Assembly (NCBI RefSeq): GCF_902459465.1
Contig: NC_047077.1
Span: 1,302,001-1,366,000, forward strand
Length of the DNA stretch: 64,000 nucleotides
Origin: Asterias rubens
Taxonomy: Eukaryota
Direction: 5' to 3'
Part shown: in pieces, positions 1-64,000 of the stretch
Position numbering within the stretch: the first letter of the stretch is position 1
Layout of the letters: each line of letters starts with the position of its first letter
Notes under the pieces: model-generated
Told to the model about the DNA's origin: nothing
The model's input: only the letters and a program-made list of their open reading frames with translations
Database searches by the model: none
Made by a program: the position numbers and the translations under genes

Positions 1-579
1 TTTTATATTATATATAGGGTTGTACAACTGTGAGAACTTTGTTTCATTATGTTTTTTTTTCTTTTGAGATATTCTCGAAACTCTGGTGCAAACAATGTCC
101 ACTCAGGAAGAATAATCCTATTAGGAATACACAATCTGAGAAGCGTTTTTAACTCGTAGGGAGAAAAAGTAATAACATGTTTCCATATAAAACTGCAGTA
201 CTTTGAAGTAAAATTACTCTGAAATGCACTACATACTATCCAAATCTGCTTTACTTCTCTTTATGCCACGTAGGTTTTCATGCAAGCATTTTATTAGTAT
301 AATACTTACATCCTGTTTTCTATACTTTCCACCCAGGTAGTAATTAAAAAGGAAAACAGTTCTTTTCGGAACTTAGCACCTCCCGAAAAATCCGATAAAT
401 CTACTCTGCGGTAGTATAATAATAGCAAGGCAGTTCTCTAAAAGAACAAACTCCATCTGGTGTGTAGCTCACACATGATGTTACAGCAAACCAAATTGAT
501 ACCTCATCACCATGCAATGCCTCAAATCATACATTTTGTTTGTTCAGTATTATATTTCCAACCAAATTGCTCATCAAGG

Positions 580-2200
580 AATATTTATTTTAGCATTTCC
601 ATAATGAGAAGAAACTACTTGACTATGACCATCAAATTCCTAACAACGTTACCACCCTTCACCCCCCCCTCTTTTTGGTCGCGAGTTTCAACGAGCTAAA
701 AACGCTGTCCCAAACAAATTTTGTCAAACCCTTCTCACCGGCTCCTGTTAATTTTAGCAGTTTTAATTACAGGGGAAGTCTAGCATCCTAGACTTTAGCC
801 GACAAAACGTGCATCGACGGGCCGAGCACAAAACAAACCATTTGCTTAGTCTCGTTATACACAAAATTTGAACTATATTTCTGGAAAGGAAGAATATTCT
901 TGAGTTAGTAACATGAGACCTTACCGTAGGCTGACGTTGCCGGTAATGGTTAAACACAGATTGACCAATGTTCACTCGATGTCATGTGTTTGTGCACGGG
1001 AAGTAGCCTATGATTTTACATTGCCCTCATTGTAATGATTTTGCTGCCAATACTTTTCAGATAAATCTCCGAAGAAGCTGCAAATCCCTATATTTACACC
1101 CTAAAATTATTTTGTTAGGAGGGGTAGCTGTCAGCTACGAGTCGGACAACTTCGCGATCTCCCTTATCACAGCCCGACTTCACGCCGCACACAGCGCAAA
1201 AACCAAGGCGTTCGGGCGCGCTCAAACCTCAGAAATTTCGGTAGTCTAACCATACTCTAAAAAAGAAACCGGTTTTGGGTATCAAACAGCTAATGTGATT
1301 TAAATCATTTTCACACAAAAACAAAGAAAAACTACTTGACTATGACCACCAAAATCCAACCGACGAGACCCGCACCCTCTAATACGGGCAAAACCGCTGT
1401 CTCAAACAATGTTGTCATAACCTTCTCATCATGCTTATTTTCGCACTTTTACTACATGGGAATCTGTCATCCTAGACTGTAGCCGGCAAAACCTTAAGCC
1501 AAGGGGTTGACAACACTACAACATGTAAGGACTGAATCTGTCTATGTCCCAGCTAGATACACTGTATAACGTAGTACAAATGAGACCGTTAAGTTGGCAT
1601 AGCGCCCTCAATTTGATCTGTTTTCCTCGATTAATTCATTGTTCTTTTCGGTCGTAGGGAGTCATAGAGTTGTAGCAGTCCTACAATCACCAATGTGATG
1701 TACACAGCGCAAACACCACGGCGCTCGGGCTCGCTCAAACCTCAGTAACTTACGTAGTATCTTACCATACTCTCAAAAAGAAAAGTGTTTTGTAGTAGAG
1801 TACTGGAAATATCAAATAGCAAATGTGATTTAAAGCATTGTCACAAAAAAACACAGAAAAATACCTGACTTTGACCACCAAAATCCAAACTACGTTACCC
1901 CCCCCCCACGCCCCTTTTTTACGGGCTAAAACGCTGTTGTCAGAACCGTCACTATATCAGTATAATGCTTATTTTAGCACTTTTATTACATGGGAATCTG
2001 GCATTCCAGACTGTTGCCGGCAAAAACTTAAACCAAGTAAGGACTAAGTCTGTCTATGTCTCAGCTAGATACCCTGTATAGCGTAGTAAAAATGAGACCG
2101 ATAAGTTGGCATAGCGCCCTCACTTTGCTCTGTTTTTCTCGATTTATTTATTGTTCTCTCCAGTCGTAGGAAGTTATAGAGTTGTAGGAGTCCTACAACG
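580..2200. repeat. Degenerate tandem repeat, ~3 copies of a 530-720 bp unit
   Basis: The marker act(a/t)tgacca(t/c)caaa recurs at ~621, ~1339 and ~1869. The block cacagcgcaaa..ggcg..cgggc..gctcaaacctcag recurs at ~1190 and ~1705, and gagaccg.taagttggcatagcgccctca at ~1582 and ~2094. A related piece lies near 3200-3250. Confidence 0.7.
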
Positions 2201-2359
2201 ACCAATTTGATGTTGATATGAAATCATATATTTGTTAATAATTTACGGTTTTTATTGTGTAGCCTACTGTTGCCAGTCCAAACAAGCTTTATAATTCATT
2301 ATTTATAGGAATTTTAACCAAGTTGACCTTGTATATGATGCTATAGGAAGCGCTGTGTA

Positions 2360-2655
2360 GCCTTGGCCAAGGCTCTGTACGCAAGCACCGGCCCGCTCTG
2401 AATTCACGAACTGCATAGATATTTACTGCACGGTACATAACATTACTTGATACCGTGGGGTCGAAGCGTGGCTTTTCGAGGTTTTTGAACCGCGTACAAC
2501 CGAACAACTCTCGTTGTACAAGGTTAAAAAAACCTCGAACAACCATGCGTCGACCCCACGGTATCAGGTACTGTTACACACCGTGCAGTGTAGTATCTAT
2601 GACGTTCGTGAGTTCAGAGCGGGCCGATGCTTGCGTGAAGAGCCTTGTTCAAGGC
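2360..2655. mobile_element. Fold-back MITE with TA target-site duplication (Tc1/mariner-type)
   Basis: The left ~140 bp is an imperfect reverse complement of the right ~140 bp around a 12-nt loop (2501-2512). It is flanked by TA at 2358-2359 and 2656-2657. Confidence 0.8.
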
Positions 2656-4574
2656 TATGCTATAGGGCAAACGCAACAAGCTGTGAACACACATTTGGTA
2701 GGCCTACAATTAGTTGCAAATGTGACAGTATTCTGTATGGACCAGTGTGATTTTCAAATAATTGTTAACGTTTTTGGGATGCATGTCCAGACCACATAAC
2801 AATCGCCAAGTTCCTAACGCCAAATTAATATAACTTTTTAATATAACACAAATGTTGTAATAACCACATAATGAAGTGTTTTCCACCAAAGTGGTGGGGG
2901 GGGGGCTAGGGTTGCATAGCTCCGCAGTTAGCGGAATCTTGAAATTAGACCATGTATTTTATATCCATCGCTAAGCTTGTTCCATGAATTAACAACCCTG
3001 GCTTACAATCTAAAATGTATCATTTCGTTCTTGTAATTTTGTAAGTTTTCAAAAAGTCCGGATTGAGATACGTATCATCTTGAGGCGACTAAGTTTCCCA
3101 TCAGACATACAGACCTTCCAGGCTCACGGTCAAGGAAATACTGTCGCTTCTTGAGATTCTCGGGGCAGAAAATCTAAGATGTCTTGACTAGATAGTCGTA
3201 CTTTTTGGGGACCGTTAAACTGACATAGCTCCCTCACCGGGCTAAGTCATTATCCATTGTTCTTGTCGGGGCTTTTTGTTCAAGAAGTTGATGGAGTCCC
3301 ATGAGGTCCAATGTGATTTTGACTTTAAATTAAATCTCATTCCAAGGAAAATCCTTAGCTTGGCATTCATTTTTTTTCCCTCTCAGCCTCGATATGAAGG
3401 TGCTAAGACAGAGTGCAAAGATTGTTTGTTATCAGAAGTAAACGAAAAAGTGGGAAATTTTCTGTAATGTGAAATGGAATATACGCCGACTGTATGATGC
3501 GTGTGTGTACTTCTGAAGGATTTTAACTTGTGGTTGAAAAACTTATTGCTCACGCCTTAGAAGAAAACAAAACAAATCAAAGTTTCCAATAATTTTGCTC
3601 ATCGGCAACTTAATACTGGGCGACCCTTCATACTCTTTTCATTTTACCAAGGTGTAAACTCATGTGGTAGGCCAATTATTTTGATGTTCTTCTGTAAGGT
3701 GATGTTCCCTGGATAAACCTTTCTTGATTTTCCCTCTTGCTAGGTTGCAATACATCAAATATTCTTACTAGATCACTCATTTACAGAGTGTAAAACAATT
3801 CAAATTTAAGGTTAAATTTGGCGATTTTACTGCTAGTATTACTTCAAAAACATAGCAATCGGATAGTTAAAAACTACAAGTGCCACAATTTCGTTTGTTT
3901 CTCTACTCTGAAACCAATTGTAATCAAACCGAGGCAGAAAGGGAAATTGGTCTGGTCCCTTAGTTGTAACTTCAAAATCCGTATATGTTATTGTTATTGC
4001 AGTCTGGATCACGGGGCGACAAAGAAAGGTGGAAGGTGCTTCGATTATGGCTCAGTGGAGATTGGTTGCTGTTGATACTTATCATGTGGTAAGTCAAACA
4101 AGATTTTTTATTTTACAATATGAAAGCCCAAAATAATTTTATATCTAGTCAACTGCTGAATGGTTTGGAAAACAACTGCGTGGCGTGTTTTTTCCTTAGT
4201 GACAATCAAGTGCGTTTAGGGACTGAGACAAATTAGTAACCGTAAGGCTATGTATAGACTTTAGTATCCCCCTTTGAATCTTATTATTCTATGCAATGAA
4301 AGTTATATAATACTCGAATGGATGTTTCAGTTTGCATTGTTCTGATGTAGCAGTCAGTCTGTACTATTCTGAAATCGTACAGCAAGCTATTGGGTTAGCC
4401 CGGTATGCTTGCGTTCATCGTGAACAGCATCCAGTGCCAATTATATTTTAACAATGGTCTGTCTGCCAATAGTGCCAGCTCTACATTTCTTCCAATATAG
4501 TGTCAACCACTGCTTGTACCAGAAAGGGTTCTTAGGCTGGCTCGGGTGTTTTGACCCTTAACCTCAAAAGAGCA

Positions 4575-7500
4575 AATAAGTGTATCCAAACTTATATGGA
4601 AGGAATAATGCCTGCCCCCCTCCTTTTTCGTTCATTAAAAAACATTAGTTTAAAACAATGCTTAAAAGCTTTAATTACGTTTCAATATATTTTGTTGTCG
4701 TAGCAATTTCTGCGTTAAAAAAATGTATCCAAACCTAAATGAAAGGGATATGACCAGGCCCTTTTTTGGTTCAGTATTTGACACTTGCATTTGCTGCGAG
4801 GGACCGTGTTCACATAGGGACCGTTACAACTTTTTTGTGGATATGATTAAAGGTTGCCCGAACTTAGCATTGTACTGGTCTGGTCTGTTATATAACACTA
4901 CAAAGGTTGGTTTCAGTTGGCGTGGTTTTTGAACAATGGTGTGGTTGCCAGTTCCTTTGTAACTAGTGTTTGCTTCCTATAGATATGTAGATCACTGCCT
5001 GTAGTACGAAAAGGCACTTTGGCAGGCTTGGATATAATAACACAGAAAAGGAAGAAACCAATGTCCACTGATAAACTCTTTGAAAATTAATTGAAGATGA
5101 AATATTGAAATGTTATCATAAGCCTTTTTTGTGTGCAAAATTCACATATAAATTGTAATAAATTTTAAAAGCTTGAATTTAGTTTTGGAAATGAGTGTAA
5201 CCAAACTTATATGGAAGAAAAAGTGCCTGCCCCTTTTTTTGTTCATGGAAACAAAAATTAATTTAAAACAATGCTTTTTTTGTTCAGTATTTGACACTTT
5301 CATTTGCTTCGAGGGACCGTGTTCACATAGGGACCGTACCAAATTTTTTGTGGATATGATTAAAGGTTGCCTGAACTTAGCATTGTACTGGTCTGGTCTG
5401 TTATATAACACTACAAAGGTTGGTTTCAGTTGGCATGGTTTTTGAACAATGGTGTGCTTGCCAGTTCCTTTGTAACTAGTCTTTGCTTCCTATAGATATG
5501 TAGATCACTGCCAGTAGCACGAAAAGGCACTTTGGCAGGCTTGGATATATATAATAACAAAGAAAAAGGAAGATACCAATGTCCACTGATAAACTTTTTG
5601 AAAATTAATTGCAGATTAAATATTGAATTGTACTCATGAGCCCTTTTTTTTGCAAAATTCACATATAAATTAAAACAAATCTTAAAAGCTTGAATTTAGT
5701 TTTGGAAATAAGTGTATCTAAACTTATATGGGAGAAAAAGTGCCTGCGTCTATTTTTGTTCATAAAAACAAAAAATAATTTAAAACCTTGAATTACGTTT
5801 AAATGTAATTTGTTGTCATAGTATTTTTCTGGCGTGAAATAAATGCATCTAAACCTAGGAAAGGGATATTGCCTGGCCCTTTTTGATCAGTACTTGACAA
5901 TTTGATTTGCTTCGAGGGACCGTGTTCACAAAGGGACCGTAACAAACTTTTTGTGGATATGATTAAAGGTTGCCTGAACTTAGCATTGTACTGGTCTGGT
6001 CCGTTATATAACACTACAAAGGTTGGTTTCAGTTGGCGTGGTTTTTGAACAAAGGTGTGGTTGCCAGTTCCTTTGTAACTAGTCGTTGCTTCCTGTAGAT
6101 ATGTAGATCACTGCCAGTATTACGAAAAGGCACTTTGGCAGGCTTGGATATAGATATATAATAACACAGGAAAAGGAAGATACCAATATCCTCTGATAAA
6201 CTCTTTGAAAATTAATTGCAGATTAAATATTGAAATGTTATCATGAGCCTCTTTTGTGTGCAAAATTCACATATAAATTAAAACAAATCTTAAAAGCTTG
6301 AATTTAGTTTTGGAAATAAGTGTATCCAAACTTGTATGGAAGGAAAAGTTCCTGCCTCTTTTTTTGTTCATGAAAACAAAAATTAACTTAAAACCTTGAA
6401 TTACGTTTACATATAATTTGTTGTCATAGTATTTTCCTGGCGTGAAATAAATGCATCTAAACCTAGGAAAAGGATATTGCCTGGCCCTTTTTGATCAGTT
6501 CATGACAATTTCATTTGTTTCGAGGGACCGTGTTCACATAGGGACCGTAACAAACTTTTTGTGGCTATGATTAAAGGTTGCCTGAACTTAGCATTGTACT
6601 GGTCTGGTCTGTTATATAACACTACAAAGGTTGGTTACAGTTGGCGTGGTTTTTGAACAATGGTGTGGTTGCCAGTTCCTTTGTAACTAGTCTTTGCTTT
6701 CTATAGATATGTAGATCACTGCCAGTAGTACGAAAAGGCACTTTGGCAGGCTTGGATATAATAACACAGAAAAAGGAAGATACAAATGTCCACTGATAAA
6801 CTCTTTGACAATTAATTGCAGATTAAATATTGAATTGTACTCATGAGCCTTTTTGTGCAAAATTCACATGTAAATTAAAACAAATCTTAAAAGCTTGAAT
6901 TTAGTTTTGGAATTAAGTGTATCCAAACTTATAGGGAAGGAAAAGTGCCTGCCTCTATTTTTTGTTCATGAAAACAAAACTTAATTTAAAACAATGTTTA
7001 AAAGCTTGAATTACGTTAAATATAATTTGTTTTCATAGTATTTTCCTGGCGTGAAATAAATGCATCTAAACCTATGAAAGGGATATTGCCTGGCCATATT
7101 TTGTTCAGTATTTTACACTTTCATTTGCTTCGAGGGACCGTGTTCACATAGGGACCGTAACAAACTTTTTGTGGCTATGATTAAAGGTTGCCTGAACTTA
7201 GCATTGTACTGGTCTGGTCTGTTATATAACACTACAAAGGTTGGTTACAGTTGGCGTGGTTTTTGAACAATGGTGTGGTTGCCAGTTCCTTTGTAACTAG
7301 TCTTTGCTTTCTATAGATATGTAGATCACTGCCAGTAGTACGAAAAGGCACTTTGGCAGGCTTGGATATAATAACACAGAAAAAGGAAGATACAAATGTC
7401 CACTGATAAACTCTTTGACAATTAATTGCAGATTAAATATTGAATTGTACTCATGAGCCTTTTTGTGCAAAATTCACATGTAAATTAAAACAAATCTTAA

Positions 7501-8545
7501 AAGCTTGAATTTAGTTTTGGAATTAAGTGTATCCAAACTTATAGGGAAGGAAAAGTGCCTGCCTCTATTTTTTGTTCATGAAAACAAAACTTAATTTAAA
7601 ACAATGTTTAAAAGCTTGAATTACGTTAAATATAATTTGTTTTCATAGTATTTTCCTGGCGTGAAATAAATGCATCTAAACCTATGAAAGGGATATTGCC
7701 TGGCCATATTTTGTTCAGTATTTTACACTTTCATTTGCTTCGAGGGACCGTGTTCACATAGGGACCGTAACAACTTTTTTGTGGATATGATTAAAGGTTG
7801 TCTGAACTTAGCATTGTACTGGTCTGGTCTGTTATATAACACTACAAAGGTTGGTTTCAGTTGGCATGGTTTTTGAACAATGGTGTGGTTGCCAGTTCCT
7901 TTGTAACTAGTCTTTGCTTCCTATAGATATGTAGATCACTGCCAGTAGTACGAAAAGGCACTTTGGCAGGCTTGGATATAATAACACAGAAAAAGAAGAC
8001 ACCAGTTTCCACTGATGAAATCTTTTAAAGTTATTTCATAATAAACATTGAATTGTTCTCTCAAGCTTGTTTTTTTTTCCTAATAAGTAACTTATAAATT
8101 AAAACAGTTCTTAAAAGCTTGAATTTAATTTTGGAATATATTTTGTTGTCTTGTTTTGTTTGTTCTCCCATGAAATAGGTGATTTCTTAACTTTTATGGA
8201 AGGAATAATGCCTGCCCCCCCCCTTTTTCGTTCATAAAAAAAACATTAGTTTAAAACAATGCTTAAAAGCTTTAATTACGTTTCAATATATTTTGTTGTC
8301 GTAGTAATTTTTTGCGTTGAAATAAACGTATCAAAACCTATAAGAAAGGGATATTGCCTGCCCTTTTCTTGTTAAGTATTCGACACTTGCATTTGCTACC
8401 GTGTTCACATAGGGACTGTACCAAACTTTGTTGGATATGATTAAATGTTGCCTGAACTTAGCATTGTACTGGTCTGGTCTGTTGTATAACACTACAAAGG
8501 TTGGTTTCAGTTGGCGTGGTTTTTAAACCAGTGTGGTTGCCAGTT
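4575..8545. repeat. Tandem satellite, ~7 units of ~510-650 bp
   Basis: The marker cgagggaccgtgttcaca occurs at ~4798, 5310, 5913, 6521, 7131 and 7742, with a degenerate copy at ~8395. Two adjacent units are near-identical at a 610-bp offset. Confidence 0.92.
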
Positions 8546-9253
8546 CCTTGTAGTCACCACCCCCCCCCCCCAAAAAAAAACCTAGTGATGGTGGCGGGAA
8601 CTCACCACACAAAATAAACTCCCATATATCAACCAACGATATTCAAAAATATTCAACCAATATTTAAAGTCTCCCAGCCTTTTGAAAACATTATTTTCCG
8701 ACAAGTAAACTATAATTTTCCCGTTTTTAATGTTTGCTAATAATTATTCCCCTGAAGAAAAAGCCCAGAAAAATTTGAAGTCTAAATAACAAAAATTATT
8801 CAGTCTCCTCAAAAGTTGAAGCACAGAACTTCTTCAGGTTTGGATTAGATTGTTGTAAATCATGACCCCAAAACGTTATTATTCAAAAGAAACTCTTGTT
8901 TGTTTTAGTTTGGTGCTCCCCTGGACAGCGAATCCAGGCAATTTCAGTATACCTCCCTCTAGTGGCACAGCAAGGCTGTGGGCAGAGGACCAGTCTACTG
9001 TCAGATGTGGTACCCTGCCCCTCTTGTCTAGCTTGTTAACATTACACTACTACTCAATGGTCATGTACAACTCCTATATGTACATGTACATGTATATGTA
9101 CTTGTGCGCAAACAGAAACAGACGGCACAAATGACTCCAAAACACGACACTGTTTTTATGAGTTTTGACGCTGAGTTGAGAGACTGACATTCAACAAAGT
9201 AACAGGTAAATTGACACTACAAAAATGGTAATGTACATTTACTTTTGGATAAC

Positions 9254-9374
9254 TTTCCGTATGGCGCCACCACTTTTTCACTCATTTTTACAAAAAGGGA
9301 TATCTCATTATTGAGGTAAATTAGATACTATATTATTTCATATCGAATGAAAAAGTGGTGGCGCCATACGGAAA
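9254..9374. mobile_element. Small MITE with 27-bp perfect terminal inverted repeats
   Basis: tttccgtatggcgccaccactttttca (9254-9280) and its reverse complement (9348-9374). No TSD could be resolved. Confidence 0.75.
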
Positions 9375-10003
9375 CTTTTCCTTACTTTTATTTGTACGTA
9401 ATTCCCTATTCCGTGCCTTCTCCTTCTTGTTACAGTTTAGTTTTTAGTTAGCTGTTTAGTTGGAAGTTGGACTACCGACCAACTGTTGCATAACGCGTCG
9501 GCAGCAGGGTATCTATCTAGCCCTGTTCCAGTACTTACTGCATACATGTACTAATCTGTATAGCAGATAATGGCCTGGTATTTTTGTATAGGCTAGGAGT
9601 GTAGAACGCCACTGCCATTGCACTGATGTTCTAGGAATAAATACTCTCTACAATGTGAACACCATTTACCGTAATTTGTTTATGTTTGTACCTGCTTGAG
9701 AAGGTTAAAATTCTGTATAGACATCTTCAGAAAAATTCTACGACCTTGCCACCAATTTTCTGCCCGTTTGTTTGTTAAGGCGGATACATTGGTGGGGATG
9801 TGTGGAAAATTGTCCGCATCTTCTTTTTGATATGGACCGATTGATAAACGGGAGGTACCTGGCATGATATCACAATTTTGACAGCCCATGCCTTTCAACT
9901 AAATTGAGGTAAAACATTTTGAGTATGGAGTGTCACCATTGTTGATGGACCGCACTACCACTTAGATAATACAGGTATATGTGGGATGTTGACAACTACT
10001 TAA

Positions 10004-10375
10004 AGCCATTGGACCCTTTCGGTAAACAATGTTGTCCAAGGCCCACACTTTGTGTACCACAACTTCTATATCAAATAACACACCTGTGAAAATTTAAGCT
10101 CAATCGGTCATCGGAGTCGGGAGAAAACAACGGAAAATCCCACCCTTGTTTCCGCGCTTTTCGCCGTGTCATGACATGTGTTTAAAATAAATCCGTAATT
10201 CTCGTTAACGAGAATTTATATTGTTTTGCTGTTTTCTCAAAAAGTGAAGCATTTCATGGAATAATATTTCAAGAGAAGTCTTTTACCATTGCCTTCTGTA
10301 AACCCTGTAAGTTATTTGTAAATCTGTGATTTTTTTTTTTTTTTTTTTTTTTTGAACCGAAAGGATCCAATGGCT
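10004..10375. mobile_element. Non-autonomous TTAA-flanked DNA transposon (Kolobok-type AG..CT termini), family A
   Basis: TTAA at 10000-10003 and 10376-10379. TIR AGCCATTGGACCCTTTCGGT / ACCGAAAGGATCCAATGGCT. A TTAA TSD with 5'-RR..YY-3' ends is the Kolobok signature (piggyBac ends are CC..GG). Confidence 0.8.
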
Positions 10376-12336
10376 TTAAACAGCAAAAGAAAATCAAAAT
10401 CCAATTAAAATGCTAACTTCCCTTCTGTCATTTTTTCCTTCAAAAATGTCAACAATGAGAGATATGTCAATCTAACCAATTTTTTTTGAACAATTAATAA
10501 GTTCAAACAAAATCCGATGAAAGGTTCAAATAGGGATTGTTTTATAACAACAATAGCTGCAAGACGTAGTCAACAACAATAAGAGTAATCAGTGTTTAAA
10601 ATTTTCAGCTAAACAATTTATCCTTATTCGCGATGTTTTTGCGTGATGTCCCTGAATTTTCCAAATGGCCTGTAAGTTAACCTTTGACACGAGTCGTACC
10701 CCCTCTGTTGTCCTCTTGTAGTAAGGCCCCCTGCAATTTGTTCACGGATGAGAGCGGTGGTTACAGGAATGATAGCGCCCTCTAGCAGTTACAAGGTTTT
10801 TTTCATTATTGTTTGTAATTCAAGCATCTAGGAAGCAACTAGGCTTAAAGGATTCAGTTACTTTTTGTATCTTTTTGTACACCACATGTACATACATACA
10901 TCGTGTATATGTGCACGGTACCAGCACTGCTCAGACTGTATAGAAGGTACGCCTTCTACACTGTACTATGTTTCGTTCAATAAAAACGTCAGGGCACATT
11001 TCACGAAGAAAACTTCACAAGATGGCAAGAGGCAAGTTACAGGGGAAACACGTTTGAGGTTTTTATTTCTCGAAATTCTGGCTCAAAACAATTACAAACT
11101 GCATTTAAAATGACAAAACACGAAAAACATGACATTTTAGTCTTGCAATGTGATCAATATAGCAGAACTTTTAATTTTTTACTAAATTTAGGGGGAAATT
11201 TTGTGGTGGGCGGCAGTCTATTTTTCAGCTGAAGTGCCGGGCGAAAATTGTCAGTGTTGGACGGGCCCGCCCACCGCTGCCCACCGTGGCTACAACGCTG
11301 GTTAATAGTATAAAACATTTTGAGAAACGGCTCCCTCTGATGCCTCTGAAGTAGCGTACTGTAGTTGTTTAAGAAAACAAAGGAAATTCTCACTAAAATA
11401 TTTGAATCAAATTTGAGACCTGAGCAGCTGAGTTCTCGAATTCAAGCATCTGAAAGCACACAACTTGTGCGACAAGGGTGCTTTCTACCATCTCTCACAA
11501 CTTTCATGACAAATTGAGTTCAAATTTTCACGGGTTTGTTATTTTATACATAATTATGTTAGATACACAAAATGAGAAGACTGGTCTTTGACAGTCCAGT
11601 GCCTTTAAGAATGAAAAACATGTAGGTGTCAGTACAGGGCAATGTATAAGCACTAGAGCTACTTACTGTTATAGTCAAAGATCAGACAAACAACCATTTA
11701 TAATGATCAATGGCCAGATAATCAATTTGTCGGAGTACGGCTGCTGATGATTAAACTGGACTTTATATCAAAAACAGTTTGAAGTACATCTAGGTCTGTT
11801 ATCAGGTACTGTACATACATGAAGTACAGTGAATGATGGTAAATAGCTGTACTCTTTGAAATGCTGACATAGTCAGATTTGTTTCTGCATTTTGCAATAC
11901 TTTGACATATGCGAGCAAATTGAGGTTTGTTTTGGTTTTTTTGGGGTTGGGGGGGGGGTGGGTGTGGGAGGGACACGCATAAATTTGAAAAAACCTCAAA
12001 AGGCTAGCACTGAAAGAGTCAAATAAACAAAACTTTAGAAGTTATAAATTCACTAACAATATGACAATGATTTCGATAAAAACTTCATAGTATGTTTATT
12101 TGTTTTATTGTAATCTTAAAACAATTTAATAAAGAAAAAACAGTAATTACTCGCTAAAGTATATGTCACTCCACTACCATAAACCATGAAATTTACTAAA
12201 TAATAAAATAAGAAAAGAAGACCCATGCATTTATAAATTTAACTTTACATTTGACATTAAACTAAAAAAGACTTTGAAAAATCCAAAGTAATAAAAACTA
12301 CAAAAATAATCACAAGGGCTACATCTGTAGACTTAA

Positions 12337-12693
12337 AGGAACTAGACACTGAGGTAAAATCAAAGACCATGATTTCCACTTGGTGATCCCAACATATGCA
12401 TGAAATAACAAATCTCGGTAATATGGACTTAATTGGTCATTGAAGTTGCACAAAAATCAATCAACAAAAAAAACCCACCCTTGTTGCACAGATGCGTGCT
12501 TTCAGATGTATGAAAAAGGCTTCAAATTTTTTAGAGAGACATAACCTCCTTCTCAAAAACTATGTTACATGTTCTTCATAAGAAGTCGTTTATCACACTG
12601 TGTTATGCTATCGACAGCTCTCCATTGCTTGTTATGAAGAAATTGTGTATGCTAATATATACTTTGAGTAATTGCCAAACTTATCCAGTGCCT
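12337..12693 (-). mobile_element. TTAA-flanked Kolobok-type MITE, family B, reverse orientation (a truncated forward copy also at ~11295-11604)
   Basis: TTAA|AGGAACTAGACAC ... ATCCAGTGCCT|TTAA. The body is homologous to the other family-B copies. Confidence 0.7.
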
Positions 12694-15116
12694 TTAAGAA
12701 ACTATACATTAAGTATGACAACAATTAAGAACATCAAGTTTTGCTTTACAAATCTCAAATTTGTTTGTTTAAAAAAGACTACATTTGAGTGGTTTAGCAA
12801 GGCTATAGATATGGATTTGGATACGTCAACACTTTGTGTTGTGTTAACGTTGCTTCAGTGTTTTGCGTGCATGTTGACAATAAGATACGAAAAGCTCATA
12901 CACCTATATTCTGAACAGATACTGCTTTGCTGATCTTAGTTTTTCCGAGGCAAAATGTTGTTAATTTGCAGCATAACAAATAGCCTTCTGTTTATGCTTG
13001 CTGGAAACTTTCTTTACATGCGTCATACATTGGGGTCTGACGATAATCAGTTAAATAAAAACATTACTCAATAAGATTATCAAATGTAAAAAGAACAGAC
13101 ACAAATAATTTTTGATCCATACTTTGGCCAAGGCCTGACACAAAAAACTATGACTGCAAAATAAATTGGAAAGAAAATGTTATCATATCTTTAGTATCTG
13201 TACATAATGCTTGCAAAATTTATCTATTATTACACACAAATATACTTGTGTATATGTCACTCTATTAACACAAACAAGCAATTTAACTTGAAACATGAAG
13301 TAAAATTGCTGGTGCATGGTAATGTAGTGAAATAAAAAAAGAAAACCAATACATTTCATTACAAATAAACTGTTTTACATGTTTGTAGAAAAAAACACCT
13401 ATATATTTTGGTAATACATACATTGTATTTTGCTCAATAATTATAAACATAATTTAGGTCACTCAGTAACATTGTTTGCAACTGACTCATGGTTACAGAG
13501 TGATACCTCATTTTGTACACAGATCTGCACCTTTCTGCAGTTCAACATGGTTATTTACAATGAATGTGTAGTGTACAACTCTGTGTAAATGCACTTTTCA
13601 TAGAAATTGTAATCCTTTGAACATTCCTTTCACATGTAGTGGTTGGGAAAATATATCATTAGGTCAAGCAAACAATAGACCAATCAGAGTAAGAGGTTGT
13701 TATTTTCAGTGAATTATTTTAATTCTGATGTGAATGTTGCCTGAGGTGGAGGAGGTAAGTCACTGAAATGGCATAACAACATTAAAAGGAATGATATTCT
13801 ACAGACCAATAATCAATTACTCTTGTGTCACCTAGAGAGGTGAGATCACAGACTCATCAGTTGTAGTTGTACATTAAACAGTTGTATACACATACATGTG
13901 TGTGTATACATGTACATTCACATGTTCATGATCTACACATAACTACATGGATGTATATGTGGTAAATTGATGTACAGTGTCCTTCTAGAAGAATCTGAAA
14001 TCTTATACTCCACATTTCAATTTTGTTCTTCTTATTAGTTTGTTTGTTTGAATCAGTCACTATCACTTTAAGGAGCCATCTTGTTTTCTGACTGAATATG
14101 TAATGCAGTTTTAGTTTAGTTTCATTACACTTTACACTGGCATCCAAATATACAAATAGATCAATTGAGATACAATTAATAACAATCTGTAGTCTGTAGA
14201 ATCTGTAGTGAGAATGATTTAGAAAAGTAAAACACAATGTGGCCCAATATCATAATTTAACTTTGTTTGCTTTCACCAAGGTACACCCTTCATACCAATT
14301 TATTTATGTTTAACATCTTATATTATATCACTTCTTCATGACACATTATTTTGGGGTTTTGAAATATATACATAAGTGGATTCTAGGCTGGACATACAGT
14401 CACTCAGTTTCTACCAAACACAAATTTATTTTTGGACACACGAGGATCAGTCGACCCCCTGTTGCCACATTGCCGCATGTTTGAGTTGGACTGAAGCGAC
14501 ATGTTTGATTTGACACACTACATGTACCAAAACCAACTCAGAACCATCAATTGAACTTTGGGGTAAATTTGGTGAAAACCATTCCCAGGCCAAACTGCTT
14601 GAAATATACAATTTAATTTCTTTCTGAAAACCATCAACAATGTCTTTTTGCTCTCTTGTCAATACATTTTTTACTTCCCTAGCCAAAAGATAATTTGTAT
14701 TATTTAGTATTGATCAAAGTACTATTTGAACAAATTGCTCTCATGTTGATATTACTATTCCCAATAATGAAGTATTAGTTAAATCAAATAATCAGAATAT
14801 CACAATCTATAATTTATATCATATAATTTGGTTTCAAAATATTTGTCTTCTGAGTAAGTTTTCTGCTGCATTGAACTCTTCATGCCATGAATGGCATTGC
14901 ATTTTATTACAATAATTGCTGTCTTTACTTGATGTAGTATTTTTTTCATTTTCAAACCCACGCGATGAGGTACAATAACATTTCTGTTATGTTATTTGTC
15001 ACAGAGCTGATGTGAATGAAATTATATTTTGACAGAAGATAATGATTTTTGTTTTACCCAAATGTTTATCTCAGCTCTAATGTTATTGTGGTCCAGCATA
15101 ATGTTTGTTGATGTAT

Positions 15117-15842
15117 TTACTCATGCTGATAGATTTGAAGTGATTTGACTTTAGCCACAACCAGATCACCAGCAGGTGTGAATGTGATACCATAGTGATA
15201 ACCACAATCCTTGATGATACATCCAATGTACTTGCCATCAGGACTGTAATGATGGATATAACCTGGTGATGAGTATGGTCCTCTCCGTACAGCAACATAG
15301 ATGCTACCATCCTTGTCACAACACACACCAAGAGGCCTCCCAGACTGATTGATATCTACTGAGAATACCATTTCATCATTGTAGGTTACTGATACTAACT
15401 TATTGTCTCTCAAGTTGGTGTAAATGAGTTGTTGTTTGTAGGTAGTCAAGTATCCACCAATTCCTGGAGCAGACAGTCTTCTGATGAGGGATCCATCTGG
15501 TTTGTGTAGAGAGATCTCTGCATTGTTATATGAAAGAACTGCTATCAGATTGTTGTAATCCACTGCAATACATGATGGTTTACTGCCTGGATCGAACTGA
15601 TGGAGGAGCTGATAATTCCTGCTGAAGATCTTGACTGTTTGATTATCTAGAACAATGAGCTCATCATTCTTATTCACAGCCACTCTGATTTTTCTGGTAA
15701 GACCTTGGAGGCATTCAAGACAAAATGAATGAGAACACTCCAGTAGTTTGGGTTGCTTGAAGCGTCCACTGCAAATTGGACATTCAAGATGATCTTGACT
15801 TATCTTTGCTAGCACTGACTGAACTGTTATATTGGATGCCAT
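15117..15842 (-). CDS. TRIM-NHL paralogue with in-frame internal deletion (partial RING fused to ~5 NHL blades, 241 aa); may be a pseudogene
   Basis: ORF from MASNITVQSV: CPIC..CSHSFCLEC then directly GLTRKIRVAVNKNDELIVL..IYQHE*. Versus the copy at 23967-25739 it lacks the last RING CxxC, the B-box, the coiled coil and the first NHL blade. A splice acceptor lies 27 nt upstream of the ATG (CAG at 15870-15872). Confidence 0.75.
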   Translation of the reverse strand: MASNITVQSVLAKISQDHLECPICSGRFKQPKLLECSHSFCLECLQGLTRKIRVAVNKNDELIVLDNQTVKIFSRNYQLLHQFDPGSKPSCIAVDYNNLIAVLSYNNAEISLHKPDGSLIRRLSAPGIGGYLTTYKQQLIYTNLRDNKLVSVTYNDEMVFSVDINQSGRPLGVCCDKDGSIYVAVRRGPYSSPGYIHHYSPDGKYIGCIIKDCGYHYGITFTPAGDLVVAKVKSLQIYQHE

Positions 15843-16139
15843 TTTGTTGGAAGTTGCTTCAGTGATGATCTGTGAAGTAAAAGAAGAAATCGACTCAATT
15901 AGATGAGATCCTTCTACATGTCCCAGTACTTTCCACATCAATGCAAGATGTGATTTCATGAACAAATTACACTCCTTGGCATAAAGTTTCATAACAGATC
16001 TTGATTTTTTGTTGTACATTCTATGATGACCAATCAAGTGGATAATTTACACGGTCATACTAAACTGCATGTCGATACAGTTACAGACTACAAGATCAAA
16101 GAAGTATAAGACTAGATGCGTCTTGTGCAGGTTGCCATA

Positions 16140-16295
16140 CTTGAGCAGGCATGTAAAGTTGGAGATTTGGGAGGGAAAACCCATGCAATGAGGTAGGGAC
16201 TGAAAACACATTCCACATGCAAGGCTTTGATCCTTTTAGTGAACTGGGATCCACAGAGGTGAAAGACAGGGAAAGAAACCACTGAGCCAATTTGA
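16140..16295 (-). mobile_element. tRNA-derived SINE with V-domain-like core in the 5' intron of the TRIM gene (paralogues ~26035-26165 and ~41405-41575)
   Basis: In the 41405-41575 copy the minus strand reads A-box TGGCTCAGTGG, B-box-like GGTTCAAATC, then gcatgtggaatg..tgcatgggttttccctgattggggtttccctcccacatctc, which resembles the V-SINE core. This copy keeps the A box and most of the core, but its B box is degraded. Confidence 0.6.
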
Positions 16296-16499
16296 TTTCA
16301 AATAAAGCAGGCACCAAAAGACATCCAAGCTCGTGAAATGATCCATGAAAATATCTTGTCTTTATTTAAATGAACAGAAGACTACTTAGTTTCCTTCCAT
16401 GAAGAGTGCATTAACTCCCCCCCCCCCCCACCCAGAACAACTTCCTCATGAATATTTTGTTTGCCCTAAAGAATCCTACTCTGTTACTAGCTAAAATAC

Positions 16500-17065
16500 A
16501 TTCACATTCACTGTCTGTACACATTCATAGTCAGACCCCCCCAACTGAAACATCCTTACTGTTCTGAGTATTGTTAGAACACTATACTCAGCAAGCAATG
16601 AACATTCACTGTCTGGACCCATTCATAGTCAGACCCCCCCCAACTAAAACATCCTTACTGTTCTGAATATTGTTAGAACACTATACTCAGCAAGCAATGA
16701 ACATTCACTGTCTGTACACATTCATAGTCAGACCCCCCCCCCCCAACTGAAACATCCTTACTGTTCTGAGTATTGTTAGAACACTATACTCAGCAAGCAA
16801 TGAACATTCACTGTCTGTACACATTCATAGTCAGACCCCCCCCCAACTAAAACATCCTTACTGTTCTGAGTATTGTTAGAACACTATACTCAGCAAGCAA
16901 TGAACATTCACTGTCTGTACACATTCATAGTCAGACCCCCCCCCCCAACTGAAACATCCTTACTGTTCTGAGTGTTGTTACAACACTATACGCAGCAAGC
17001 AATGAACATTCACTGCTGTACACATTCATAGTCGCCCCCACCCCTCCCCCCCCCCCGACCCCCAA
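16500..17065. repeat. ~100-bp minisatellite (~5.5 units) with variable poly-C tract
   Basis: Unit cattcactgtctgtacacattcatagtcagacc(c)n aactgaaacatccttactgttctgagtattgttagaacactatactcagcaagcaatgaa. Confidence 0.92.
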
Positions 17066-18296
17066 GCTAAAACATTTTAATTATTCAATGAAACATTTCA
17101 GACAATTCAGTCCATTTCATCTTTCTTGAGCTGTCTAGCCATGTTTTCTGTCGCTGCTTTCCAAGTTGTATCCTAAAACCATAGAGTAAAGTGATCCCTG
17201 GCTATACAGCAGTTAGGAGGTTGAATGGCTTCTGACCACGCCCCTAAATATCAAACTAAAGCATTTCAATTTTGTTTGCTACATGGTGGTAATATTGACC
17301 AATCACAATTGCATTTACAACTCACCCAGTATTTGAGTAAAGAATATAGCATGAAACACAGCAACAATCATTAAAGTTGATGAGGAAATTCCAGCAATAA
17401 TCTGTTTAATGTTGGCACAACACACTGAATGATGTCACACTGTATTTCCAGAGTTAAATAGCTCATAGTTTAACTTTGGAACAACACTCCTTATTTATTA
17501 CTGTTATGTGGAAATTCCAGTTTCTTATTTAGCTCTTATTTGTAGCAGTGTTATGGTTAACGTACAGTTCTACTGATACTGCACTTAGTGCATATTTACA
17601 CACTGAAATGATATCAATCTGAAAGTTCTTTGTGTCTGTGACCCCTAAATGTTCATTACTGGGACTCAGTGACTATTCAATAACAGGTTGTTGTACATTG
17701 GACCCCAGCATACAGCAATACTGGTCTGGTTTTGGATTCAGTCGTCATCTTTAAACAAACTTATTTCTTTTGAAACTTTAATTCATTTTTAACGGTCGTG
17801 GCAGACTCATTCTAATGCATATATTTAAAATAAGGAAGCTTTTTGTAAAATGAATATTGTTTTCTGTGTTTTAGTCATTGAAATACAGACTTTCATCATG
17901 CTTGTTTGAAATTCTATTTATAATTGATGCACTGCTGTTTGCTGCTTTTTGTTAATTAATGGTTGCCACATAAATCAAATATTAATTTTTTTTAAAGGTT
18001 TCAACAATAAATCCCAGAGCTGTTTTTTATACTGTTTGAAATACAGAAAGAACAAGATTTACTCTGCAGTAATTGTATTTGAAAGCCTTTTAAGCTTTGC
18101 CCTTAATTTGTATCACAGAGCGTAGACATTATTGATTATGTAAAAAGAGTTCATTTGCATTCATGTAAGTTGTGTATTACCCATAATCATTGGAAATGCA
18201 CACAATCACACTGAAACCTGTGCTGCAATTAGTTTGACAATCTTTGAATCCCTTATTTGAACCCTTCTTCTTTACTCTGATCCTCTTTTATCTCAG

Positions 18297-18464
18297 GCTT
18301 TGCTCCTCATCTTGGATGCCCATAACCATGGTAACCCAAGACCCATAAGATCCTACTCAGTCTCTGACTCCCAGGGTAGATGCTGAAGACTCTGGCAGTG
18401 AAGCTCTGAAGACACTGCAGGGAGAGTTGAAGATGTACAAGAAACAGGAAGCTCACAATGAGAG
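18297..18464 (+). pseudogene. Putative 168-nt (pseudo)exon, present in three copies (also 52941-53108 and 59739-59906)
   Basis: Polypyrimidine+CAG acceptor and AG|GTAAG donor are kept in all three copies. The best frame reads ..MVTQDP*DPTQSLTPRVDAEDSGSEALKTLQGELKMYKKQEAHNE, with the same TAA in every copy. Confidence 0.4.
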
Positions 18465-19251
18465 GTAAGCGATAGTCAGCATTTACTGTCAATGTTTATT
18501 TCATGTTGACATCTCTCCTCATAGACTTACAGATCTTCTTGTTTGTCACAGACATTTTTATTCATAGCCAGGAAATGTTTGTTTGTTATGCTCCCATCTT
18601 TGACATATCTGGGAGGATGATTTCTAGAGTTGGTTTGATGAGAGAAAACTTCTCACACAGCAGCAAACTGAAAAGGTTATTATGAGGTACCTGACTGCAT
18701 GGCATAATACAAACTGTTTTCAGGTGTATTCGTCTTCTATTGTTAGTAGTTGGTAACTGGTAAACATCATGAAAATGTAAGATTTTAGAGAAATATTAAA
18801 AAAAACTTCCCAAAGTCCTAATAATAGAAATTGAAAACTCTGAATGTAGAGGACAAAGTTCAAAGTGTTGTCGGCTTATATTTGCTACGAAATGTTGTGA
18901 CTAAGTGCACCACACTCTGGTGCTGGTGTTTCTGACCAGCAGAGTGTTGATTTGAGTCCCAGTCTTGTGACTTGTGTCATTAAACAAGTCACATAACTAT
19001 TGTTGGATCAGATCGGTTTTGGGGATCAAATGTATGTTCAATGTTTGGTGGTGGGGGGGGGGGGGGGGGACGGAATATGGAAGCAAACAGATAGCACTTA
19101 AATAGCGTTGGCCACAAGTCAAGTTTTTCACAGCTTAAGCTTCGAGCATGATTTTTCGATTTGAAGTTTTGGAACAGCATAACAAAGCAAACCTAAATTT
19201 GACCACGTTTTTTTGTCGCAAGTTTAGATTTTGATCTTACTTCTTGTTTAA

Positions 19252-19875
19252 AGCCATTCAACACTTTCGGTAAACAGTATTGTCCAAGTCCCACAGTTTG
19301 TGTGTCACAACTTATATATAAAATAACAAACCTGTAAAAATTTTGGCTCAATCGGTCATCGGAGTCGGGAGAAAATAACAGGAAAACCCACTCTTGTTTC
19401 CGCATGTTCCACCGTGTCATGACATGTGTTTAAAATAAACCCACAATTCGCGCTATCAAGAATTGATAGTGGTTTTAATGTTTTCTCAAAAAGTAAAGCA
19501 TTTCATGGAATAATATTTTAAGAGAAGTCTTTCACCATTACCTTCTGTAAACCCTGTAAATTATTTGTAAATCTATGAACTTTTTTTTTTTTTCTGTACC
19601 GAAAGTGTCCAATGGCTTTAAAGGATCTGTATTTGTTTTGGAAAACCCACTCTTGTTTCCGCATGTTCCACCGTGTCATGACATGTGTTTAAAATAAACC
19701 TGCAATTCGCGCTATCAAGAATTGATAGTGGTTTTAATGTTTTCTCAAAAAGTAAAGCATTTCATGGAATAATATTTTAAGAGAAGTCTTTCACCATTAC
19801 CTTCTGTAAACCCTGTAAATTATTTGTAAATCTATGAACTTTTTTTTTTTCCTGTACCGAAAGTGTCCAATGGCT
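19252..19875. mobile_element. Kolobok-type family A element with a 258-bp tandem duplication of its right part plus flank
   Basis: TTAA|AGCCATT at 19248-19258 and GGCT|TTAA at both 19614-19621 and 19872-19879. The paralogous empty site gtTTAAaggatctg is at ~60677. Confidence 0.8.
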
Positions 19876-20286
19876 TTAAAGGATCTGTATTTGTTTTGGT
19901 ATGGACTCTAAAAGATTAATGGCAATAAAAACTAACAACAAAAAGTACAGCTGCTTTGGATAGTGTACTGCATTTTGAGAAATGTTTCACTTCGAAGTAC
20001 TGTAGGTTTGGTAAAATATATCACTTTTTATCCCCAAATAATGTGGAACCAATTTTCTCCGTGATGACTTTGTAAATAATGCGTGAATAATATTGATGTA
20101 TATTCATCAAGTCTATCCTTTCTTCTCATAACTGTAAATGGTTTCAACTTCCTCAAATTCTACCCTGAGAGTTGCCCTACATAAAGGAGTGATTATACAA
20201 ACTGTAAATCCTGTTGAATGTGACACAATGTACAATGTAATTTTGTATGTTCTTGAGATTGGGTTTCCAGTCAAAATGGCATTTAA

Positions 20287-20637
20287 AGGCACTGGACACT
20301 ACTGTTAAATAACTCAAAATAATTGTTAGCATAAAAACTTTCTTGGTAACGAGCATTGGAGAGCTGTTGATAGTATAAACATTTTGAGAAATGGCTCCCT
20401 CTGAAGTAACTTCTCACTAAAACATTTTAATTGAATTTGAGACCTGAGCAGCTGAGTTCTTGCACTCCAGCAACTGAAAGCACACAACTTGTGCGACAAG
20501 GGTGCTTTCTATCATCTCTCGCAACTTCCATGACCAATTGAGTTCAAATGTTCACAGGTTTGTTCTTTTATTCATATGTTGAGATACACCTAATGAGAAG
20601 ACTGGTCTTCGACAATTACCAAATGTGTCCAGTGCCT
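20287..20637 (+). mobile_element. Kolobok-type MITE family B (similar copies ~35366-35729, ~52160-52505, ~54000-54380, ~57415-57787, ~58220-58455, ~61090-61444)
   Basis: TTAA|AGGCACTGGACAC ... GTGTCCAGTGCCT|TTAA, a 13-bp perfect TIR. Shared internal motifs gagctgttgatagtat, ggctccctctgaagta and gacaagggtg. Confidence 0.82.
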
Positions 20638-21261
20638 TTAAGAATGAAAAACCTGTACGCGTCAGTACAGGGCAATGTATACTGTGCACCAGAGCTACTT
20701 GCTGTTATAGTCAAAGATCAGACAAACAACCATTTATAATGATCAATGGCCAGATTATCAGTTTATTGGAGTATGGCTGCTGATAATGAACTTGGACTGT
20801 AAATACAAAAACAGTTTGAAGTACATCTAGGTCTGTTACCAGGTACTGTACATACATGTAGTACAGTGAATGGTCGTAAATAGCTGTACTCTTTGAAATG
20901 CTGACATAGTCAGATTTGTTTCTGCATTTTGAGGTACGTTTATGTAAGCGAGCAAATTGAGGTGAACTAATATTTTATTTATTTATTTTTTTTTTGGGGG
21001 GGGGGAGGAGGGGGGCACTGGATGTCGAAAAACCTCCAAAAGCGAGCACTGAAAGAGTTTACTAAATTAGACTTCAGAAGTTAAACTCAATATGAAAATG
21101 ATTTCAATAATAACTTTACAGTGTTTTTTGTTTTTCTATTTAATTTAATCTTAACAATTAATAATAATATAAAAAAAAGTAATTACTTGCAAAAGTATAA
21201 TGTCACTCCATTACCATAAAACATTTAGTGTACTGAATAGGAACGACGAGAAAAAAAAAGA

Positions 21262-21626
21262 AGGTCGTTAGTTCGAATCCCACTCTAGTCAATTCTTTGT
21301 TCAACCCCAAAAATCATTTACAAATTTACCCAGTCAGTTTCCCTTGTGGTTTATATTGATATCTGAAACAAAAAGTCGCATCCCCTTAAGGTGATCCCCT
21401 AGCTGCCGCTTCCCAGGTTGTATCGTAATTTGGGTGTGATCCCTGGCTACACAGCAGTTAACGGTTGTATGGCTTCTGACTGGCACCCCCGAACAAAGAT
21501 ATTGACAAAATAGGGACACCGCCAATATAGGGCTAGATAGCTCAGTTGGTAGAGCGCCGGCACGTTAATCCGGAGGTCGTTGGTTCGAATCCCACTCTAG
21601 TCAATTCTTTGTTCAACCCCAAAAAT
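21262..21626 (+). mobile_element. Insertion of 1.17 units of a 312-bp tRNA-containing repeat
   Basis: 53-bp direct repeats at 21262-21314 and 21574-21626. tRNA-like cloverleaf at 21531-21603. Flanked by aaaaaaaaaga on both sides. Absent at the paralogous sites (~36750 and ~61965). Confidence 0.85.
21531..21603 (+). ncRNA. tRNA-Asn(GTT)-derived pseudo-tRNA inside a repeat (second copy 34232-34304, minus strand)
   Basis: Acceptor stem GGCTAGA/TCTAGTC, D stem GCTC/GAGC, A box TAGCTCAGTTGG, B box GGTTCGAATCC. The anticodon loop ACGTTAA is non-canonical (A32, C33) and the T and anticodon stems have mismatches. Confidence 0.7.
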
Positions 21627-21764
21627 AAAAAAAAAAAGACTTAAGAAAACCTAACTTTACATACTAAAATTAAAGTAAAATAGAACCTTAAAAATCCACA
21701 GTAATAAAAACTGCAACAAAATAATCACAAAGACTACGTGTAAATTTGTACATGTAAGACTTAA

Positions 21765-22560
21765 AGGAACTGGAAACTTTTGCTAAAATCAAAGACCATG
21801 ATTCCCACTTGTGTATTCCAACGTGTGCATGAAATAACAAATCTCAGAAATATGGACTCAATTGGTCATTGAAGTTGCAAGGAAATAAATCAACGAAAAA
21901 ACACCCATGTTGCACAAATGCATGCTTTCAGATGCCTGAAAAAGACTTCATTCCTGAACTCTTTCTCAGATTCAAAAATTTTAGTGAGTCATAACTTTCT
22001 TTTTCAAAAATATGTTTCTTCTGAGGGAGTCGTTTCTCACCATGTTTTTGCTATCAACATCTCCCAGGTGCTTGTTAAAAGAGTGTGCATTTTAGTAATA
22101 ACCAAAGATGCCCAGTGCTATTTAAAAGAAACTAAACTCTACAACATTTAAAACACAATTTATATGGTTCTGCTTTACAAATCTGAATTTCTTCTTTTTT
22201 AAAGGGAAGGTACACATTTGGTAATTACTCAAGACAAACATTAACTTAAAAACTGACTTGGTAACGAGCATTAGAGAGCTGTTGATAGTATAAAACATTG
22301 TGGGAAAAGACTCCCTCTGAAGTAACGTGGTTTTTGAGAAAAAGGTAATTTCTCTATAAAATAACAAAAGACTTCTCTTTTATTCTTATCTGAAAGCACA
22401 CAAATTTGTCCAACAAGGGTGTTTTTTCTTTGATCAATTTCTCGCAACTTCAATGACCAATTGAGCCCAAATTTTCACAGGCTTGTTATTTTATGGTTAT
22501 GACGGGATACACCAAGTGCGAAGACTGGTCTTTGACATTTACCAAATGTGCACCTTCCCT
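21765..22560. mobile_element. Head-to-head pair of Kolobok-type MITEs (repeated at ~36860-37668 and ~62095-62908)
   Basis: Reverse element 21765-22121 and forward element 22203-22560 (TTAA|AGGGAAGGTACAC..GTGCACCTTCCCT|TTAA). The second is absent at the paralogous TTAA near 12770. Confidence 0.78.
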
Positions 22561-23966
22561 TTAAACAAATAACATTTGAGTTGTTTAGCAATGCTTCAGA
22601 TACTGATATGTCAACACTTTATGTGTTCATGTGATGCGTAAATTTTGCTTCAGTGTTTTTTATGCATGTTGACAACAGATACTGGAGCTCATACACATGT
22701 GTGTATGTCCAGAATGGATACTGTTTTGCTGATTTAGTTGTAAATTTGCCCTGCATTCAAAACATTTTCCCTGGTATTGCTTGTATTCAAGCAAATTATT
22801 GTTGATATGCAGCATAACAAAAAGGCATCTTTATTCTTGACTCGCTTGCTGGAAACTTTCTTTACAAGAGTTTTATATGTGCGTCTGAAAATGATCAGTT
22901 AAATAAAAAAGACTACTCACTTAAATTCTCCAATGTAAACAGAGCAAACACAAAATAGTTTTTGAACCATACTTTGGCTAAGACCTGATACATGAATCTA
23001 TGATTGCGAACAAGATCTTTTACAAATCTAACTGGGAAGAATATTGTTTATCTTATCTGTATCTGTACACATTGCTTGCAAACTCTCTCTTTTATTAAAC
23101 AATTACGTAATTGTATATATGTCACTCCATTACCATAAACCAGAAGTAAAATTGCTGTTGCATGGTGATGGAGTGAAATAAAAATAGAAAACAAATAAAT
23201 GTTCCCTCAAATATGTATTTTACATAATTTGAGACCAAATAAAACCAACTATATATATTTTGTTAATACATACATTGCTTTTGTTTAATAATTATAACTA
23301 CGTAATTTAGGTCACTCAGTTACATTGTTTGTAACTGACTCATGGTTACAGAGTGATACCTCATTTTGTACACAGATCTACACCTTTCTGCAGTTCAACA
23401 TGGTTATTTACAATCAATGTGTAGTGTACAACTCTGTGTGAATGCATTTTGTTATGGAAAAATTTAATCTCTTGAACATTCCTTTTACAAGTAGTGGAAA
23501 AAAATGTATCATTCGGTCATGCAAAGAATAAACCAATCAGAGCAAGAGGTTGTTATTTTCAGTGAATTATTTCAATTCTGATGTGAATGTTGCCTAATGG
23601 TTGAGGTGGAGGAGGTAAGTCACTGAATCGACATAACAACATTAAAAGGATTGATGTTCTAGAGATCAATAATCAATTACATACTATGTAAAGATTGTAT
23701 TCCTACCAAAATGTTCATTTTTTTGTGAGTTGACTGAATTTGCTTTTGCAATCTACTCAGGTTGGTTGAAATGGTTCAATGAAATGTTTTGTTTCCCCTT
23801 AAAAACAATATTATAATTATATGTCAAAAAATGTTATCACTCTTTCTGAAATTTATGAGAATATAAAATTGAAGATGTTTTTGAAAAACATCCAAATTTT
23901 TATGTTGTTAAATGCTTATTTCAGCTTGAATGTTATTGTGGTCCAGCATAATGTTTGTTGATGTCT

Positions 23967-25739
23967 TTACTCATGCTGATAGATTTTAACTGAATTGAAT
24001 GCAGCCACAACCAGATCACCAGCAGGTGTGAATGTGATACCATTGTGAACAGTACAATCATTGATACATCCAATGTACTTGCCATCAGGACTGTAATGAA
24101 GGATACCACCTGAAAATGAGTATGGTTTTCTCCTTACAGCAACATAGATGCTACCATCCTTGTCACAACACACACCAAGAGGGCTCCCATATAGATCGAT
24201 ATCTACTGAGAATACCATTTCACCATTGTAGTTTATGGCTAGTAACTCGCCACACCAGTTGGTGTAGATGAGTCTCTGTTTGTGGGTAGTCAAGTATCCA
24301 CCAATCCCTGGAGCAGACAGTGTTCTGATGAGGGATCCATCTGGTTTGTGTAGAGAGATCTCTGCCTTGTCTTGATAACCCACTGCTATCAGATTGTTGT
24401 CATCCACTGCAATACATGATGGCTCACTGCCTGGATTGAACTGATGGAGGGGCTGATAATTCCTGTTGAAGATCTTGACTGCTTCTCTATCTAGAACAAT
24501 GAGCTCATCATTCTTATTCACAGTCACTCTGCTTGATCCTCTAAGTCCTAGGAATGGTAGTTCTTCTAAAACATTATAGGATTGAGGGTTGCTCTCTGCT
24601 GGTATTGTAATCAACCTGGTAGTTTTCCAATCTGACACAACAATATCACTATTAGAGTATGCAGCAACATCCCATGCATAAATCTCCACAATGTTCTTGT
24701 AATTATTCATTTCTGTTTTTAATGTCCATTTGTCTTGTTTCATGGATTGAAATGTTGGCTTTCTAGCCTGAGCAGAAGTTGCTGATTCCACTTGTTGCTC
24801 ATCTTTCAGCACCAGTCTCCCTAGTGAGTTCTGGTCTTCTTTAAAGTCCATATAACTCAACCCATCAGGTACTTTTGTGGGTTTCTTCTCTCTGTATTCT
24901 TTGAGGTCTTGTAAGAGTTGTTCTATGTGATGTACAATCTTGATCTGTTGATCCATGAGTTGATTTACCTCATCCTGCTTGTGCTCTGCTTTGTTCTTCT
25001 CTTTGCTGTTTGTAGCTTGTGCAGTTTGCATTATCTTGACTCTGTCTTTATAAATCTGTTCTGCTTCTTGCATCAGTTTCTGCTTCTCCTCTCTGATCCT
25101 GGTAGCCACCTTGGCAATCTCCTCATCAGCCTTCTTGGTGATTTTCTCCTTGGTGGCAGCAAACATAGAGTCTAATGTCTTACGGGACGTATCTATTTCT
25201 TGAATGGCAGTGTTGAAGGTTGTGATACTCTGCCTAACTTCTGCTAGAAGTTCTGTTGCATGTTGTTTACTTTTGTCTGAAGCTTCATTCAGTTCTATTA
25301 CATGGTGCATTCTGTGGTCTTTAACAATGCAAGTTGTACATATCAGTTTCTTGCATGTTTCACAATACATGATAAGATCCTTGCCAGTATGCTTGCTACA
25401 CTTGGAAACAAACTCCTGACTGGGTACTTGTTTTCTTTGTTGCTGTTTCAGTTGGGTTTCCTGTGTTTCAATTGCTTCGATCAATGAAAGGGCTATTAAG
25501 TTTGTTTTGAGATCATCAATGCCATTTTCATTTAACAGAGTTTCGTGTCTACACACTGGACATGAAAGCCTTGTAGTAATTGGACTATTCTGTCCGAGTT
25601 GTTGAAGGCATTCAAGACAAAATGAATGAGAACACTCCAGTAGTTTGGGTTGCTTGAAGCGTCCACTGCAAATTGGACATTCAAGATGATCCTGACTTAT
25701 CTTTGTTAGCACTGACTCAGCTGTTATATTTGATGCCAT
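23967..25739 (-). CDS. Intact TRIM-NHL E3 ubiquitin ligase-like protein (RING, B-box2, coiled coil, NHL beta-propeller; no filamin domain), 590 aa, single coding exon
   Basis: C3HC4 RING (CPIC..CSHSFCLEC..CPVC), B-box (CSKH..MYCETCKKLICTTC..DHRMH), long heptad-rich region, NHL blades (IAVDDNNLIAV, GVCCDKDGSIYVA, GITFTPAGDLVVA). The ATG at 25739 is favoured because a conserved acceptor lies 27 nt upstream. Confidence 0.93.
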   Translation of the reverse strand: MASNITAESVLTKISQDHLECPICSGRFKQPKLLECSHSFCLECLQQLGQNSPITTRLSCPVCRHETLLNENGIDDLKTNLIALSLIEAIETQETQLKQQQRKQVPSQEFVSKCSKHTGKDLIMYCETCKKLICTTCIVKDHRMHHVIELNEASDKSKQHATELLAEVRQSITTFNTAIQEIDTSRKTLDSMFAATKEKITKKADEEIAKVATRIREEKQKLMQEAEQIYKDRVKIMQTAQATNSKEKNKAEHKQDEVNQLMDQQIKIVHHIEQLLQDLKEYREKKPTKVPDGLSYMDFKEDQNSLGRLVLKDEQQVESATSAQARKPTFQSMKQDKWTLKTEMNNYKNIVEIYAWDVAAYSNSDIVVSDWKTTRLITIPAESNPQSYNVLEELPFLGLRGSSRVTVNKNDELIVLDREAVKIFNRNYQPLHQFNPGSEPSCIAVDDNNLIAVGYQDKAEISLHKPDGSLIRTLSAPGIGGYLTTHKQRLIYTNWCGELLAINYNGEMVFSVDIDLYGSPLGVCCDKDGSIYVAVRRKPYSFSGGILHYSPDGKYIGCINDCTVHNGITFTPAGDLVVAAFNSVKIYQHE

Positions 25740-25766
25740 TTTGTTGGAAGTTGCTTTAATGATAAT

Positions 25767-25786
25767 CTGTGAAGTAAAAGAAGAAA
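25767..25786 (-). other. Splice acceptor of a 5'-UTR intron, 27 nt upstream of the TRIM ATG
   Basis: The minus strand reads tttcttcttttacttcaCAG|attatc. The same site at the same distance occurs in all three copies (15870-15872, 25767-25769, 41107-41109). Confidence 0.8.
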
Positions 25787-27878
25787 TTGACTCGTATAAT
25801 GCAAGACGTGATTTCATGAACATATTACAATCCTGGGCATAAAGTTAAAGATTTTTAAATTGACTGATTTCATAACACATTTTGATTTGTGTTCCATGTT
25901 CTAATTTGACCAATCAAGTAGGTATTTTACACTGTCACCCTAAACTGCATGTCAAAACAGTTACAGTTACAGACATATCACAAGATCAAAGAAGTATAAG
26001 ACTTGATGCCTCTTTTGCAGGTTGCCATACTTGAGCAGGTATGTAAAGTTGGAGATGTGGGAGGGAAACCCCAATCAGGGAAAACCCATGCAATGAGGTA
26101 GGGACTGAAAACACATTCCATATGCAAGGCTTTGATCCTTGTAGTGAACTGGGATCCACAGAGGAAAGACAGGCGAGTAAGCTGATACAAATAAGATTGA
26201 AGAAAATTCTGCTTTCACCATCCTGGAGTCATTTTAGCTTCACCTATGCTTTGTTAAGCGTATCTCTTAGTTATGACACCATGGAGTCGCATACAAACTC
26301 AAGCACTTTCATGCTCAGCGTCCATAGACTTGATTTCAAGTCTGAGGTGGCTGTTATTCCTCTGTATGAGACACGAAATACGCCCGCAATAGGTTAGCTG
26401 TCATGGGACAAGGTAATAATAGGGCGCTATTTGGGGCAATACTGTATTTGCTATCAAGTTGACTGGAAGAAACGATTGCAGGCTTGAATCAAGTTTACAC
26501 GGTTCACCGTAGTAAAGTAAATTAGGAAATTAATGAATTTTCTTTTCTATTTGATATAAAGGGTTAACCGTTTGAGTTTGTGTAAAAAAAAACGAATGAG
26601 GTGGTTGAATAAATAACAAAAGGTTATGTGTTATTTGTGGACTGTAATGGCATTTTCGTGTTGAAAAACAGACATTTGCCGGTAAGTTAGCTGTCAAAAT
26701 GCTATGGTTATCCGTGTGGTGAACCGTACGACATGAACGCAAGCAACTAAATTGGACAGGTACATTATTTGTGTGCGCAGGCGCAAGGCGCTCGTGTCAG
26801 GAATCGTCATCGCGCCTCACAGTAAAAGGCAATGCAGGTTTTGTACGGGCTATTTCGGCAGTTACACATGCTTCAATATTATTTAACGGACTTTATACCC
26901 AACAATACAAGATGCAAGCGAACTTACATAATTAATTTAGGTGTAACCCATGAATATAGTTATGTTTTATTTGTTAAAGCGAGTAAAGCAAAGTCATGTC
27001 AAGGAGTCCATTTCAGCGAGCATGAATATGCAGTGTGAGAAAAGCAGTCGTAAAATCTTTTGCTTAGCGCCAAAGAGAGGAAAATAAAATTTCGCCTCAC
27101 ACAATGACGCTCGTACGAGTTACTTAGTGCCATACAGGGGGTAATCAAGTTTACTTATAACACAATGCACTCTCTGTATGACCAATAAGGTTTGACTTAA
27201 GACATAGCGTACATGTGTTTGCTTTTTTTAATGTGCTTTCGTCTTAACATCTGATTTGGTCAAGATGGACGACCCTTCCCTTAGACCCTGTCAAATGCGA
27301 CAAGTGTATTTAATAACATACAGTCAAGCTCTGCCAGTCCCTCGCCCCCCCCTACCCCCACCCCTCCAAAAAAAATCACCAAAAAACCAACCCAAAACAC
27401 CACTACCCCCATTGACCGAGCAATAACACTCTCTGCCAGTCCCTCTCTGCCGAGTACATTTCTAAGATTTGTGACTCTACCTGTACAAACAAACTGCAAT
27501 CACATGATGTATACAATGTATTAGGTGTATGAATTTAATCATTTTGTTCCTTGTCTATGTGTTTCTCTACTTAGTCTACCCATGGAGGTATAATTAGAAC
27601 AATTCAACCTCCATGGTCTACCCTACTGTACAAGACTGTAGGGATTCATACAGACATCATCATTGGTACTGTTCAGTATCACTTTGAATGCTGCCCTCAT
27701 GTGGCAAATACATTGACACCATAACTTTGCTGTGCTGATTTTGGTGCCCTGGGGCCTACACACAAATCAGCTTATTATGGCATAGATTCGGCTTTCTGCA
27801 ATTCATGTGTCTACTAAAACAAACTCATTATCCTTAAACAAAATCTGAACAAAATCAACTCTGATAATAATATACACA

Positions 27879-28033
27879 TAATGAATGTTTATGAGTGCAA
27901 TGGTGCAAATATGTTCATGAGTTGAAAGATGGAATGTTCTATTCAACGAGGCGGAGCCGAGTTGAATGGAACATTCCAGCTTTCAACGAATGAACATATT
28001 CGCACCATTGCACGAATGAAAAACATTCATTAT
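27879..28033. repeat. Fold-back element centred on GGCGGAGCC
   Basis: ~70-bp imperfect inverted arms (ataatgaatgtt..ttcaac / gttgaa..aacattcattat). Similar centre-hairpin elements occur at ~43200-43235 and ~57080-57125. Confidence 0.7.
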
Positions 28034-28038
28034 TTGTT

Positions 28039-28384
28039 TTATATAACATCCAAGTAGATCTTTGTCATTTTGATTGAAAGATACAACTTTCAAAACAAAC
28101 AAAGCGTAGGCCTCCAATTTTTAATTGTAGAAGACGAATGCTAGTAATTTTACTAATATGCCTTGCTGCGTTACCGAAGACAACGCGCACGCAGTGATGT
28201 TTTTACTCAGCTTTTTCGTTCCATCCGAAAAGTACCATTGCACGCTGGCAGCGTGCAATGGTACTTTTCGGATGGAACGAAAAAGCACGGTGAGTGACTC
28301 AGCGTGCAATGGTACTTTTATTTGCTATCACGTGACGGACAATCCTCCAATCAAATGGCAAGGATCTGCTTGGGTGTTATATAA
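28039..28384. mobile_element. MITE with ~38-bp TIRs containing an internal perfect palindrome
   Basis: TIR ttatataacatccaagtagatctttgtcattttgattg / caatcaaatggcaaggatctgcttgggtgttatataa. Internal 38-bp perfect inverted repeat at 28210-28286. Confidence 0.7.
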
Positions 28385-28984
28385 TAAGCTATAAATAAGA
28401 GTAAACTGTTGGATAATGTACTAATCCTCTTTTGGGGTAGTGTTGGCTCTGAAAAGCACCAGTTTGGTCTTGACTTTTCAAACAGTGCACTCTGCTAGTC
28501 TAGAGCAAAGAACATCACTTTAACTCGAACCCGATTCTGACTAATCTTATAATCAACTTACTTGAGTTATGACAGAAGAAGATGGCTAGAAACACAGCAT
28601 CCAATCTGTTAGATGAGTAGTATATTCAAGCAATGATCCGTTGGACTATTACACAGTGACACTCCCTACCTGGTACTGCTATAAGTCTGACTGTGAACAT
28701 TGCGAAATGTGGAAATACCAAATTCTATATTTAAGTCTTTGTGTTGTGTGAATGAAGTGTAGTATGCATGGATAACTTTGAGTCAGCTTTTCAGATTCAA
28801 ACTAGGCAGGGTATTCTTATGATAAATATCAATATTGTACTGTTGTGTTGAGGTCACTAAGGTCTTACATGTATTTACACTGGCTGGTTCTATGCTTATG
28901 AAATGAGTGGGTGTATGGGGTTTGGGTTTGTTATTGTAGGATCACCTCATTGGCTGTACATTGCGCATTGTGTGTAGGTTCTGT

Positions 28985-29370
28985 CTCAACTTAAGAATCA
29001 TCCCAACTATAGTTGGGACTGGTCCAACTTGTGTTATGACGGGTGCATTGTGCACAGTTTCTTTCACACAATCAGGCAAACCCAGTTAGACTGGTCCCAA
29101 CTATAGTTGGGTTGATTCTAGAGTTGGGACGGGACCAACTTGTGTTATGAAGGGTGCATTGTGCACAGTTTCTTCACACAATCAGGCAAACCCAGTTAGA
29201 CTGGTCCCAACTATAGTTGGGTTGATTCTAGAGTTGGGACGGGACCAACTTGTGTTATGACGGGTGCATTGTGCACAGTTTCTTTCACACAGTCAGGCAA
29301 ACCCAGTTAGACTGGTCCCAACTATAGTTGGGTTGATTCTAGAGTTGGGACGAGACCAACTTGTGTTATG
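28985..29370. repeat. ~120-bp tandem repeat (3 units) carrying the palindrome CCCAACTATAGTTGGG
   Basis: The unit ..ccaacttgtgttatgacgggtgcattgtgcacagtttc..ggcaaacccagttagactggtcccaactatagttgggttgattctagagttgggac.. occurs three times. Confidence 0.88.
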
Positions 29371-31580
29371 CCCTTTGTATTTCTCGTTTGTGGGAATTCC
29401 CAGTTTCTATATTTAGCATTTGTGTTGTACACTGTGCTACATGTATGTGATGTATTGTCATTTACTGTACAGATATTTATTGTGTGCTTTTTGCTGGTTT
29501 ATTTATTGTATTCGTTATTATTTTGATTGGTTCGTTGCTTTTCGTTTAACTTTGCTGTACTTTTTGATGTACTTGTATTTGTTGAGGTCAAATAAATAAT
29601 AATAATAATAATAATAATAATACTCATACTGCATTACACACTGACTTTGACGATAACCTTAACCTCTGACCGGTTTATATAAAACTGGGACTGTGTTTGT
29701 ATTGTGAAAGAGATTGGCTGTTGTCAGCTTGGCATTTACATGTATTCTATTGTAGGAGCTTTCAGAGTTCCCTTAGTGGGAAGATTTTCGAAACATCGGA
29801 CAACCAAACAAACACTCTAGGCCTAAATTGACGTGCCAAACTGATTACCCTAATTTGTATCCCCCACTTTTTTGAAATGATAACAACTTTGGAAAAATCA
29901 GTTTTTGTCCTTAGAGCCCCAGACCCATCCCTTTAGGCCCTCACCCTACCCCCTAGACCAAAGTTAACTCCCACCCTTGGCTACACCTTAAGCCCCACAT
30001 CAGTTTCACTCTGTTTCTTTAGACTCCATGTTTTTGGCATTTTTTTCTAAAGATGATTTAAATAAAAACATTTTACAGTAGGCCTTACTGTTTGTAAACT
30101 TTTAGCCCTTCATAAATTGTAGAATGAATGACCTGTAACTATTGATTAGCGGGCCAGGTTGATGCGAGTTGTTCTTAGCAAAGCAAGTGTGAAAGCGTTC
30201 TGATCGACACTGTGTTCGTTATTACATGTAGCTCATGTGTAAATCTTCACCTTTTAGAAAAGTTTAAAACAAATGTTGTCTTCTTTGTTTTTCCATTGCA
30301 GCAATTGAACTTGCTTTGGATGAACCAATTGAACCAGTGGAAATGGGGGAGCCAGCAGCTTCACACTTCATGATAATAGAGTCTGCATGTTGGTTGTTCA
30401 CAAGATGGATGGCACTGTGATCTCTTCGAGCTCCATTTCATGAAAGGGTAAGTGCTCCTTTTGGGATTTATCTTAATCAATCTACGACTGACAAAGTGGG
30501 ACAGGATCAAGAGGCTGTTGATGAGTAAATGACAAATTAAAAAACAATGGGCAAGTAATGGTATAAGAAAACAGCTGCTGAACGTAACAACAAGTTGGAG
30601 ATGCAACTATCAAAAGGATGGTCCATGTGGAAAGGCTATGTAAAGGGGAGTATATAGAGAGGGGGAGGGTGTTGCATATGGTATCATAAATGTCCATTGT
30701 CCAGTTATGAACGTGTGGTGAAGAGGGGACTGGGCTTTGACAGCAAGTCTAGAATGCCTCAAAGTGGACATCAAAATACAACTACAATCAATTCACTTGA
30801 TGTGTGAACTGGGACAACTTGAACGTTTGAAAACGTTTTTTTTACATCTTTTTTTTGTGTCCAACAACCAGCTGTCCATACTCTTTACCGGTGTCCCTAC
30901 ATTCTTTTACCAATGTCCCCACAGTACAGAAGCTAGGCTTGTAACTAAGCTGTTAAAATACATACTAGCATAACAAGTCACTTGATAATGAGCAATGGAG
31001 AGCTGTTGATGGTCTAACACATTGTGAGAAAAGACTCTCTCTGAAGTCACGTAGGATTTGAAAAAAGAGGTGACTACGCAGTAAAGTATTTGAATCTGTC
31101 AGAAAGACTTCAGCCCTGAAGCCTAAAGATTTACTGTAAAACTTACACTGTTTAAAGATAATAATCCAATATAACTTGCTCAGGTATAAAACTAGGATTT
31201 TAAAAACTTCACAGTCCTTTTTATAGCATACATGTAGGTGAGGCATATCCTTTACTGTCCTGGAAACAAAAACACATATACATGGCAACTGTGTTTTCCT
31301 CATAGGATGGTTGACGCATTTCCTTAACTATCCTAGTTAAGGAGTAAAAACAAATACATAGTAGGTGTTTTTTCCTTCTAGGTTGGTTGAGGCAATTCCT
31401 TAATTATCCTAGGAGTATAAAATTCATGTTAACATCTGTTTTTCTTCCTATGACTGTTGAGGCATTTCCTAAACCATCATATGATTAAAAAATACATAGC
31501 AACTGTATCTTTCCTCCAAGGATGGTTCAGGAAATGCCTCAACCATCATAGGAAGAAAAAAAACATGAATGGTTTATGCT
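29365..31580. repeat. Segmental duplication, paralogous to ~44070-49860 (the latter interrupted by the piggyBac and a 152-bp insertion)
   Basis: Continuous by-eye homology, for example ggaattccc.gtttctatatttag, ggcctaa..gtgccaaactgat.accctaatttgtatc and gcagcaattgaacttgctttggatga. Confidence 0.9.
29475..29621 (+). mobile_element. 3' tail of a non-LTR retroelement ending in (AAT)n
   Basis: T-rich tract ending ggtcaaataaa(taa)n. Absent from the paralogous position at ~44165. Confidence 0.6.
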
Positions 31581-31660
31581 TTTCCTCATCCATTCTACGA
31601 ATAATAAAGATATGTTAGTTGTGTTTTTCCTCTTAGGATGAATAAGGCATTTCCGTAACT
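31300..31660. repeat. Array of ~60-bp self-complementary units in mixed orientation (paralogue ~49555-49850)
   Basis: The unit aggatggttgaggcatttcct(t)aaccatcct and its reverse complement aggaaatgcctcaaccatc recur. Confidence 0.65.
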
Positions 31661-32214
31661 ATCCATTTCATGCTCCTCGCTGCGCTCATACGCATGAAAA
31701 ACAGTTCTTTGGAAAAATGTTTCCGTTAGCGGACAAGGGACGTAGAGAAGATGAAGTGTCAATAAAAAAATAAAATAAAAAACTTTAAAAAACGGACAGA
31801 AATAGGCAGTGTTCCGGGCTGTTGGCCCGAACACCTAAACAGCTGTCTCTTCTAGCCTTTCGGTTATCTCCCTGGAAATTCCAGACATTAATTAAAGTCA
31901 TTACACAGTTTAAGGTGGTGTACATATCATTAACTATTCACATTGTAAGTCACTTTTATTTGCTTCTTATGTGTTTCTTCAATAGGCTGTTCTGAGTAAT
32001 CCCAGTAATTACAATTGTTTATAACATCTCTTCATACAGCAGGCCTATGAGTTTTGGTAAGATTAAACCCTGCCTAGTAATCCTCTTGCTTTGAGTTGTA
32101 ACATGTCGTTGTGCCTGAATAGGAGAGCCAAATTAATGGAAAAATAGCAAGCCGTTCTTAGTTGCATCATACTTTTGTCAGGATCTGATTTGTCAACAAT
32201 GCATTTCACTTGTT

Positions 32215-32925
32215 CTAATGATATTGGTTGTTTTTGTGATGGGGGTTTGTGAAGATGTTTTAATGATATTGGTTGTTTTTGTGATGGGGGTTTGTGAAGA
32301 TGTTTTAATGATATTGGTTGTTTTTGTGATGGGGGTTTGTGAAGATGTTTTAATGATATTGGTTGTTTTTGTGATGGGGTTTGTGAAGATGTTTTAATGA
32401 TATTGGTTGTTTTTGTGATGGGGTTTGTGAAGATGTTTTAATGATATTGGTTGTTTTTGTGATGGGGTTTGTGAAGATGTTTTAATGATATTGGTTGTTT
32501 TTGTGATGGGGTTTGTGAAGATGTTTAATGATATTGGTTGTTTTGTGATGGGGGTTGTGAAGATGTTTTAATGATATTGGTTGTTTTGTGATGGGGTTTG
32601 TGAAGATGTTTTAATGATATTGGTTGTTTTTGTGATGGGGGTTGTGAAGATGTTTTAATGATATTGGTTGTTTTTGTGATGGGGGTTTGTGAAGATGTTT
32701 TAATGATATTGGTTATTTTTGTGATGGGGGTTTGTGAAGATGTTTTAATGATATTGGTTGTTTTGTGATGGGGGTTTGTGAAGATGTTTTAATGATATTG
32801 GTTGTTTTTGTGATGGGGGTTTGTGAAGATGTTTTAATGATATTGGTTGTTTTTGTGATGGGGGTTTGTGAAGATGTTTTAATGATATTGGTTGTTTTTG
32901 TGATGGGGTTTGTGAAGATGTTTTG
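32215..32925. repeat. ~45-bp minisatellite, ~16 copies
   Basis: Unit tttaatgatattggttgtttttgtgatgggggtttgtgaagatgt. Variation is essentially in T- and G-run length. Confidence 0.95.
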
Positions 32926-32981
32926 ACCCACTCAGAATAGTTACATGTAGCCGATCTATCGGTGAAACTACTGGTAACCGA

Positions 32982-33115
32982 TAGCCTGTGCTGGTCTCAC
33001 TCTTGGCTTGATTCTTGAGGATCCAGCGCCGAAGTTGAATGGGCAATCTTTTGGACCAGTGCCCTGGCATTCCGCAGCTGAAGCTAATGTCAGCATTTGG
33101 CATGCCTGTCCAAAC
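32982..33115 (-). pseudogene. Degenerate CCHC zinc-knuckle fragment (gag/ORF1-like remnant)
   Basis: The minus strand reads ADI(S)FSCGMPGHWSK[+1]DCPFNFGAGSSR..GYQ*. This is CX2CX4HX4C with the first C as AGC instead of TGC and one extra A. Confidence 0.5.
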
Positions 33116-34162
33116 CAAAACAAATGAAAAACAAGAGCAGGAGCAAATGGAAACAATTTGATACATGTACGTACATGAAAGAAATCAAAATATTTCTTTG
33201 TGAAACTTGATAAGATTTTTGTGCATAAGATGCAAACACCGGGCGGCGTAACCAGGCCTGAACATATGGATTTGTTGTAACAACGCTATTTATACTCAGT
33301 CATGCATTGGTTTGATAGTGGCGCACTACACATGACAATTATAGTGGGTGCACTCACGTGACATGAAAGAAATCAAAATATTTCTTTGTGGTCAAATGAT
33401 GAAAATGGACTCCACCAAAATCATTGCAAATCAAACATGGGCCAACAACAGCATTATGATTCAGTGTGCACACGACAAAACGAGTTCAGTTTGTTATGCA
33501 AAGTTGCTAGACAAAATCGTTCAGTGCTGTAGATAAATAGTTACCTTATTACCGGCTACAGTTGGTGAGGTTGGGAGCTGAGTAATGCAACCATTTGGCC
33601 TGGTGAATATTAATCACACAAACACACCGGGCCTGCCGACAGAATGCAACAGTGGGATGGGTTGGGGAACCACGGGTAAAGACCACGAATTAAGAAGAAT
33701 ATTGTTGTTGTTTTGATGAAGCGCCCTCTGTTGTCGGTGTATACATTTGGTTAATTGACTCTCGTTCGTTCCTCCTTGGACTTGATCTTGGCTCGCAGTT
33801 AAAAAACTTAGTAAACTTGGTTAGTTAAGATCAGTCATTACAATCATGCTCAAAAAACACTGTTCTCTACTTCTCAGTTGCTCTCAAGATGTGTTAACTA
33901 TCGATCATTACGTGTTTATTCTCAATACTTGTTTCAAACAATTGTCTTGGACTTTTCCTTGATATGACTCATGTGTTGTGTATGTTGTGCCATGTTGTTA
34001 GCACGCAAGTGATGCACCTGCACAAGGAATCCGTGCACAACTCTCTGAACCGACTGTTTTAGTTCTTGCATGGAGTTCTGATCTGATATTAAACAATGAA
34101 TACTCTGTCGTAATAATGTTTGAAGATAACAACAGAGCTTCAAGAAGAGGAATATTAATGTT

Positions 34163-34457
34163 ATCAATATAAACCACAAGGGAAACTGACTGGGTAAATT
34201 TTGAAATGATTTTTGGGGTTGAACAAAGAATTGATTAGAGTGGGATTCGAACCGACGACCTCCGGATTAACGTGCCGGCGCTCTACCAACTGAGCTATCT
34301 AGCCCGATGTTTGCGGTGTCCCTATTTTGTCAATATCTTTGTTTGGGGGTGCCAGTCAGAAGCCATACAACCGTATAGCTGTGTAGCCAGGAATCACACC
34401 CACAATACGATACAACCTTGGAAGCGGCAGCTAGCCAATTCTTTGTTCAACCCTGAA
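34163..34457 (-). mobile_element. Second, differently permuted insertion of the 312-bp tRNA-containing unit, with 13-bp TSD and a short inverted end
   Basis: TSD gaatattaatgtt at 34150-34162 and 34458-34470. tRNA-like part at 34232-34304. Bases 34436-34453 are the reverse complement of 34216-34233. Confidence 0.82.
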
Positions 34458-34678
34458 GAATATTAATGTTGACGCATACTGCGTTACTGCATCAGTTGGT
34501 TTACATCATACATACTGGAAGGTTTCAATACCCCTGCAATAAGTGAACCACCTTTTCCACAATTCATTGTGTGTGAATTTCCACCACCTTACTGGTGCTT
34601 CATTGCTTCAACAGCTCATGGATACTTGCAATCGCCCCAGTATAAAAAATAATTAAAGACCTCCTTAGTTTTGCTGGG

Positions 34679-35130
34679 AAAATACTGAGGCAGTTGAGAT
34701 GGTAGTCTACCTTCCTCATTCTAGAGTAGATCTTAACTGCTAGGCCAATGAGCTCACCCAGTGACAAGGAGCAAGTTTGAATCATATTGAAATACTGAGA
34801 CTGTTGAGATGTTAGTCCACAGTTGAGATGGTAGTCTACCTTCCTCATTCTAGAGTAGATCTTAACTGCTAGGCCAATGAGCTCACCCAGTGACAAGGAG
34901 CAAGTTTGAATCATATTGAAATACTGAGACTGTTGAGATGTTAGTCTGCCTTCCTCATTCTAGTGTAGATCTTAACTGCTAGGCCAATGAGCTCACCCAG
35001 TGACAAGGAGCAAGTTTGAATCATATTGAAATACTGAGGCAGTTGAGATGGTTGTCCACCTTCCTCATTCTAGAGTAGATCTTAACCACTACATGTAGAC
35101 TAATGAGCTTACCCAGTGACAAGGAGCGTT
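34679..35130. repeat. ~110-130-bp tandem repeat, 4 units
   Basis: Unit aaatactgag.c.gttgagatg..ccttcctcattctagagtagatcttaactgctaggccaatgagctcacccagtgacaaggagcaagtttgaatcatattg. Confidence 0.9.
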
Positions 35131-36156
35131 TAAACAAAGCCGTGATTTGAATAAAATATTTATTTCAATGTTTACTCTCTGTTAGTTATAACTTGGAATT
35201 ATAGCATACAAATTGGGAATTACTTAAAATATAGAAAAGCAAAATAGGTAAAACAATTAATGACTGATTCTTGTTACTTTAACCATAGATTATGTGCCAT
35301 GAACGTATACAAACTAAATAAGAGTACATGAAATGCAGTATACATGTAGTCCAAAGAGGTATTAAGGGCACTGTACACGTTTGGTAATTACTCAAAATTT
35401 AGCATAAAACCCTACTTGGTAACAAGCAACGGAGAGCTGTTGATAGTATAAAACATTGTGATAAACAACTACCTATGAAGTAATGTAGTGTTTGAGAAAG
35501 AGATAATTTTTTAATTAAATTTATAAAAGACTTCTGGTCAGAAGAGGCCTTTTATTCCTATCTGAAAGCACACTATTTTGTATAGCAAGGGTGTTTTTCT
35601 TTCATCATTTTCTTGCGACTCCAATCACCAATTGAGAACAAATTTTCCAGGCTCGTTATTTTATGCATAGTTGGGATACACCAAGTGAGAAGACTGGTCT
35701 TTGACAATTACCAACAGTGTCCAGTGTCTTTAAGTCACAGCAATGTCACAACAAAACCTCAAAGGATACAAATTTGCTTTAACTTTTAAACTTATAAACT
35801 GTATTAAAACTTATAAACCACAAAGGGAACTGACTAATATTTATAAACGATACAATGTTTGTGTGACCTAGAGAGGTGAGATCTTACAATGATCAGACTG
35901 TTGTAGTTTATTTGCTTTTGTCAGGGTTCCATGTTGGCACTGATATTCCACAAAACGGCAAACTGGTTCGGAAAATTGATCATGCAGGTGATTCAGAGGA
36001 AAATTTTAGAAATCTAATCCAAAGCGATTAAACTCGATAAAACATATACCATGTTTTTTTTTTACTCTGTATATTTTCTTGGTTGATGAAATGATATTAA
36101 TTTATCTGTTGCCGAAATGTTTACTACAGCCTCAATGTTATTGTGGTCCAGCATAA

Positions 36157-36346
36157 AGCCCGGTTCATACTTCATGCGAAAGCGAATGCGAAGCGAATTT
36201 GACGCTAATTTGACGTCACTACCCTCCTTTCGCAGCGATATTCGCAAGTGAGTCGAGCAGAGTTCAACTGCTGCGAATTATTCGTTGCAAATTGTGACGT
36301 CAACATTCGCTTTGCATTCACATTCGCAGGAACTATGAACCGGGCT
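36157..36346. mobile_element. PIF/Harbinger (Tourist-like) MITE inserted just 3' of the TRIM remnant
   Basis: TIR AGCCCGGTTCATA/TATGAACCGGGCT extending imperfectly for ~55 bp. TAA TSD at 36154-36156 and 36347-36349. The flanks rejoin the sequence seen 3' of the other TRIM stop codons. Confidence 0.85.
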
Positions 36347-36364
36347 TAAGGTTTGGTATTGTCT

Positions 36365-36467
36365 TTATTCATGCTGATAGATTTGAACTGATCTGTTTGT
36401 AGCCACAACCAGATCACCAGCTGGTGTGAATGTGAGACCATTGGGGGTAACACAATCCTTGATGATA
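36365..36467 (-). pseudogene. 3' remnant of a fourth TRIM-NHL gene
   Basis: Encodes IIKDCVTPNGLTFTPAGDLVVATNRSVQIYQHE*. Beyond 36467 the sequence switches to one homologous to ~20960. Confidence 0.88.
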
Positions 36468-39279
36468 GAGGTGAACTAATGTTTTATTTATTTATTTGGG
36501 GGGGGAGGAGGAGGGGGGCACTGGATGTCGAAAAACCTCCAAAAGCGAGCTCTGAAAGAGTTAACTAAATTACACTTCAGAAGTTAAACTCAATATGAAA
36601 TTGATTTCAATAAGAACTTCACAGTTTTTTTTTATTCTATTTAATTTAATCTTAACAATTGTTAATAATAATAAAAACAGTAATTACTTGCAAAAGTATA
36701 ATGTCACTCCATTACCATAAACCATTTATTGTACTGAATAGGAACGACGAGAAAAAAAAAAGACTTTAGAAAATAAAATAGAACCTTAAAAATCCACTTT
36801 AATAAAAACTGCAACAAAATAATCACAAAGACTACATGTACATTTGTACATGTAAGACTTAAAGGAACTGGAAACATTTGCTAAAATCAAAGACCATGAT
36901 TCCCACTTGTGTATTCCAACATGTGCATGAAATAATAAATCTCAGAAGTATGGACTCAATTGGTCATTGAAGTTGCAAGGAAATAAATCAACGAAAAAAC
37001 ACCCATGTTGCACAAATGCATGCTTTCAGATGCCTGAAAAAGGCTTCATTCCTGAACTGTTTCTCAGATTCAAAAATTTTAGTGAGTCATAACTTTCTTT
37101 TCAAAAATATGTTTCTGTGAGGGAGTCGTTTCTCACCATGTTTTCGCTATCAACATCTCCCCGGTGCTTGTTAAAAAAGTGTGCATTTTAGTAATAACCA
37201 AACATGTCCAGTGCTATTTAAAAGAAACTAAACTCTACAACATTTAAAACACAATTTATATGGTTCTGCTTTACAAATCTGATTTTTTGCTTTTTTAAAG
37301 GGAAGGTACACGTTTGGTAATTACTCAAGACAAACACTAACTTAAAAACTGACTTGGTAACGAGCATTAGAGAGCTGTTGATAGTATAAAACATTGTGGG
37401 AAACGACTCCCTCTGAAGTAACGTAGTTTTTGAGAAAAAGGTAATTTCTCTCTAAAATAACAAAAGACTTCTAGCCAGAAGTCTTTTATTCTTATCTGAA
37501 AGCACACAAATTCGTCCAACAAGGGTGTTTTTTCTTTGATCAATTTCTCGCAACTTCATTGACCAATTGTGCCCAAATTTTCACAGGCTTGTTGTTTTAT
37601 GGTTATAAAGGGATACACCAAGTGCGAAGACTGTCTTTGACATTTACCAAATGTGCACCTACCCTTTAAACAAATTACATTTGAGTTGTTTAGCAATGCT
37701 TCAGATACGGATATGTCAACACTTTATGTGTTCATGTAATGCGTAAATGTTGCTTCGGTGTTTTTCATGCATGTTGACAAGAGATGCTGGAGCTCATACA
37801 CATGTATGTTTGTCCAGAATGGATACTGTTTTGCTGATTTAGTTGTATTGTTGCCCTGGATTCAAAACATTTTCCCTGGTATTGCTTGTATTCATATGCA
37901 AGCAGTTGTGGTTTACAAACAGTTCCATGTGGTTAATGAACATTGTGCATTCAAACCCATATCAAATACTTGTGCAGTAAATGTATGTACGTACATGTAA
38001 TGTGCCTTGGAATAGGCCTCTGGAATTTGTTATTTCCCATCTGAACTTCTTCCTCCTTATTAGAACACCACTCTTAAAGTTACATTGTGCACTCACTTGT
38101 ACATTAGTATAATTGTACAAGTACAATTGCGTTGAGCAACATAATGTAGTGTGCTTCTTAACATTTCAAATTATTTCTGTTTGTTTGCATCAAGGTGTTG
38201 AATCTTGGTCGCAGATTGATTTTGTAATAAGAATGATTGTGAACATTAAAACTGTGGCCCAATATTATAACTTGAATTCAGCACTGACCCTTCATACCAA
38301 CTACATAAGATTTTCACTTTCAACATAATCACTTAACTACATACAGTTGTTGTTTTCATTATACATGTGTACACCTGTCAGCCTACACTTAGGCTGGACA
38401 TTTTGTAACTCAATAACCATCATTCTATTACCAGACACAACAAATTACAAAAAACACAATTGAACTTTGCAAAATGTGTTTTGGCATCATTTGTTACTGT
38501 GGAATACATACTATGAAAGATTGTATTCCTACCAAAATGTTCATTTCTTTGTGAGTTGACTGAATTTGCTTATCTGCTCAGGTTGGTTGAAATGGTTCAA
38601 TGAAATGCTTTTTTTTTCCACTTAAAAACAATTACAATTTGTATGTCAAAAATGTTATCACTCTTTCTGAAATTTATGAGAATATAAAATTGAAGATATT
38701 TTTGAAAAACTTCCACATTGTTCTCTCTTGTCAATAATGCATTAATCATCATTTTCTACTTCACTAGCCAAAACATCATATTTATAGCAAAACTTTATTT
38801 TACAAACCAATGCGTAAAAGAAACACCATAGTTTCAGTGAATTATTTAAACAAATGTTTCCTTTAAGAAACACTTATTGCATTATGAGATTATTGTCAAG
38901 CTATTATAACCATTCTCATTGATGAAGTAATAGTTGTATCATGTTTGCTTTGCACAATAACCAAAATATCAACATCCAAATTTACAAATACATCGATAAA
39001 GTTTAACTGCATTTTTTTTTTTTTGCACTGTTCCCCTAAAATAAAAAACTGGTTCATAAAATTAATCTTGGGGTTGTTCCTGAAAAACGTGGAATCCTGA
39101 ACCCAAGTGGTGAAGTATAATAATGTTTCTTTCATGTTTTGTTGTCACATATGATAGCATATCTGGTGAGTGAAATGATATTTTCGCAATATGATATTAT
39201 TATTTATTAGTTTCATGTTGTCAAATGCTTACTTCAGCTTGAATGTTATTCTGGTCCAGCATAATGTTTGTTGATGTCT

Positions 39280-41079
39280 TTACTCATGCTGATAGATATG
39301 AACTGAATTGTCTGTAGCCACAACCAGATCACCAGCAGGTGTGAATGTGATACCATTGGGATAACCACAATCCTTGATGATACATCCAATGTACTTGCCA
39401 TCAGGACTGTAATGATGGATATCACCTGATGATGGGAATGGTTCTCTCAATACAGCAACATAGATGCTACCATCCTTGTCACAACACACACCATTGGGCC
39501 ACCCAGACTGATTGATATCTACTGAGAATACCATTTCACCATTGTAGGTTACTGATACTAACTTCCTGGTCTCCCAGTTGGTGTAAATGAGTCGCTGTTT
39601 GTAGGTAGTCAAGTATCACCAATCCCTGGAGCAGACAGTCTTCTGATGAGGGATCCATCTGGTTTATGTAGAGAGATCTCTGCCTTGAAAGGATGACCCA
39701 CTTCATGACCCACTGCTATCAGATTGTTGTCATCCACTGCAATACATGATGGTTCACTGCCTGGATTGAACTGATGGAGGAGCTGATAATTCCTATTGAA
39801 GATCTTGACTGCTCCTCTATCTAGAACAATGAGCTCATCATTCTTATTCACAGTCACTCTGCTTGGTCCTGTAAGTCCTTGGATTGATAGTTCTTGTGAG
39901 ACATTATAGGATTGAGGGTTGCTCTCTGCTGGTATTGTAATCAAGCTGGTATTATCCAATCTGCCACAACAATATCACTATTAGAGTATGCAGCAACATC
40001 CCTTGCATGAATCTTCACCATCTGTTGTTTCATGTTCTTGTATTTATTCATTTTTGTTTTTAATGTCCATTTGTCTTGTTTCATGGATTGAAATGTTGGC
40101 TTTCTAGCCTGAGCAGAAGTTGCTGATTCCACTTGTTGTTCATCTTTCAGCACCAGTCTCCCTAGTGATTTCTGGCCTTCTTTAAAGTCCATATAACTCA
40201 ACCCATCGGGTACTTTTGTTGATTTCTTCTCACTGTATTCTTTGAGGTCTTGTAGGAGTTGTTCTATGTGATGTACAATCTTCATCCGTTGATCCATGAG
40301 TTGACTTACCTCATCTTGCTTGAGCTCTGCTGTGTTTATCTCTTTGCTGTTAGTAGCTCGTGCAGTTTGCATTATCTTGACTCTGTCTTTATAAATCTGT
40401 TCTGCCTCTAGCATCAGTTTCTGCTTCTCCTCTCTGATCCTGGCAGCCACCTTGGCAATCTTCTCATCAGCCTTCTTGGAGATTTTCTCTTTGGTGGCAG
40501 CAAACATAGAGTCTAGTTTCTTACGAGACGTGTCTATTTCTTGAATGGCAATGGTGAAGGTCGTGATGCTCTGTCTTACTTCTGCTAGAAGTTCTGACGC
40601 ATGTTGTTTACTTTTGTCTGAAGCTTCACTCAGTTCTATTACAGGGTGTGTTCTGTGGTCTTTTGAAATGCAAGTTGTACATATCAGTTTCTTGCATGTT
40701 TCACAATACAGGATAAGATCCTTGCCAGTATGCTTGCTACACTTGGAAACAAACTCCTGACTGGGTACTTGTTTTTCTTGCTGCTGTTTCAGTTGAGTTT
40801 CCTTTGTTTCAATTGCTTCTATCAATGAAATGGTTTTAAAGTCTGTTTTCAGACCATCAATGCCGGTTTCTTTTAAAAGAGTTTCTTTTCTACACACTGG
40901 ACATGAAAGCCTTGTAGTACTTGACTATTCTGTCTGAGTTGTTGAAGGCATTCAAGACAAAATGAATGAGAACACTCCAGTAGTTTGGGTTGCTTGAAGC
41001 GTCCACTGCAAATTGGACATTCAAGATGATCCTGACTTATTTCTGCTAGCACTGACTGAACTGTTATATTGGATGCCAT
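39280..41079 (-). pseudogene. Full-length TRIM-NHL paralogue broken by three single-base deletions (pseudogene or assembly error)
   Basis: ORF pieces 40873-41079, 39941-40897, 39609-39959 and 39280-39612 tile the 590-aa paralogue. Frameshifts at ~40922, ~39953 and ~39617. No substitution-derived stops in the reconstructed frame. Confidence 0.85.
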
Positions 41080-41760
41080 TTTGTTGGAAGTTGCTTTAGT
41101 GATGATCTGTAAAGTAAAAGAAGAAATTGACTCAATTAGATGATATCAACAATGTACATATCCCGGTAGTTCCCTCATCAATGCAAGACTTGATTTCTTG
41201 ACCATATTACACTCCTTGGCATAAAGTTAAGGATTTTTAATTTGACTGATTTCACAACAGGTCTTGATTTTTGTTCTACGTTCTATGATGACCAATCAAG
41301 TAGATAATTTACACGGTCATACTAAACTGCATGTCAATACGGGTACAGACATATCACAAGATCAAAGAAGTATAATACTGTATGCCTCTTTTGCAGGTTG
41401 CCATACTTGAGCAGGTATGTAAAGTTTGAGATGTGGGAGGGAAACCCCAATCAGGGAAAACCCATGCAATGAGGTAGGGACTGAAAACACATTCCACATG
41501 CAAGGCTTTGGGCGATGATTTGAACCAGGGTCCACAGAGGGTGAAAGACAGGGAAAGAAACCACTGAGCCAAGCTGATTTCAAATATTGCATGCACCAAT
41601 AGAAATCACAGTTTGTAAAATGATCCATGAAAATATCTTGTCTTTATTTAAGTGAAGAGAGTACTACTTTGTTTCCTTCCATGAAGGGCGCACGTCCCTA
41701 CCCCCAAGTAGATAGAAAACAGAACAACCGCCTCATGAATGTTTTTGAATATAGTTTTAA

Positions 41761-41986
41761 CCCTTTGGTGCACATGGCGCCCGCTAGCGACCACCAAAGA
41801 ACACGTCAAATTGTACTTTTATAAATAGTCATTACTTAAAAACTACAGCCCCCATACATACTGCCCTAATCAGTTTTTGTTTGGTGTGATATTCAACAGG
41901 ATGTGCTTTTGAAATTTGTTGAGAAAAACATTGTTGAACATGTTCATTTTTTTGCTGTTTGAAAAATTAATCTGTGCACCAAAGGG
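41761..41986. mobile_element. Non-autonomous piggyBac-type MITE
   Basis: TTAA|CCCTTTGGTGCACA ... TGTGCACCAAAGGG|TAAA, a 14-bp perfect TIR. The right TSD has one mismatch. Confidence 0.75.
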
Positions 41987-42092
41987 TAAATGCTGTACTC
42001 AGCAAGATATAAGCGTTGATTTTCTGTGCACATATTTAGTATTTTTAAAGCCTTCTTTAAGGGAAGTGGAAAAGACTAGTACATTCAGAATG

Positions 42093-42749
42093 TTTGTCGA
42101 AATGCATCTTACGGTATCTACAAAATTGGAAGACTGCGCCGTTATCTTGACCAGAATTCCACCGAACGCCTTGTCCATGCATTTGTATCTTCGCAGTTGG
42201 ACTATTGTAACAGCCTCCTTTAAGGTTTACCATGCAACATCCACAATTCCCCTCCAACGCATCCAAAACAGTGCAGCACGTCTAATTGTCCGAGCAAAAC
42301 TTCAAGAACACATCACACCAGTCCTTCAATCCCTTCACTGGCTTCCCATTAACAAGGGAATCACATTCAAAGTCCTCCTGCTTCTTTTCAAAGTCAGAAA
42401 TGGTCTCGCTCCTACTTATCTTCAGAACCTTATTTCTACCAAAGCCCACAGTTCTCGCAATCTTCATTCCTCTTCTACTTCCCATTTGTGTTTGTCTCCT
42501 GCACCCCGCACCCACACCCGGTAAGGCCAAGGAGCCTTCACAGTCAGCGCACCTACATCATGGAACAATCTCCTCTACATATCCGTCAGGCTTCATCTCT
42601 TGAATCCTTCAAAGCCATGTTAAATACTCATTTACTTCTTTGCTAAGCCTAGCTTTTGTAGTTTTGTATTTATTCATAGTTTTGTACAGCGCTTTGTAAC
42701 TTTTGTAAAAGGCGCTATATAAATATTATATATTATTATGATTATTATT
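42093..42749 (+). mobile_element. 5'-truncated L2/CR1-group LINE (post-RT C-terminal region and 3' tail)
   Basis: Translates with a stop and frameshift as RNASYGIYKIGRLRRYL..LVHAFVSSQLDYCNSLL*GLP..LQRIQNSAARL..HITPVLQSLHWLP..FKVLLL.FK..GLAP.YL..AFTVSAPTSWN. Ends ggcgctatataaat plus a (tta)n-like tail. Confidence 0.88.
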
Positions 42750-44323
42750 CTTTCCTATTGTTAATATTTTTGTTTTTAGTTCACGCTGACAAATTTCAGA
42801 CAATCCCAGACAATGCCCTGCACCATGGCCCCATGACCCCATGCCCCCTTTCAATGTTTGCTCTTCTGGCTCTCCTTGCACAGTCTTTGGCGCTCCCATC
42901 AACATTAAGCGAGGGGACAGTAATATAATAAAGGTCCTATATACAATTGTGACACATTTTGATAAAGACAAACTATTTTGACATTTGCATGTGATGGAGG
43001 AATTTGAAGCGATGTTTAAATATTCCTTTTTGTCCAGATTTCTTTGACTGGGTTCAGAATTGTTCAGTTGATCCTTTGTTGAGATCATATTTAAACAGAA
43101 AATTGATGGGTTAACCAGTGTGTGTTAAGAAATGGGAATAAAAGGGTAGCGACGAGTTCTGACACGGCCGTTTGAAGCCATCAGGGTCGAATTGCCGGGT
43201 GATAAAGGGCTGAGCCAAAGGCGAGGACCTTTAGCGCATTACGCGGTTACGGATAGGAAAACCTATTCGCCATTAACCGGATATTCGGATAATTCACCCA
43301 GGCCTAATAATTAGTATGTACCTACACACTGCACATGACAACTATAATTTACGTACATTTAATAACTACCCTGTATACACGTATGTATACTCAAGTATAC
43401 ACTTTGACTCTGGACTTATGGTGTACACAAATATATTGTGTTGATACACAGTAATTACCTTGTACATGTACATGTACATCATGAATATTTCCATGTCATA
43501 CGCAATAATTCTAATGTGTGTTCCCTGCAGACTTACATGTATTTAAACATGATATTGTGCAGCTATCCAAGTGAAAGAATCCTCCCAAACAAGTTGGCTA
43601 CAAACTTAACATCATACTTTAAGTTTTAAATAAAGTCCATCAAAGCTGTGTTTCGGTTGCCATCAAAGTAAAAAATACATCATCTCTGTAAAATAAGGCA
43701 CTATTTCAAAGTCTTTTGGTTGTGTACATAGAGATGCTGTGGTGTGTGAGGGTTTTGCTGTGTATATCAACTCAATTATAGTACTTGGATGAAGTCTCCT
43801 AGTTTTTATATTTGATTGTTTATACCCACTAAATTATTGCTATACCAAATTTATATCCCCAAGGCATTTTAAAATGTGAACCTTATTTTGACAAAACACA
43901 ACACATTTATAACTTACTGGTTTTTAATGAAAGAACATGGCTTGGAACATCAACTGGCATGAAACATCAAATTGTGTAGTACATTAAATTCCAACATTGA
44001 TCCGTTAGATGTTGGCACAACACACTGAATGGTTGCTTTCTGTTTATCGTTCAACGATGCCACACCAAGCCCTATGTATTTCTCATTGTGGGAATTCCCG
44101 TTTCTATATTTAGTCTTTGTGTTGAACACTGTGCTATGTGATGTATTGTCATTTACTGTACAGATACTCATACTGCAGTACACACTGACTTGACAATGAC
44201 CTTAACCTCTGACCGTTTAATACAAAACTGGGCTGTGTAATGTTTGTATTGTGAAAGAGATTGGCTGTTGCCAGCTTGGCATTTACGTCCATCCTATTGT
44301 GGGAGCTTGCAGAGTTCCCTTAA

Positions 44324-47300
44324 AACCCTAACCTTCCCCATCCATGCAAATTCCAACAGGGCAATGTGTGTGATTTTGTTTGGTTAAGTACAGTAGAGTA
44401 CACTTAAGTTTGGGCTGGGTGTTTGATTATGACTGATTGTGTATTCTAGCTGCTAAGTGATGGTGTTGAATTTCGATTGAGTGGGGAAGGTGGGCAATAT
44501 GTGTGGGCATGGTGTTGGGTTGTGTGGCTAGAGCAAATGGGCACTGGCAACTTTCTTCTTTTGTGTTGTAACATAAACAATTAGGTGATAAGGGGTGACT
44601 GGTAGTGAAGTGATGAGGGGCTTAGGGTCATGATAAGGTAGACGATTTATGTCTTACCCTTTTTTTTATTGCCATAGGTCTGACCACATGTTTGGCTTTG
44701 TAAAAAACAATGCATGATGCAGGTGGGTAGACTCTACCATTGATAAGCAGGGACTTTTAAAAGTAATTGTACGCTGTATTATTAATTCTTTTATAAAATA
44801 ATATCTTTATAATTCTTTTATGAAGTGTTATATAATCTAAGTAGTGTTTAACAATAGTTATGAATAAAAATTTAAATAACTATGGCACCATTGCCTATAA
44901 ATAAGAGGGGTTTCTGAGATTCATCACCCAGTCGAAAGTGACTACACCCAAGTCAACATGACAGCACGCGAGGCTAGAGTTCTACAGCAGAGTTTGAAAA
45001 GTGGAGAAGTGGATGATTTTGTAGAGTCCATGATGGGAAAGAAGACGAAGAGACAGCACAGGAATGAGATTGACGGAGCAGTCAAGGGAAAGAAAGATGG
45101 AGGAAGAAAGGGGAGAGACAAGGGGAAAGGAAAGGGGAAAAGCAAGCCTGTTCGCCCCAGAGAGACCAGCAGCGCAAAGATGGACCGTCTTTACAAGGAG
45201 GAGATAGCTGGGCTCCGGCAAGCCATCAGAGAGAGTGTGAAGGGGGCTGGCATGACGATGTCCAGTGGCAGATACAAGGCATTGGCCGAGACATCAGAGA
45301 GCGAGGAAGAGGAGTTCCTCAACAGGGCAGTAGCAGAGGCCAGAGGACTGTCTCCGTCTTGCCTGCAGGATGAAGAAGAGGACACGAAGGAGAGTGATAC
45401 AGAGGATGAGGAGACAGGAGAAGAGCAGGGGGAGACTGGAGAGGAAGAGACCGGGAGAAGAGAGAAGGAGACAGGAGGGGACAAGACTACAACCGAAGAG
45501 GAGGAAGGAGATGGGGAGACAGCGACTGAAGAGGGTGAGGAGACAGGAGAGGAGACAGAAGGAGATGAGTTAGATGTACCCGGACCTTCAAGTAGGCCTC
45601 CCAAACGAAAGCAGCCTCAGCCTCAGCCTCAGACGAAAAAACCAAAACTGACCAAGAAAAAGAAGAGAGTTGTAGCCCCGGATTCAGACAACGACCCGGA
45701 TCCCCCATCAGTCTACCAAGAAGACTATGCCCCTGATGAGGAAGGATGGACGAGGGCGCTGGAAGATGTCAGCATCAGGGCCTTCAAAGGGAAAAAGCCT
45801 TACGGCCCAACCTTCTCCAAGAAACAGTCCCCGTTGAAGTACTTCTTGAAGTTTTTTCCCCTGGCCCTGATCCTGTCCATCGTCACATGGACGAACATCA
45901 ATTTGAAGAAGGGCCATCTCCGTCTAACTTCACTGCAAGAGATGAAGGCATGGCTTGGCATACACATAATGATGGGCCTTGTCAAGTTAAATAACTACAA
46001 GGACTATTGGTCTTCACACCCAGGTTTACGGAACAAACTCATTTCGCAGACGATGAAGCGCAACAGATACGATGCCCTCAGCCAACACATCGCCTGCAGT
46101 AATCCTGCCAATAGTCCTGACCTCATCCGCGACAAGGCCCATCGTTATTTAGCAAAAAAGAAGAACCCACTCCACCCAATGAAGCCTGTATGGGAGAAGG
46201 TTCGACACAGGTGTCTGAAGAGCTACCTTCCACGCCGAGAGCTGACTATCGACGAAGCTATGGTGAAGTACCGAGGATTTAAAGCCAGTGTGAGAAAGTT
46301 TTTTATGCCATTGAAGCCCATTCGCACTGGCTTTAAGATCTACGTCATTGCGGAAGCAGCAACAGGTTTCTTCATCAACTTTATAATCCACCCACACGGC
46401 GCCACTCCTACAAAAATGGTAGACATAGCAATGAAGACAGCCAAACACAGCCTCGGTGTGTACCACCATCTATTTACCGACAGACTGTACACTTCAGTTT
46501 CCCTCGCCCGCACTCTCCTGGCCAAGCGCACATATTTAACCGGTGCAGTTAAATCAAACAGCAAGGGTCTACCAAAGGAATTCTCATCGTCAAAAATAAA
46601 CAACCGAAGAAAGATGAAGAAGATGAATGCCTGCCCAAGGGGAACCTTCTACACCCGACAAAACGGCCAACTCACGTCATGCCTGTGGAAGGATAGCCGA
46701 GTCATGACCCTGCTCTCCTCCGCCCACCAAGGATGGAGAGATCCAGCCACAGGCACTGTAATTCGAAAAGTCGCCAATGCAGAGGGGAGACTGCGTAAGA
46801 AGACAATCCCGGCCCCACCCCAAGCAGTCGATTACATCAAGAATATGGGAGGTGTTGACAGAGGAGACCAGTTGAGAGCGTACCACACCTGCACAAGGAA
46901 GTCTCAATTTTGGTGGGTCGGCCTGCTCTATTTCCTGGTGGATGTTGCGAGGGTTAACGCTTGGCTGTGCTACAAGCAGCACCACACCCCAGCCAACGAG
47001 AGCAGCAGTGACAGCAGTAGTGATGAAGAGGAGAAAGACGACCATAAGAAGCTCACCCACTCCAAGTTTGTCCTCTCCATCGCTACTGACCTCATCGATG
47101 GATTTGCAAGCGGAGACATTGCTCGACAACCTGCCACTCGCCCAGTCCCAGCAACCAATAGTGCAGGGCACTATTCTGTCAAGATGCCAGGGCGAAATGC
47201 TCGGTGGTGTAGGTGGTGTAGGAATAAGAACATTCTAACAAAGTCCGGCCTGCCCAAGTCTACACGGCGAGGTTGTCAGGTGTGTGGGATCAACCTGTGC

Positions 47301-47901
47301 CCTGGAAAATGCTTCCTTGAATTCCATGCATCTGTCAACACTGCAGGAGCTGACTCCACTACCAGCACCACAGAGTAACCACCAGTATCACCAGTGGCCA
47401 CCCCTCATCATGGAGGAATTTTCTCCATACCCTCACAAAAAGCAAAAAAAAAAAAAAAAAAAAAAAAAACCTACCTAACAAAAGAAAAATAAAATAAAAA
47501 GGGCCATGATGATCTATTGAGCCAACATTATAATACGCGAGTTGTGGGAATACCCAAGTTGTGCTCCAATTGAACTGAGTCCATCATAAAAAAATCCCTT
47601 TCCTAGAAAAAGATACTTCTTATGCAGCTAAACAAATTGTGTGGAAAACACTTGTTTGATTATGTTAGATTGGGCACTGTGTACTAGCACTGATCAACTA
47701 CTGCACAAGGCCAACTATACACACTCCATCAAATTCAAACAGGAAAGGGCCTGTGGGAGTATGTGGGGTTGTGTATTGTTCTTATCAGCATACTGTTTTA
47801 GTTTGTTTGATTGAGTACAGTTTGCTCTGCAGGGTAATACATGGTGTTGAAGTATGTTGGGTTGAGGAAGGATTCTAATAAAAATACCTAGGGAGTTAGG
47901 G
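44324..47901 (+). mobile_element. Full-length, potentially autonomous piggyBac transposon
   Basis: TTAA at 44320-44323 and 47902-47905. Ends CCCTAAC (from 44326, preceded by an extra AA) and GTTAGGG. The paralogous empty site cagagttccc-TTAG-tgggaa is at 29773-29776. Confidence 0.85.
44958..47378 (+). CDS. piggyBac (PGBD4-like, DDE_Tnp_1_7) transposase, 806 aa, uninterrupted
   Basis: Catalytic motifs TIDEAM, FTDRLYTS and MGGVDRGDQ. C-terminal Cys-rich domain WCRWC..GCQVCGINLCPGKCFLEFH. Long basic/acidic N-terminal extension with NLS-like PPKRK and KKKKR. Confidence 0.95.
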   Translation: MTAREARVLQQSLKSGEVDDFVESMMGKKTKRQHRNEIDGAVKGKKDGGRKGRDKGKGKGKSKPVRPRETSSAKMDRLYKEEIAGLRQAIRESVKGAGMTMSSGRYKALAETSESEEEEFLNRAVAEARGLSPSCLQDEEEDTKESDTEDEETGEEQGETGEEETGRREKETGGDKTTTEEEEGDGETATEEGEETGEETEGDELDVPGPSSRPPKRKQPQPQPQTKKPKLTKKKKRVVAPDSDNDPDPPSVYQEDYAPDEEGWTRALEDVSIRAFKGKKPYGPTFSKKQSPLKYFLKFFPLALILSIVTWTNINLKKGHLRLTSLQEMKAWLGIHIMMGLVKLNNYKDYWSSHPGLRNKLISQTMKRNRYDALSQHIACSNPANSPDLIRDKAHRYLAKKKNPLHPMKPVWEKVRHRCLKSYLPRRELTIDEAMVKYRGFKASVRKFFMPLKPIRTGFKIYVIAEAATGFFINFIIHPHGATPTKMVDIAMKTAKHSLGVYHHLFTDRLYTSVSLARTLLAKRTYLTGAVKSNSKGLPKEFSSSKINNRRKMKKMNACPRGTFYTRQNGQLTSCLWKDSRVMTLLSSAHQGWRDPATGTVIRKVANAEGRLRKKTIPAPPQAVDYIKNMGGVDRGDQLRAYHTCTRKSQFWWVGLLYFLVDVARVNAWLCYKQHHTPANESSSDSSSDEEEKDDHKKLTHSKFVLSIATDLIDGFASGDIARQPATRPVPATNSAGHYSVKMPGRNARWCRWCRNKNILTKSGLPKSTRRGCQVCGINLCPGKCFLEFHASVNTAGADSTTSTTE

Positions 47902-48412
47902 TTAATGGGAACAGTTTCTAAGCGGTGGACAACAAAACAAACATTAAATAGGCCTTTTGGTGTGCCAAACTGATAACCCTAATTTGTATCCGCATTTGTT
48001 TTGGAATATTAAAAACTTTTGAAAAATAAGTTTTGTCCATGTAGCCCTCAGACCCCCAGACCCAGCCCTTTTAACCCTAACCCTAGCCCCCAGACCAAAG
48101 TTAACTCTCACCCTTGGCTAGACCCAGCACTACAGTTTCACTTTGTTTCTTTAGACTCAATGTTTTTGGCATTTTTTTCAAAAGATGATTTAAATAAAAA
48201 TATTTTACAGTAGGCCTAACTGTTTGTAGATTTTTAGCCCCTCATAAGTTGTAGAATGAATGACCTGTAACTGTTGATTAGTGGGTCGTGTTGATGCAAG
48301 TTGTTCTTAGCAAAGCAAGAGTCAAAGCGTTCTGATCGTCACTGCTTATTAAAGGCTCAACTATCTTTATACATGTAGTTCTTCACCTTCAAAAAAGTTA
48401 AAACAAATGTTG

Positions 48413-48564
48413 AAAACAAATGTTTTCGGCCACCATTCAGTGGCCGAAGCAGGAAACAGCGCCACCAACCGACTAGTGGTGCCTCGTTCTGAGGATGACT
48501 AGTAGTCGAAACATAAACGAAAATTACGTGAGTATTTGGCTGTGTTTCATAGAAAATTCATTTA
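48413..48564 (+). mobile_element. 152-bp retroposed insertion with 15-bp TSD, probably a Penelope-like element fragment
   Basis: TSD ttaaaacaaatgttg at 48398-48412 and 48565-48579. Only a single copy of this sequence is present at the paralogous site (~30265-30280). Confidence 0.8.
48484..48520 (+). ncRNA. Minimal type I hammerhead ribozyme motif
   Basis: Stem I TCGTT/AACGA; core CTGAGGA; extra T; stem II GACT/AGTC; GAAA-C; ATA cleavage triplet (one change from GTA). Confidence 0.65.
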
Positions 48565-48601
48565 TTAAAACAAATGTTGTTTTCTTTTTTGTCCATTGCA
48601 G

Positions 48602-48734
48602 CAATTGAACTTGCTTTGGATGAGCATGGATATGGCAGCCAGCAGCTTCACACTTTATGATAATAGAGTCCGCATGTTGGTTGTTCACAAGATGGATGGC
48701 ACTGCGATCTCTTCGAGCTCCATTCCATCAAAGG
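48602..48734 (+). other. Candidate internal exon of an unidentified gene (paralogue 30302-30447 is disrupted)
   Basis: cattgcag| acceptor and AAGG|gtaagt donor in both copies. One frame is open here (QLNLLWMSMDMAASSFTLYDNRVRMLVVHKMDGTAISSSSIPSK). No recognisable domain. Confidence 0.3.
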
Positions 48735-50117
48735 GTAAGTGGTCCTTTTGGGATTTATCTTAAAATCAATCTATGACTGACAAAGTGGGAGAGGATCAAG
48801 AGGCTGTTGATGAGTAAATGACAAATTAAAAAACAATGGGCAAGTAATGGTATAAGAAAACAGCTGCTGAACGTAACAACAAGTTGAGATGCAACTATCA
48901 AAAGGATGGTCCATGTGGAAAGGCTATGTAAAGGGGAGTATAGAGAGGGGGAGGGGGTTGCATATGGTATCATAAATGTCCATTGTCCAGTTATGAACGT
49001 GTGGTGAAGAGGGGACTGGGCTTTGACAGCAAGTCTAGAATGCCTCAAAGTGGACGACAAAATACAACTACAATCAATTCACTTGATGTGTGAACTGGGA
49101 CAACTTGAACGTTTGAAAACGTTTTTTTTTTACATCTTTTTTGTGTCCAACACCCAGCTGTCAATACTCTTTACTGGTGTCCCTACACTCTTTTACCGAT
49201 GTCCCCACACTACAGAAGCTAGGCTTGTAACAAAGCTGTTAAAATACATACTAGCATAACAAGTTACTTGATAATGAGCAATGGAGAGCTGTTGATGGTC
49301 TAACACGCTGTGAGAAAAGACTCCCTCTGAAGTCACGTAGGATTTGAAAAAAGAGGTAACTGCGCAGTAAAGTATTTGAATCTGTCAGAAAGACTTCAGC
49401 CCTGAAGCCTTAAGATTTACTTTAAAACTTACACTGTTTAAAGATAGCAATCCAATATAACTTGCTCAGGTAAACTAGGATTTGAAAAAGCATACATGTA
49501 GGTGAGGCATATCCTTTACTGTCCTGGAAACAAAAACACATATACATGGTAACTGTGTTTTCCTCATAGGATGGTTGACGCATTTCCTTAACTATCCTAG
49601 TTATAAGGAGTAAAAACAAATACATAGAAGGTGTTTTTTTCCTTCTAGGTTGGTTGAGGCAATTCCTTAATTATCCTAGGAGTATAAAATACATGTTAAC
49701 ATCTGTTTTTCTTCCTATGATGGTTGAGGCATTTCCTAAAACATAGGAATAAAAAATACATGTTGAATGTTTTTATAACTAGGATGGTTAAGGAAATGCC
49801 TCAACTATCCTAGGAGAAAAATACAGTTGCTTTGTGTTTTTTAATCCTAGGAAGTTTTAGTGGTGCGCGCCCGGCGTGACGAAGTCCCCTGATAAAACAT
49901 CCAATTTTATATGTTATATCTCTGGAACCCTATACAAACTAAAATAACGGTAATTTTATTGATCTTTAATAACTACTCCTATGCCTCTCACTTATTTCAC
50001 TTTTAGAAAACATTTGCCTTGTTATTTTGAGGGTTTGTACGTCCAGTTTGGTTTATTTTGTATGGAGAAATTCGTAAAAAAATGTGTAGTACCCGATTCA
50101 GCCGAACAAGAGGGCTC

Positions 50118-51100
50118 AACCCGACGGCCGATTGCTTAATACCGTAAAACAGATTTGGCAAATGCACATCCTGAGTCCTGACCAAACTGCTTTAAGTTCT
50201 AACAATTTTGTTGCTTTAGAACCTTGACCAATGGAATGTTCGTTCACAGCTTCAAAACAGCCGTCGATGTTTCACAAAGTTCGTAACTATGAAAGCATAC
50301 TATTCTTAAACGGTAATTTCATGTACTCTTTTGAAGAACTGGCAAAACCTATATGAAAAGAATCAGTAATGTATTCACTTTCTTCTTGCAAATAAATGAT
50401 TGCAATTTCTGCGTGTATACGTTCTGTGTGTGGGGATGACATAATGGACTGTACCCCATACCACCAATGGTACAGGGTTTTATGGAACAAATAAAGTTAT
50501 TAGCAACAGTGGGTTGCTGTTTGATGCGTTAAAAAATGTTGGAAAGTTGGGTACGCCTACATGAGTGACTTAATTATAATAAACACATCTGTAACAGGCA
50601 TATGTATTTTTGTTTCTCATAAATATTTTTTATTTAACACGCGAAATTAAACCCGACGGCCGATTGCTTAATACAAAACGGATTTGGCAAAATGTACATC
50701 CTGAGTCCTGACCAAACTGCTTTAAGTTCTAACAATTTTGTTGCTTCAGAACTTTGACCAACGGAATGTTCGTTTACTGCTTCAAAACAGCCGTTGATGT
50801 TTCACAAAATTCGTAATTTTGAAAGCATACTATTATATTCTTAAATGGTAATTTCGTGTACTCTTTTGAAGAACTGGCAAAACCTATATGAAAAGAATCA
50901 GTAATGTATTCACTTTCTTCTTGAAAATGTTGCAACTTTTGCGTGTGTTGCTTTTTGATGCGTTTAAAAAATGCTGGAAAGTTCGGTAGGCCTACATGAG
51001 TGACTTAGTTATAAAAAACACATCCTGTAACAGATGCATGTATTTTTGTTTCTCATAAAGCCTTAATATTTTTTATTTTAATAACACGCGAAATTAAACC
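50118..51100. repeat. Tandem duplication of a ~450-530-bp segment
   Basis: aacccgacggccgattgcttaatac at ~50119 and ~50650. Both units end ttt(aat)aacacgcgaaattaaaccc. Confidence 0.85.
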
Positions 51101-51217
51101 CCCCTGTACAAAATGGTATATACACAATGCCATTTACCCCTCTGCGAAACATCAATGACTCACTCTGGAATGTTAATGGGAGTCTGAGGTTGCCACCCAC
51201 TTCAAACCTAAAGAGGT

Positions 51218-51362
51218 GGCTCTGTGTGCAGCCTACGGCTTCCCCCTTCGACCAACAGGTGGCCCATATCAAAACCAGACAACCACAGAGGTGACTCAGT
51301 GTGCAGCCTACGGCTTCCCCCTTCGACCAACAGGTGGCCCATATCAAAACCAGACAACCACA
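51218..51362. repeat. 75-bp direct duplication
   Basis: gtgtgcagcctacggcttcccccttcgaccaacaggtggcccatatcaaaaccagacaaccaca occurs twice. Confidence 0.9.
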
Positions 51363-54300
51363 CATGTTAGGAGATATCGCTCGTGACTCCAGCCAATCAG
51401 ACAACTTGAAAGAGGGAGTTCGGTTCAGGGTTTTGTAGACTTGCAACCCGACGTCTGTAACGACACAACCGTGTTGGATTCCACAAGGATGCCATGCCAC
51501 TGGACCTTCTAATTTTCAATCCAAGATGGCGCGGGTTACGCTTTTAATAGTATAGATAACAAGTATATGTCAGTACAGGGCAATGTAAACTGTGCACTAG
51601 AGCTACTTGCTGTTATAGTCAAAGATCAGACAAACAACCATTTATAATGATCAATGGCCAGATTATCAGTTTATTGGAGTACATGTATGGCTGCTGATAA
51701 TGAACTTGGACTGTAAATACAAAAACAGTTTGAAATACATCTAGGTCTGTTACCAGGTACTGTACATACATGTAGTACAGTGAATGGTGGAGGAGGGGGG
51801 GCACTGGATGATGAAAAATGCAGGTGAAATTCCATAACAAAATAGCTGACTTCTGGGTACCAGCTACTTATCATTTTTTATACCGTAGATCGATCTTTGA
51901 TAAATACTAGCGTGTGATTTCAACCCACACTGAAATGGTGTTTGGTGTTCATCATAAGTAATTTTTTGAGATTTTTTGTCCGGGCACTGACAATTTTGCC
52001 AAGCAGCAAGACGACCAAAAGTTGTTCCATGATCTAAAAAAAAAAAATGCGCTCGGCCACTGATTTAGATTGGGATTGGCCATTTTCAGACAAGCAACTT
52101 ATATTAACTGATGAGCTGCATTGAAATACATGTAGCAGGTAATCCACAAAGCTTCTTATGGTCCTCGTGTTGGTAATTACTCAACGATTATATGTTAGCA
52201 TAAGAAATTATTTGTTAACAGAGCTGTTGATAGTAGATAACATTGTGGCTCTCTCTGAAGTACATGTAATGTAGTTTTTGAGAAAGAGGTCATTTTTCTC
52301 TCAAATATTAAAATACTTAAGGCCTGAAGCCTTTTATTATGCATCTTAAAGCACACAAATTTATGCAACAAGGGTGTTTTTCTTTCATTATTTTCCTGCA
52401 ACTTGAATGTCAACTTGGTAAAAATTTCCACAGACTTGTTATTTTATGCATATATTCTGAGAATACTGGTCTTTGACAATTACCAAAGTTGTCAAGGGCC
52501 TTTAAACATACTACAAAATAAAAAAGTTTTAAGTAGCAAACTACAGGGGGAACAGACTGAACATCTTGCCTTAGTTTTCATCCTAGATAGTTTAGACTGC
52601 CACTTTAAACCAGAGGTTGTATTTTTAAGTCCCGCTCTTGAAAAGTGTTCTTTGTACGATCCATATTCTTTGAAAATTACCCCATTTTCCATGTGGTTTA
52701 TTACTTGATAATTGACATAATTTGTCACATCCCTTTAAGGTGATCCCGTTGCTGCAGCTTTTCAGGTTGTATATAAACTGAGATTTGACTCTTGGCTATA
52801 CCACAGTTACAAGTTGAATGGCTTCTGACTGGCAACACTAAATATCAAAAAGGCTGTATAATCAGGTTGTCTACATACAAAATTTACAAACTACAATTCC
52901 AAATATAACTTACCAGTACTCTGATCCTCTTTTATCTCAGGCTTTGCTCCTCATCTTGTATGCCCATAACCATGGTAACCCAAGACCCATAAGATCCTAC
53001 TCAGTCTCAGACTCCCAAGGTAGATGCTGAAGACTCTGGCAGTGAAGCTCTGAAGACACTACAGGGAGAGTTGAAGATGTACAAGAAACAGGAAGCTCAC
53101 AATGAGAGGTAAGCAATAGTCAGCATTTACTGTCAATGTTTATTTCATGTTGACATCTCTCCTCACAGACTTACAGATCTTCTTGTTTGTCACAGACATT
53201 TTTATTTCATAGCCACGAGGTGTTTGTTTGTTTGTCTTTGACATATCTTGGAGGATGATATCTAGAATTGGTTTGATTTGAGAAACTTCTCAAACCAAGA
53301 ACAAACTGAGAAGGTTATTACATGTACCTGACTGCATGGCATAGTAAAACTGTTTTTTCAGTGTACTTGTCTTCTGTTGTTAGTAGTTGGTAACTGGTAA
53401 ACACCGTGAAAACTGTGAGATTTTAGAGAACTATTTAAAGTCCATTTATTAGAAATTGAAAAATCTGAATGTGGAGAACAAAGTTCAAAGTGTTGTCGGC
53501 TTGTATTTGCTACAAAATGTTGTGACTAAGTGCACCAGGCACAGGCTCTGGTGTTTTTGATCAGCAGAGTGTTGGTTTGAGTCCCAGTCTTGTGACTTGT
53601 GTCATTAAGAAACTATTGTCACTTAGCTATTGTCTGATCGGTTCGGTTTTGGGGATCAAATGTAGAGCCGACTGTGTTTGGTGGGGGGGGGGGGGGGGGG
53701 GGGTTGGCCTCAAGTCAAGTTTTATACAGCTTCAGCTTGGAGCGTGATCTTTCGATTGTGATGGTAGTATTTTGTTTGTTAAGTAAGCCGAGTTTTGGAA
53801 CAGCATAACAAAAAAACAAGTTTGCCTTTTGTGGCTTTTGTTGCATTTTGAGAAATGTTTCACTTTAAAGTACTGTAGGTTTGGTAAAATATTTTTTAAA
53901 AAAATATACTTTTTTAGGAGTGATTGTACAAACTATAAATCCTGTTGAATGTGATACAATATGTTCCTGAGATTGGGTTTTCCAATCAAAATGGCATTTA
54001 AAGGCACTGGACACTGTTGTTAAATAACTCAAAATAACTGTCAGCATAAAAACTTTCTTGGTAACCAGCAGTGGAGAGGTGTTGATGGTTTAAAATATTT
54101 TGAGAAACGGCTCCCTCTGAAGTAATGTAGTTTTGAGAAAGAAATAATTGTTCACTGAAATATTTGAATCGAATAAGAGACCTGAGCAGCTGAGATCTAA
54201 AATTCAAGCATCTGAAAGCACACAACTTGTGTGACAAGGGTGCTTTCTTCCCTTATTTTCTCGCAACTTCCATGACCAATTGAGTTAAAATTTTCTCAGG

Positions 54301-54934
54301 TTTGTTATTTTACACATATGTTGAGATACACCAAATGAGAAGACTGGTCTTTGACAATTACCAAAGGTGTCCAGTGCCTTCATGAATGAAACGTGTCAGT
54401 ACAGGGCAATGTAAACTGTGCACTAGAGCTACTTGCTGTTATAGTCAAAGATCAGACAAACAACCATTGTATGGCTGCTGATAATGAACTTGGACTTTAA
54501 ATGCAAAACAGTTTGAAGTACATCTAGGTCTGTTATCAGGTACTGTACATACATGTAGTACAGTGAATGATGGTAATTAGCTGACATACATGTAGTCAGA
54601 TTTGTTTCTGCATTTTGCAATACTTTTACATAGGCGAGCAAATTGAGGTGAATTTTGATTGATTTATTTATTTTGTTTTGTTGGGGGAGGGGGCACTGAA
54701 TGTTAAAAAAAACATCAAAAAGCGAGCACTGAAAGATTTTAAATAAGACTTTATAACATAAGTTTTCTTTATAATCTCAGTATGACAATGATTTCAATAA
54801 GAACTTCAAAGTGTTTTTTGTTTTGTTTTTTAATCATGACAATTGTTAATAAAATAAAGCAGTAATTACTCGCAAAAGTACATGTATGTCTCTGGGCCCC
54901 TGCACCACGGCCCCATGACCCCTTTCAAAGAAAT

Positions 54935-55700
54935 GACCATTCACTGTTTGTGCAAATTCATAGTAAGCCCCCCCCACAACTAAAACATCCTTACTGTTCT
55001 GAATATTGTTAGAACACTATACTCGGCAAGCAATGAGCATTCACTCTCTGTACAAATTCATAGTTACCAGCCCCCCCCCCCCAACTAAAACATCCTTACT
55101 GTTTTAAATGTTGATTGAACACTATACTCAACAAGCAATGAACATTCACTGTCTGTACACATTCATAGTAAGCCGCCCACCCCCCCCCCCCCCAATCTAA
55201 AACATTATTTCTATTTTGAATATTGTTTGAACACTATACTCAACAAGCAATGAACATTCACTGTCTGTACACATGCTAAGTAAGCCGCCACCCCCCCCCC
55301 CTTCCAACTAAAACATTATTTCTGTTTTGAATATAGTTAGAACACTATACTCAGCAAGCAATGACAATTCACTCTCTGTACAAATTCATAGTTACCACCC
55401 TCCCTCCAACTAAAACATTATTTCTGTTTTGAATATAGTTAGAACACTATACTCAGCAAGCAATGACAATTCACTCTCTGTACAAATTCATAGTTACCAC
55501 CCCCCCTCCAACTAAAACATTATTTCTGTTTTGAATATAGTTAGAACACTATACTCAGCAAGCAATGACAATTCACTGTCTGTACACATTCATAGTTAGC
55601 GCCCCCCCCCCCTCCAATCTAAAACATTATTTCTATTTTAAATATTGTTTGAACACTATACTCAGCAAGCAATGAACATTCACTGTCTGTGGGCATTCAT
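54935..55700. repeat. ~100-bp minisatellite (~7.5 units), paralogous to 16500-17065
   Basis: Same unit as 16500-17065 with array-specific variants (aacattatttct, ttttgaatat). Confidence 0.9.
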
Positions 55701-55949
55701 AATCTTGTTAAAGAACTTCTTTTGTACTGTATGCCATATCATTAAGCCCATACACACAAAATCTTGCTTAGCACTTTAAAGTCCTCCTAAGCAGAAAAAA
55801 AGTTACCTGTCAAGTTTATGAGGTTGCAGCAGGTGCCCAACTTGGTCAATAAATTTGCTAAGCAGCATTTCCTGCTTAACAGTTTTGGGATATTGTATGA
55901 AGCTAAGGTTGGACTTTTCTCTGTTTAAGCAATGCAAAAAAAGGTCAGC

Positions 55950-56040
55950 GTATCAATCAATCAATCAACCAATCAATCAATCAATCAGAGGGAATTTATA
56001 TAGTGCCAAAATCAACCAAAGTTGTTCAAAGGCGCTATAC
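55950..56040 (-). mobile_element. 3' end of an L2-type LINE/SINE with (TGAT)n tail
   Basis: The minus strand reads gtatagcgcctttgaac..ggcactatataaattccctc(tgat)n. Confidence 0.55.
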
Positions 56041-57189
56041 AAGGTCCTATACAAGTGCGACACATTTGATAAAGACAAACTAGTGTCATATCTGAACGGG
56101 GAATTTGAAGCGACGTTTAAATATTCCTTATGTCTATATTTCTAAGACTGATGGATTCAGAATTGTTAATTTTGATTGAAAATGGATGGGGTTGGGAACA
56201 AGTGTCTTTAAAAAAAGAAAAAGAAAAAAAAAAGTGAACAAAAATCAATCAAAATGTTGCAAAAAAGCATTGATGGCAAAGTGTGCTGTATTTTTTTTTT
56301 AACCATTTAATTATTATGTTTTTACATGACATCATTTACATACATTATAACCACCCTGTCTGGACTTCATGAGGTGATCGTTCCGCGCTCGTCTCCACGA
56401 ACCTCAAAGCGGGTGAATCTCAAAGCACACCCTAAACATTTTGCCCTTTTTACAATCCCCAATGTACAGTTCCTTTTCTGAAATCAGATCCGTAATTCAC
56501 ATCCCATCCTCGCTGTTTTACTGTTACAACAGCCGGCGATTCGTGATTTGTGTGCAAAACAAGCCCACAGGTCCGGGACCCGCGCAGCTGTGCACAGTGT
56601 ACCAGTTAGCTCTGTAGACTTTTTGCAAATGCAGAAAACATACTAGGAACAGTATTTGACATCTGCTTAACTTTAATAGAGTGCGGAAAATGTGTTTCTT
56701 GTAGAACAGCACACAATGCCTCATTTAACTCTATTTTGTTAATGTTAGGATAAACTTTGATTATCTTGTATTATATATACCTCATGTTGGAAATCCTCTA
56801 ATCTGATTGGTTAAAAAATCCCCCCCCCCTTTTCTATCGAGATGACGTCATAGTGACTATGCCCAGCATGTCAATTGATTATGTCTGTCGAAAATAACGT
56901 AACTTTTATATGTATAATGTACAACAAGCATTCCGTGTCACAGCAACCTTTCTTCGCAGACGACCTTTCACCATAGTAAGTGTTGTTGATTAGAAGAATC
57001 TTTTATTTCGGTTTATTAAAGAAATATTGACAGCTAAATAATCGGGGCACTGTTAAAAATACAGACCCTCGGTGATGTCGAAACCATGACTATGCCTTCA
57101 GCTTCGCTTCGGGCATAGTCATGGTTTTGACATCTTCCTTGGGCCTATAATTTTAACTGTGTTTTCATAGAAGTCAATATTTCCGTATT

Positions 57190-60100
57190 ATAGTGGTTTG
57201 CAAACTTTCTTGAGCTGTCCAACCATGCCCTCTGTTGCTGCTTACCAGGTTGTATCATAAAACCATAGAGTGAGGTGATCCCTGGCTATAATATACTGCA
57301 GTTGCAGGTTCCATGGCTTCTGACCAGGGCCCAACTTCATAGAGCTGCTTAACGGTTGATTTTGTGCTTAACAGCGCATCTAGCAAATTTTTCATTTCAT
57401 AGCCTCGCTTTTAAGACAGTAGACACTATTTGTATTACTCAAAACAATTATTAGCATAAAACCATAGTTTGTAATCAGTAAAGGAGAGCTGATGGTATAA
57501 AAACATTGTGAGAAACGGCTCCCTCTGAAGTAGCGTAGTTTCGAGAAAGAAGTAATTTTCCACGAATTTGATTTTGAGACCTCAGATTTAGAATTTGAGG
57601 TCTTGAAATCAATCATCTGAACGCACACAACTTTGTGTGACAAGGGTGTTTTTTGTTTGATTATTATCTCGCAACTTTGACAACCAATTGAGCACAAATT
57701 TTCACAGGCTTGTTATTTTATGCATATGTTAAGACACATCAAGTGAGAAGAATGGTCTTTGACAATTACCAATGGTGTCCAGTGTATTTAAGCAAGGTTT
57801 TTTTGCTAAAAGCGGTAAGCAAACAAAAACGGTCCGTAAAGCCCAAACCTTTTTGCCTTAGCACCCTGTTTAAGCACAGCGCATAGTGCTACATCACTGC
57901 AATAATGCGTTGTTAGTGTGGCAGCGGTTTGTATTTCACATGTGTGTGTATGATAGGTTCAGCGAAGTAAACGAGTGTCTAAAATATTTTAGAAACGTTG
58001 TACAGTGTATTTTCTTCTTGTTCACTCTCAAGTTAGCGTGTAAACCTTTCAAGGGCAATACAGACAGAGAAGGTGATGATTTGTTTGTTAAGGCCACTGT
58101 GTATTTATTTCGCCTGCCATTATGTAAGCACCTTCTTCTTTTTTGCTGACGCAGACGACCCAAAATATTGCGCGTGCAGTTTGTTTAGCAACCGCTCGTG
58201 AATTAGGTTTACGCTTTAAGGCAGTGGACACTATTGGTAATTACTCAAAATTTGATTTCGAGAAATCAAGCATCTAAAAGCACACAACTTCGTGTGACAA
58301 GGGTGTTTTTTTTTCTCTCATAGTTATCTCGCGACTCCGACGACCAATCAAGCTCAAATTTTCACAGGTTTGTTATTTTATGCATATGTTGAGATACATG
58401 TACACCCAGTGAGAAGACTGGTCAGTGACATTTACAAATAGTGTCCATTGTCTTTTAGCAATTAATTTTGCCAAATAAAGCAAACAAAAATTGCTTACCG
58501 TTAACCAGCTCTATAAAATTTGGCCAAGGTCTCTAATCAAACAAGGCATTTCATTCTTGTTCTCTACATGTACATGTAGCAAATATTGACCAATCACAAT
58601 TTTGTTCGCAACTCACCCAGTATTTGAGAGAAGAATATAGCATGAAACACAGCAACAATCAATAAAGTTGATGAGGAAATTCCAGCAATGATCTGTTTAA
58701 TGTTGGCACAACACACTGAATGATGTTCCACTGTATTTCCATAGAGTTACACAGCTCAAAGTCCCCTACTTATTACTGTTATGTGGAAATTCCAGTTTCT
58801 TAGTTTAGCTCTTGTTTGTAGCAGTGTTATGGTTAACATACAGTTCTACTGATACTGCACTTAGCGCATATTTACACACTGAAATGATATCAATCTGAAA
58901 GTTCTTGGTGTATGTGACCCCTACATAGATAGACCTTTTCGCAAATACCATTGTGCAAGCGCAAACTGTCGAATGAGGTGCATGCTGGTCTAGCTAGTGA
59001 TCAAGTTTGATAGTTAGCTAGACCAGCATGCACCTCGTTCCATGTCTATTGTGCACGTACCCAGTATTTGCGATAAGGTCTATGTACATAACTGTGACTC
59101 AGTGACTAATAAATAACAGGTTGTTGAACATTGGACCACAGCATACTACAATACTTGTCTGGTTTTAGATTCAGATGTCATTTTTGAACAGAACCTTTTT
59201 TTTTTTAACTTCTATCTTTTTTTACCCATCATGGCCGACTCATTCTCGTGCATGTGAAAATAAGGAAGCTTTTTGTAAAATGAACTTGTTTTATTTGTTT
59301 TAGTCATTGAAATAAAGACTTTCATCATTCTTGTTTGAACTTCTTTTTATTACTAATGACTGCTGTTTGCTGCTTGCTCGAGTAATTTTAGTTAATTAAT
59401 GGTTGCCACATAAATCAAACATTAAAAATTTTAAAAAGGTTTCAAAAACAAATCCCAGACCTGGTTTTTATATTGTTTGAAATACAGAAATACAAGATTT
59501 ACCCAGCAGTTGTTATATTAGAAAGCCTTTAGCTTTGCCCTTAACTTCATCACAGAGCGTAGACATGATTTGGGGTTTTGTAAAACTACTTATTTTGCAT
59601 GTACCCGATAAGTTGTGTATTACCCATAGTCATTGGCAATGCACAATCACACTGAAGCATGTAGTTTAAACAGTTTGACAATCTTTTGAATCCCTTATTT
59701 GAACCCTTCTTCTTTACTCTGATCCTCTTTTATCTCAGGCTTTGCTCCTCATCTTGGATGCCAATAACCATGGTAACCCAAGACCCATAAGATCCTACTC
59801 AGTCTCAGACTCTCAGGGTAGATGCTGAAGATTCTGGCAGTTAAGCTCCGAAGACACTACAGGGAGAGTTGAAGATGTACAAGAAACAGGAAGCTCACAA
59901 TGAGAGGTAAGTGATAGTCAGCATTTACTGTCAATGTTTATTTCATGTTGACATCTCTCCTCATAGACTTACAGATCTTCTTGTTTGTCACAGATGTTTT
60001 TATTCACAGCCGAGAAATGTTTGTTTGTTTGTTTGTTTGTCTTTGACATACATGTATCTGGGAGGATGATTTCTAGAGTTGGTTTGATGAGAGAAAACTT

Positions 60101-63100
60101 CTCAAACAGCATCAAACTGAAAAGGTTATTTTGGGGTTCCTGATTGCATGGCATAATAAAAACTGTTTTCAGGTGTATTCGTCTTCTATTGTTAGTAGTT
60201 GGTAACTGGTAAACATCATGAAAAATGTGAGATTTGAGAGAATTATTAAAAATACTTCCCAAAGTCCTAATAATAGAGATTGAAACTCTGAATGTGGAGA
60301 ACAAAGTTCAAAGTGTTGTCGGCTTATATTTGCTCTGAAATGTTGTGACTAAGTGCACCACGCACAGGCTCTGGTGTTTCTGATCAGCAGAGTGTTGGTT
60401 TGAGTCCCAGTCTTGTGACTTGTGTCATTAAACAATGTGTTTGGGGGGGGGGGTGGCAGAATATGGAAGCAAACAGATAGCACTTAAGTAATGTTGGCCA
60501 CAAGTCAAGTTTTATACAGCTTCAGCTTGGAGCGTGATCTTTCGATTGTAATGGTAGTATTTCGTTTGTTAATTTAGTCGAGCACAGCTAGACAGCAGTT
60601 TTAAAACAGTATAACAAAGCAAACCTTTAGTTAACCACGTCTTTTGTCGCGAGTTTAGATTTTGATCTTACTTCTTGTTTAAAGGATCTGTATTTGTTGT
60701 GGTAATGACTCTAAAAGATTAATGGCAATAAAAACTTACAACAAAAAGTACAGCTGCTTTGGATAGTGTAATGCATTTTGAGAAATGTTTCACTTCAAAG
60801 TACTGTTGGTTTGGTAAAATATAACACTTTTTATCCCCAAATAATGTGGAACCAATTTTCTCCGTGATGACTTTGTAAATAATGCGGGAATAATATTGAT
60901 ATATATTCCTCAAGTCTATCCTTTCTTCTCATAACTGTAAATGGTTTCAACTTCCCTCAAATTCTACCCTGAGAGTTGCCCTACATAAAGGAGTGATTAT
61001 ACAAACTGTAAATCCTGTTGAATGTGACACAATGTACAATGTAATTTTGTATGTTCTTGAGATTGGGTTTCCAGTCAAAATGGCATTTAAAGGCACTGGA
61101 CACTACTGTTAAATAACTCAAAATAATTGTTAGCATAAAAACTTTCTTGGTAACGAGCATGGAGAGCTGTTGATAGTACAAACATTTTGAGAAATGGCTC
61201 CCTCTGAAGTAACTTCTCCCTAAAACATTTTAATTGAATTTGAGACCTGATCAGCTGAGTTCTTGCATTCCAGCATATGAAAGCACACATTTTGTGCGAC
61301 AAGGGTGCTTTCTATCATCTCTCGCAACTTCCATGACCAATTGAGTTCAAACGTTCACAGGTTTGTTCTTTTATTCATATGTTGAGATACACCAAATGAG
61401 AAGACTGGTCTTTGACAATTACCAAATGTATCCAGTGCCTTTAAGAATGAAGATCAGACAAAACAACCAATTGTAATGATCAATGGCCAGATTATCAGTG
61501 TATTGGAGTATGGCTGCTGATAATGAACTTGGACTGTAAATACAAAAACAGTTTGAAGTACATCTAGGTCTGTTACCAGGTACTGTACATACATGTAGTA
61601 CAGTGAATGGTGGTAAATAGCTGTACTCTTTGAAATGCTGACATAGTCAGATTTGTTTCTGCATTTTGAGATACGTTTATGTAAGCAAGCAAAATGAGGT
61701 GAATTAATATTTTATTTTTTGGGGGAGAGGGGCACTAGATGTCGAAAAACCTCCAAAAGCGAGCACTGAAAGAGTTAACTAAATTACACTTCAGAAGTTA
61801 AACTCAATATGAAAATGATTTCAATAAGAACTTCAAAGTATTTTTTTTTCCATTTAATCTAATCTTAACAGTTGTTTATAAAATAAAAATTAGTAATTAC
61901 TTGCAAAAGTATGATGTCAATCCATTACCATAAACCATTTATTGTACTGAATAGGAACGACAAGGAAAAAAAAGACTTAAGAAAACCTAACATTACATAT
62001 TAAAAATAAAGTAAAATAGAACTTTAAAATCCACAGTAATAAAAACTGCAACAAAATAATCACAAAGACTACATGTACATTTGTACATGTAAGACTTAAA
62101 GGAACTGGAAACTTTTGCTAAAATCAAAGACCATGATTCCCACTTGTGTATTCCAATGTGTGCATGAAATAATAAATCTCAGAAATATGGACTCAATTGG
62201 TCATTGAAGTTGCAAGGAAATAAACCAGCGAAAAAACACCCATGTTGCACAAATGCATGCTTTCAGATGCCTGAAAAAGGCTTCATTCCTGAACTCTTTC
62301 TCAGATTCAAAATTTTTAATGAGTCATAACTTTCTTCTCAAAAATATGTTTCTTCTGAGGGAGTCGTTTCTCACAATGTTTTCGCTATCAACATCTCCCC
62401 GGTGCTTGTTAAAAAAGTGTGCATTTTAGTAATAACCAAACATGTCCAGTGCTATTTAAAAGAAAACTAAACTCTACAATATTTAAAACACAATTTATAT
62501 GGTTCTGCTTTACAAATCTGAATTTTTTCTTTTTTAAAGGGAAGGTACACATTTGGTAATTACTCAAGACAAACATTAACTTAAAAACTGACTTGGTAAC
62601 GAGCATTGGAGAGATGTTGATAGTATAAAACAGTGTGGGAAACGAGTCCCTCCGAAGTTTTGTAGTTTTTGAGAAAAAGGTAATTTCTCTCTAAAATAAC
62701 AAAAGACTTCTAGGTAGAAGTCTTTTATTCTTATCTGAAAGCACACCAATTCGTCCAACAAGGGTGTTTTTTCTTTGATCAATTTCTCGCAACTTCAATG
62801 ACCAATTGAGCCCAAATTTTCACAGGCTTGTTATTTTATGGTTATGATGGGATACACCAAGTGCGAAGACTGGTCTTTGACATTTACCAAACGTGCACCT
62901 TCCCTTTAAACAAATTACATTTGAGTTGTTTAGCAAAGCAATGCTTCAGATACTGATATGTCAACACTTTATGTGTTCATGTGATGCGTAAATGTTGCTT
63001 CATTGTTTTTCATGCATGTTGACAACAGATACTGGAGCTCATACACATGTATGTATGTCCAGAATGGATACTGTTTTGCTGATTTAGTTGTAATGTTGTC

Positions 63101-64000
63101 CTGGATTAAAACATTTTCCCTGGTATTGCTTGTATTCATAAGCAAATTATTGTTGATATGCAGCATAACAAAAAGGCATCTTTATTCTTGACTCGCTTGC
63201 TGGAAACTTTCTTTATAAGAGTTTTATATGTGGGTCTGAAAATGATCAGTTAAATAAAAAAGACTACTCGCTTAAATTCTCCAATGTAAACAGAGGAAAC
63301 ACAATAGTTTTTTAACCATACTTTGGCCAAGACCTGATACATGAATCTATGATTGCGAACAAAATCTTTTACAAATCTAACTGGGAAGAATATTGTTTAT
63401 CATATCTGTATCTGTACACATTGCTTGCAAACTCTCTCTTTTATTAAACAATTACGTAATTGTATATATGTCACTCCATTACCATAAACCAGAAGTAAAA
63501 TTGCTGGTTCATGGTGATGGAGTGAAATAAAAATAGAAAACAAATACATGTTCTCTCAAATATGTATTTTACATAATTTGAGACCAAATAAAACCAACTA
63601 TATATATTTTGTTAATACATACATTGCTTTTGTTTAACAATTATAACTACGTAATTTAGGTCACTCAGTTACATTGTTTGTAACTGACTCATGGTTACAG
63701 AGTGATACCTCATTTTGTACACAGATCTGCACCTTTCTGCAGTTCAACATGGTTATTTACAATGAATGTGTAGTGTACAACTCTGTGTAAATGCATTTTG
63801 TTATGGAAAAATTGAATCTCTTGAACATTCCTTTTACAAGTAGTGGTAAAAAAATGTATCATTCGGTCATGCAAACAATAGACCAATCAGAGCAAGAGGT
63901 TGTTATTTTCAGTGAATTATTTCAATTCTGATGTGAATGTTGCCTAATGGTTGAGGTGGAGGAGGTAAGTCACTGAAATGACATAACAACATTAAAAGGA
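57190..64000. repeat. Segmental duplicate of ~17100-23650 (3' flank unit of the TRIM genes)
   Basis: Colinear homology up to the last base: ggaggtaagtcactgaa..acataacaacattaaaagga matches 23611-23650. Confidence 0.9.
58932..59080. mobile_element. TA-flanked MITE with nested perfect hairpin
   Basis: TA|GACCTTTTCGCAAATAC .. GTATTTGCGATAAGGTC|TA. Internal 22-bp perfect inverted repeat (58975-58996 / 59015-59036). Absent at the paralogous site near 17645. Confidence 0.82.

What the first reader, a model, noticed from the sequence alone, without database searches (positions are those of the whole stretch)
15117..41079. TRIM-NHL birth-and-death cluster with invariant RING and hypervariable propeller loops
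Seen: an 86-nt RING-coding stretch (25606-25691) is identical, synonymous sites included, in all three copies. NHL differences instead cluster in short inter-strand segments: LSYNN / GYQDK / GHEVGHPFK, NLRDNK / NWCGE / NWETRK, NQSGRPL / DLYGSPL / NQSGWPN, RRGPYSSPGY / RRKPYSFSGG / LREPFPSSGD, GYHY / TVHN / GYPN / VTPN, and AKVK / AAFN / ATDN / ATNR. Established: NHL propellers bind RNA or protein through their loops, and TRIM expansions are typical of antiviral innate immunity. Inference: a diversifying family of ligand sensors coupled to a homogenised E3 module.
Basis: partly seen in the sequence, partly recalled or inferred. Interest (0 to 1): 0.7.

Follow-up and report, generated by a model that had tools for sequence, protein, structure and literature searches.

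The report
Fast-evolving starfish TRIM-NHL gene cluster
In the common starfish, a young tandem family of ubiquitin-ligase genes keeps its enzyme end and protein scaffold constant while selection repeatedly changes one face of its propeller-shaped binding domain, as in vertebrate virus-restricting TRIM genes but on a different fold.

Summary
The window (Asterias rubens, contig C17) holds one intact single-coding-exon RING/B-box/coiled-coil/NHL gene (B). It also holds an internally deleted copy (A), a pseudogene with three frameshifts (C) and a 3' fragment (D).

- **Selection:** With loops classed from an AlphaFold model of B, not from variability, top-face loops (bB-bC, bD-bA) give dN/dS 2.6-4.3, and all 95% intervals exclude 1. 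Bottom-face loops give 0.33-0.36. The result repeats within A. rubens and within A. amurensis.
- **Site models:** These reject neutrality (2dlnL about 350). About 30 of 32 selected sites lie in or next to top loops.
- **Turnover:** The C17 subfamily has 6 intact, 2 nearly intact and at least 10 dead copies. A. amurensis has about 35 close homologues.
- **Recombination:** Exchange between paralogues is pervasive (PHI p<0.001).
- **RING:** It is not specially homogenised. Its synonymous identity fits young gene age plus purifying selection (P about 0.18).

The ligand and any immune role are untested, and expression of B itself was not shown. This scan noted similar arrays elsewhere in this genome. 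I found no paper describing them.

The parts
23967..25739 (-). Copy B: intact coding sequence (590 aa plus stop) of a RING/B-box/coiled-coil/NHL protein, all in one exon
   Evidence: ORF. Pfam finds RING, B-box and NHL. The full-length AF2 model shows RING, B-box, long helices 150-284 and a propeller at 338-589.
25551..25679 (-). B RING finger, C21 to C63, with all eight C3HC4 ligands present
   Evidence: The ligand columns are invariant in a 60-sequence alignment. Pfam zf-C3HC4.
25606..25691 (-). The 86-nt stretch identical in A (15709-15794), B and C (40946-41031)
25305..25400 (-). B-box zinc finger (residues 114-145)
   Evidence: Pfam PF00643. C/H ligands are invariant.
24888..25292 (-). 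Coiled-coil region (helices at residues 150-208, 214-261 and 268-284)
   Evidence: AF2 full-length model
23973..24728 (-). Six-bladed NHL beta-propeller (residues 338-589)
   Evidence: AF2 pLDDT 89.7, pTM 0.89. Foldseek best hits are the Thin, TRIM2, TRIM3, Mei-P26, Brat and TRIM71 NHL domains, TM about 0.8.
23991..24707 (-). Span holding the 11 hypervariable top-face loops of B: 24678-24707, 24618-24629, 24483-24488, 24417-24437, 24363-24374, 24306-24314, 24249-24257, 24186-24200, 24114-24131, 24039-24050, 23991-24002
   Evidence: Loop coordinates. dN/dS 2.6-4.3. 19 of the 32 selected sites lie in these loops.
25767..28561 (-). 5'UTR intron of B. The donor reads AAG|GTAAGT at 28562/28561. The acceptor CAG ends at 25767, so exon 2 starts at 25766.
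   Evidence: A spliced contig joint in run X1. The sequence.
15117..15842 (-). Copy A: open 241-codon ORF with an in-frame internal deletion. The first six RING ligands are fused to NHL blades 2-6. The last C-x2-C pair, B-box, coiled coil and blade 1 are missing. The junction is at 15710/15709.
39280..41079 (-). Copy C: full-length pseudogene with 1-nt deletions after 40924, 39952 and 39618. It also has a 12-nt tandem duplication in a top loop (39689-39700).
36365..36475 (-). Fragment D: the last 36 codons of an NHL domain plus the stop codon, with no upstream homology

Best explanation
This is part of a young, tandemly duplicating family of cytosolic TRIM-type E3 ubiquitin ligases in Asterias. 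The C-terminal six-bladed NHL propeller acts as the variable recognition module.

Shown here:
- The scaffold strands and the bottom face are conserved.
- The top face, formed by the bB-bC and bD-bA loops and the adjoining strand ends, is under strong positive diversifying selection. In Brat and LIN-41 this face binds the ligand.
- Copies are gained and lost quickly. Duplications date to about the A. rubens / A. amurensis split, many copies are pseudogenes, and copy number differs several-fold between the two species.
- Segments are exchanged between paralogues, pseudogenes included, so loop variants are reassorted.

Inferred:
- Each paralogue binds a different, fast-changing ligand on its top face and directs RING-dependent ubiquitination or sequestration of it.
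- The likeliest driver is a genetic conflict with viruses or other intracellular parasites. This is by analogy with TRIM5alpha and fish finTRIMs.

The confidence given is for the evolutionary reading (diversifying selection on the top face, plus birth-and-death turnover). I put the pathogen-sensor function alone at about 0.5.
For: Architecture:
- RING, B-box, coiled coil and propeller are all found.

Selection on the top face, with loops defined from structure:
- Pairwise NG86 dN/dS for top loops is 2.64 (95% bootstrap 1.56-5.53) in 6 intact A. rubens genes and 2.91 (1.85-4.67) in 16 intact genes of both species.
- It rises to 4.29 (2.59-8.18) after gapped and gap-adjacent columns are removed.
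- Bottom loops give 0.33-0.36, with similar or higher dS.
- The result repeats within A. rubens (2.85) and within A. amurensis (5.02).

ML codon models:
- My code reproduces IQ-TREE lnL.
- M0 omega is 0.81 for RING, 0.47 for B-box, 0.51 for coiled coil and 1.72 for NHL.
- For NHL, M2a against M1a gives 2dlnL 345.7, with 18.6% of sites at omega 7.4. M8 against M7 gives 353.9.
- RING and B-box are not significant.
- Of 32 sites with P>0.95, 19 lie in top loops and 10 in strand residues 1-3 positions from a top loop. One more strand site (model residue 73) adjoins the unclassified blade-1 segment, 1 lies in that segment and 1 is in a bottom loop. Fisher top against bottom gives p=3e-5.

Which face is which:
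- The bB-bC and bD-bA loops define the top surface, which is the RNA-binding face of Brat NHL (PMC4015489).

Turnover:
- There are 16 RING-bearing copies on C17, of which 6 are intact.
- A. amurensis has about 35 homologues.
- The tree shows species-specific clades.
- The orthologue pair L008/P0021 has pS 0.050. Paralogues in the B clade have pS 0.028-0.093 and whole-gene pN/pS 0.8-1.1.

Recombination:
- PHI is 0.398 against 0.527 +/- 0.007 in permutations.
- The nearest copy changes from one 150-nt window to the next.
Against: - No ligand, no E3 activity and no immune induction was tested.
- RNA reads at 97% identity or better lie only sparsely on B, and most carry paralogue variants. Transcription of B itself is therefore not shown.
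- B was not among the database proteins returned, whereas L002, L004 and L006 are RefSeq proteins.
- Recombination inflates site-model likelihood ratios. The tree-free pairwise result is the safer basis.
- Top-face net charge ranges from -2 to +7, so it is not uniformly positive as in RNA-binding NHL domains.
- Three of the four copies in this window are dead.
- Face assignment rests on DSSP topology of a predicted model. It does not rest on measured coordinates.
Confidence: 0.75

Rival explanations
1. Same diversifying selection, but a different driver. The propellers would track endogenous or genomic targets, such as transposon RNAs or proteins, germline or meiotic-drive factors, or diverging mRNA targets, rather than pathogens.
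For: Canonical TRIM-NHL proteins are RNA regulators that bind through the top face. The cluster lies among transposons: a piggyBac ORF at 44958-47378, tRNA-derived repeats and a LINE fragment. The selected sites are rich in aromatic and basic residues (W, R, Y, K). An earlier scan note describes a TRIM-NHL gene fused to a retroelement nuclease in this genome (unchecked).
Against: Nothing here tells this driver apart from pathogen-driven selection. Top-face charge is not consistently positive.
Confidence: 0.2
2. Relaxed constraint in a decaying cluster. The loops would simply tolerate change, and the copies would be drifting towards pseudogenes.
For: Most copies are dead. Strand dN/dS is about 1.3-1.6. 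Expression of B itself was not shown.
Against: Neutrality predicts omega near 1. Top loops give 2.6-4.3 with lower bounds of 1.6-2.6, and bottom loops stay at 0.33-0.36. Intact 590-600 codon ORFs persist in both species. Three paralogues are RefSeq proteins.
Confidence: 0.05
3. Artefact. The apparent positive selection would come from misaligned indel-rich loops, or from recombination breaking the single-tree assumption.
For: Loops carry indels. The PHI test shows strong recombination.
Against: After removing gapped and gap-adjacent columns, top-loop omega rises to 4.29. The pairwise counts use no tree. The structural classes were fixed before dN/dS was computed.
Confidence: 0.03

Closest known systems
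Teleost finTRIM (ftr) genes and primate TRIM5alpha
   Same: Both are clustered, lineage-specific TRIM expansions. The RING/B-box regions are nearly identical, and the loops of the C-terminal recognition domain are under strong positive selection (PMC2657112).
   Different: The recognition domain there is B30.2/SPRY, whereas here it is a six-bladed NHL propeller. Virus induction and restriction are shown there and are untested here.
Canonical TRIM-NHL proteins (Brat, Mei-P26, Thin, LIN-41/TRIM71, TRIM2, TRIM3, TRIM32)
   Same: They share the RING/B-box/coiled-coil/NHL order and the propeller fold, with TM about 0.8. The top face is the ligand face.
   Different: Those are single-copy, conserved developmental and RNA regulators, and several carry a filamin domain. 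The genes here have no filamin, share only 16-20% NHL identity with them, exist as many copies, and have a hypervariable top face.
Podospora het-d/het-e/nwd WD40 NLR-like genes
   Same: They are also a beta-propeller recognition domain in a multigene family. Sequence is exchanged between members, and positive diversifying selection is confined to the interaction surface (PMC1805685).
   Different: They are WD40 repeats on a NACHT protein. Exchange there is of whole repeat units, with repeat-number variation and RIP. They act in fungal allorecognition.

Membership tests
TRIM (RBCC) proteins | N-terminal C3HC4 RING finger with all eight zinc ligands | tested here: met
   Pfam RING models match. 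C21, C24, C36, H38, C41, C44, C60 and C63 are invariant in 60 homologues. Copy A lacks the last pair.
TRIM (RBCC) proteins | B-box zinc finger after the RING | tested here: met
   PF00643 at E 4.6e-9, residues 140-177. The C/H ligands at 114-145 are invariant.
TRIM (RBCC) proteins | Coiled coil after the B-box | tested here: met
   The AF2 full-length model has helices at 150-208, 214-261 and 268-284, pLDDT about 65-85. Dimerisation was not tested.
TRIM-NHL subgroup | C-terminal six-bladed NHL beta-propeller | tested here: met
   AF2 pLDDT 89.7 with 23 strands in six blades. The best Foldseek hits are NHL domains of TRIM-NHL proteins. Pfam NHL scores 28 bits.
TRIM-NHL subgroup | Filamin/Ig domain between coiled coil and NHL (present in TRIM2, TRIM3 and TRIM71, not universal) | tested here: not met
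   There is no Pfam filamin hit. Residues 303-334 form a low-confidence linker. The layout resembles TRIM32, Brat and Mei-P26.
TRIM-NHL subgroup | RNA binding on a positively charged top face | tested here: inconclusive
   Net charge of top-face residues ranges from -2 to +7 among 16 intact paralogues. No binding assay was possible.
E3 ubiquitin ligase | RING-dependent ubiquitin transfer | not testable with these tools
   Only the presence of the domain is shown.
Birth-and-death multigene family | Tandem copies with pseudogenes, lineage-specific gain and loss, and some trans-species orthologues | tested here: met
   There are 6 intact, 2 nearly intact and at least 10 dead copies on C17. Species-specific clades sit beside the 1:1 orthologue pair L008/P0021, whose flanks are syntenic.
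Diversifying-selection recognition family (TRIM5/finTRIM type) | dN/dS above 1 concentrated on the ligand-binding surface | tested here: met
Diversifying-selection recognition family (TRIM5/finTRIM type) | Induction by infection, or demonstrated restriction of a pathogen | not tested
   No challenge data were examined. The RNA reads laid on B were sparse and ambiguous between paralogues.

The most novel reading that the evidence does not exclude
Sea stars have turned the RNA-binding NHL propeller into a hypervariable intracellular receptor repertoire against viruses or retroelements. New specificities would arise in the germline by short-tract exchange of about eleven top-face loop cassettes among functional genes and a reservoir of pseudogenes. 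This would be an NHL-based counterpart of TRIM5/finTRIM with combinatorial loop shuffling.
Probability: 0.25. Interest if true: 0.8.

Novelty: new variant of a known kind. Interest (0 to 1): 0.62.

Why it matters
Rapidly diversifying TRIM restriction factors are known from vertebrates and use the B30.2/SPRY domain. This finding shows the same evolutionary pattern in an echinoderm, built on an NHL propeller that is otherwise known from conserved developmental RNA regulators. The pattern has four parts:
- clustered duplication and loss
- a constant ligase end
- a recognition surface with omega well above 1
- exchange of segments between paralogues

The work yields a defined set of about 30 candidate specificity residues on one face of a confidently modelled fold, and paralogues that differ almost only at those residues. 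That makes ligand discovery by pull-down, CLIP or loop swaps directly feasible. This matters in a group of animals whose intracellular antiviral immunity is poorly known and which suffers mass-mortality disease. In eight of nine full-text searches (the ninth only looked up the NHL top-surface papers) I found no paper describing this.

Tried and rejected
1. **B-specific expression.** The first read-laying run failed because the machine was busy. The repeat gave only 0-3x depth on B at 97% identity or better. Reads over the RING carry paralogue variants (25579 A>C, 25595 C>T). Family transcription and the 5'UTR splice are therefore supported, but expression of B itself is not. No run held half or more of the sampled words of B.
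2. **RING homogenisation by gene conversion.** I tested this and it is not needed. I rejected it as a distinct claim.
3. **A nucleotide-level functional element in the 86-mer.** The 86-mer is also exact in two A. amurensis genes. Because species divergence is only about 5%, that sharing carries little information.
4. **Replication in more distant A. rubens subfamilies (C22, C5, C12, C15 loci).** Amino-acid identity is mostly 43-77%, with two 94% pairs, which is too diverged for reliable dS. The same pattern of conserved scaffold and variable top loops is visible by eye only.
5. **IQ-TREE omega.** IQ-TREE did not report omega. I wrote a codon-ML routine and validated it against IQ-TREE lnL.
6. 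**Literature.** Searches for TRIM-NHL expansion or selection in echinoderms and other invertebrates found nothing specific. The oyster immune-expansion paper does not mention TRIM or NHL.
7. **Steps not taken.** No complex prediction was run because no ligand is known. The 3D coordinates of the models were not available to scripts, so I assigned faces from strand topology.
Full report
**What is in the window**

The window is G000:C17:1302001-1366000 of a 418-Mb assembly. Contig C17 is 14,301,440 bp long. It is the contig that carries the RefSeq proteins named TRIM3-like and TRIM2-like of Asterias rubens. Three of my extracted ORFs are identical to those proteins.

A tblastn search with the one long ORF finds four related elements, all on the minus strand:

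| Copy | Window coordinates | State |
|---|---|---|
| A | 15117-15842 | Internally deleted, ORF still open |
| B | 23967-25739 | Intact, 590 codons |
| C | 39280-41079 | Full-length pseudogene |
| D | 36365-36475 | 3' fragment only |

- **Copy A** has an in-frame deletion equal to 351 codons of B. It fuses the first six RING ligands directly to NHL blades 2-6. A propeller without blade 1 and its closing strand, on a RING lacking its last zinc pair, is unlikely to work.
- **Copy C** has three 1-nt deletions, after 40924, 39952 and 39618. None lies in a long homopolymer.
- **Copy D** is the last 36 codons plus the stop codon.

**Checking the observation**

The 86-mer is exactly shared by A, B and C. 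In the whole genome it occurs 7 times exactly and 16 times with up to 3 mismatches, always on C17.

**Gene structure and fold**

- Pfam finds RING, B-box and NHL in B.
- All eight RING ligands and all eight B-box ligands are invariant across 60 homologues.
- A full-length AlphaFold model gives RING, B-box, three long helices (150-284), a disordered linker and a propeller. There is no filamin domain.
- The propeller modelled alone has pLDDT 89.7 and pTM 0.89.
- Its best PDB matches are the NHL domains of Thin, TRIM2, TRIM3, Mei-P26, Brat and TRIM71, with TM about 0.8.
- The coding sequence lies in one exon. A polypyrimidine-CAG acceptor sits 27 nt upstream of the ATG. A spliced contig joins it to a donor reading AAG|GTAAGT at 28562/28561, about 2.8 kb upstream.

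**The family**

A six-frame search of the genome gives more than 100 matches. The close subfamily, at 65-92% amino-acid identity to B, lies entirely on C17 in three groups: 0.13-0.18 Mb, 1.28-1.53 Mb and 2.16-2.22 Mb.

- Six copies are intact: B, L002, L003, L004, L006 and L008.
- L005 has a C-terminal frameshift and L007 has one stop codon.
- At least ten copies are pseudogenes or fragments.
- A. amurensis has about 35 homologues at more than 70% identity on one chromosome.

**Test of the hypervariable-loop claim**

To avoid circular reasoning, I classed residues from the DSSP strands of the B model, not from their variability. By definition, the bB-bC and bD-bA loops form the top surface and the bA-bB and bC-bD loops form the bottom surface. 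The top surface is the RNA-binding face of Brat (PMC4015489).

Pairwise Nei-Gojobori dN/dS, with codon bootstrap intervals:

| Data set | Top loops | Bottom loops |
|---|---|---|
| 6 intact A. rubens genes | 2.64 (1.56-5.53) | 0.33 |
| 16 intact genes, both species | 2.91 (1.85-4.67) | 0.36 |
| Same, gapped and gap-adjacent columns removed | 4.29 (2.59-8.18) | 0.36 (0.18-0.90) |

- Bottom loops have equal or higher dS than top loops.
- The contrast holds separately within A. rubens (2.85 against 0.33) and within A. amurensis (5.02 against 0.41).

I wrote a codon maximum-likelihood routine. It reproduces IQ-TREE's log-likelihoods for the B-box and coiled-coil partitions.

| Region | M0 omega | M2a against M1a |
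|---|---|---|
| RING | 0.81 | p=0.08 |
| B-box | 0.47 | p=0.07 |
| Coiled coil | 0.51 | 2dlnL 16.2 |
| NHL | 1.72 | 2dlnL 345.7 |

- For NHL, 18.6% of sites fall at omega 7.4. M8 against M7 gives 2dlnL 353.9.
- 32 sites have posterior above 0.95. Of these, 19 lie in top loops and 10 are strand residues 1-3 positions from a top loop.
- One further strand site (model residue 73) adjoins the unclassified blade-1 segment. One site lies in that segment and one in a bottom loop.
- Fisher's test, top against bottom, gives p=3e-5.
- The selected columns alternate among W, R, K, Y, Q, D, N and G.
- Among about 27 copies, each top loop has 15.4 distinct variants on average, against 4.9 for bottom loops.

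That criterion is not met, so the claim stands.

**Recombination**

- The PHI statistic for the whole gene is 0.398, against 0.527 +/- 0.007 in permutations. For the NHL alone p<0.001.
- Partition trees disagree. For example, a deep B-box lineage shared by Aa40a, Aa41a and Aa42 dissolves in the NHL tree.
- For B, C and L002, the nearest copy changes from one 150-nt window to the next. It is often a pseudogene such as L031, L033 or L036.
- This weakens the site-model likelihood ratios, so I rest the conclusion on the tree-free pairwise counts.
- It also means that loop variants are reassorted among copies.

**Is the RING specially homogenised?**

- Outside the RING core, 6% of amino-acid-identical degenerate codons differ among A, B and C. 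This gives P of about 0.18 for no synonymous difference in the 28 core codons.
- Across 28 copies of both species, the core has 6/29 synonymous-polymorphic columns, against 38% gene-wide (p=0.04). It ranks 47th of 575 windows.
- Windows in the NHL domain and the first codons of the gene rank lower.
- The identity is real. It is explained by strict amino-acid constraint in a young family and needs no RING-specific conversion.

**Age and turnover**

- L008 and A. amurensis P0021 are 1:1 orthologues. Their flanks are 94.9% identical over 3.8 kb, with pS 0.050 and pN/pS 0.37.
- The A. rubens-only clade of B, L002, L003 and L004 has pairwise pS of 0.028-0.093 and whole-gene pN/pS of 0.82-1.11.
- These duplications therefore date from about the time of the species split or later, and the copies diverged fast.
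- A. amurensis has several clades of its own.
- Together with the pseudogenes, this is birth-and-death evolution with superimposed exchange between copies.

**What remains open**

- RNA-seq reads at 97% identity or better cover B at only 0-3x, and they mostly carry paralogue variants. No indexed run holds half of B's sampled words.
- B was not among the database proteins returned, although three paralogues are RefSeq proteins. Whether B itself is expressed is unknown.
- Top-face net charge ranges from -2 to +7, while the bottom face stays at -2 to -6. This neither supports nor excludes RNA as the ligand.
- An immune role is an analogy with TRIM5alpha and finTRIMs. [quoted passage not shown]
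- A second analogy is the fungal WD40 non-self-recognition genes. There, sequence exchange between members is combined with positive selection on the propeller's interaction surface (PMC1805685).

**Prior knowledge**

Eight of the nine full-text searches looked for a description of diversifying NHL propellers in echinoderm or other invertebrate TRIMs and found none. The ninth only looked up the NHL top-surface papers. Earlier notes of this scan report similar TRIM-NHL arrays elsewhere in this genome, and one follow-up reached the same reading. I did not test those loci.

**Verdict**

This is a real feature. The 'homogenised E3' reading is not needed, and the function is inferred only. It is a new variant, NHL-based, of a known kind: clustered, positively selected TRIM recognition families.

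Noticed in passing
window 27800-28400: A roughly 600-bp stretch inside B's 5'UTR intron has RNA depth up to about 45x in three RNA-seq runs. It shows many variant positions and loose read ends, so it looks like a transcribed dispersed repeat rather than part of the gene.
   Followed up: no
window 39689-39700: Copy C carries a 12-nt insertion that imperfectly repeats the preceding 12 nt (first nine bases identical), inside the blade-3 top loop (GHEV-GHPF). This suggests replication slippage as one source of loop-length variation.
   Followed up: partly
L008 (G000:C17:2184627-2186414) and L043:10001-11791: One family member, L008, has a clean 1:1 A. amurensis orthologue with syntenic flanks and pN/pS 0.37. 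Not every copy is diversifying at the same rate.
   Followed up: partly
alignment codons about 56-200 (B window 25140-25574): Two deeply diverged linker/B-box sequence types coexist in both species. The second type is in L007, L032, L034, L035, Aa40a, Aa41a and Aa42. They are attached to otherwise similar RING, coiled-coil and NHL scaffolds, which indicates a mosaic origin.
   Followed up: partly
window 44958-47378 (+): An 806-codon open reading frame, which another note of this scan calls an intact piggyBac. It lies about 4 kb upstream of pseudogene C.
   Followed up: no
window 21531-21603 (+) and 34232-34304 (-): Two tRNA-Asn(GTT)-like sequences in opposite orientation flank gene B. Another note of this scan describes a tRNA-containing repeat unit here.
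   Followed up: no
window 41916-42524 (+): A 202-codon ORF just upstream of copy C. I guess from its sequence alone that it is the C-terminal part of a retroelement protein.
   Followed up: no
window 34600-34914 (-): A 104-codon ORF containing two tandem copies of a stretch of about 47 residues, which points to a local tandem duplication.
   Followed up: no
G000:C5:14.38-14.70 Mb: A second, larger array of more than 20 TRIM-NHL genes at about 46% identity to B. It matches in two pieces (about 1-145 and 108-588), which suggests an intron after the RING exon.
   Followed up: no

Follow-up and report, generated by a model that had tools for sequence, protein, structure and literature searches.

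Why does one 8-bp palindrome, TACATGTA, recur so often in this part of the Asterias rubens genome, and which process placed it there? The 64,000-nucleotide stretch that we analysed (contig NC_047077.1, positions 1,302,001 to 1,366,000; here called the window) holds 39 copies against 1.77 expected, the largest count in 100 shuffles being five, and homopolymers aside TACATGTA is its most enriched octamer, which bears out the remark in an earlier note on this DNA that the word is conspicuously frequent. About 32 of the 39 copies are independent, and the rest are inherited copies of single events (the groups 20853/51767/54550/61590 and 31229/49493, and the 36833/36847 group). Positions 54803-54839 were included in the k-mer counts and in the self-BLAST of the window, and were masked or skipped in later local BLAST steps. 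Moreover, TACATGTA is 10- to 60-fold over expectation in loci of A. amurensis, Patiria miniata, Acanthaster planci and Amphiura filiformis, so that the excess is present in all five asterozoan species sampled (four sea stars and one brittle star; nine loci, reached via three protein searches, each of which gave matches in sea stars and one brittle star only). The process is not confined to the A. rubens genome but is common to four sea-star species and a brittle star. Pooled over 207 kb from the five species, 117 copies were observed against 8.3 expected, and scar density, as we term these sites below, is about 0.4-1.3 per kb. An ENA eukaryote contig (L008) that served as a weak negative control had none, with 0.66 expected.

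Comparison with paralogues indicates how the octamer arises. An informative paralogue was available at 11 sites or site groups, and nine of these are exact 6-bp gains at a TA, the remaining two (29737 and 53319) being differences of equal length. Across the window, paralogue comparison gives nine independent exact events from TA to TACATGTA, including the seven sites that the earlier note had listed, each of which was confirmed where it had been placed by paralogues or family copies without the insertion. At 29438-29445 the paralogue 44077-44166 (87.8% identity) reads TA, as does the A. amurensis counterpart (L009:6032-6119). The scar at 51680-51687 is young and occurs in one A. rubens copy only, being missing from the copies that start at 20712 (94.5%), 61450 and 11676 and from A. 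amurensis (L009:14520-14641, 92.2%). One unit of a tandem array carries a scar at 35090-35097 where the sister units from 34681, 34820 and 34920 have TA; this scar is also found in A. amurensis (L002:14405), and predates the split of the two Asterias species. Single copies of dispersed repeat families are scarred at 52261-52268, where five family copies and L009 have TA, and at 58395-58402, where eight to nine family copies are without the 6 bp, and the scar at 60049-60056 faces TA in the partners 18547-18667 and 53221-53295. The scar at 54587-54594 lies beside an unrelated 17-bp deletion: in a four-way alignment three copies have TA, these partners reading ..ACATAGTC.. at the scar position, and the alignment needs two events because the separate deletion lies just upstream in the scar copy. 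In addition, two scars stand 14 bp apart at 36833-36854, where an old copy (12318-12330) has plain TA at both positions; the 36833/36847 pair has been inherited by three paralogous copies, the others being 62070-62091 and 21735-21756, and in the last of these the first scar has decayed to TACGTGTA.

Further copies of the octamer are older or less telling. The one at 20853-20860 (also at 51767, 54550 and 61590) sits in the palindrome loop of a whole repeat family, all copies of which share it, including that of A. amurensis (L009:14493), with a decayed form at 11817-11824; it is old or was present in the family's master copy, and its polarity is uninformative. The palindrome was considered as a tail-to-head junction of two Tc1-like ends and rejected, its arms recurring only within copies of the family. 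The octamer at 31229-31236 is common to the paralogue at 49493 and to A. amurensis, and predates both the duplication and the species split. At 29737-29744 no insertion is demonstrated, the partner from 44220 having an 8-mer of equal length with three differences, and the octamer is found in A. amurensis L002 and L009. That at 53319-53326 looks like a chance member of the set that probably arose by substitution, its partners from 18623 and 60072 showing unrelated bases at nearly equal length. The octamers at 9543, 13907, 14519, 28866, 30223, 32942, 33162, 35341, 37992, 43534, 48370, 52127 and 54879 are without an informative paralogue; that at 35341 has a counterpart in A. amurensis, decayed to TACATTTA, and that at 48370 is also in A. 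amurensis L002.

Among the window paralogues, a single scar copy stands against two to nine TA copies at six sites. The earlier note had proposed an outgroup as the means of telling gains from deletions, and A. amurensis has TA at both 51680 and 29438; the A. amurensis copies polarise the events as gains. Some events are common to both Asterias species and others occur in one only, A. amurensis having scars of its own at L002:14134 and L009:14469. Scars are mostly intact, which indicates that they are recent in each lineage, and decayed copies occur too. Scar formation is most likely still going on in several starfish species.

The product is highly uniform. When all paralogue indels of the window and four further loci were classed, 10 of the 11 TA-duplicating 6-bp indels were CATGTA, the enrichment that the earlier note had looked for, and the 11th was CATCTA. 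None of the 106 four-bp indels in this census was CATA or TGTA at a TA, so that a Tc3-type 4-bp scar is missing from it, and no partial scar forms were found. Changes at TA that leave two TAs around extra bases number nine in the window, with more in L001, L002, L004 and L009. The census also holds rare 5-bp gains at TA, CAGTA and CTGTA: at 11357-11363 such a gain produces TACTGTA, a Sleeping Beauty-type scar, where the paralogue from 37377 is without the 5 bp, and its CAGTA counterpart is at L001:9037. These are the canonical scars of CAG..CTG-ended elements (PMC6943129). Outside the octamer, TACATG half-sites are at expectation (48 against 48.8), and one-mismatch neighbours of TACATGTA are close to theirs. 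Two other TA-NNNN-TA octamers are enriched in the same 207 kb, TAGGCCTA (11 against 1.0) and TACCGGTA (5 against 1.0), and once microsatellite-like and telomere-like words are set aside the enriched words of this form are palindromic only, as they should be if the two inverted ends supply one half apiece. For TAGGCCTA, paralogue comparison detected no insertion event despite the enrichment.

Scars are also placed non-randomly. Compared with all TAs, 129 half-sites show a symmetric flank preference, with G at -4 (p = 0.002), A at -3 (0.004) and depletion of T at -1 (0.02); this target preference is modest and is similar to the A-rich preference that Tc1 and Sleeping Beauty have at -3/-1. Of 72 independent scars, not one is inside an intact ORF, where 5.1 would be expected from the share of TAs (P = 0.005), which fits a stage that disrupts genes. 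The frame-preserving 6-bp mutation class that the earlier note had described has, on this count, no visible effect. Moreover, existing scars are re-hit, giving tandem doubles in which two CATG stand between three TAs (58565-58578, 9081-9094 and 43463-43476); six such doubles compare with about 0.5 expected under random TA hits in the 142-kb asteroid sample, by an estimate from counts, and Patiria L006 holds further doubles and a four-unit array. Clustering of scars is strong in Acanthaster only (p <= 0.0002), between genes, and is marginal in the window (p ~0.06-0.07).

Any explanation has to account for what is established, namely a 6-bp gain at TA, its polarity and uniformity, its spread across species, its target bias and its exclusion from ORFs. 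We consider it probable that the scars are excision products of TA-duplicating transposons with CA..TG ends, both 2-nt overhangs being kept. A Tc1/mariner-type cut-and-paste transposon bounded by CA...TG would insert at TA and duplicate it; on excision, staggered cuts would leave two nucleotides of the element attached to either flank as 3' overhangs (..TACA and TGTA..), and joining by the host with both overhangs retained would give TA-CA-TG-TA, a net gain of CATGTA. With one scar per hop and a low element copy number, scars would accumulate while elements stay rare, and the process would have been active in sea stars and in a brittle star, both earlier and later than the divergence of A. rubens and A. 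amurensis. What we infer here is the stage with an element in place, its 2-nt stagger and the route of repair. This excision origin, which the earlier note had proposed, stands as the best explanation given the outgroup polarity, the symmetric target preference, the absence from ORFs, the re-hits and the 5-bp TAC(A/T)GTA companions, although no clean filled allele was found. Several points weigh against it: no scar site faces a clean filled paralogue, the one candidate pair joining a decayed scar to an element of ambiguous boundary; the 15 longest ORFs of the window include no Tc1-like transposase; CA-starting TA-flanked pairs are not in excess; the scar departs from the commonest Tc3 forms; end joining is usually mixed, yet the indel census holds no partial forms; and activity in two echinoderm classes, with mostly intact and hence young scars, calls for one lineage of very long life or for numerous families that share their ends.

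The search for source elements gave the following. A TA-flanked palindromic element with terminal inverted repeats (58922-59086; 161 bp, 58924-59084) ends CATAG..CTATG in one register, its inverted arms 58926-58948 and 59064-59086 being 91% complementary, and it is missing from its paralogue; the boundary is ambiguous because, owing to a small tandem repeat inside the element, it can also be read in another register (with TA at 58926-58927 and the end GA). Opposite it, at 17646-17653, lies a candidate decayed scar, TA plus 6 bp, which reads TAAATGTT and is two changes away from the scar. The two copies are 86% identical, two changes in 8 bp being within range, and four of six matches by chance have p ~0.04 by our own calculation. 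A second TA-flanked CA..TG candidate, also from A. rubens, is L001:8578-9280, which makes two in about 76 kb, both old or structurally messy, and they end CATA.. and CAAT... TA-flanked CA..TG elements of the kind that the earlier note had envisaged are rare, with these two as candidates, and Pfam shows no Tc1-like transposase among the 15 longest ORFs of the window. An autonomous element was not found in the 207 kb. A window scan for TA-CA..TG-TA elements with long terminal inverted repeats returned only a chance pair of scars, and in a gapped anchored scan of 185 kb there was one CA-class match, CA-starting TA-flanked pairs not being over-represented. For the trio that the earlier note had proposed to look for, paralogue comparison gave no filled copy (TA-element-TA) opposite any of the nine clean scars, and the pair of 58924-59084 with its putative decayed scar is the sole candidate.

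Among known systems, C. elegans Tc1 and Tc3 are like the starfish case in TA duplication, in CA..TG ends and in a 2-nt stagger by which nucleotides of the element stay behind on the flanks (bioRxiv 10.1101/659086, PMC3878927), the element ends and the stagger being putative in starfish. The earlier note had equated the scar with that reported for these nematode elements, which is inexact: the commonest reported Tc3 scars are TACATA and TATGTA (10.1101/659086), with one overhang kept and 4 bp gained, whereas the starfish product would keep both overhangs and gains 6 bp. Since the 4-bp type is absent here, the starfish scar is a variant and not the published nematode pattern. In Tc1/mariner scars generally, TA flanks the 2-4 nt with which the element begins or ends (PMC6943129). 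The TAC(A/T)GTA footprint of Sleeping Beauty and Frog Prince is likewise a stereotyped product of end joining, made of TA, terminal nucleotides and TA (PMC6943129), and two such 5-bp gains occur in our census; it differs in arising from 3-nt overhangs that pair with one mismatch, adding 5 bp, and in being known experimentally and not as a genome-wide word excess. As in our analysis, transposon excisions in rice were recognised through comparative genomics, but only 8 of 94 were perfect, deletions and filler DNA being seen (Roffler and Wicker 2015, PMC4423477), and rice scars are few and heterogeneous where the starfish has one invariant scar at about 0.4-1.3 per kb. Our literature search found no paper linking TACATGTA to a transposon scar. 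The Minos footprint, described by Arca et al. in 1997, reportedly also adds 6 bp, made up of the duplicated TA and four nucleotides of the element. Minos transposase cuts 4 nt inside the element, and a single end supplies the four nucleotides of the footprint (CGAG or CTCG, non-palindromic), unlike the starfish scar, which is readable as two plus two from both ends.

Uniformity of this degree also invites a different chemistry for the same excision origin, in which elements end in self-complementary CATG and are cut 4 nt inside, so that cohesive overhangs anneal and are ligated into an invariant scar. This we regard as unlikely. It would account for 10 of 11 TA-duplicating 6-bp indels being alike and for the lack of 4-bp forms; Tc1/mariner scars can retain as many as four nucleotides of the element (PMC6943129), the core of TAGGCCTA, second among the enriched octamers, is likewise self-complementary, and piggyBac offers a model of an invariant repair product made without processing, although it restores TTAA and is scarless. 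Against it, neither TA-flanked candidate ends in CATG, the half-sites at expectation suggest that no such ends are resident here, and a palindromic 4-nt end would be demanded of every contributing family in five species.

It is quite unlikely, in our judgement, that a host-retained activity writes the scar in place of ordinary selfish families, whether through a domesticated Tc1-like transposase or through some other nuclease and repair pathway at TA. With such an activity, both the persistence of the scar in sea stars and brittle stars and the near lack of elements would be accounted for, and the excess in five of five species, the mostly intact and hence recent scars and the lack of an autonomous element in 207 kb all speak for it; but pure cut-and-paste elements are expected at low copy number anyway, and we know of no enzyme that adds CATG at TA without a transposon end. 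The narrower proposal that one conserved system (a domesticated Tc1-like transposase with dedicated repair, or a set of elements restricted to the germline) has been writing these 6 bp since before the sea star and brittle star classes split seems to us just as doubtful; if true, it would amount to a lineage-wide programmed or semi-programmed mutation process and not to the debris of ordinary transposon families.

Selection on a functional motif, for instance a protein-binding palindrome, would place the excess in retention and not in mutation, and is highly improbable. The word is a perfect palindrome, missing from ORFs and conserved across species, it clusters between genes in Acanthaster, and there is a precedent in Phytophthora, where TACATGTA serves in promoters as a palindrome bound by protein (PMC11134190, PMC3520976). 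Selection cannot, however, repeatedly create an exact 6-bp insertion at TA in decaying repeats and tandem units; nine of the 11 informative sites are such insertions and not retained point variants, the count of one-mismatch neighbours is close to that expected, and decay of copies is tolerated. As sole cause it is largely refuted, while it could still add retention. Hardly credible is the reverse direction, with the octamer ancestral and TA arising by precise 6-bp deletion, or an assembly or alignment artefact: pairwise comparison alone gives no polarity (29438 has a single A. rubens partner), but at six sites one scar copy faces two to nine without it, outgroup copies have TA, scars are inherited and mutate along with duplicated segments (21735, 11817), and four independent assemblies show the same pattern.

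If the scars are excision products, sea-star genomes hold a countable and datable log of cut-and-paste hops, a record that is usually hidden, scars in other organisms being short and mixed. For a genome of roughly 0.4 Gb with 0.4-1.3 scars per kb, this would mean on the order of 10^5 scars per genome. Transposition rates through time would become measurable, one could gauge whether "hit-and-run" elements of low copy number alter non-coding DNA far more than that number would suggest, and the presence or absence of a scar would be a nearly homoplasy-free marker for the phylogeny and population genetics of asterozoans. So uniform a product would further point to an unusually faithful joining of two non-complementary 2-nt 3' overhangs.

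Finally, the large insertions between paralogues comprise TTAA-type MITEs, a piggyBac, a unit with a tRNA and a Penelope-like fragment, among others, with none of the TA/CA..TG type except 58922-59086. Exact-product look-ups for the TRIM and piggyBac ORFs of the window and for P0008 gave no match. The piggyBac element at 44323-47901 is intact, and its empty site is preserved at 29773-29775.

The octamer TACATGTA, which we also call the scar, is present at 39 places in the window, where dinucleotide-preserving shuffles predict 1.77 (5 at most in any shuffle), bearing out the earlier note, which had found it conspicuously frequent from the sequence alone. It tops all non-homopolymer octamers of the window for enrichment and is by far the most enriched of the 16 palindromic TA-xy-y'x'-TA words, among which TAGGCCTA shows a minor excess (4 observed, 0.4 expected; 2699, 29818, 48211 and 50987). 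Of the 39 octamers, seven came with duplicated segments that already carried the event, so that about 32 sites are independent. The excess is not confined to the A. rubens genome. Loci of about 22 kb each, every one a TRIM or piggyBac neighbourhood, were compared with a first-order Markov expectation, the echinoderms among them being asterozoans only (sea stars and one brittle star). The octamer was found 8 and 5 times in two Asterias amurensis loci (L002 and L009; 0.63 and 0.43 expected), 10 and 28 times in Patiria miniata (L003 and L006; 0.55 and 0.56), 17 and 5 times in Acanthaster planci (L004 and L007; 0.29 and 0.42), 5 times in the brittle star Amphiura filiformis (L005; 0.47) and 0 times in an ENA eukaryote contig (L008; 0.66). 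A further A. rubens locus, that of the best A. rubens hit to the window's TRIM protein (L001; GCA_902459465.3, LR699107.1), overlaps window positions 54314-64000 with a 99.6% match over 9,687 bp, the entire shortfall being 37 positions masked as N. Calculated from the range of that record, the window spans about 1,302,001-1,366,000 of LR699107.1. The new part of L001 beyond the window's right end (L001:1-12104) holds 5 octamers against 0.41 expected. In 207 kb pooled from the five species, a second-order expectation gives 8.3 octamers where 117 were counted; the corresponding counts are 11 for TAGGCCTA and 5 for TACCGGTA, each with 1.0 expected, and the only non-palindromic TA-NNNN-TA words in excess are microsatellite-like or telomere-like. 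TAGGCCTA is the second enriched palindromic TA-NNNN-TA word and the most enriched one in the brittle-star locus (L005 positions 1416, 1429, 2706 and 14587), occurring also in L006; an insertion event was seen for neither TAGGCCTA nor TACCGGTA.

Aligning the window with itself by BLAST yielded 406 paralogous alignments, in which 1,161 distinct indels were seen. At all seven sites where the earlier note had set a copy with the octamer against a plain TA (29438, 35090, 51680, 52261, 58395, 60049 and 54587), paralogue comparison confirmed the event at these coordinates, the alignment at 54587 calling in addition for a 17-bp deletion in that copy, unrelated to the gain. Two further events lie at 36833 and 36847, where an old family copy (12318-12330) has plain TAs and three younger copies carry the octamer twice, one since mutated to TACGTGTA at 21735. 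Overall, an informative paralogue exists in the window for 11 sites or groups of sites; nine of these show an exact 6-bp gain at TA, and the other two (29737 and 53319) are same-length differences between paralogues. Exact gains of this kind between paralogues are also present in A. amurensis and, with a partner 95% identical, at L004:5835 in Acanthaster. When indels were classified across the window and four loci, as the earlier note had proposed for the 6-bp class, CATGTA accounted for 10 of the 11 TA-duplicating 6-bp indels, that is, those leaving extra bases between two TAs, and CATCTA for one, while CATA or TGTA at a TA was seen in none of the 106 four-bp indels; the insertion product is therefore remarkably uniform. 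The same census held two five-bp indels, CAGTA and CTGTA. Five-bp gains at TA (window 11357-11363 and L001:9035-9041) read TACTGTA/TACAGTA, the canonical scar of CAG..CTG-ended Tc1-like elements.

The octamers were probably left by the excision of TA-duplicating elements that end in CA..TG, with both 2-nt overhangs retained. To our knowledge nearly all Tc1-like ends begin with CA, so that the same scar could come from several families, and host repair would account for its uniformity. Tc1/mariner elements leave 2- or 3-nt 3' overhangs on excision, and after end joining 2-4 nucleotides from the start or end of the element remain between the TAs as a scar (PMC3878927; PMC6943129). The earlier note's appeal to Tc1 and Tc3 was inexact in this respect, the commonest Tc3 scars being TACATA and TATGTA (10.1101/659086), whereas in the sea-star scar both overhangs are kept. 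Excision scars in rice are few in number and vary in form (PMC4423477), in contrast to the one uniform product in sea stars. Cohesive CATG overhangs from a 4-nt stagger are an alternative source of this product that we consider unlikely.

The element stage is the weak point of reading the octamers as excision scars. We detected no TA-CA..TG-TA element with long TIRs in the window, its 15 longest ORFs lack a Tc1-like domain, and the large insertions between window paralogues comprise TTAA-type MITEs, piggyBac, a tRNA-bearing unit and others. CA-class TIR pairs showed no excess in a gapped, anchored TIR scan of 185 kb. There are two candidates for resident TA-flanked elements with CA..TG ends, which the earlier note had suggested looking for. 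The first candidate is a 161-bp palindromic element (58922-59086) missing from its paralogue, which in one register reads TA, CATAG...CTATG, TA. Instead of a plain TA, the paralogous site (17646-17653) has TA followed by six further bases, TAAATGTT, which differs from the scar by two changes; the two copies share 86% identity. The pair looks like an old excision in one copy, a likeness to which we attach modest weight because a small tandem repeat permits other registers. The second (L001:8578-9280), which lies about 2.8-3.5 kb outside the window on its right-hand side, is TA-flanked and has perfect 14-nt TIRs starting CAATCCCGGCCAAA, reminiscent of the Tc1 terminal motif. It is a composite element, and its inner part has an older, diverged paralogue at window 42748-42918. 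Abundance is not required of a family that moves purely by cut and paste. Roughly estimated, the observed scar density would call for only a few hundredths of a hop per genome in each generation. A host-retained enzyme system that writes the scar strikes us as quite improbable.

Scar flanks (129 half-sites, compared with all TAs) carry a symmetric bias, with G at -4, A at -3 and T depleted at -1. Such symmetry is the form expected of a target-choosing transposase, and the bias is similar to the preference of Tc1 and Sleeping Beauty for A at -3 and -1. Intact TRIM or piggyBac ORFs contain none of 72 independent sea-star scars, against 5.1 expected from their share of TA dinucleotides (P = 0.005). 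That the octamer is a selected motif is very unlikely. It serves as a promoter motif in Phytophthora (PMC11134190), which we treat as coincidence. None of the papers searched connects the octamer with echinoderms or describes it as a transposon scar.

At the window sites the scar stands in single copies against 2-9 copies without it. Outgroup copies from A. amurensis have a plain TA at 51680 and 29438, and not the ancestral octamer that the earlier note had named as the contrary outcome. Scars at 35090, 29737, 31229/49493, 48370 and in the 20853 family are common to A. amurensis, where that at 35341 is present in decayed form; the scars at L002:14134 and L009:14469 are private to A. amurensis, three A. 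rubens copies reading TA there. 'Species-specific' here means strictly copy-specific, as the outgroup copies are members of multi-copy families. Because scars occur in single copies, facing outgroup TAs, as well as shared between the species and private to A. amurensis, the changes are gains made both before and after the split of A. rubens and A. amurensis. Reverse polarity or an artefact is scarcely credible. In four sea-star species the exact octamer stands at 79 against 3.7 (first-order expectation), while its one-mismatch neighbours are near expectation in the same sample (120 against 85) and in the window (51 against 41). From this the mean age of the scars comes to a few percent divergence, although the error is wide.

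Scars are re-hit, yielding tandem doubles: those at 9081, 43463 and 58565 in the window, together with one in Patiria L003 and two in Acanthaster L004, make six against roughly 0.5 expected by a rough estimate. Patiria L006 adds two further doubles and one four-unit array of overlapping octamers, (TACATG)4TA, at L006:20410-20435. Slippage may contribute to such arrays too, and short tandem arrays can grow from scars by either route. Clustering of scars is strong in Acanthaster (p <= 0.0002) and marginal in the window; L004:5835-8110, intergenic between two TRIM genes, is a local hot spot whose 2.3 kb hold eleven octamers, seven of which fall inside 500 bp.

Two tandem arrays in the window (16530-16940 and 54930-55700), with a unit of about 100 bp, contain long C/G homopolymer runs, and runs of eight G or eight C are 81-fold enriched in the window. 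A scar lies at 54879. An intact intronless ORF of 618 aa (23967-25823) encodes a TRIM protein with RING, B-box and NHL domains, whose closest database relatives are from A. rubens and A. amurensis. It is the only intact one of three paralogous intronless TRIM copies (14955-16410, 23898-26173 and 39211-41745), which belong to a large tandem family expanded in Asterias, where relatives at 70-88% identity, from A. amurensis and A. rubens, number in the dozens. An intact piggyBac transposase ORF of 806 aa (44958-47378) lies in an intact element (44323-47901) from which TACATGTA is absent; the element is inserted at TTAA, and its pre-insertion site is kept in a paralogous segment (29773-29775). MITEs with TIRs, flanked by TTAA or TTTAAA, are present or absent between paralogues at 19254-19874 and at 62539-62904 and 37300-37664, and the ends of the 366-bp MITE family read GGGAAGG..CCTTCCC.
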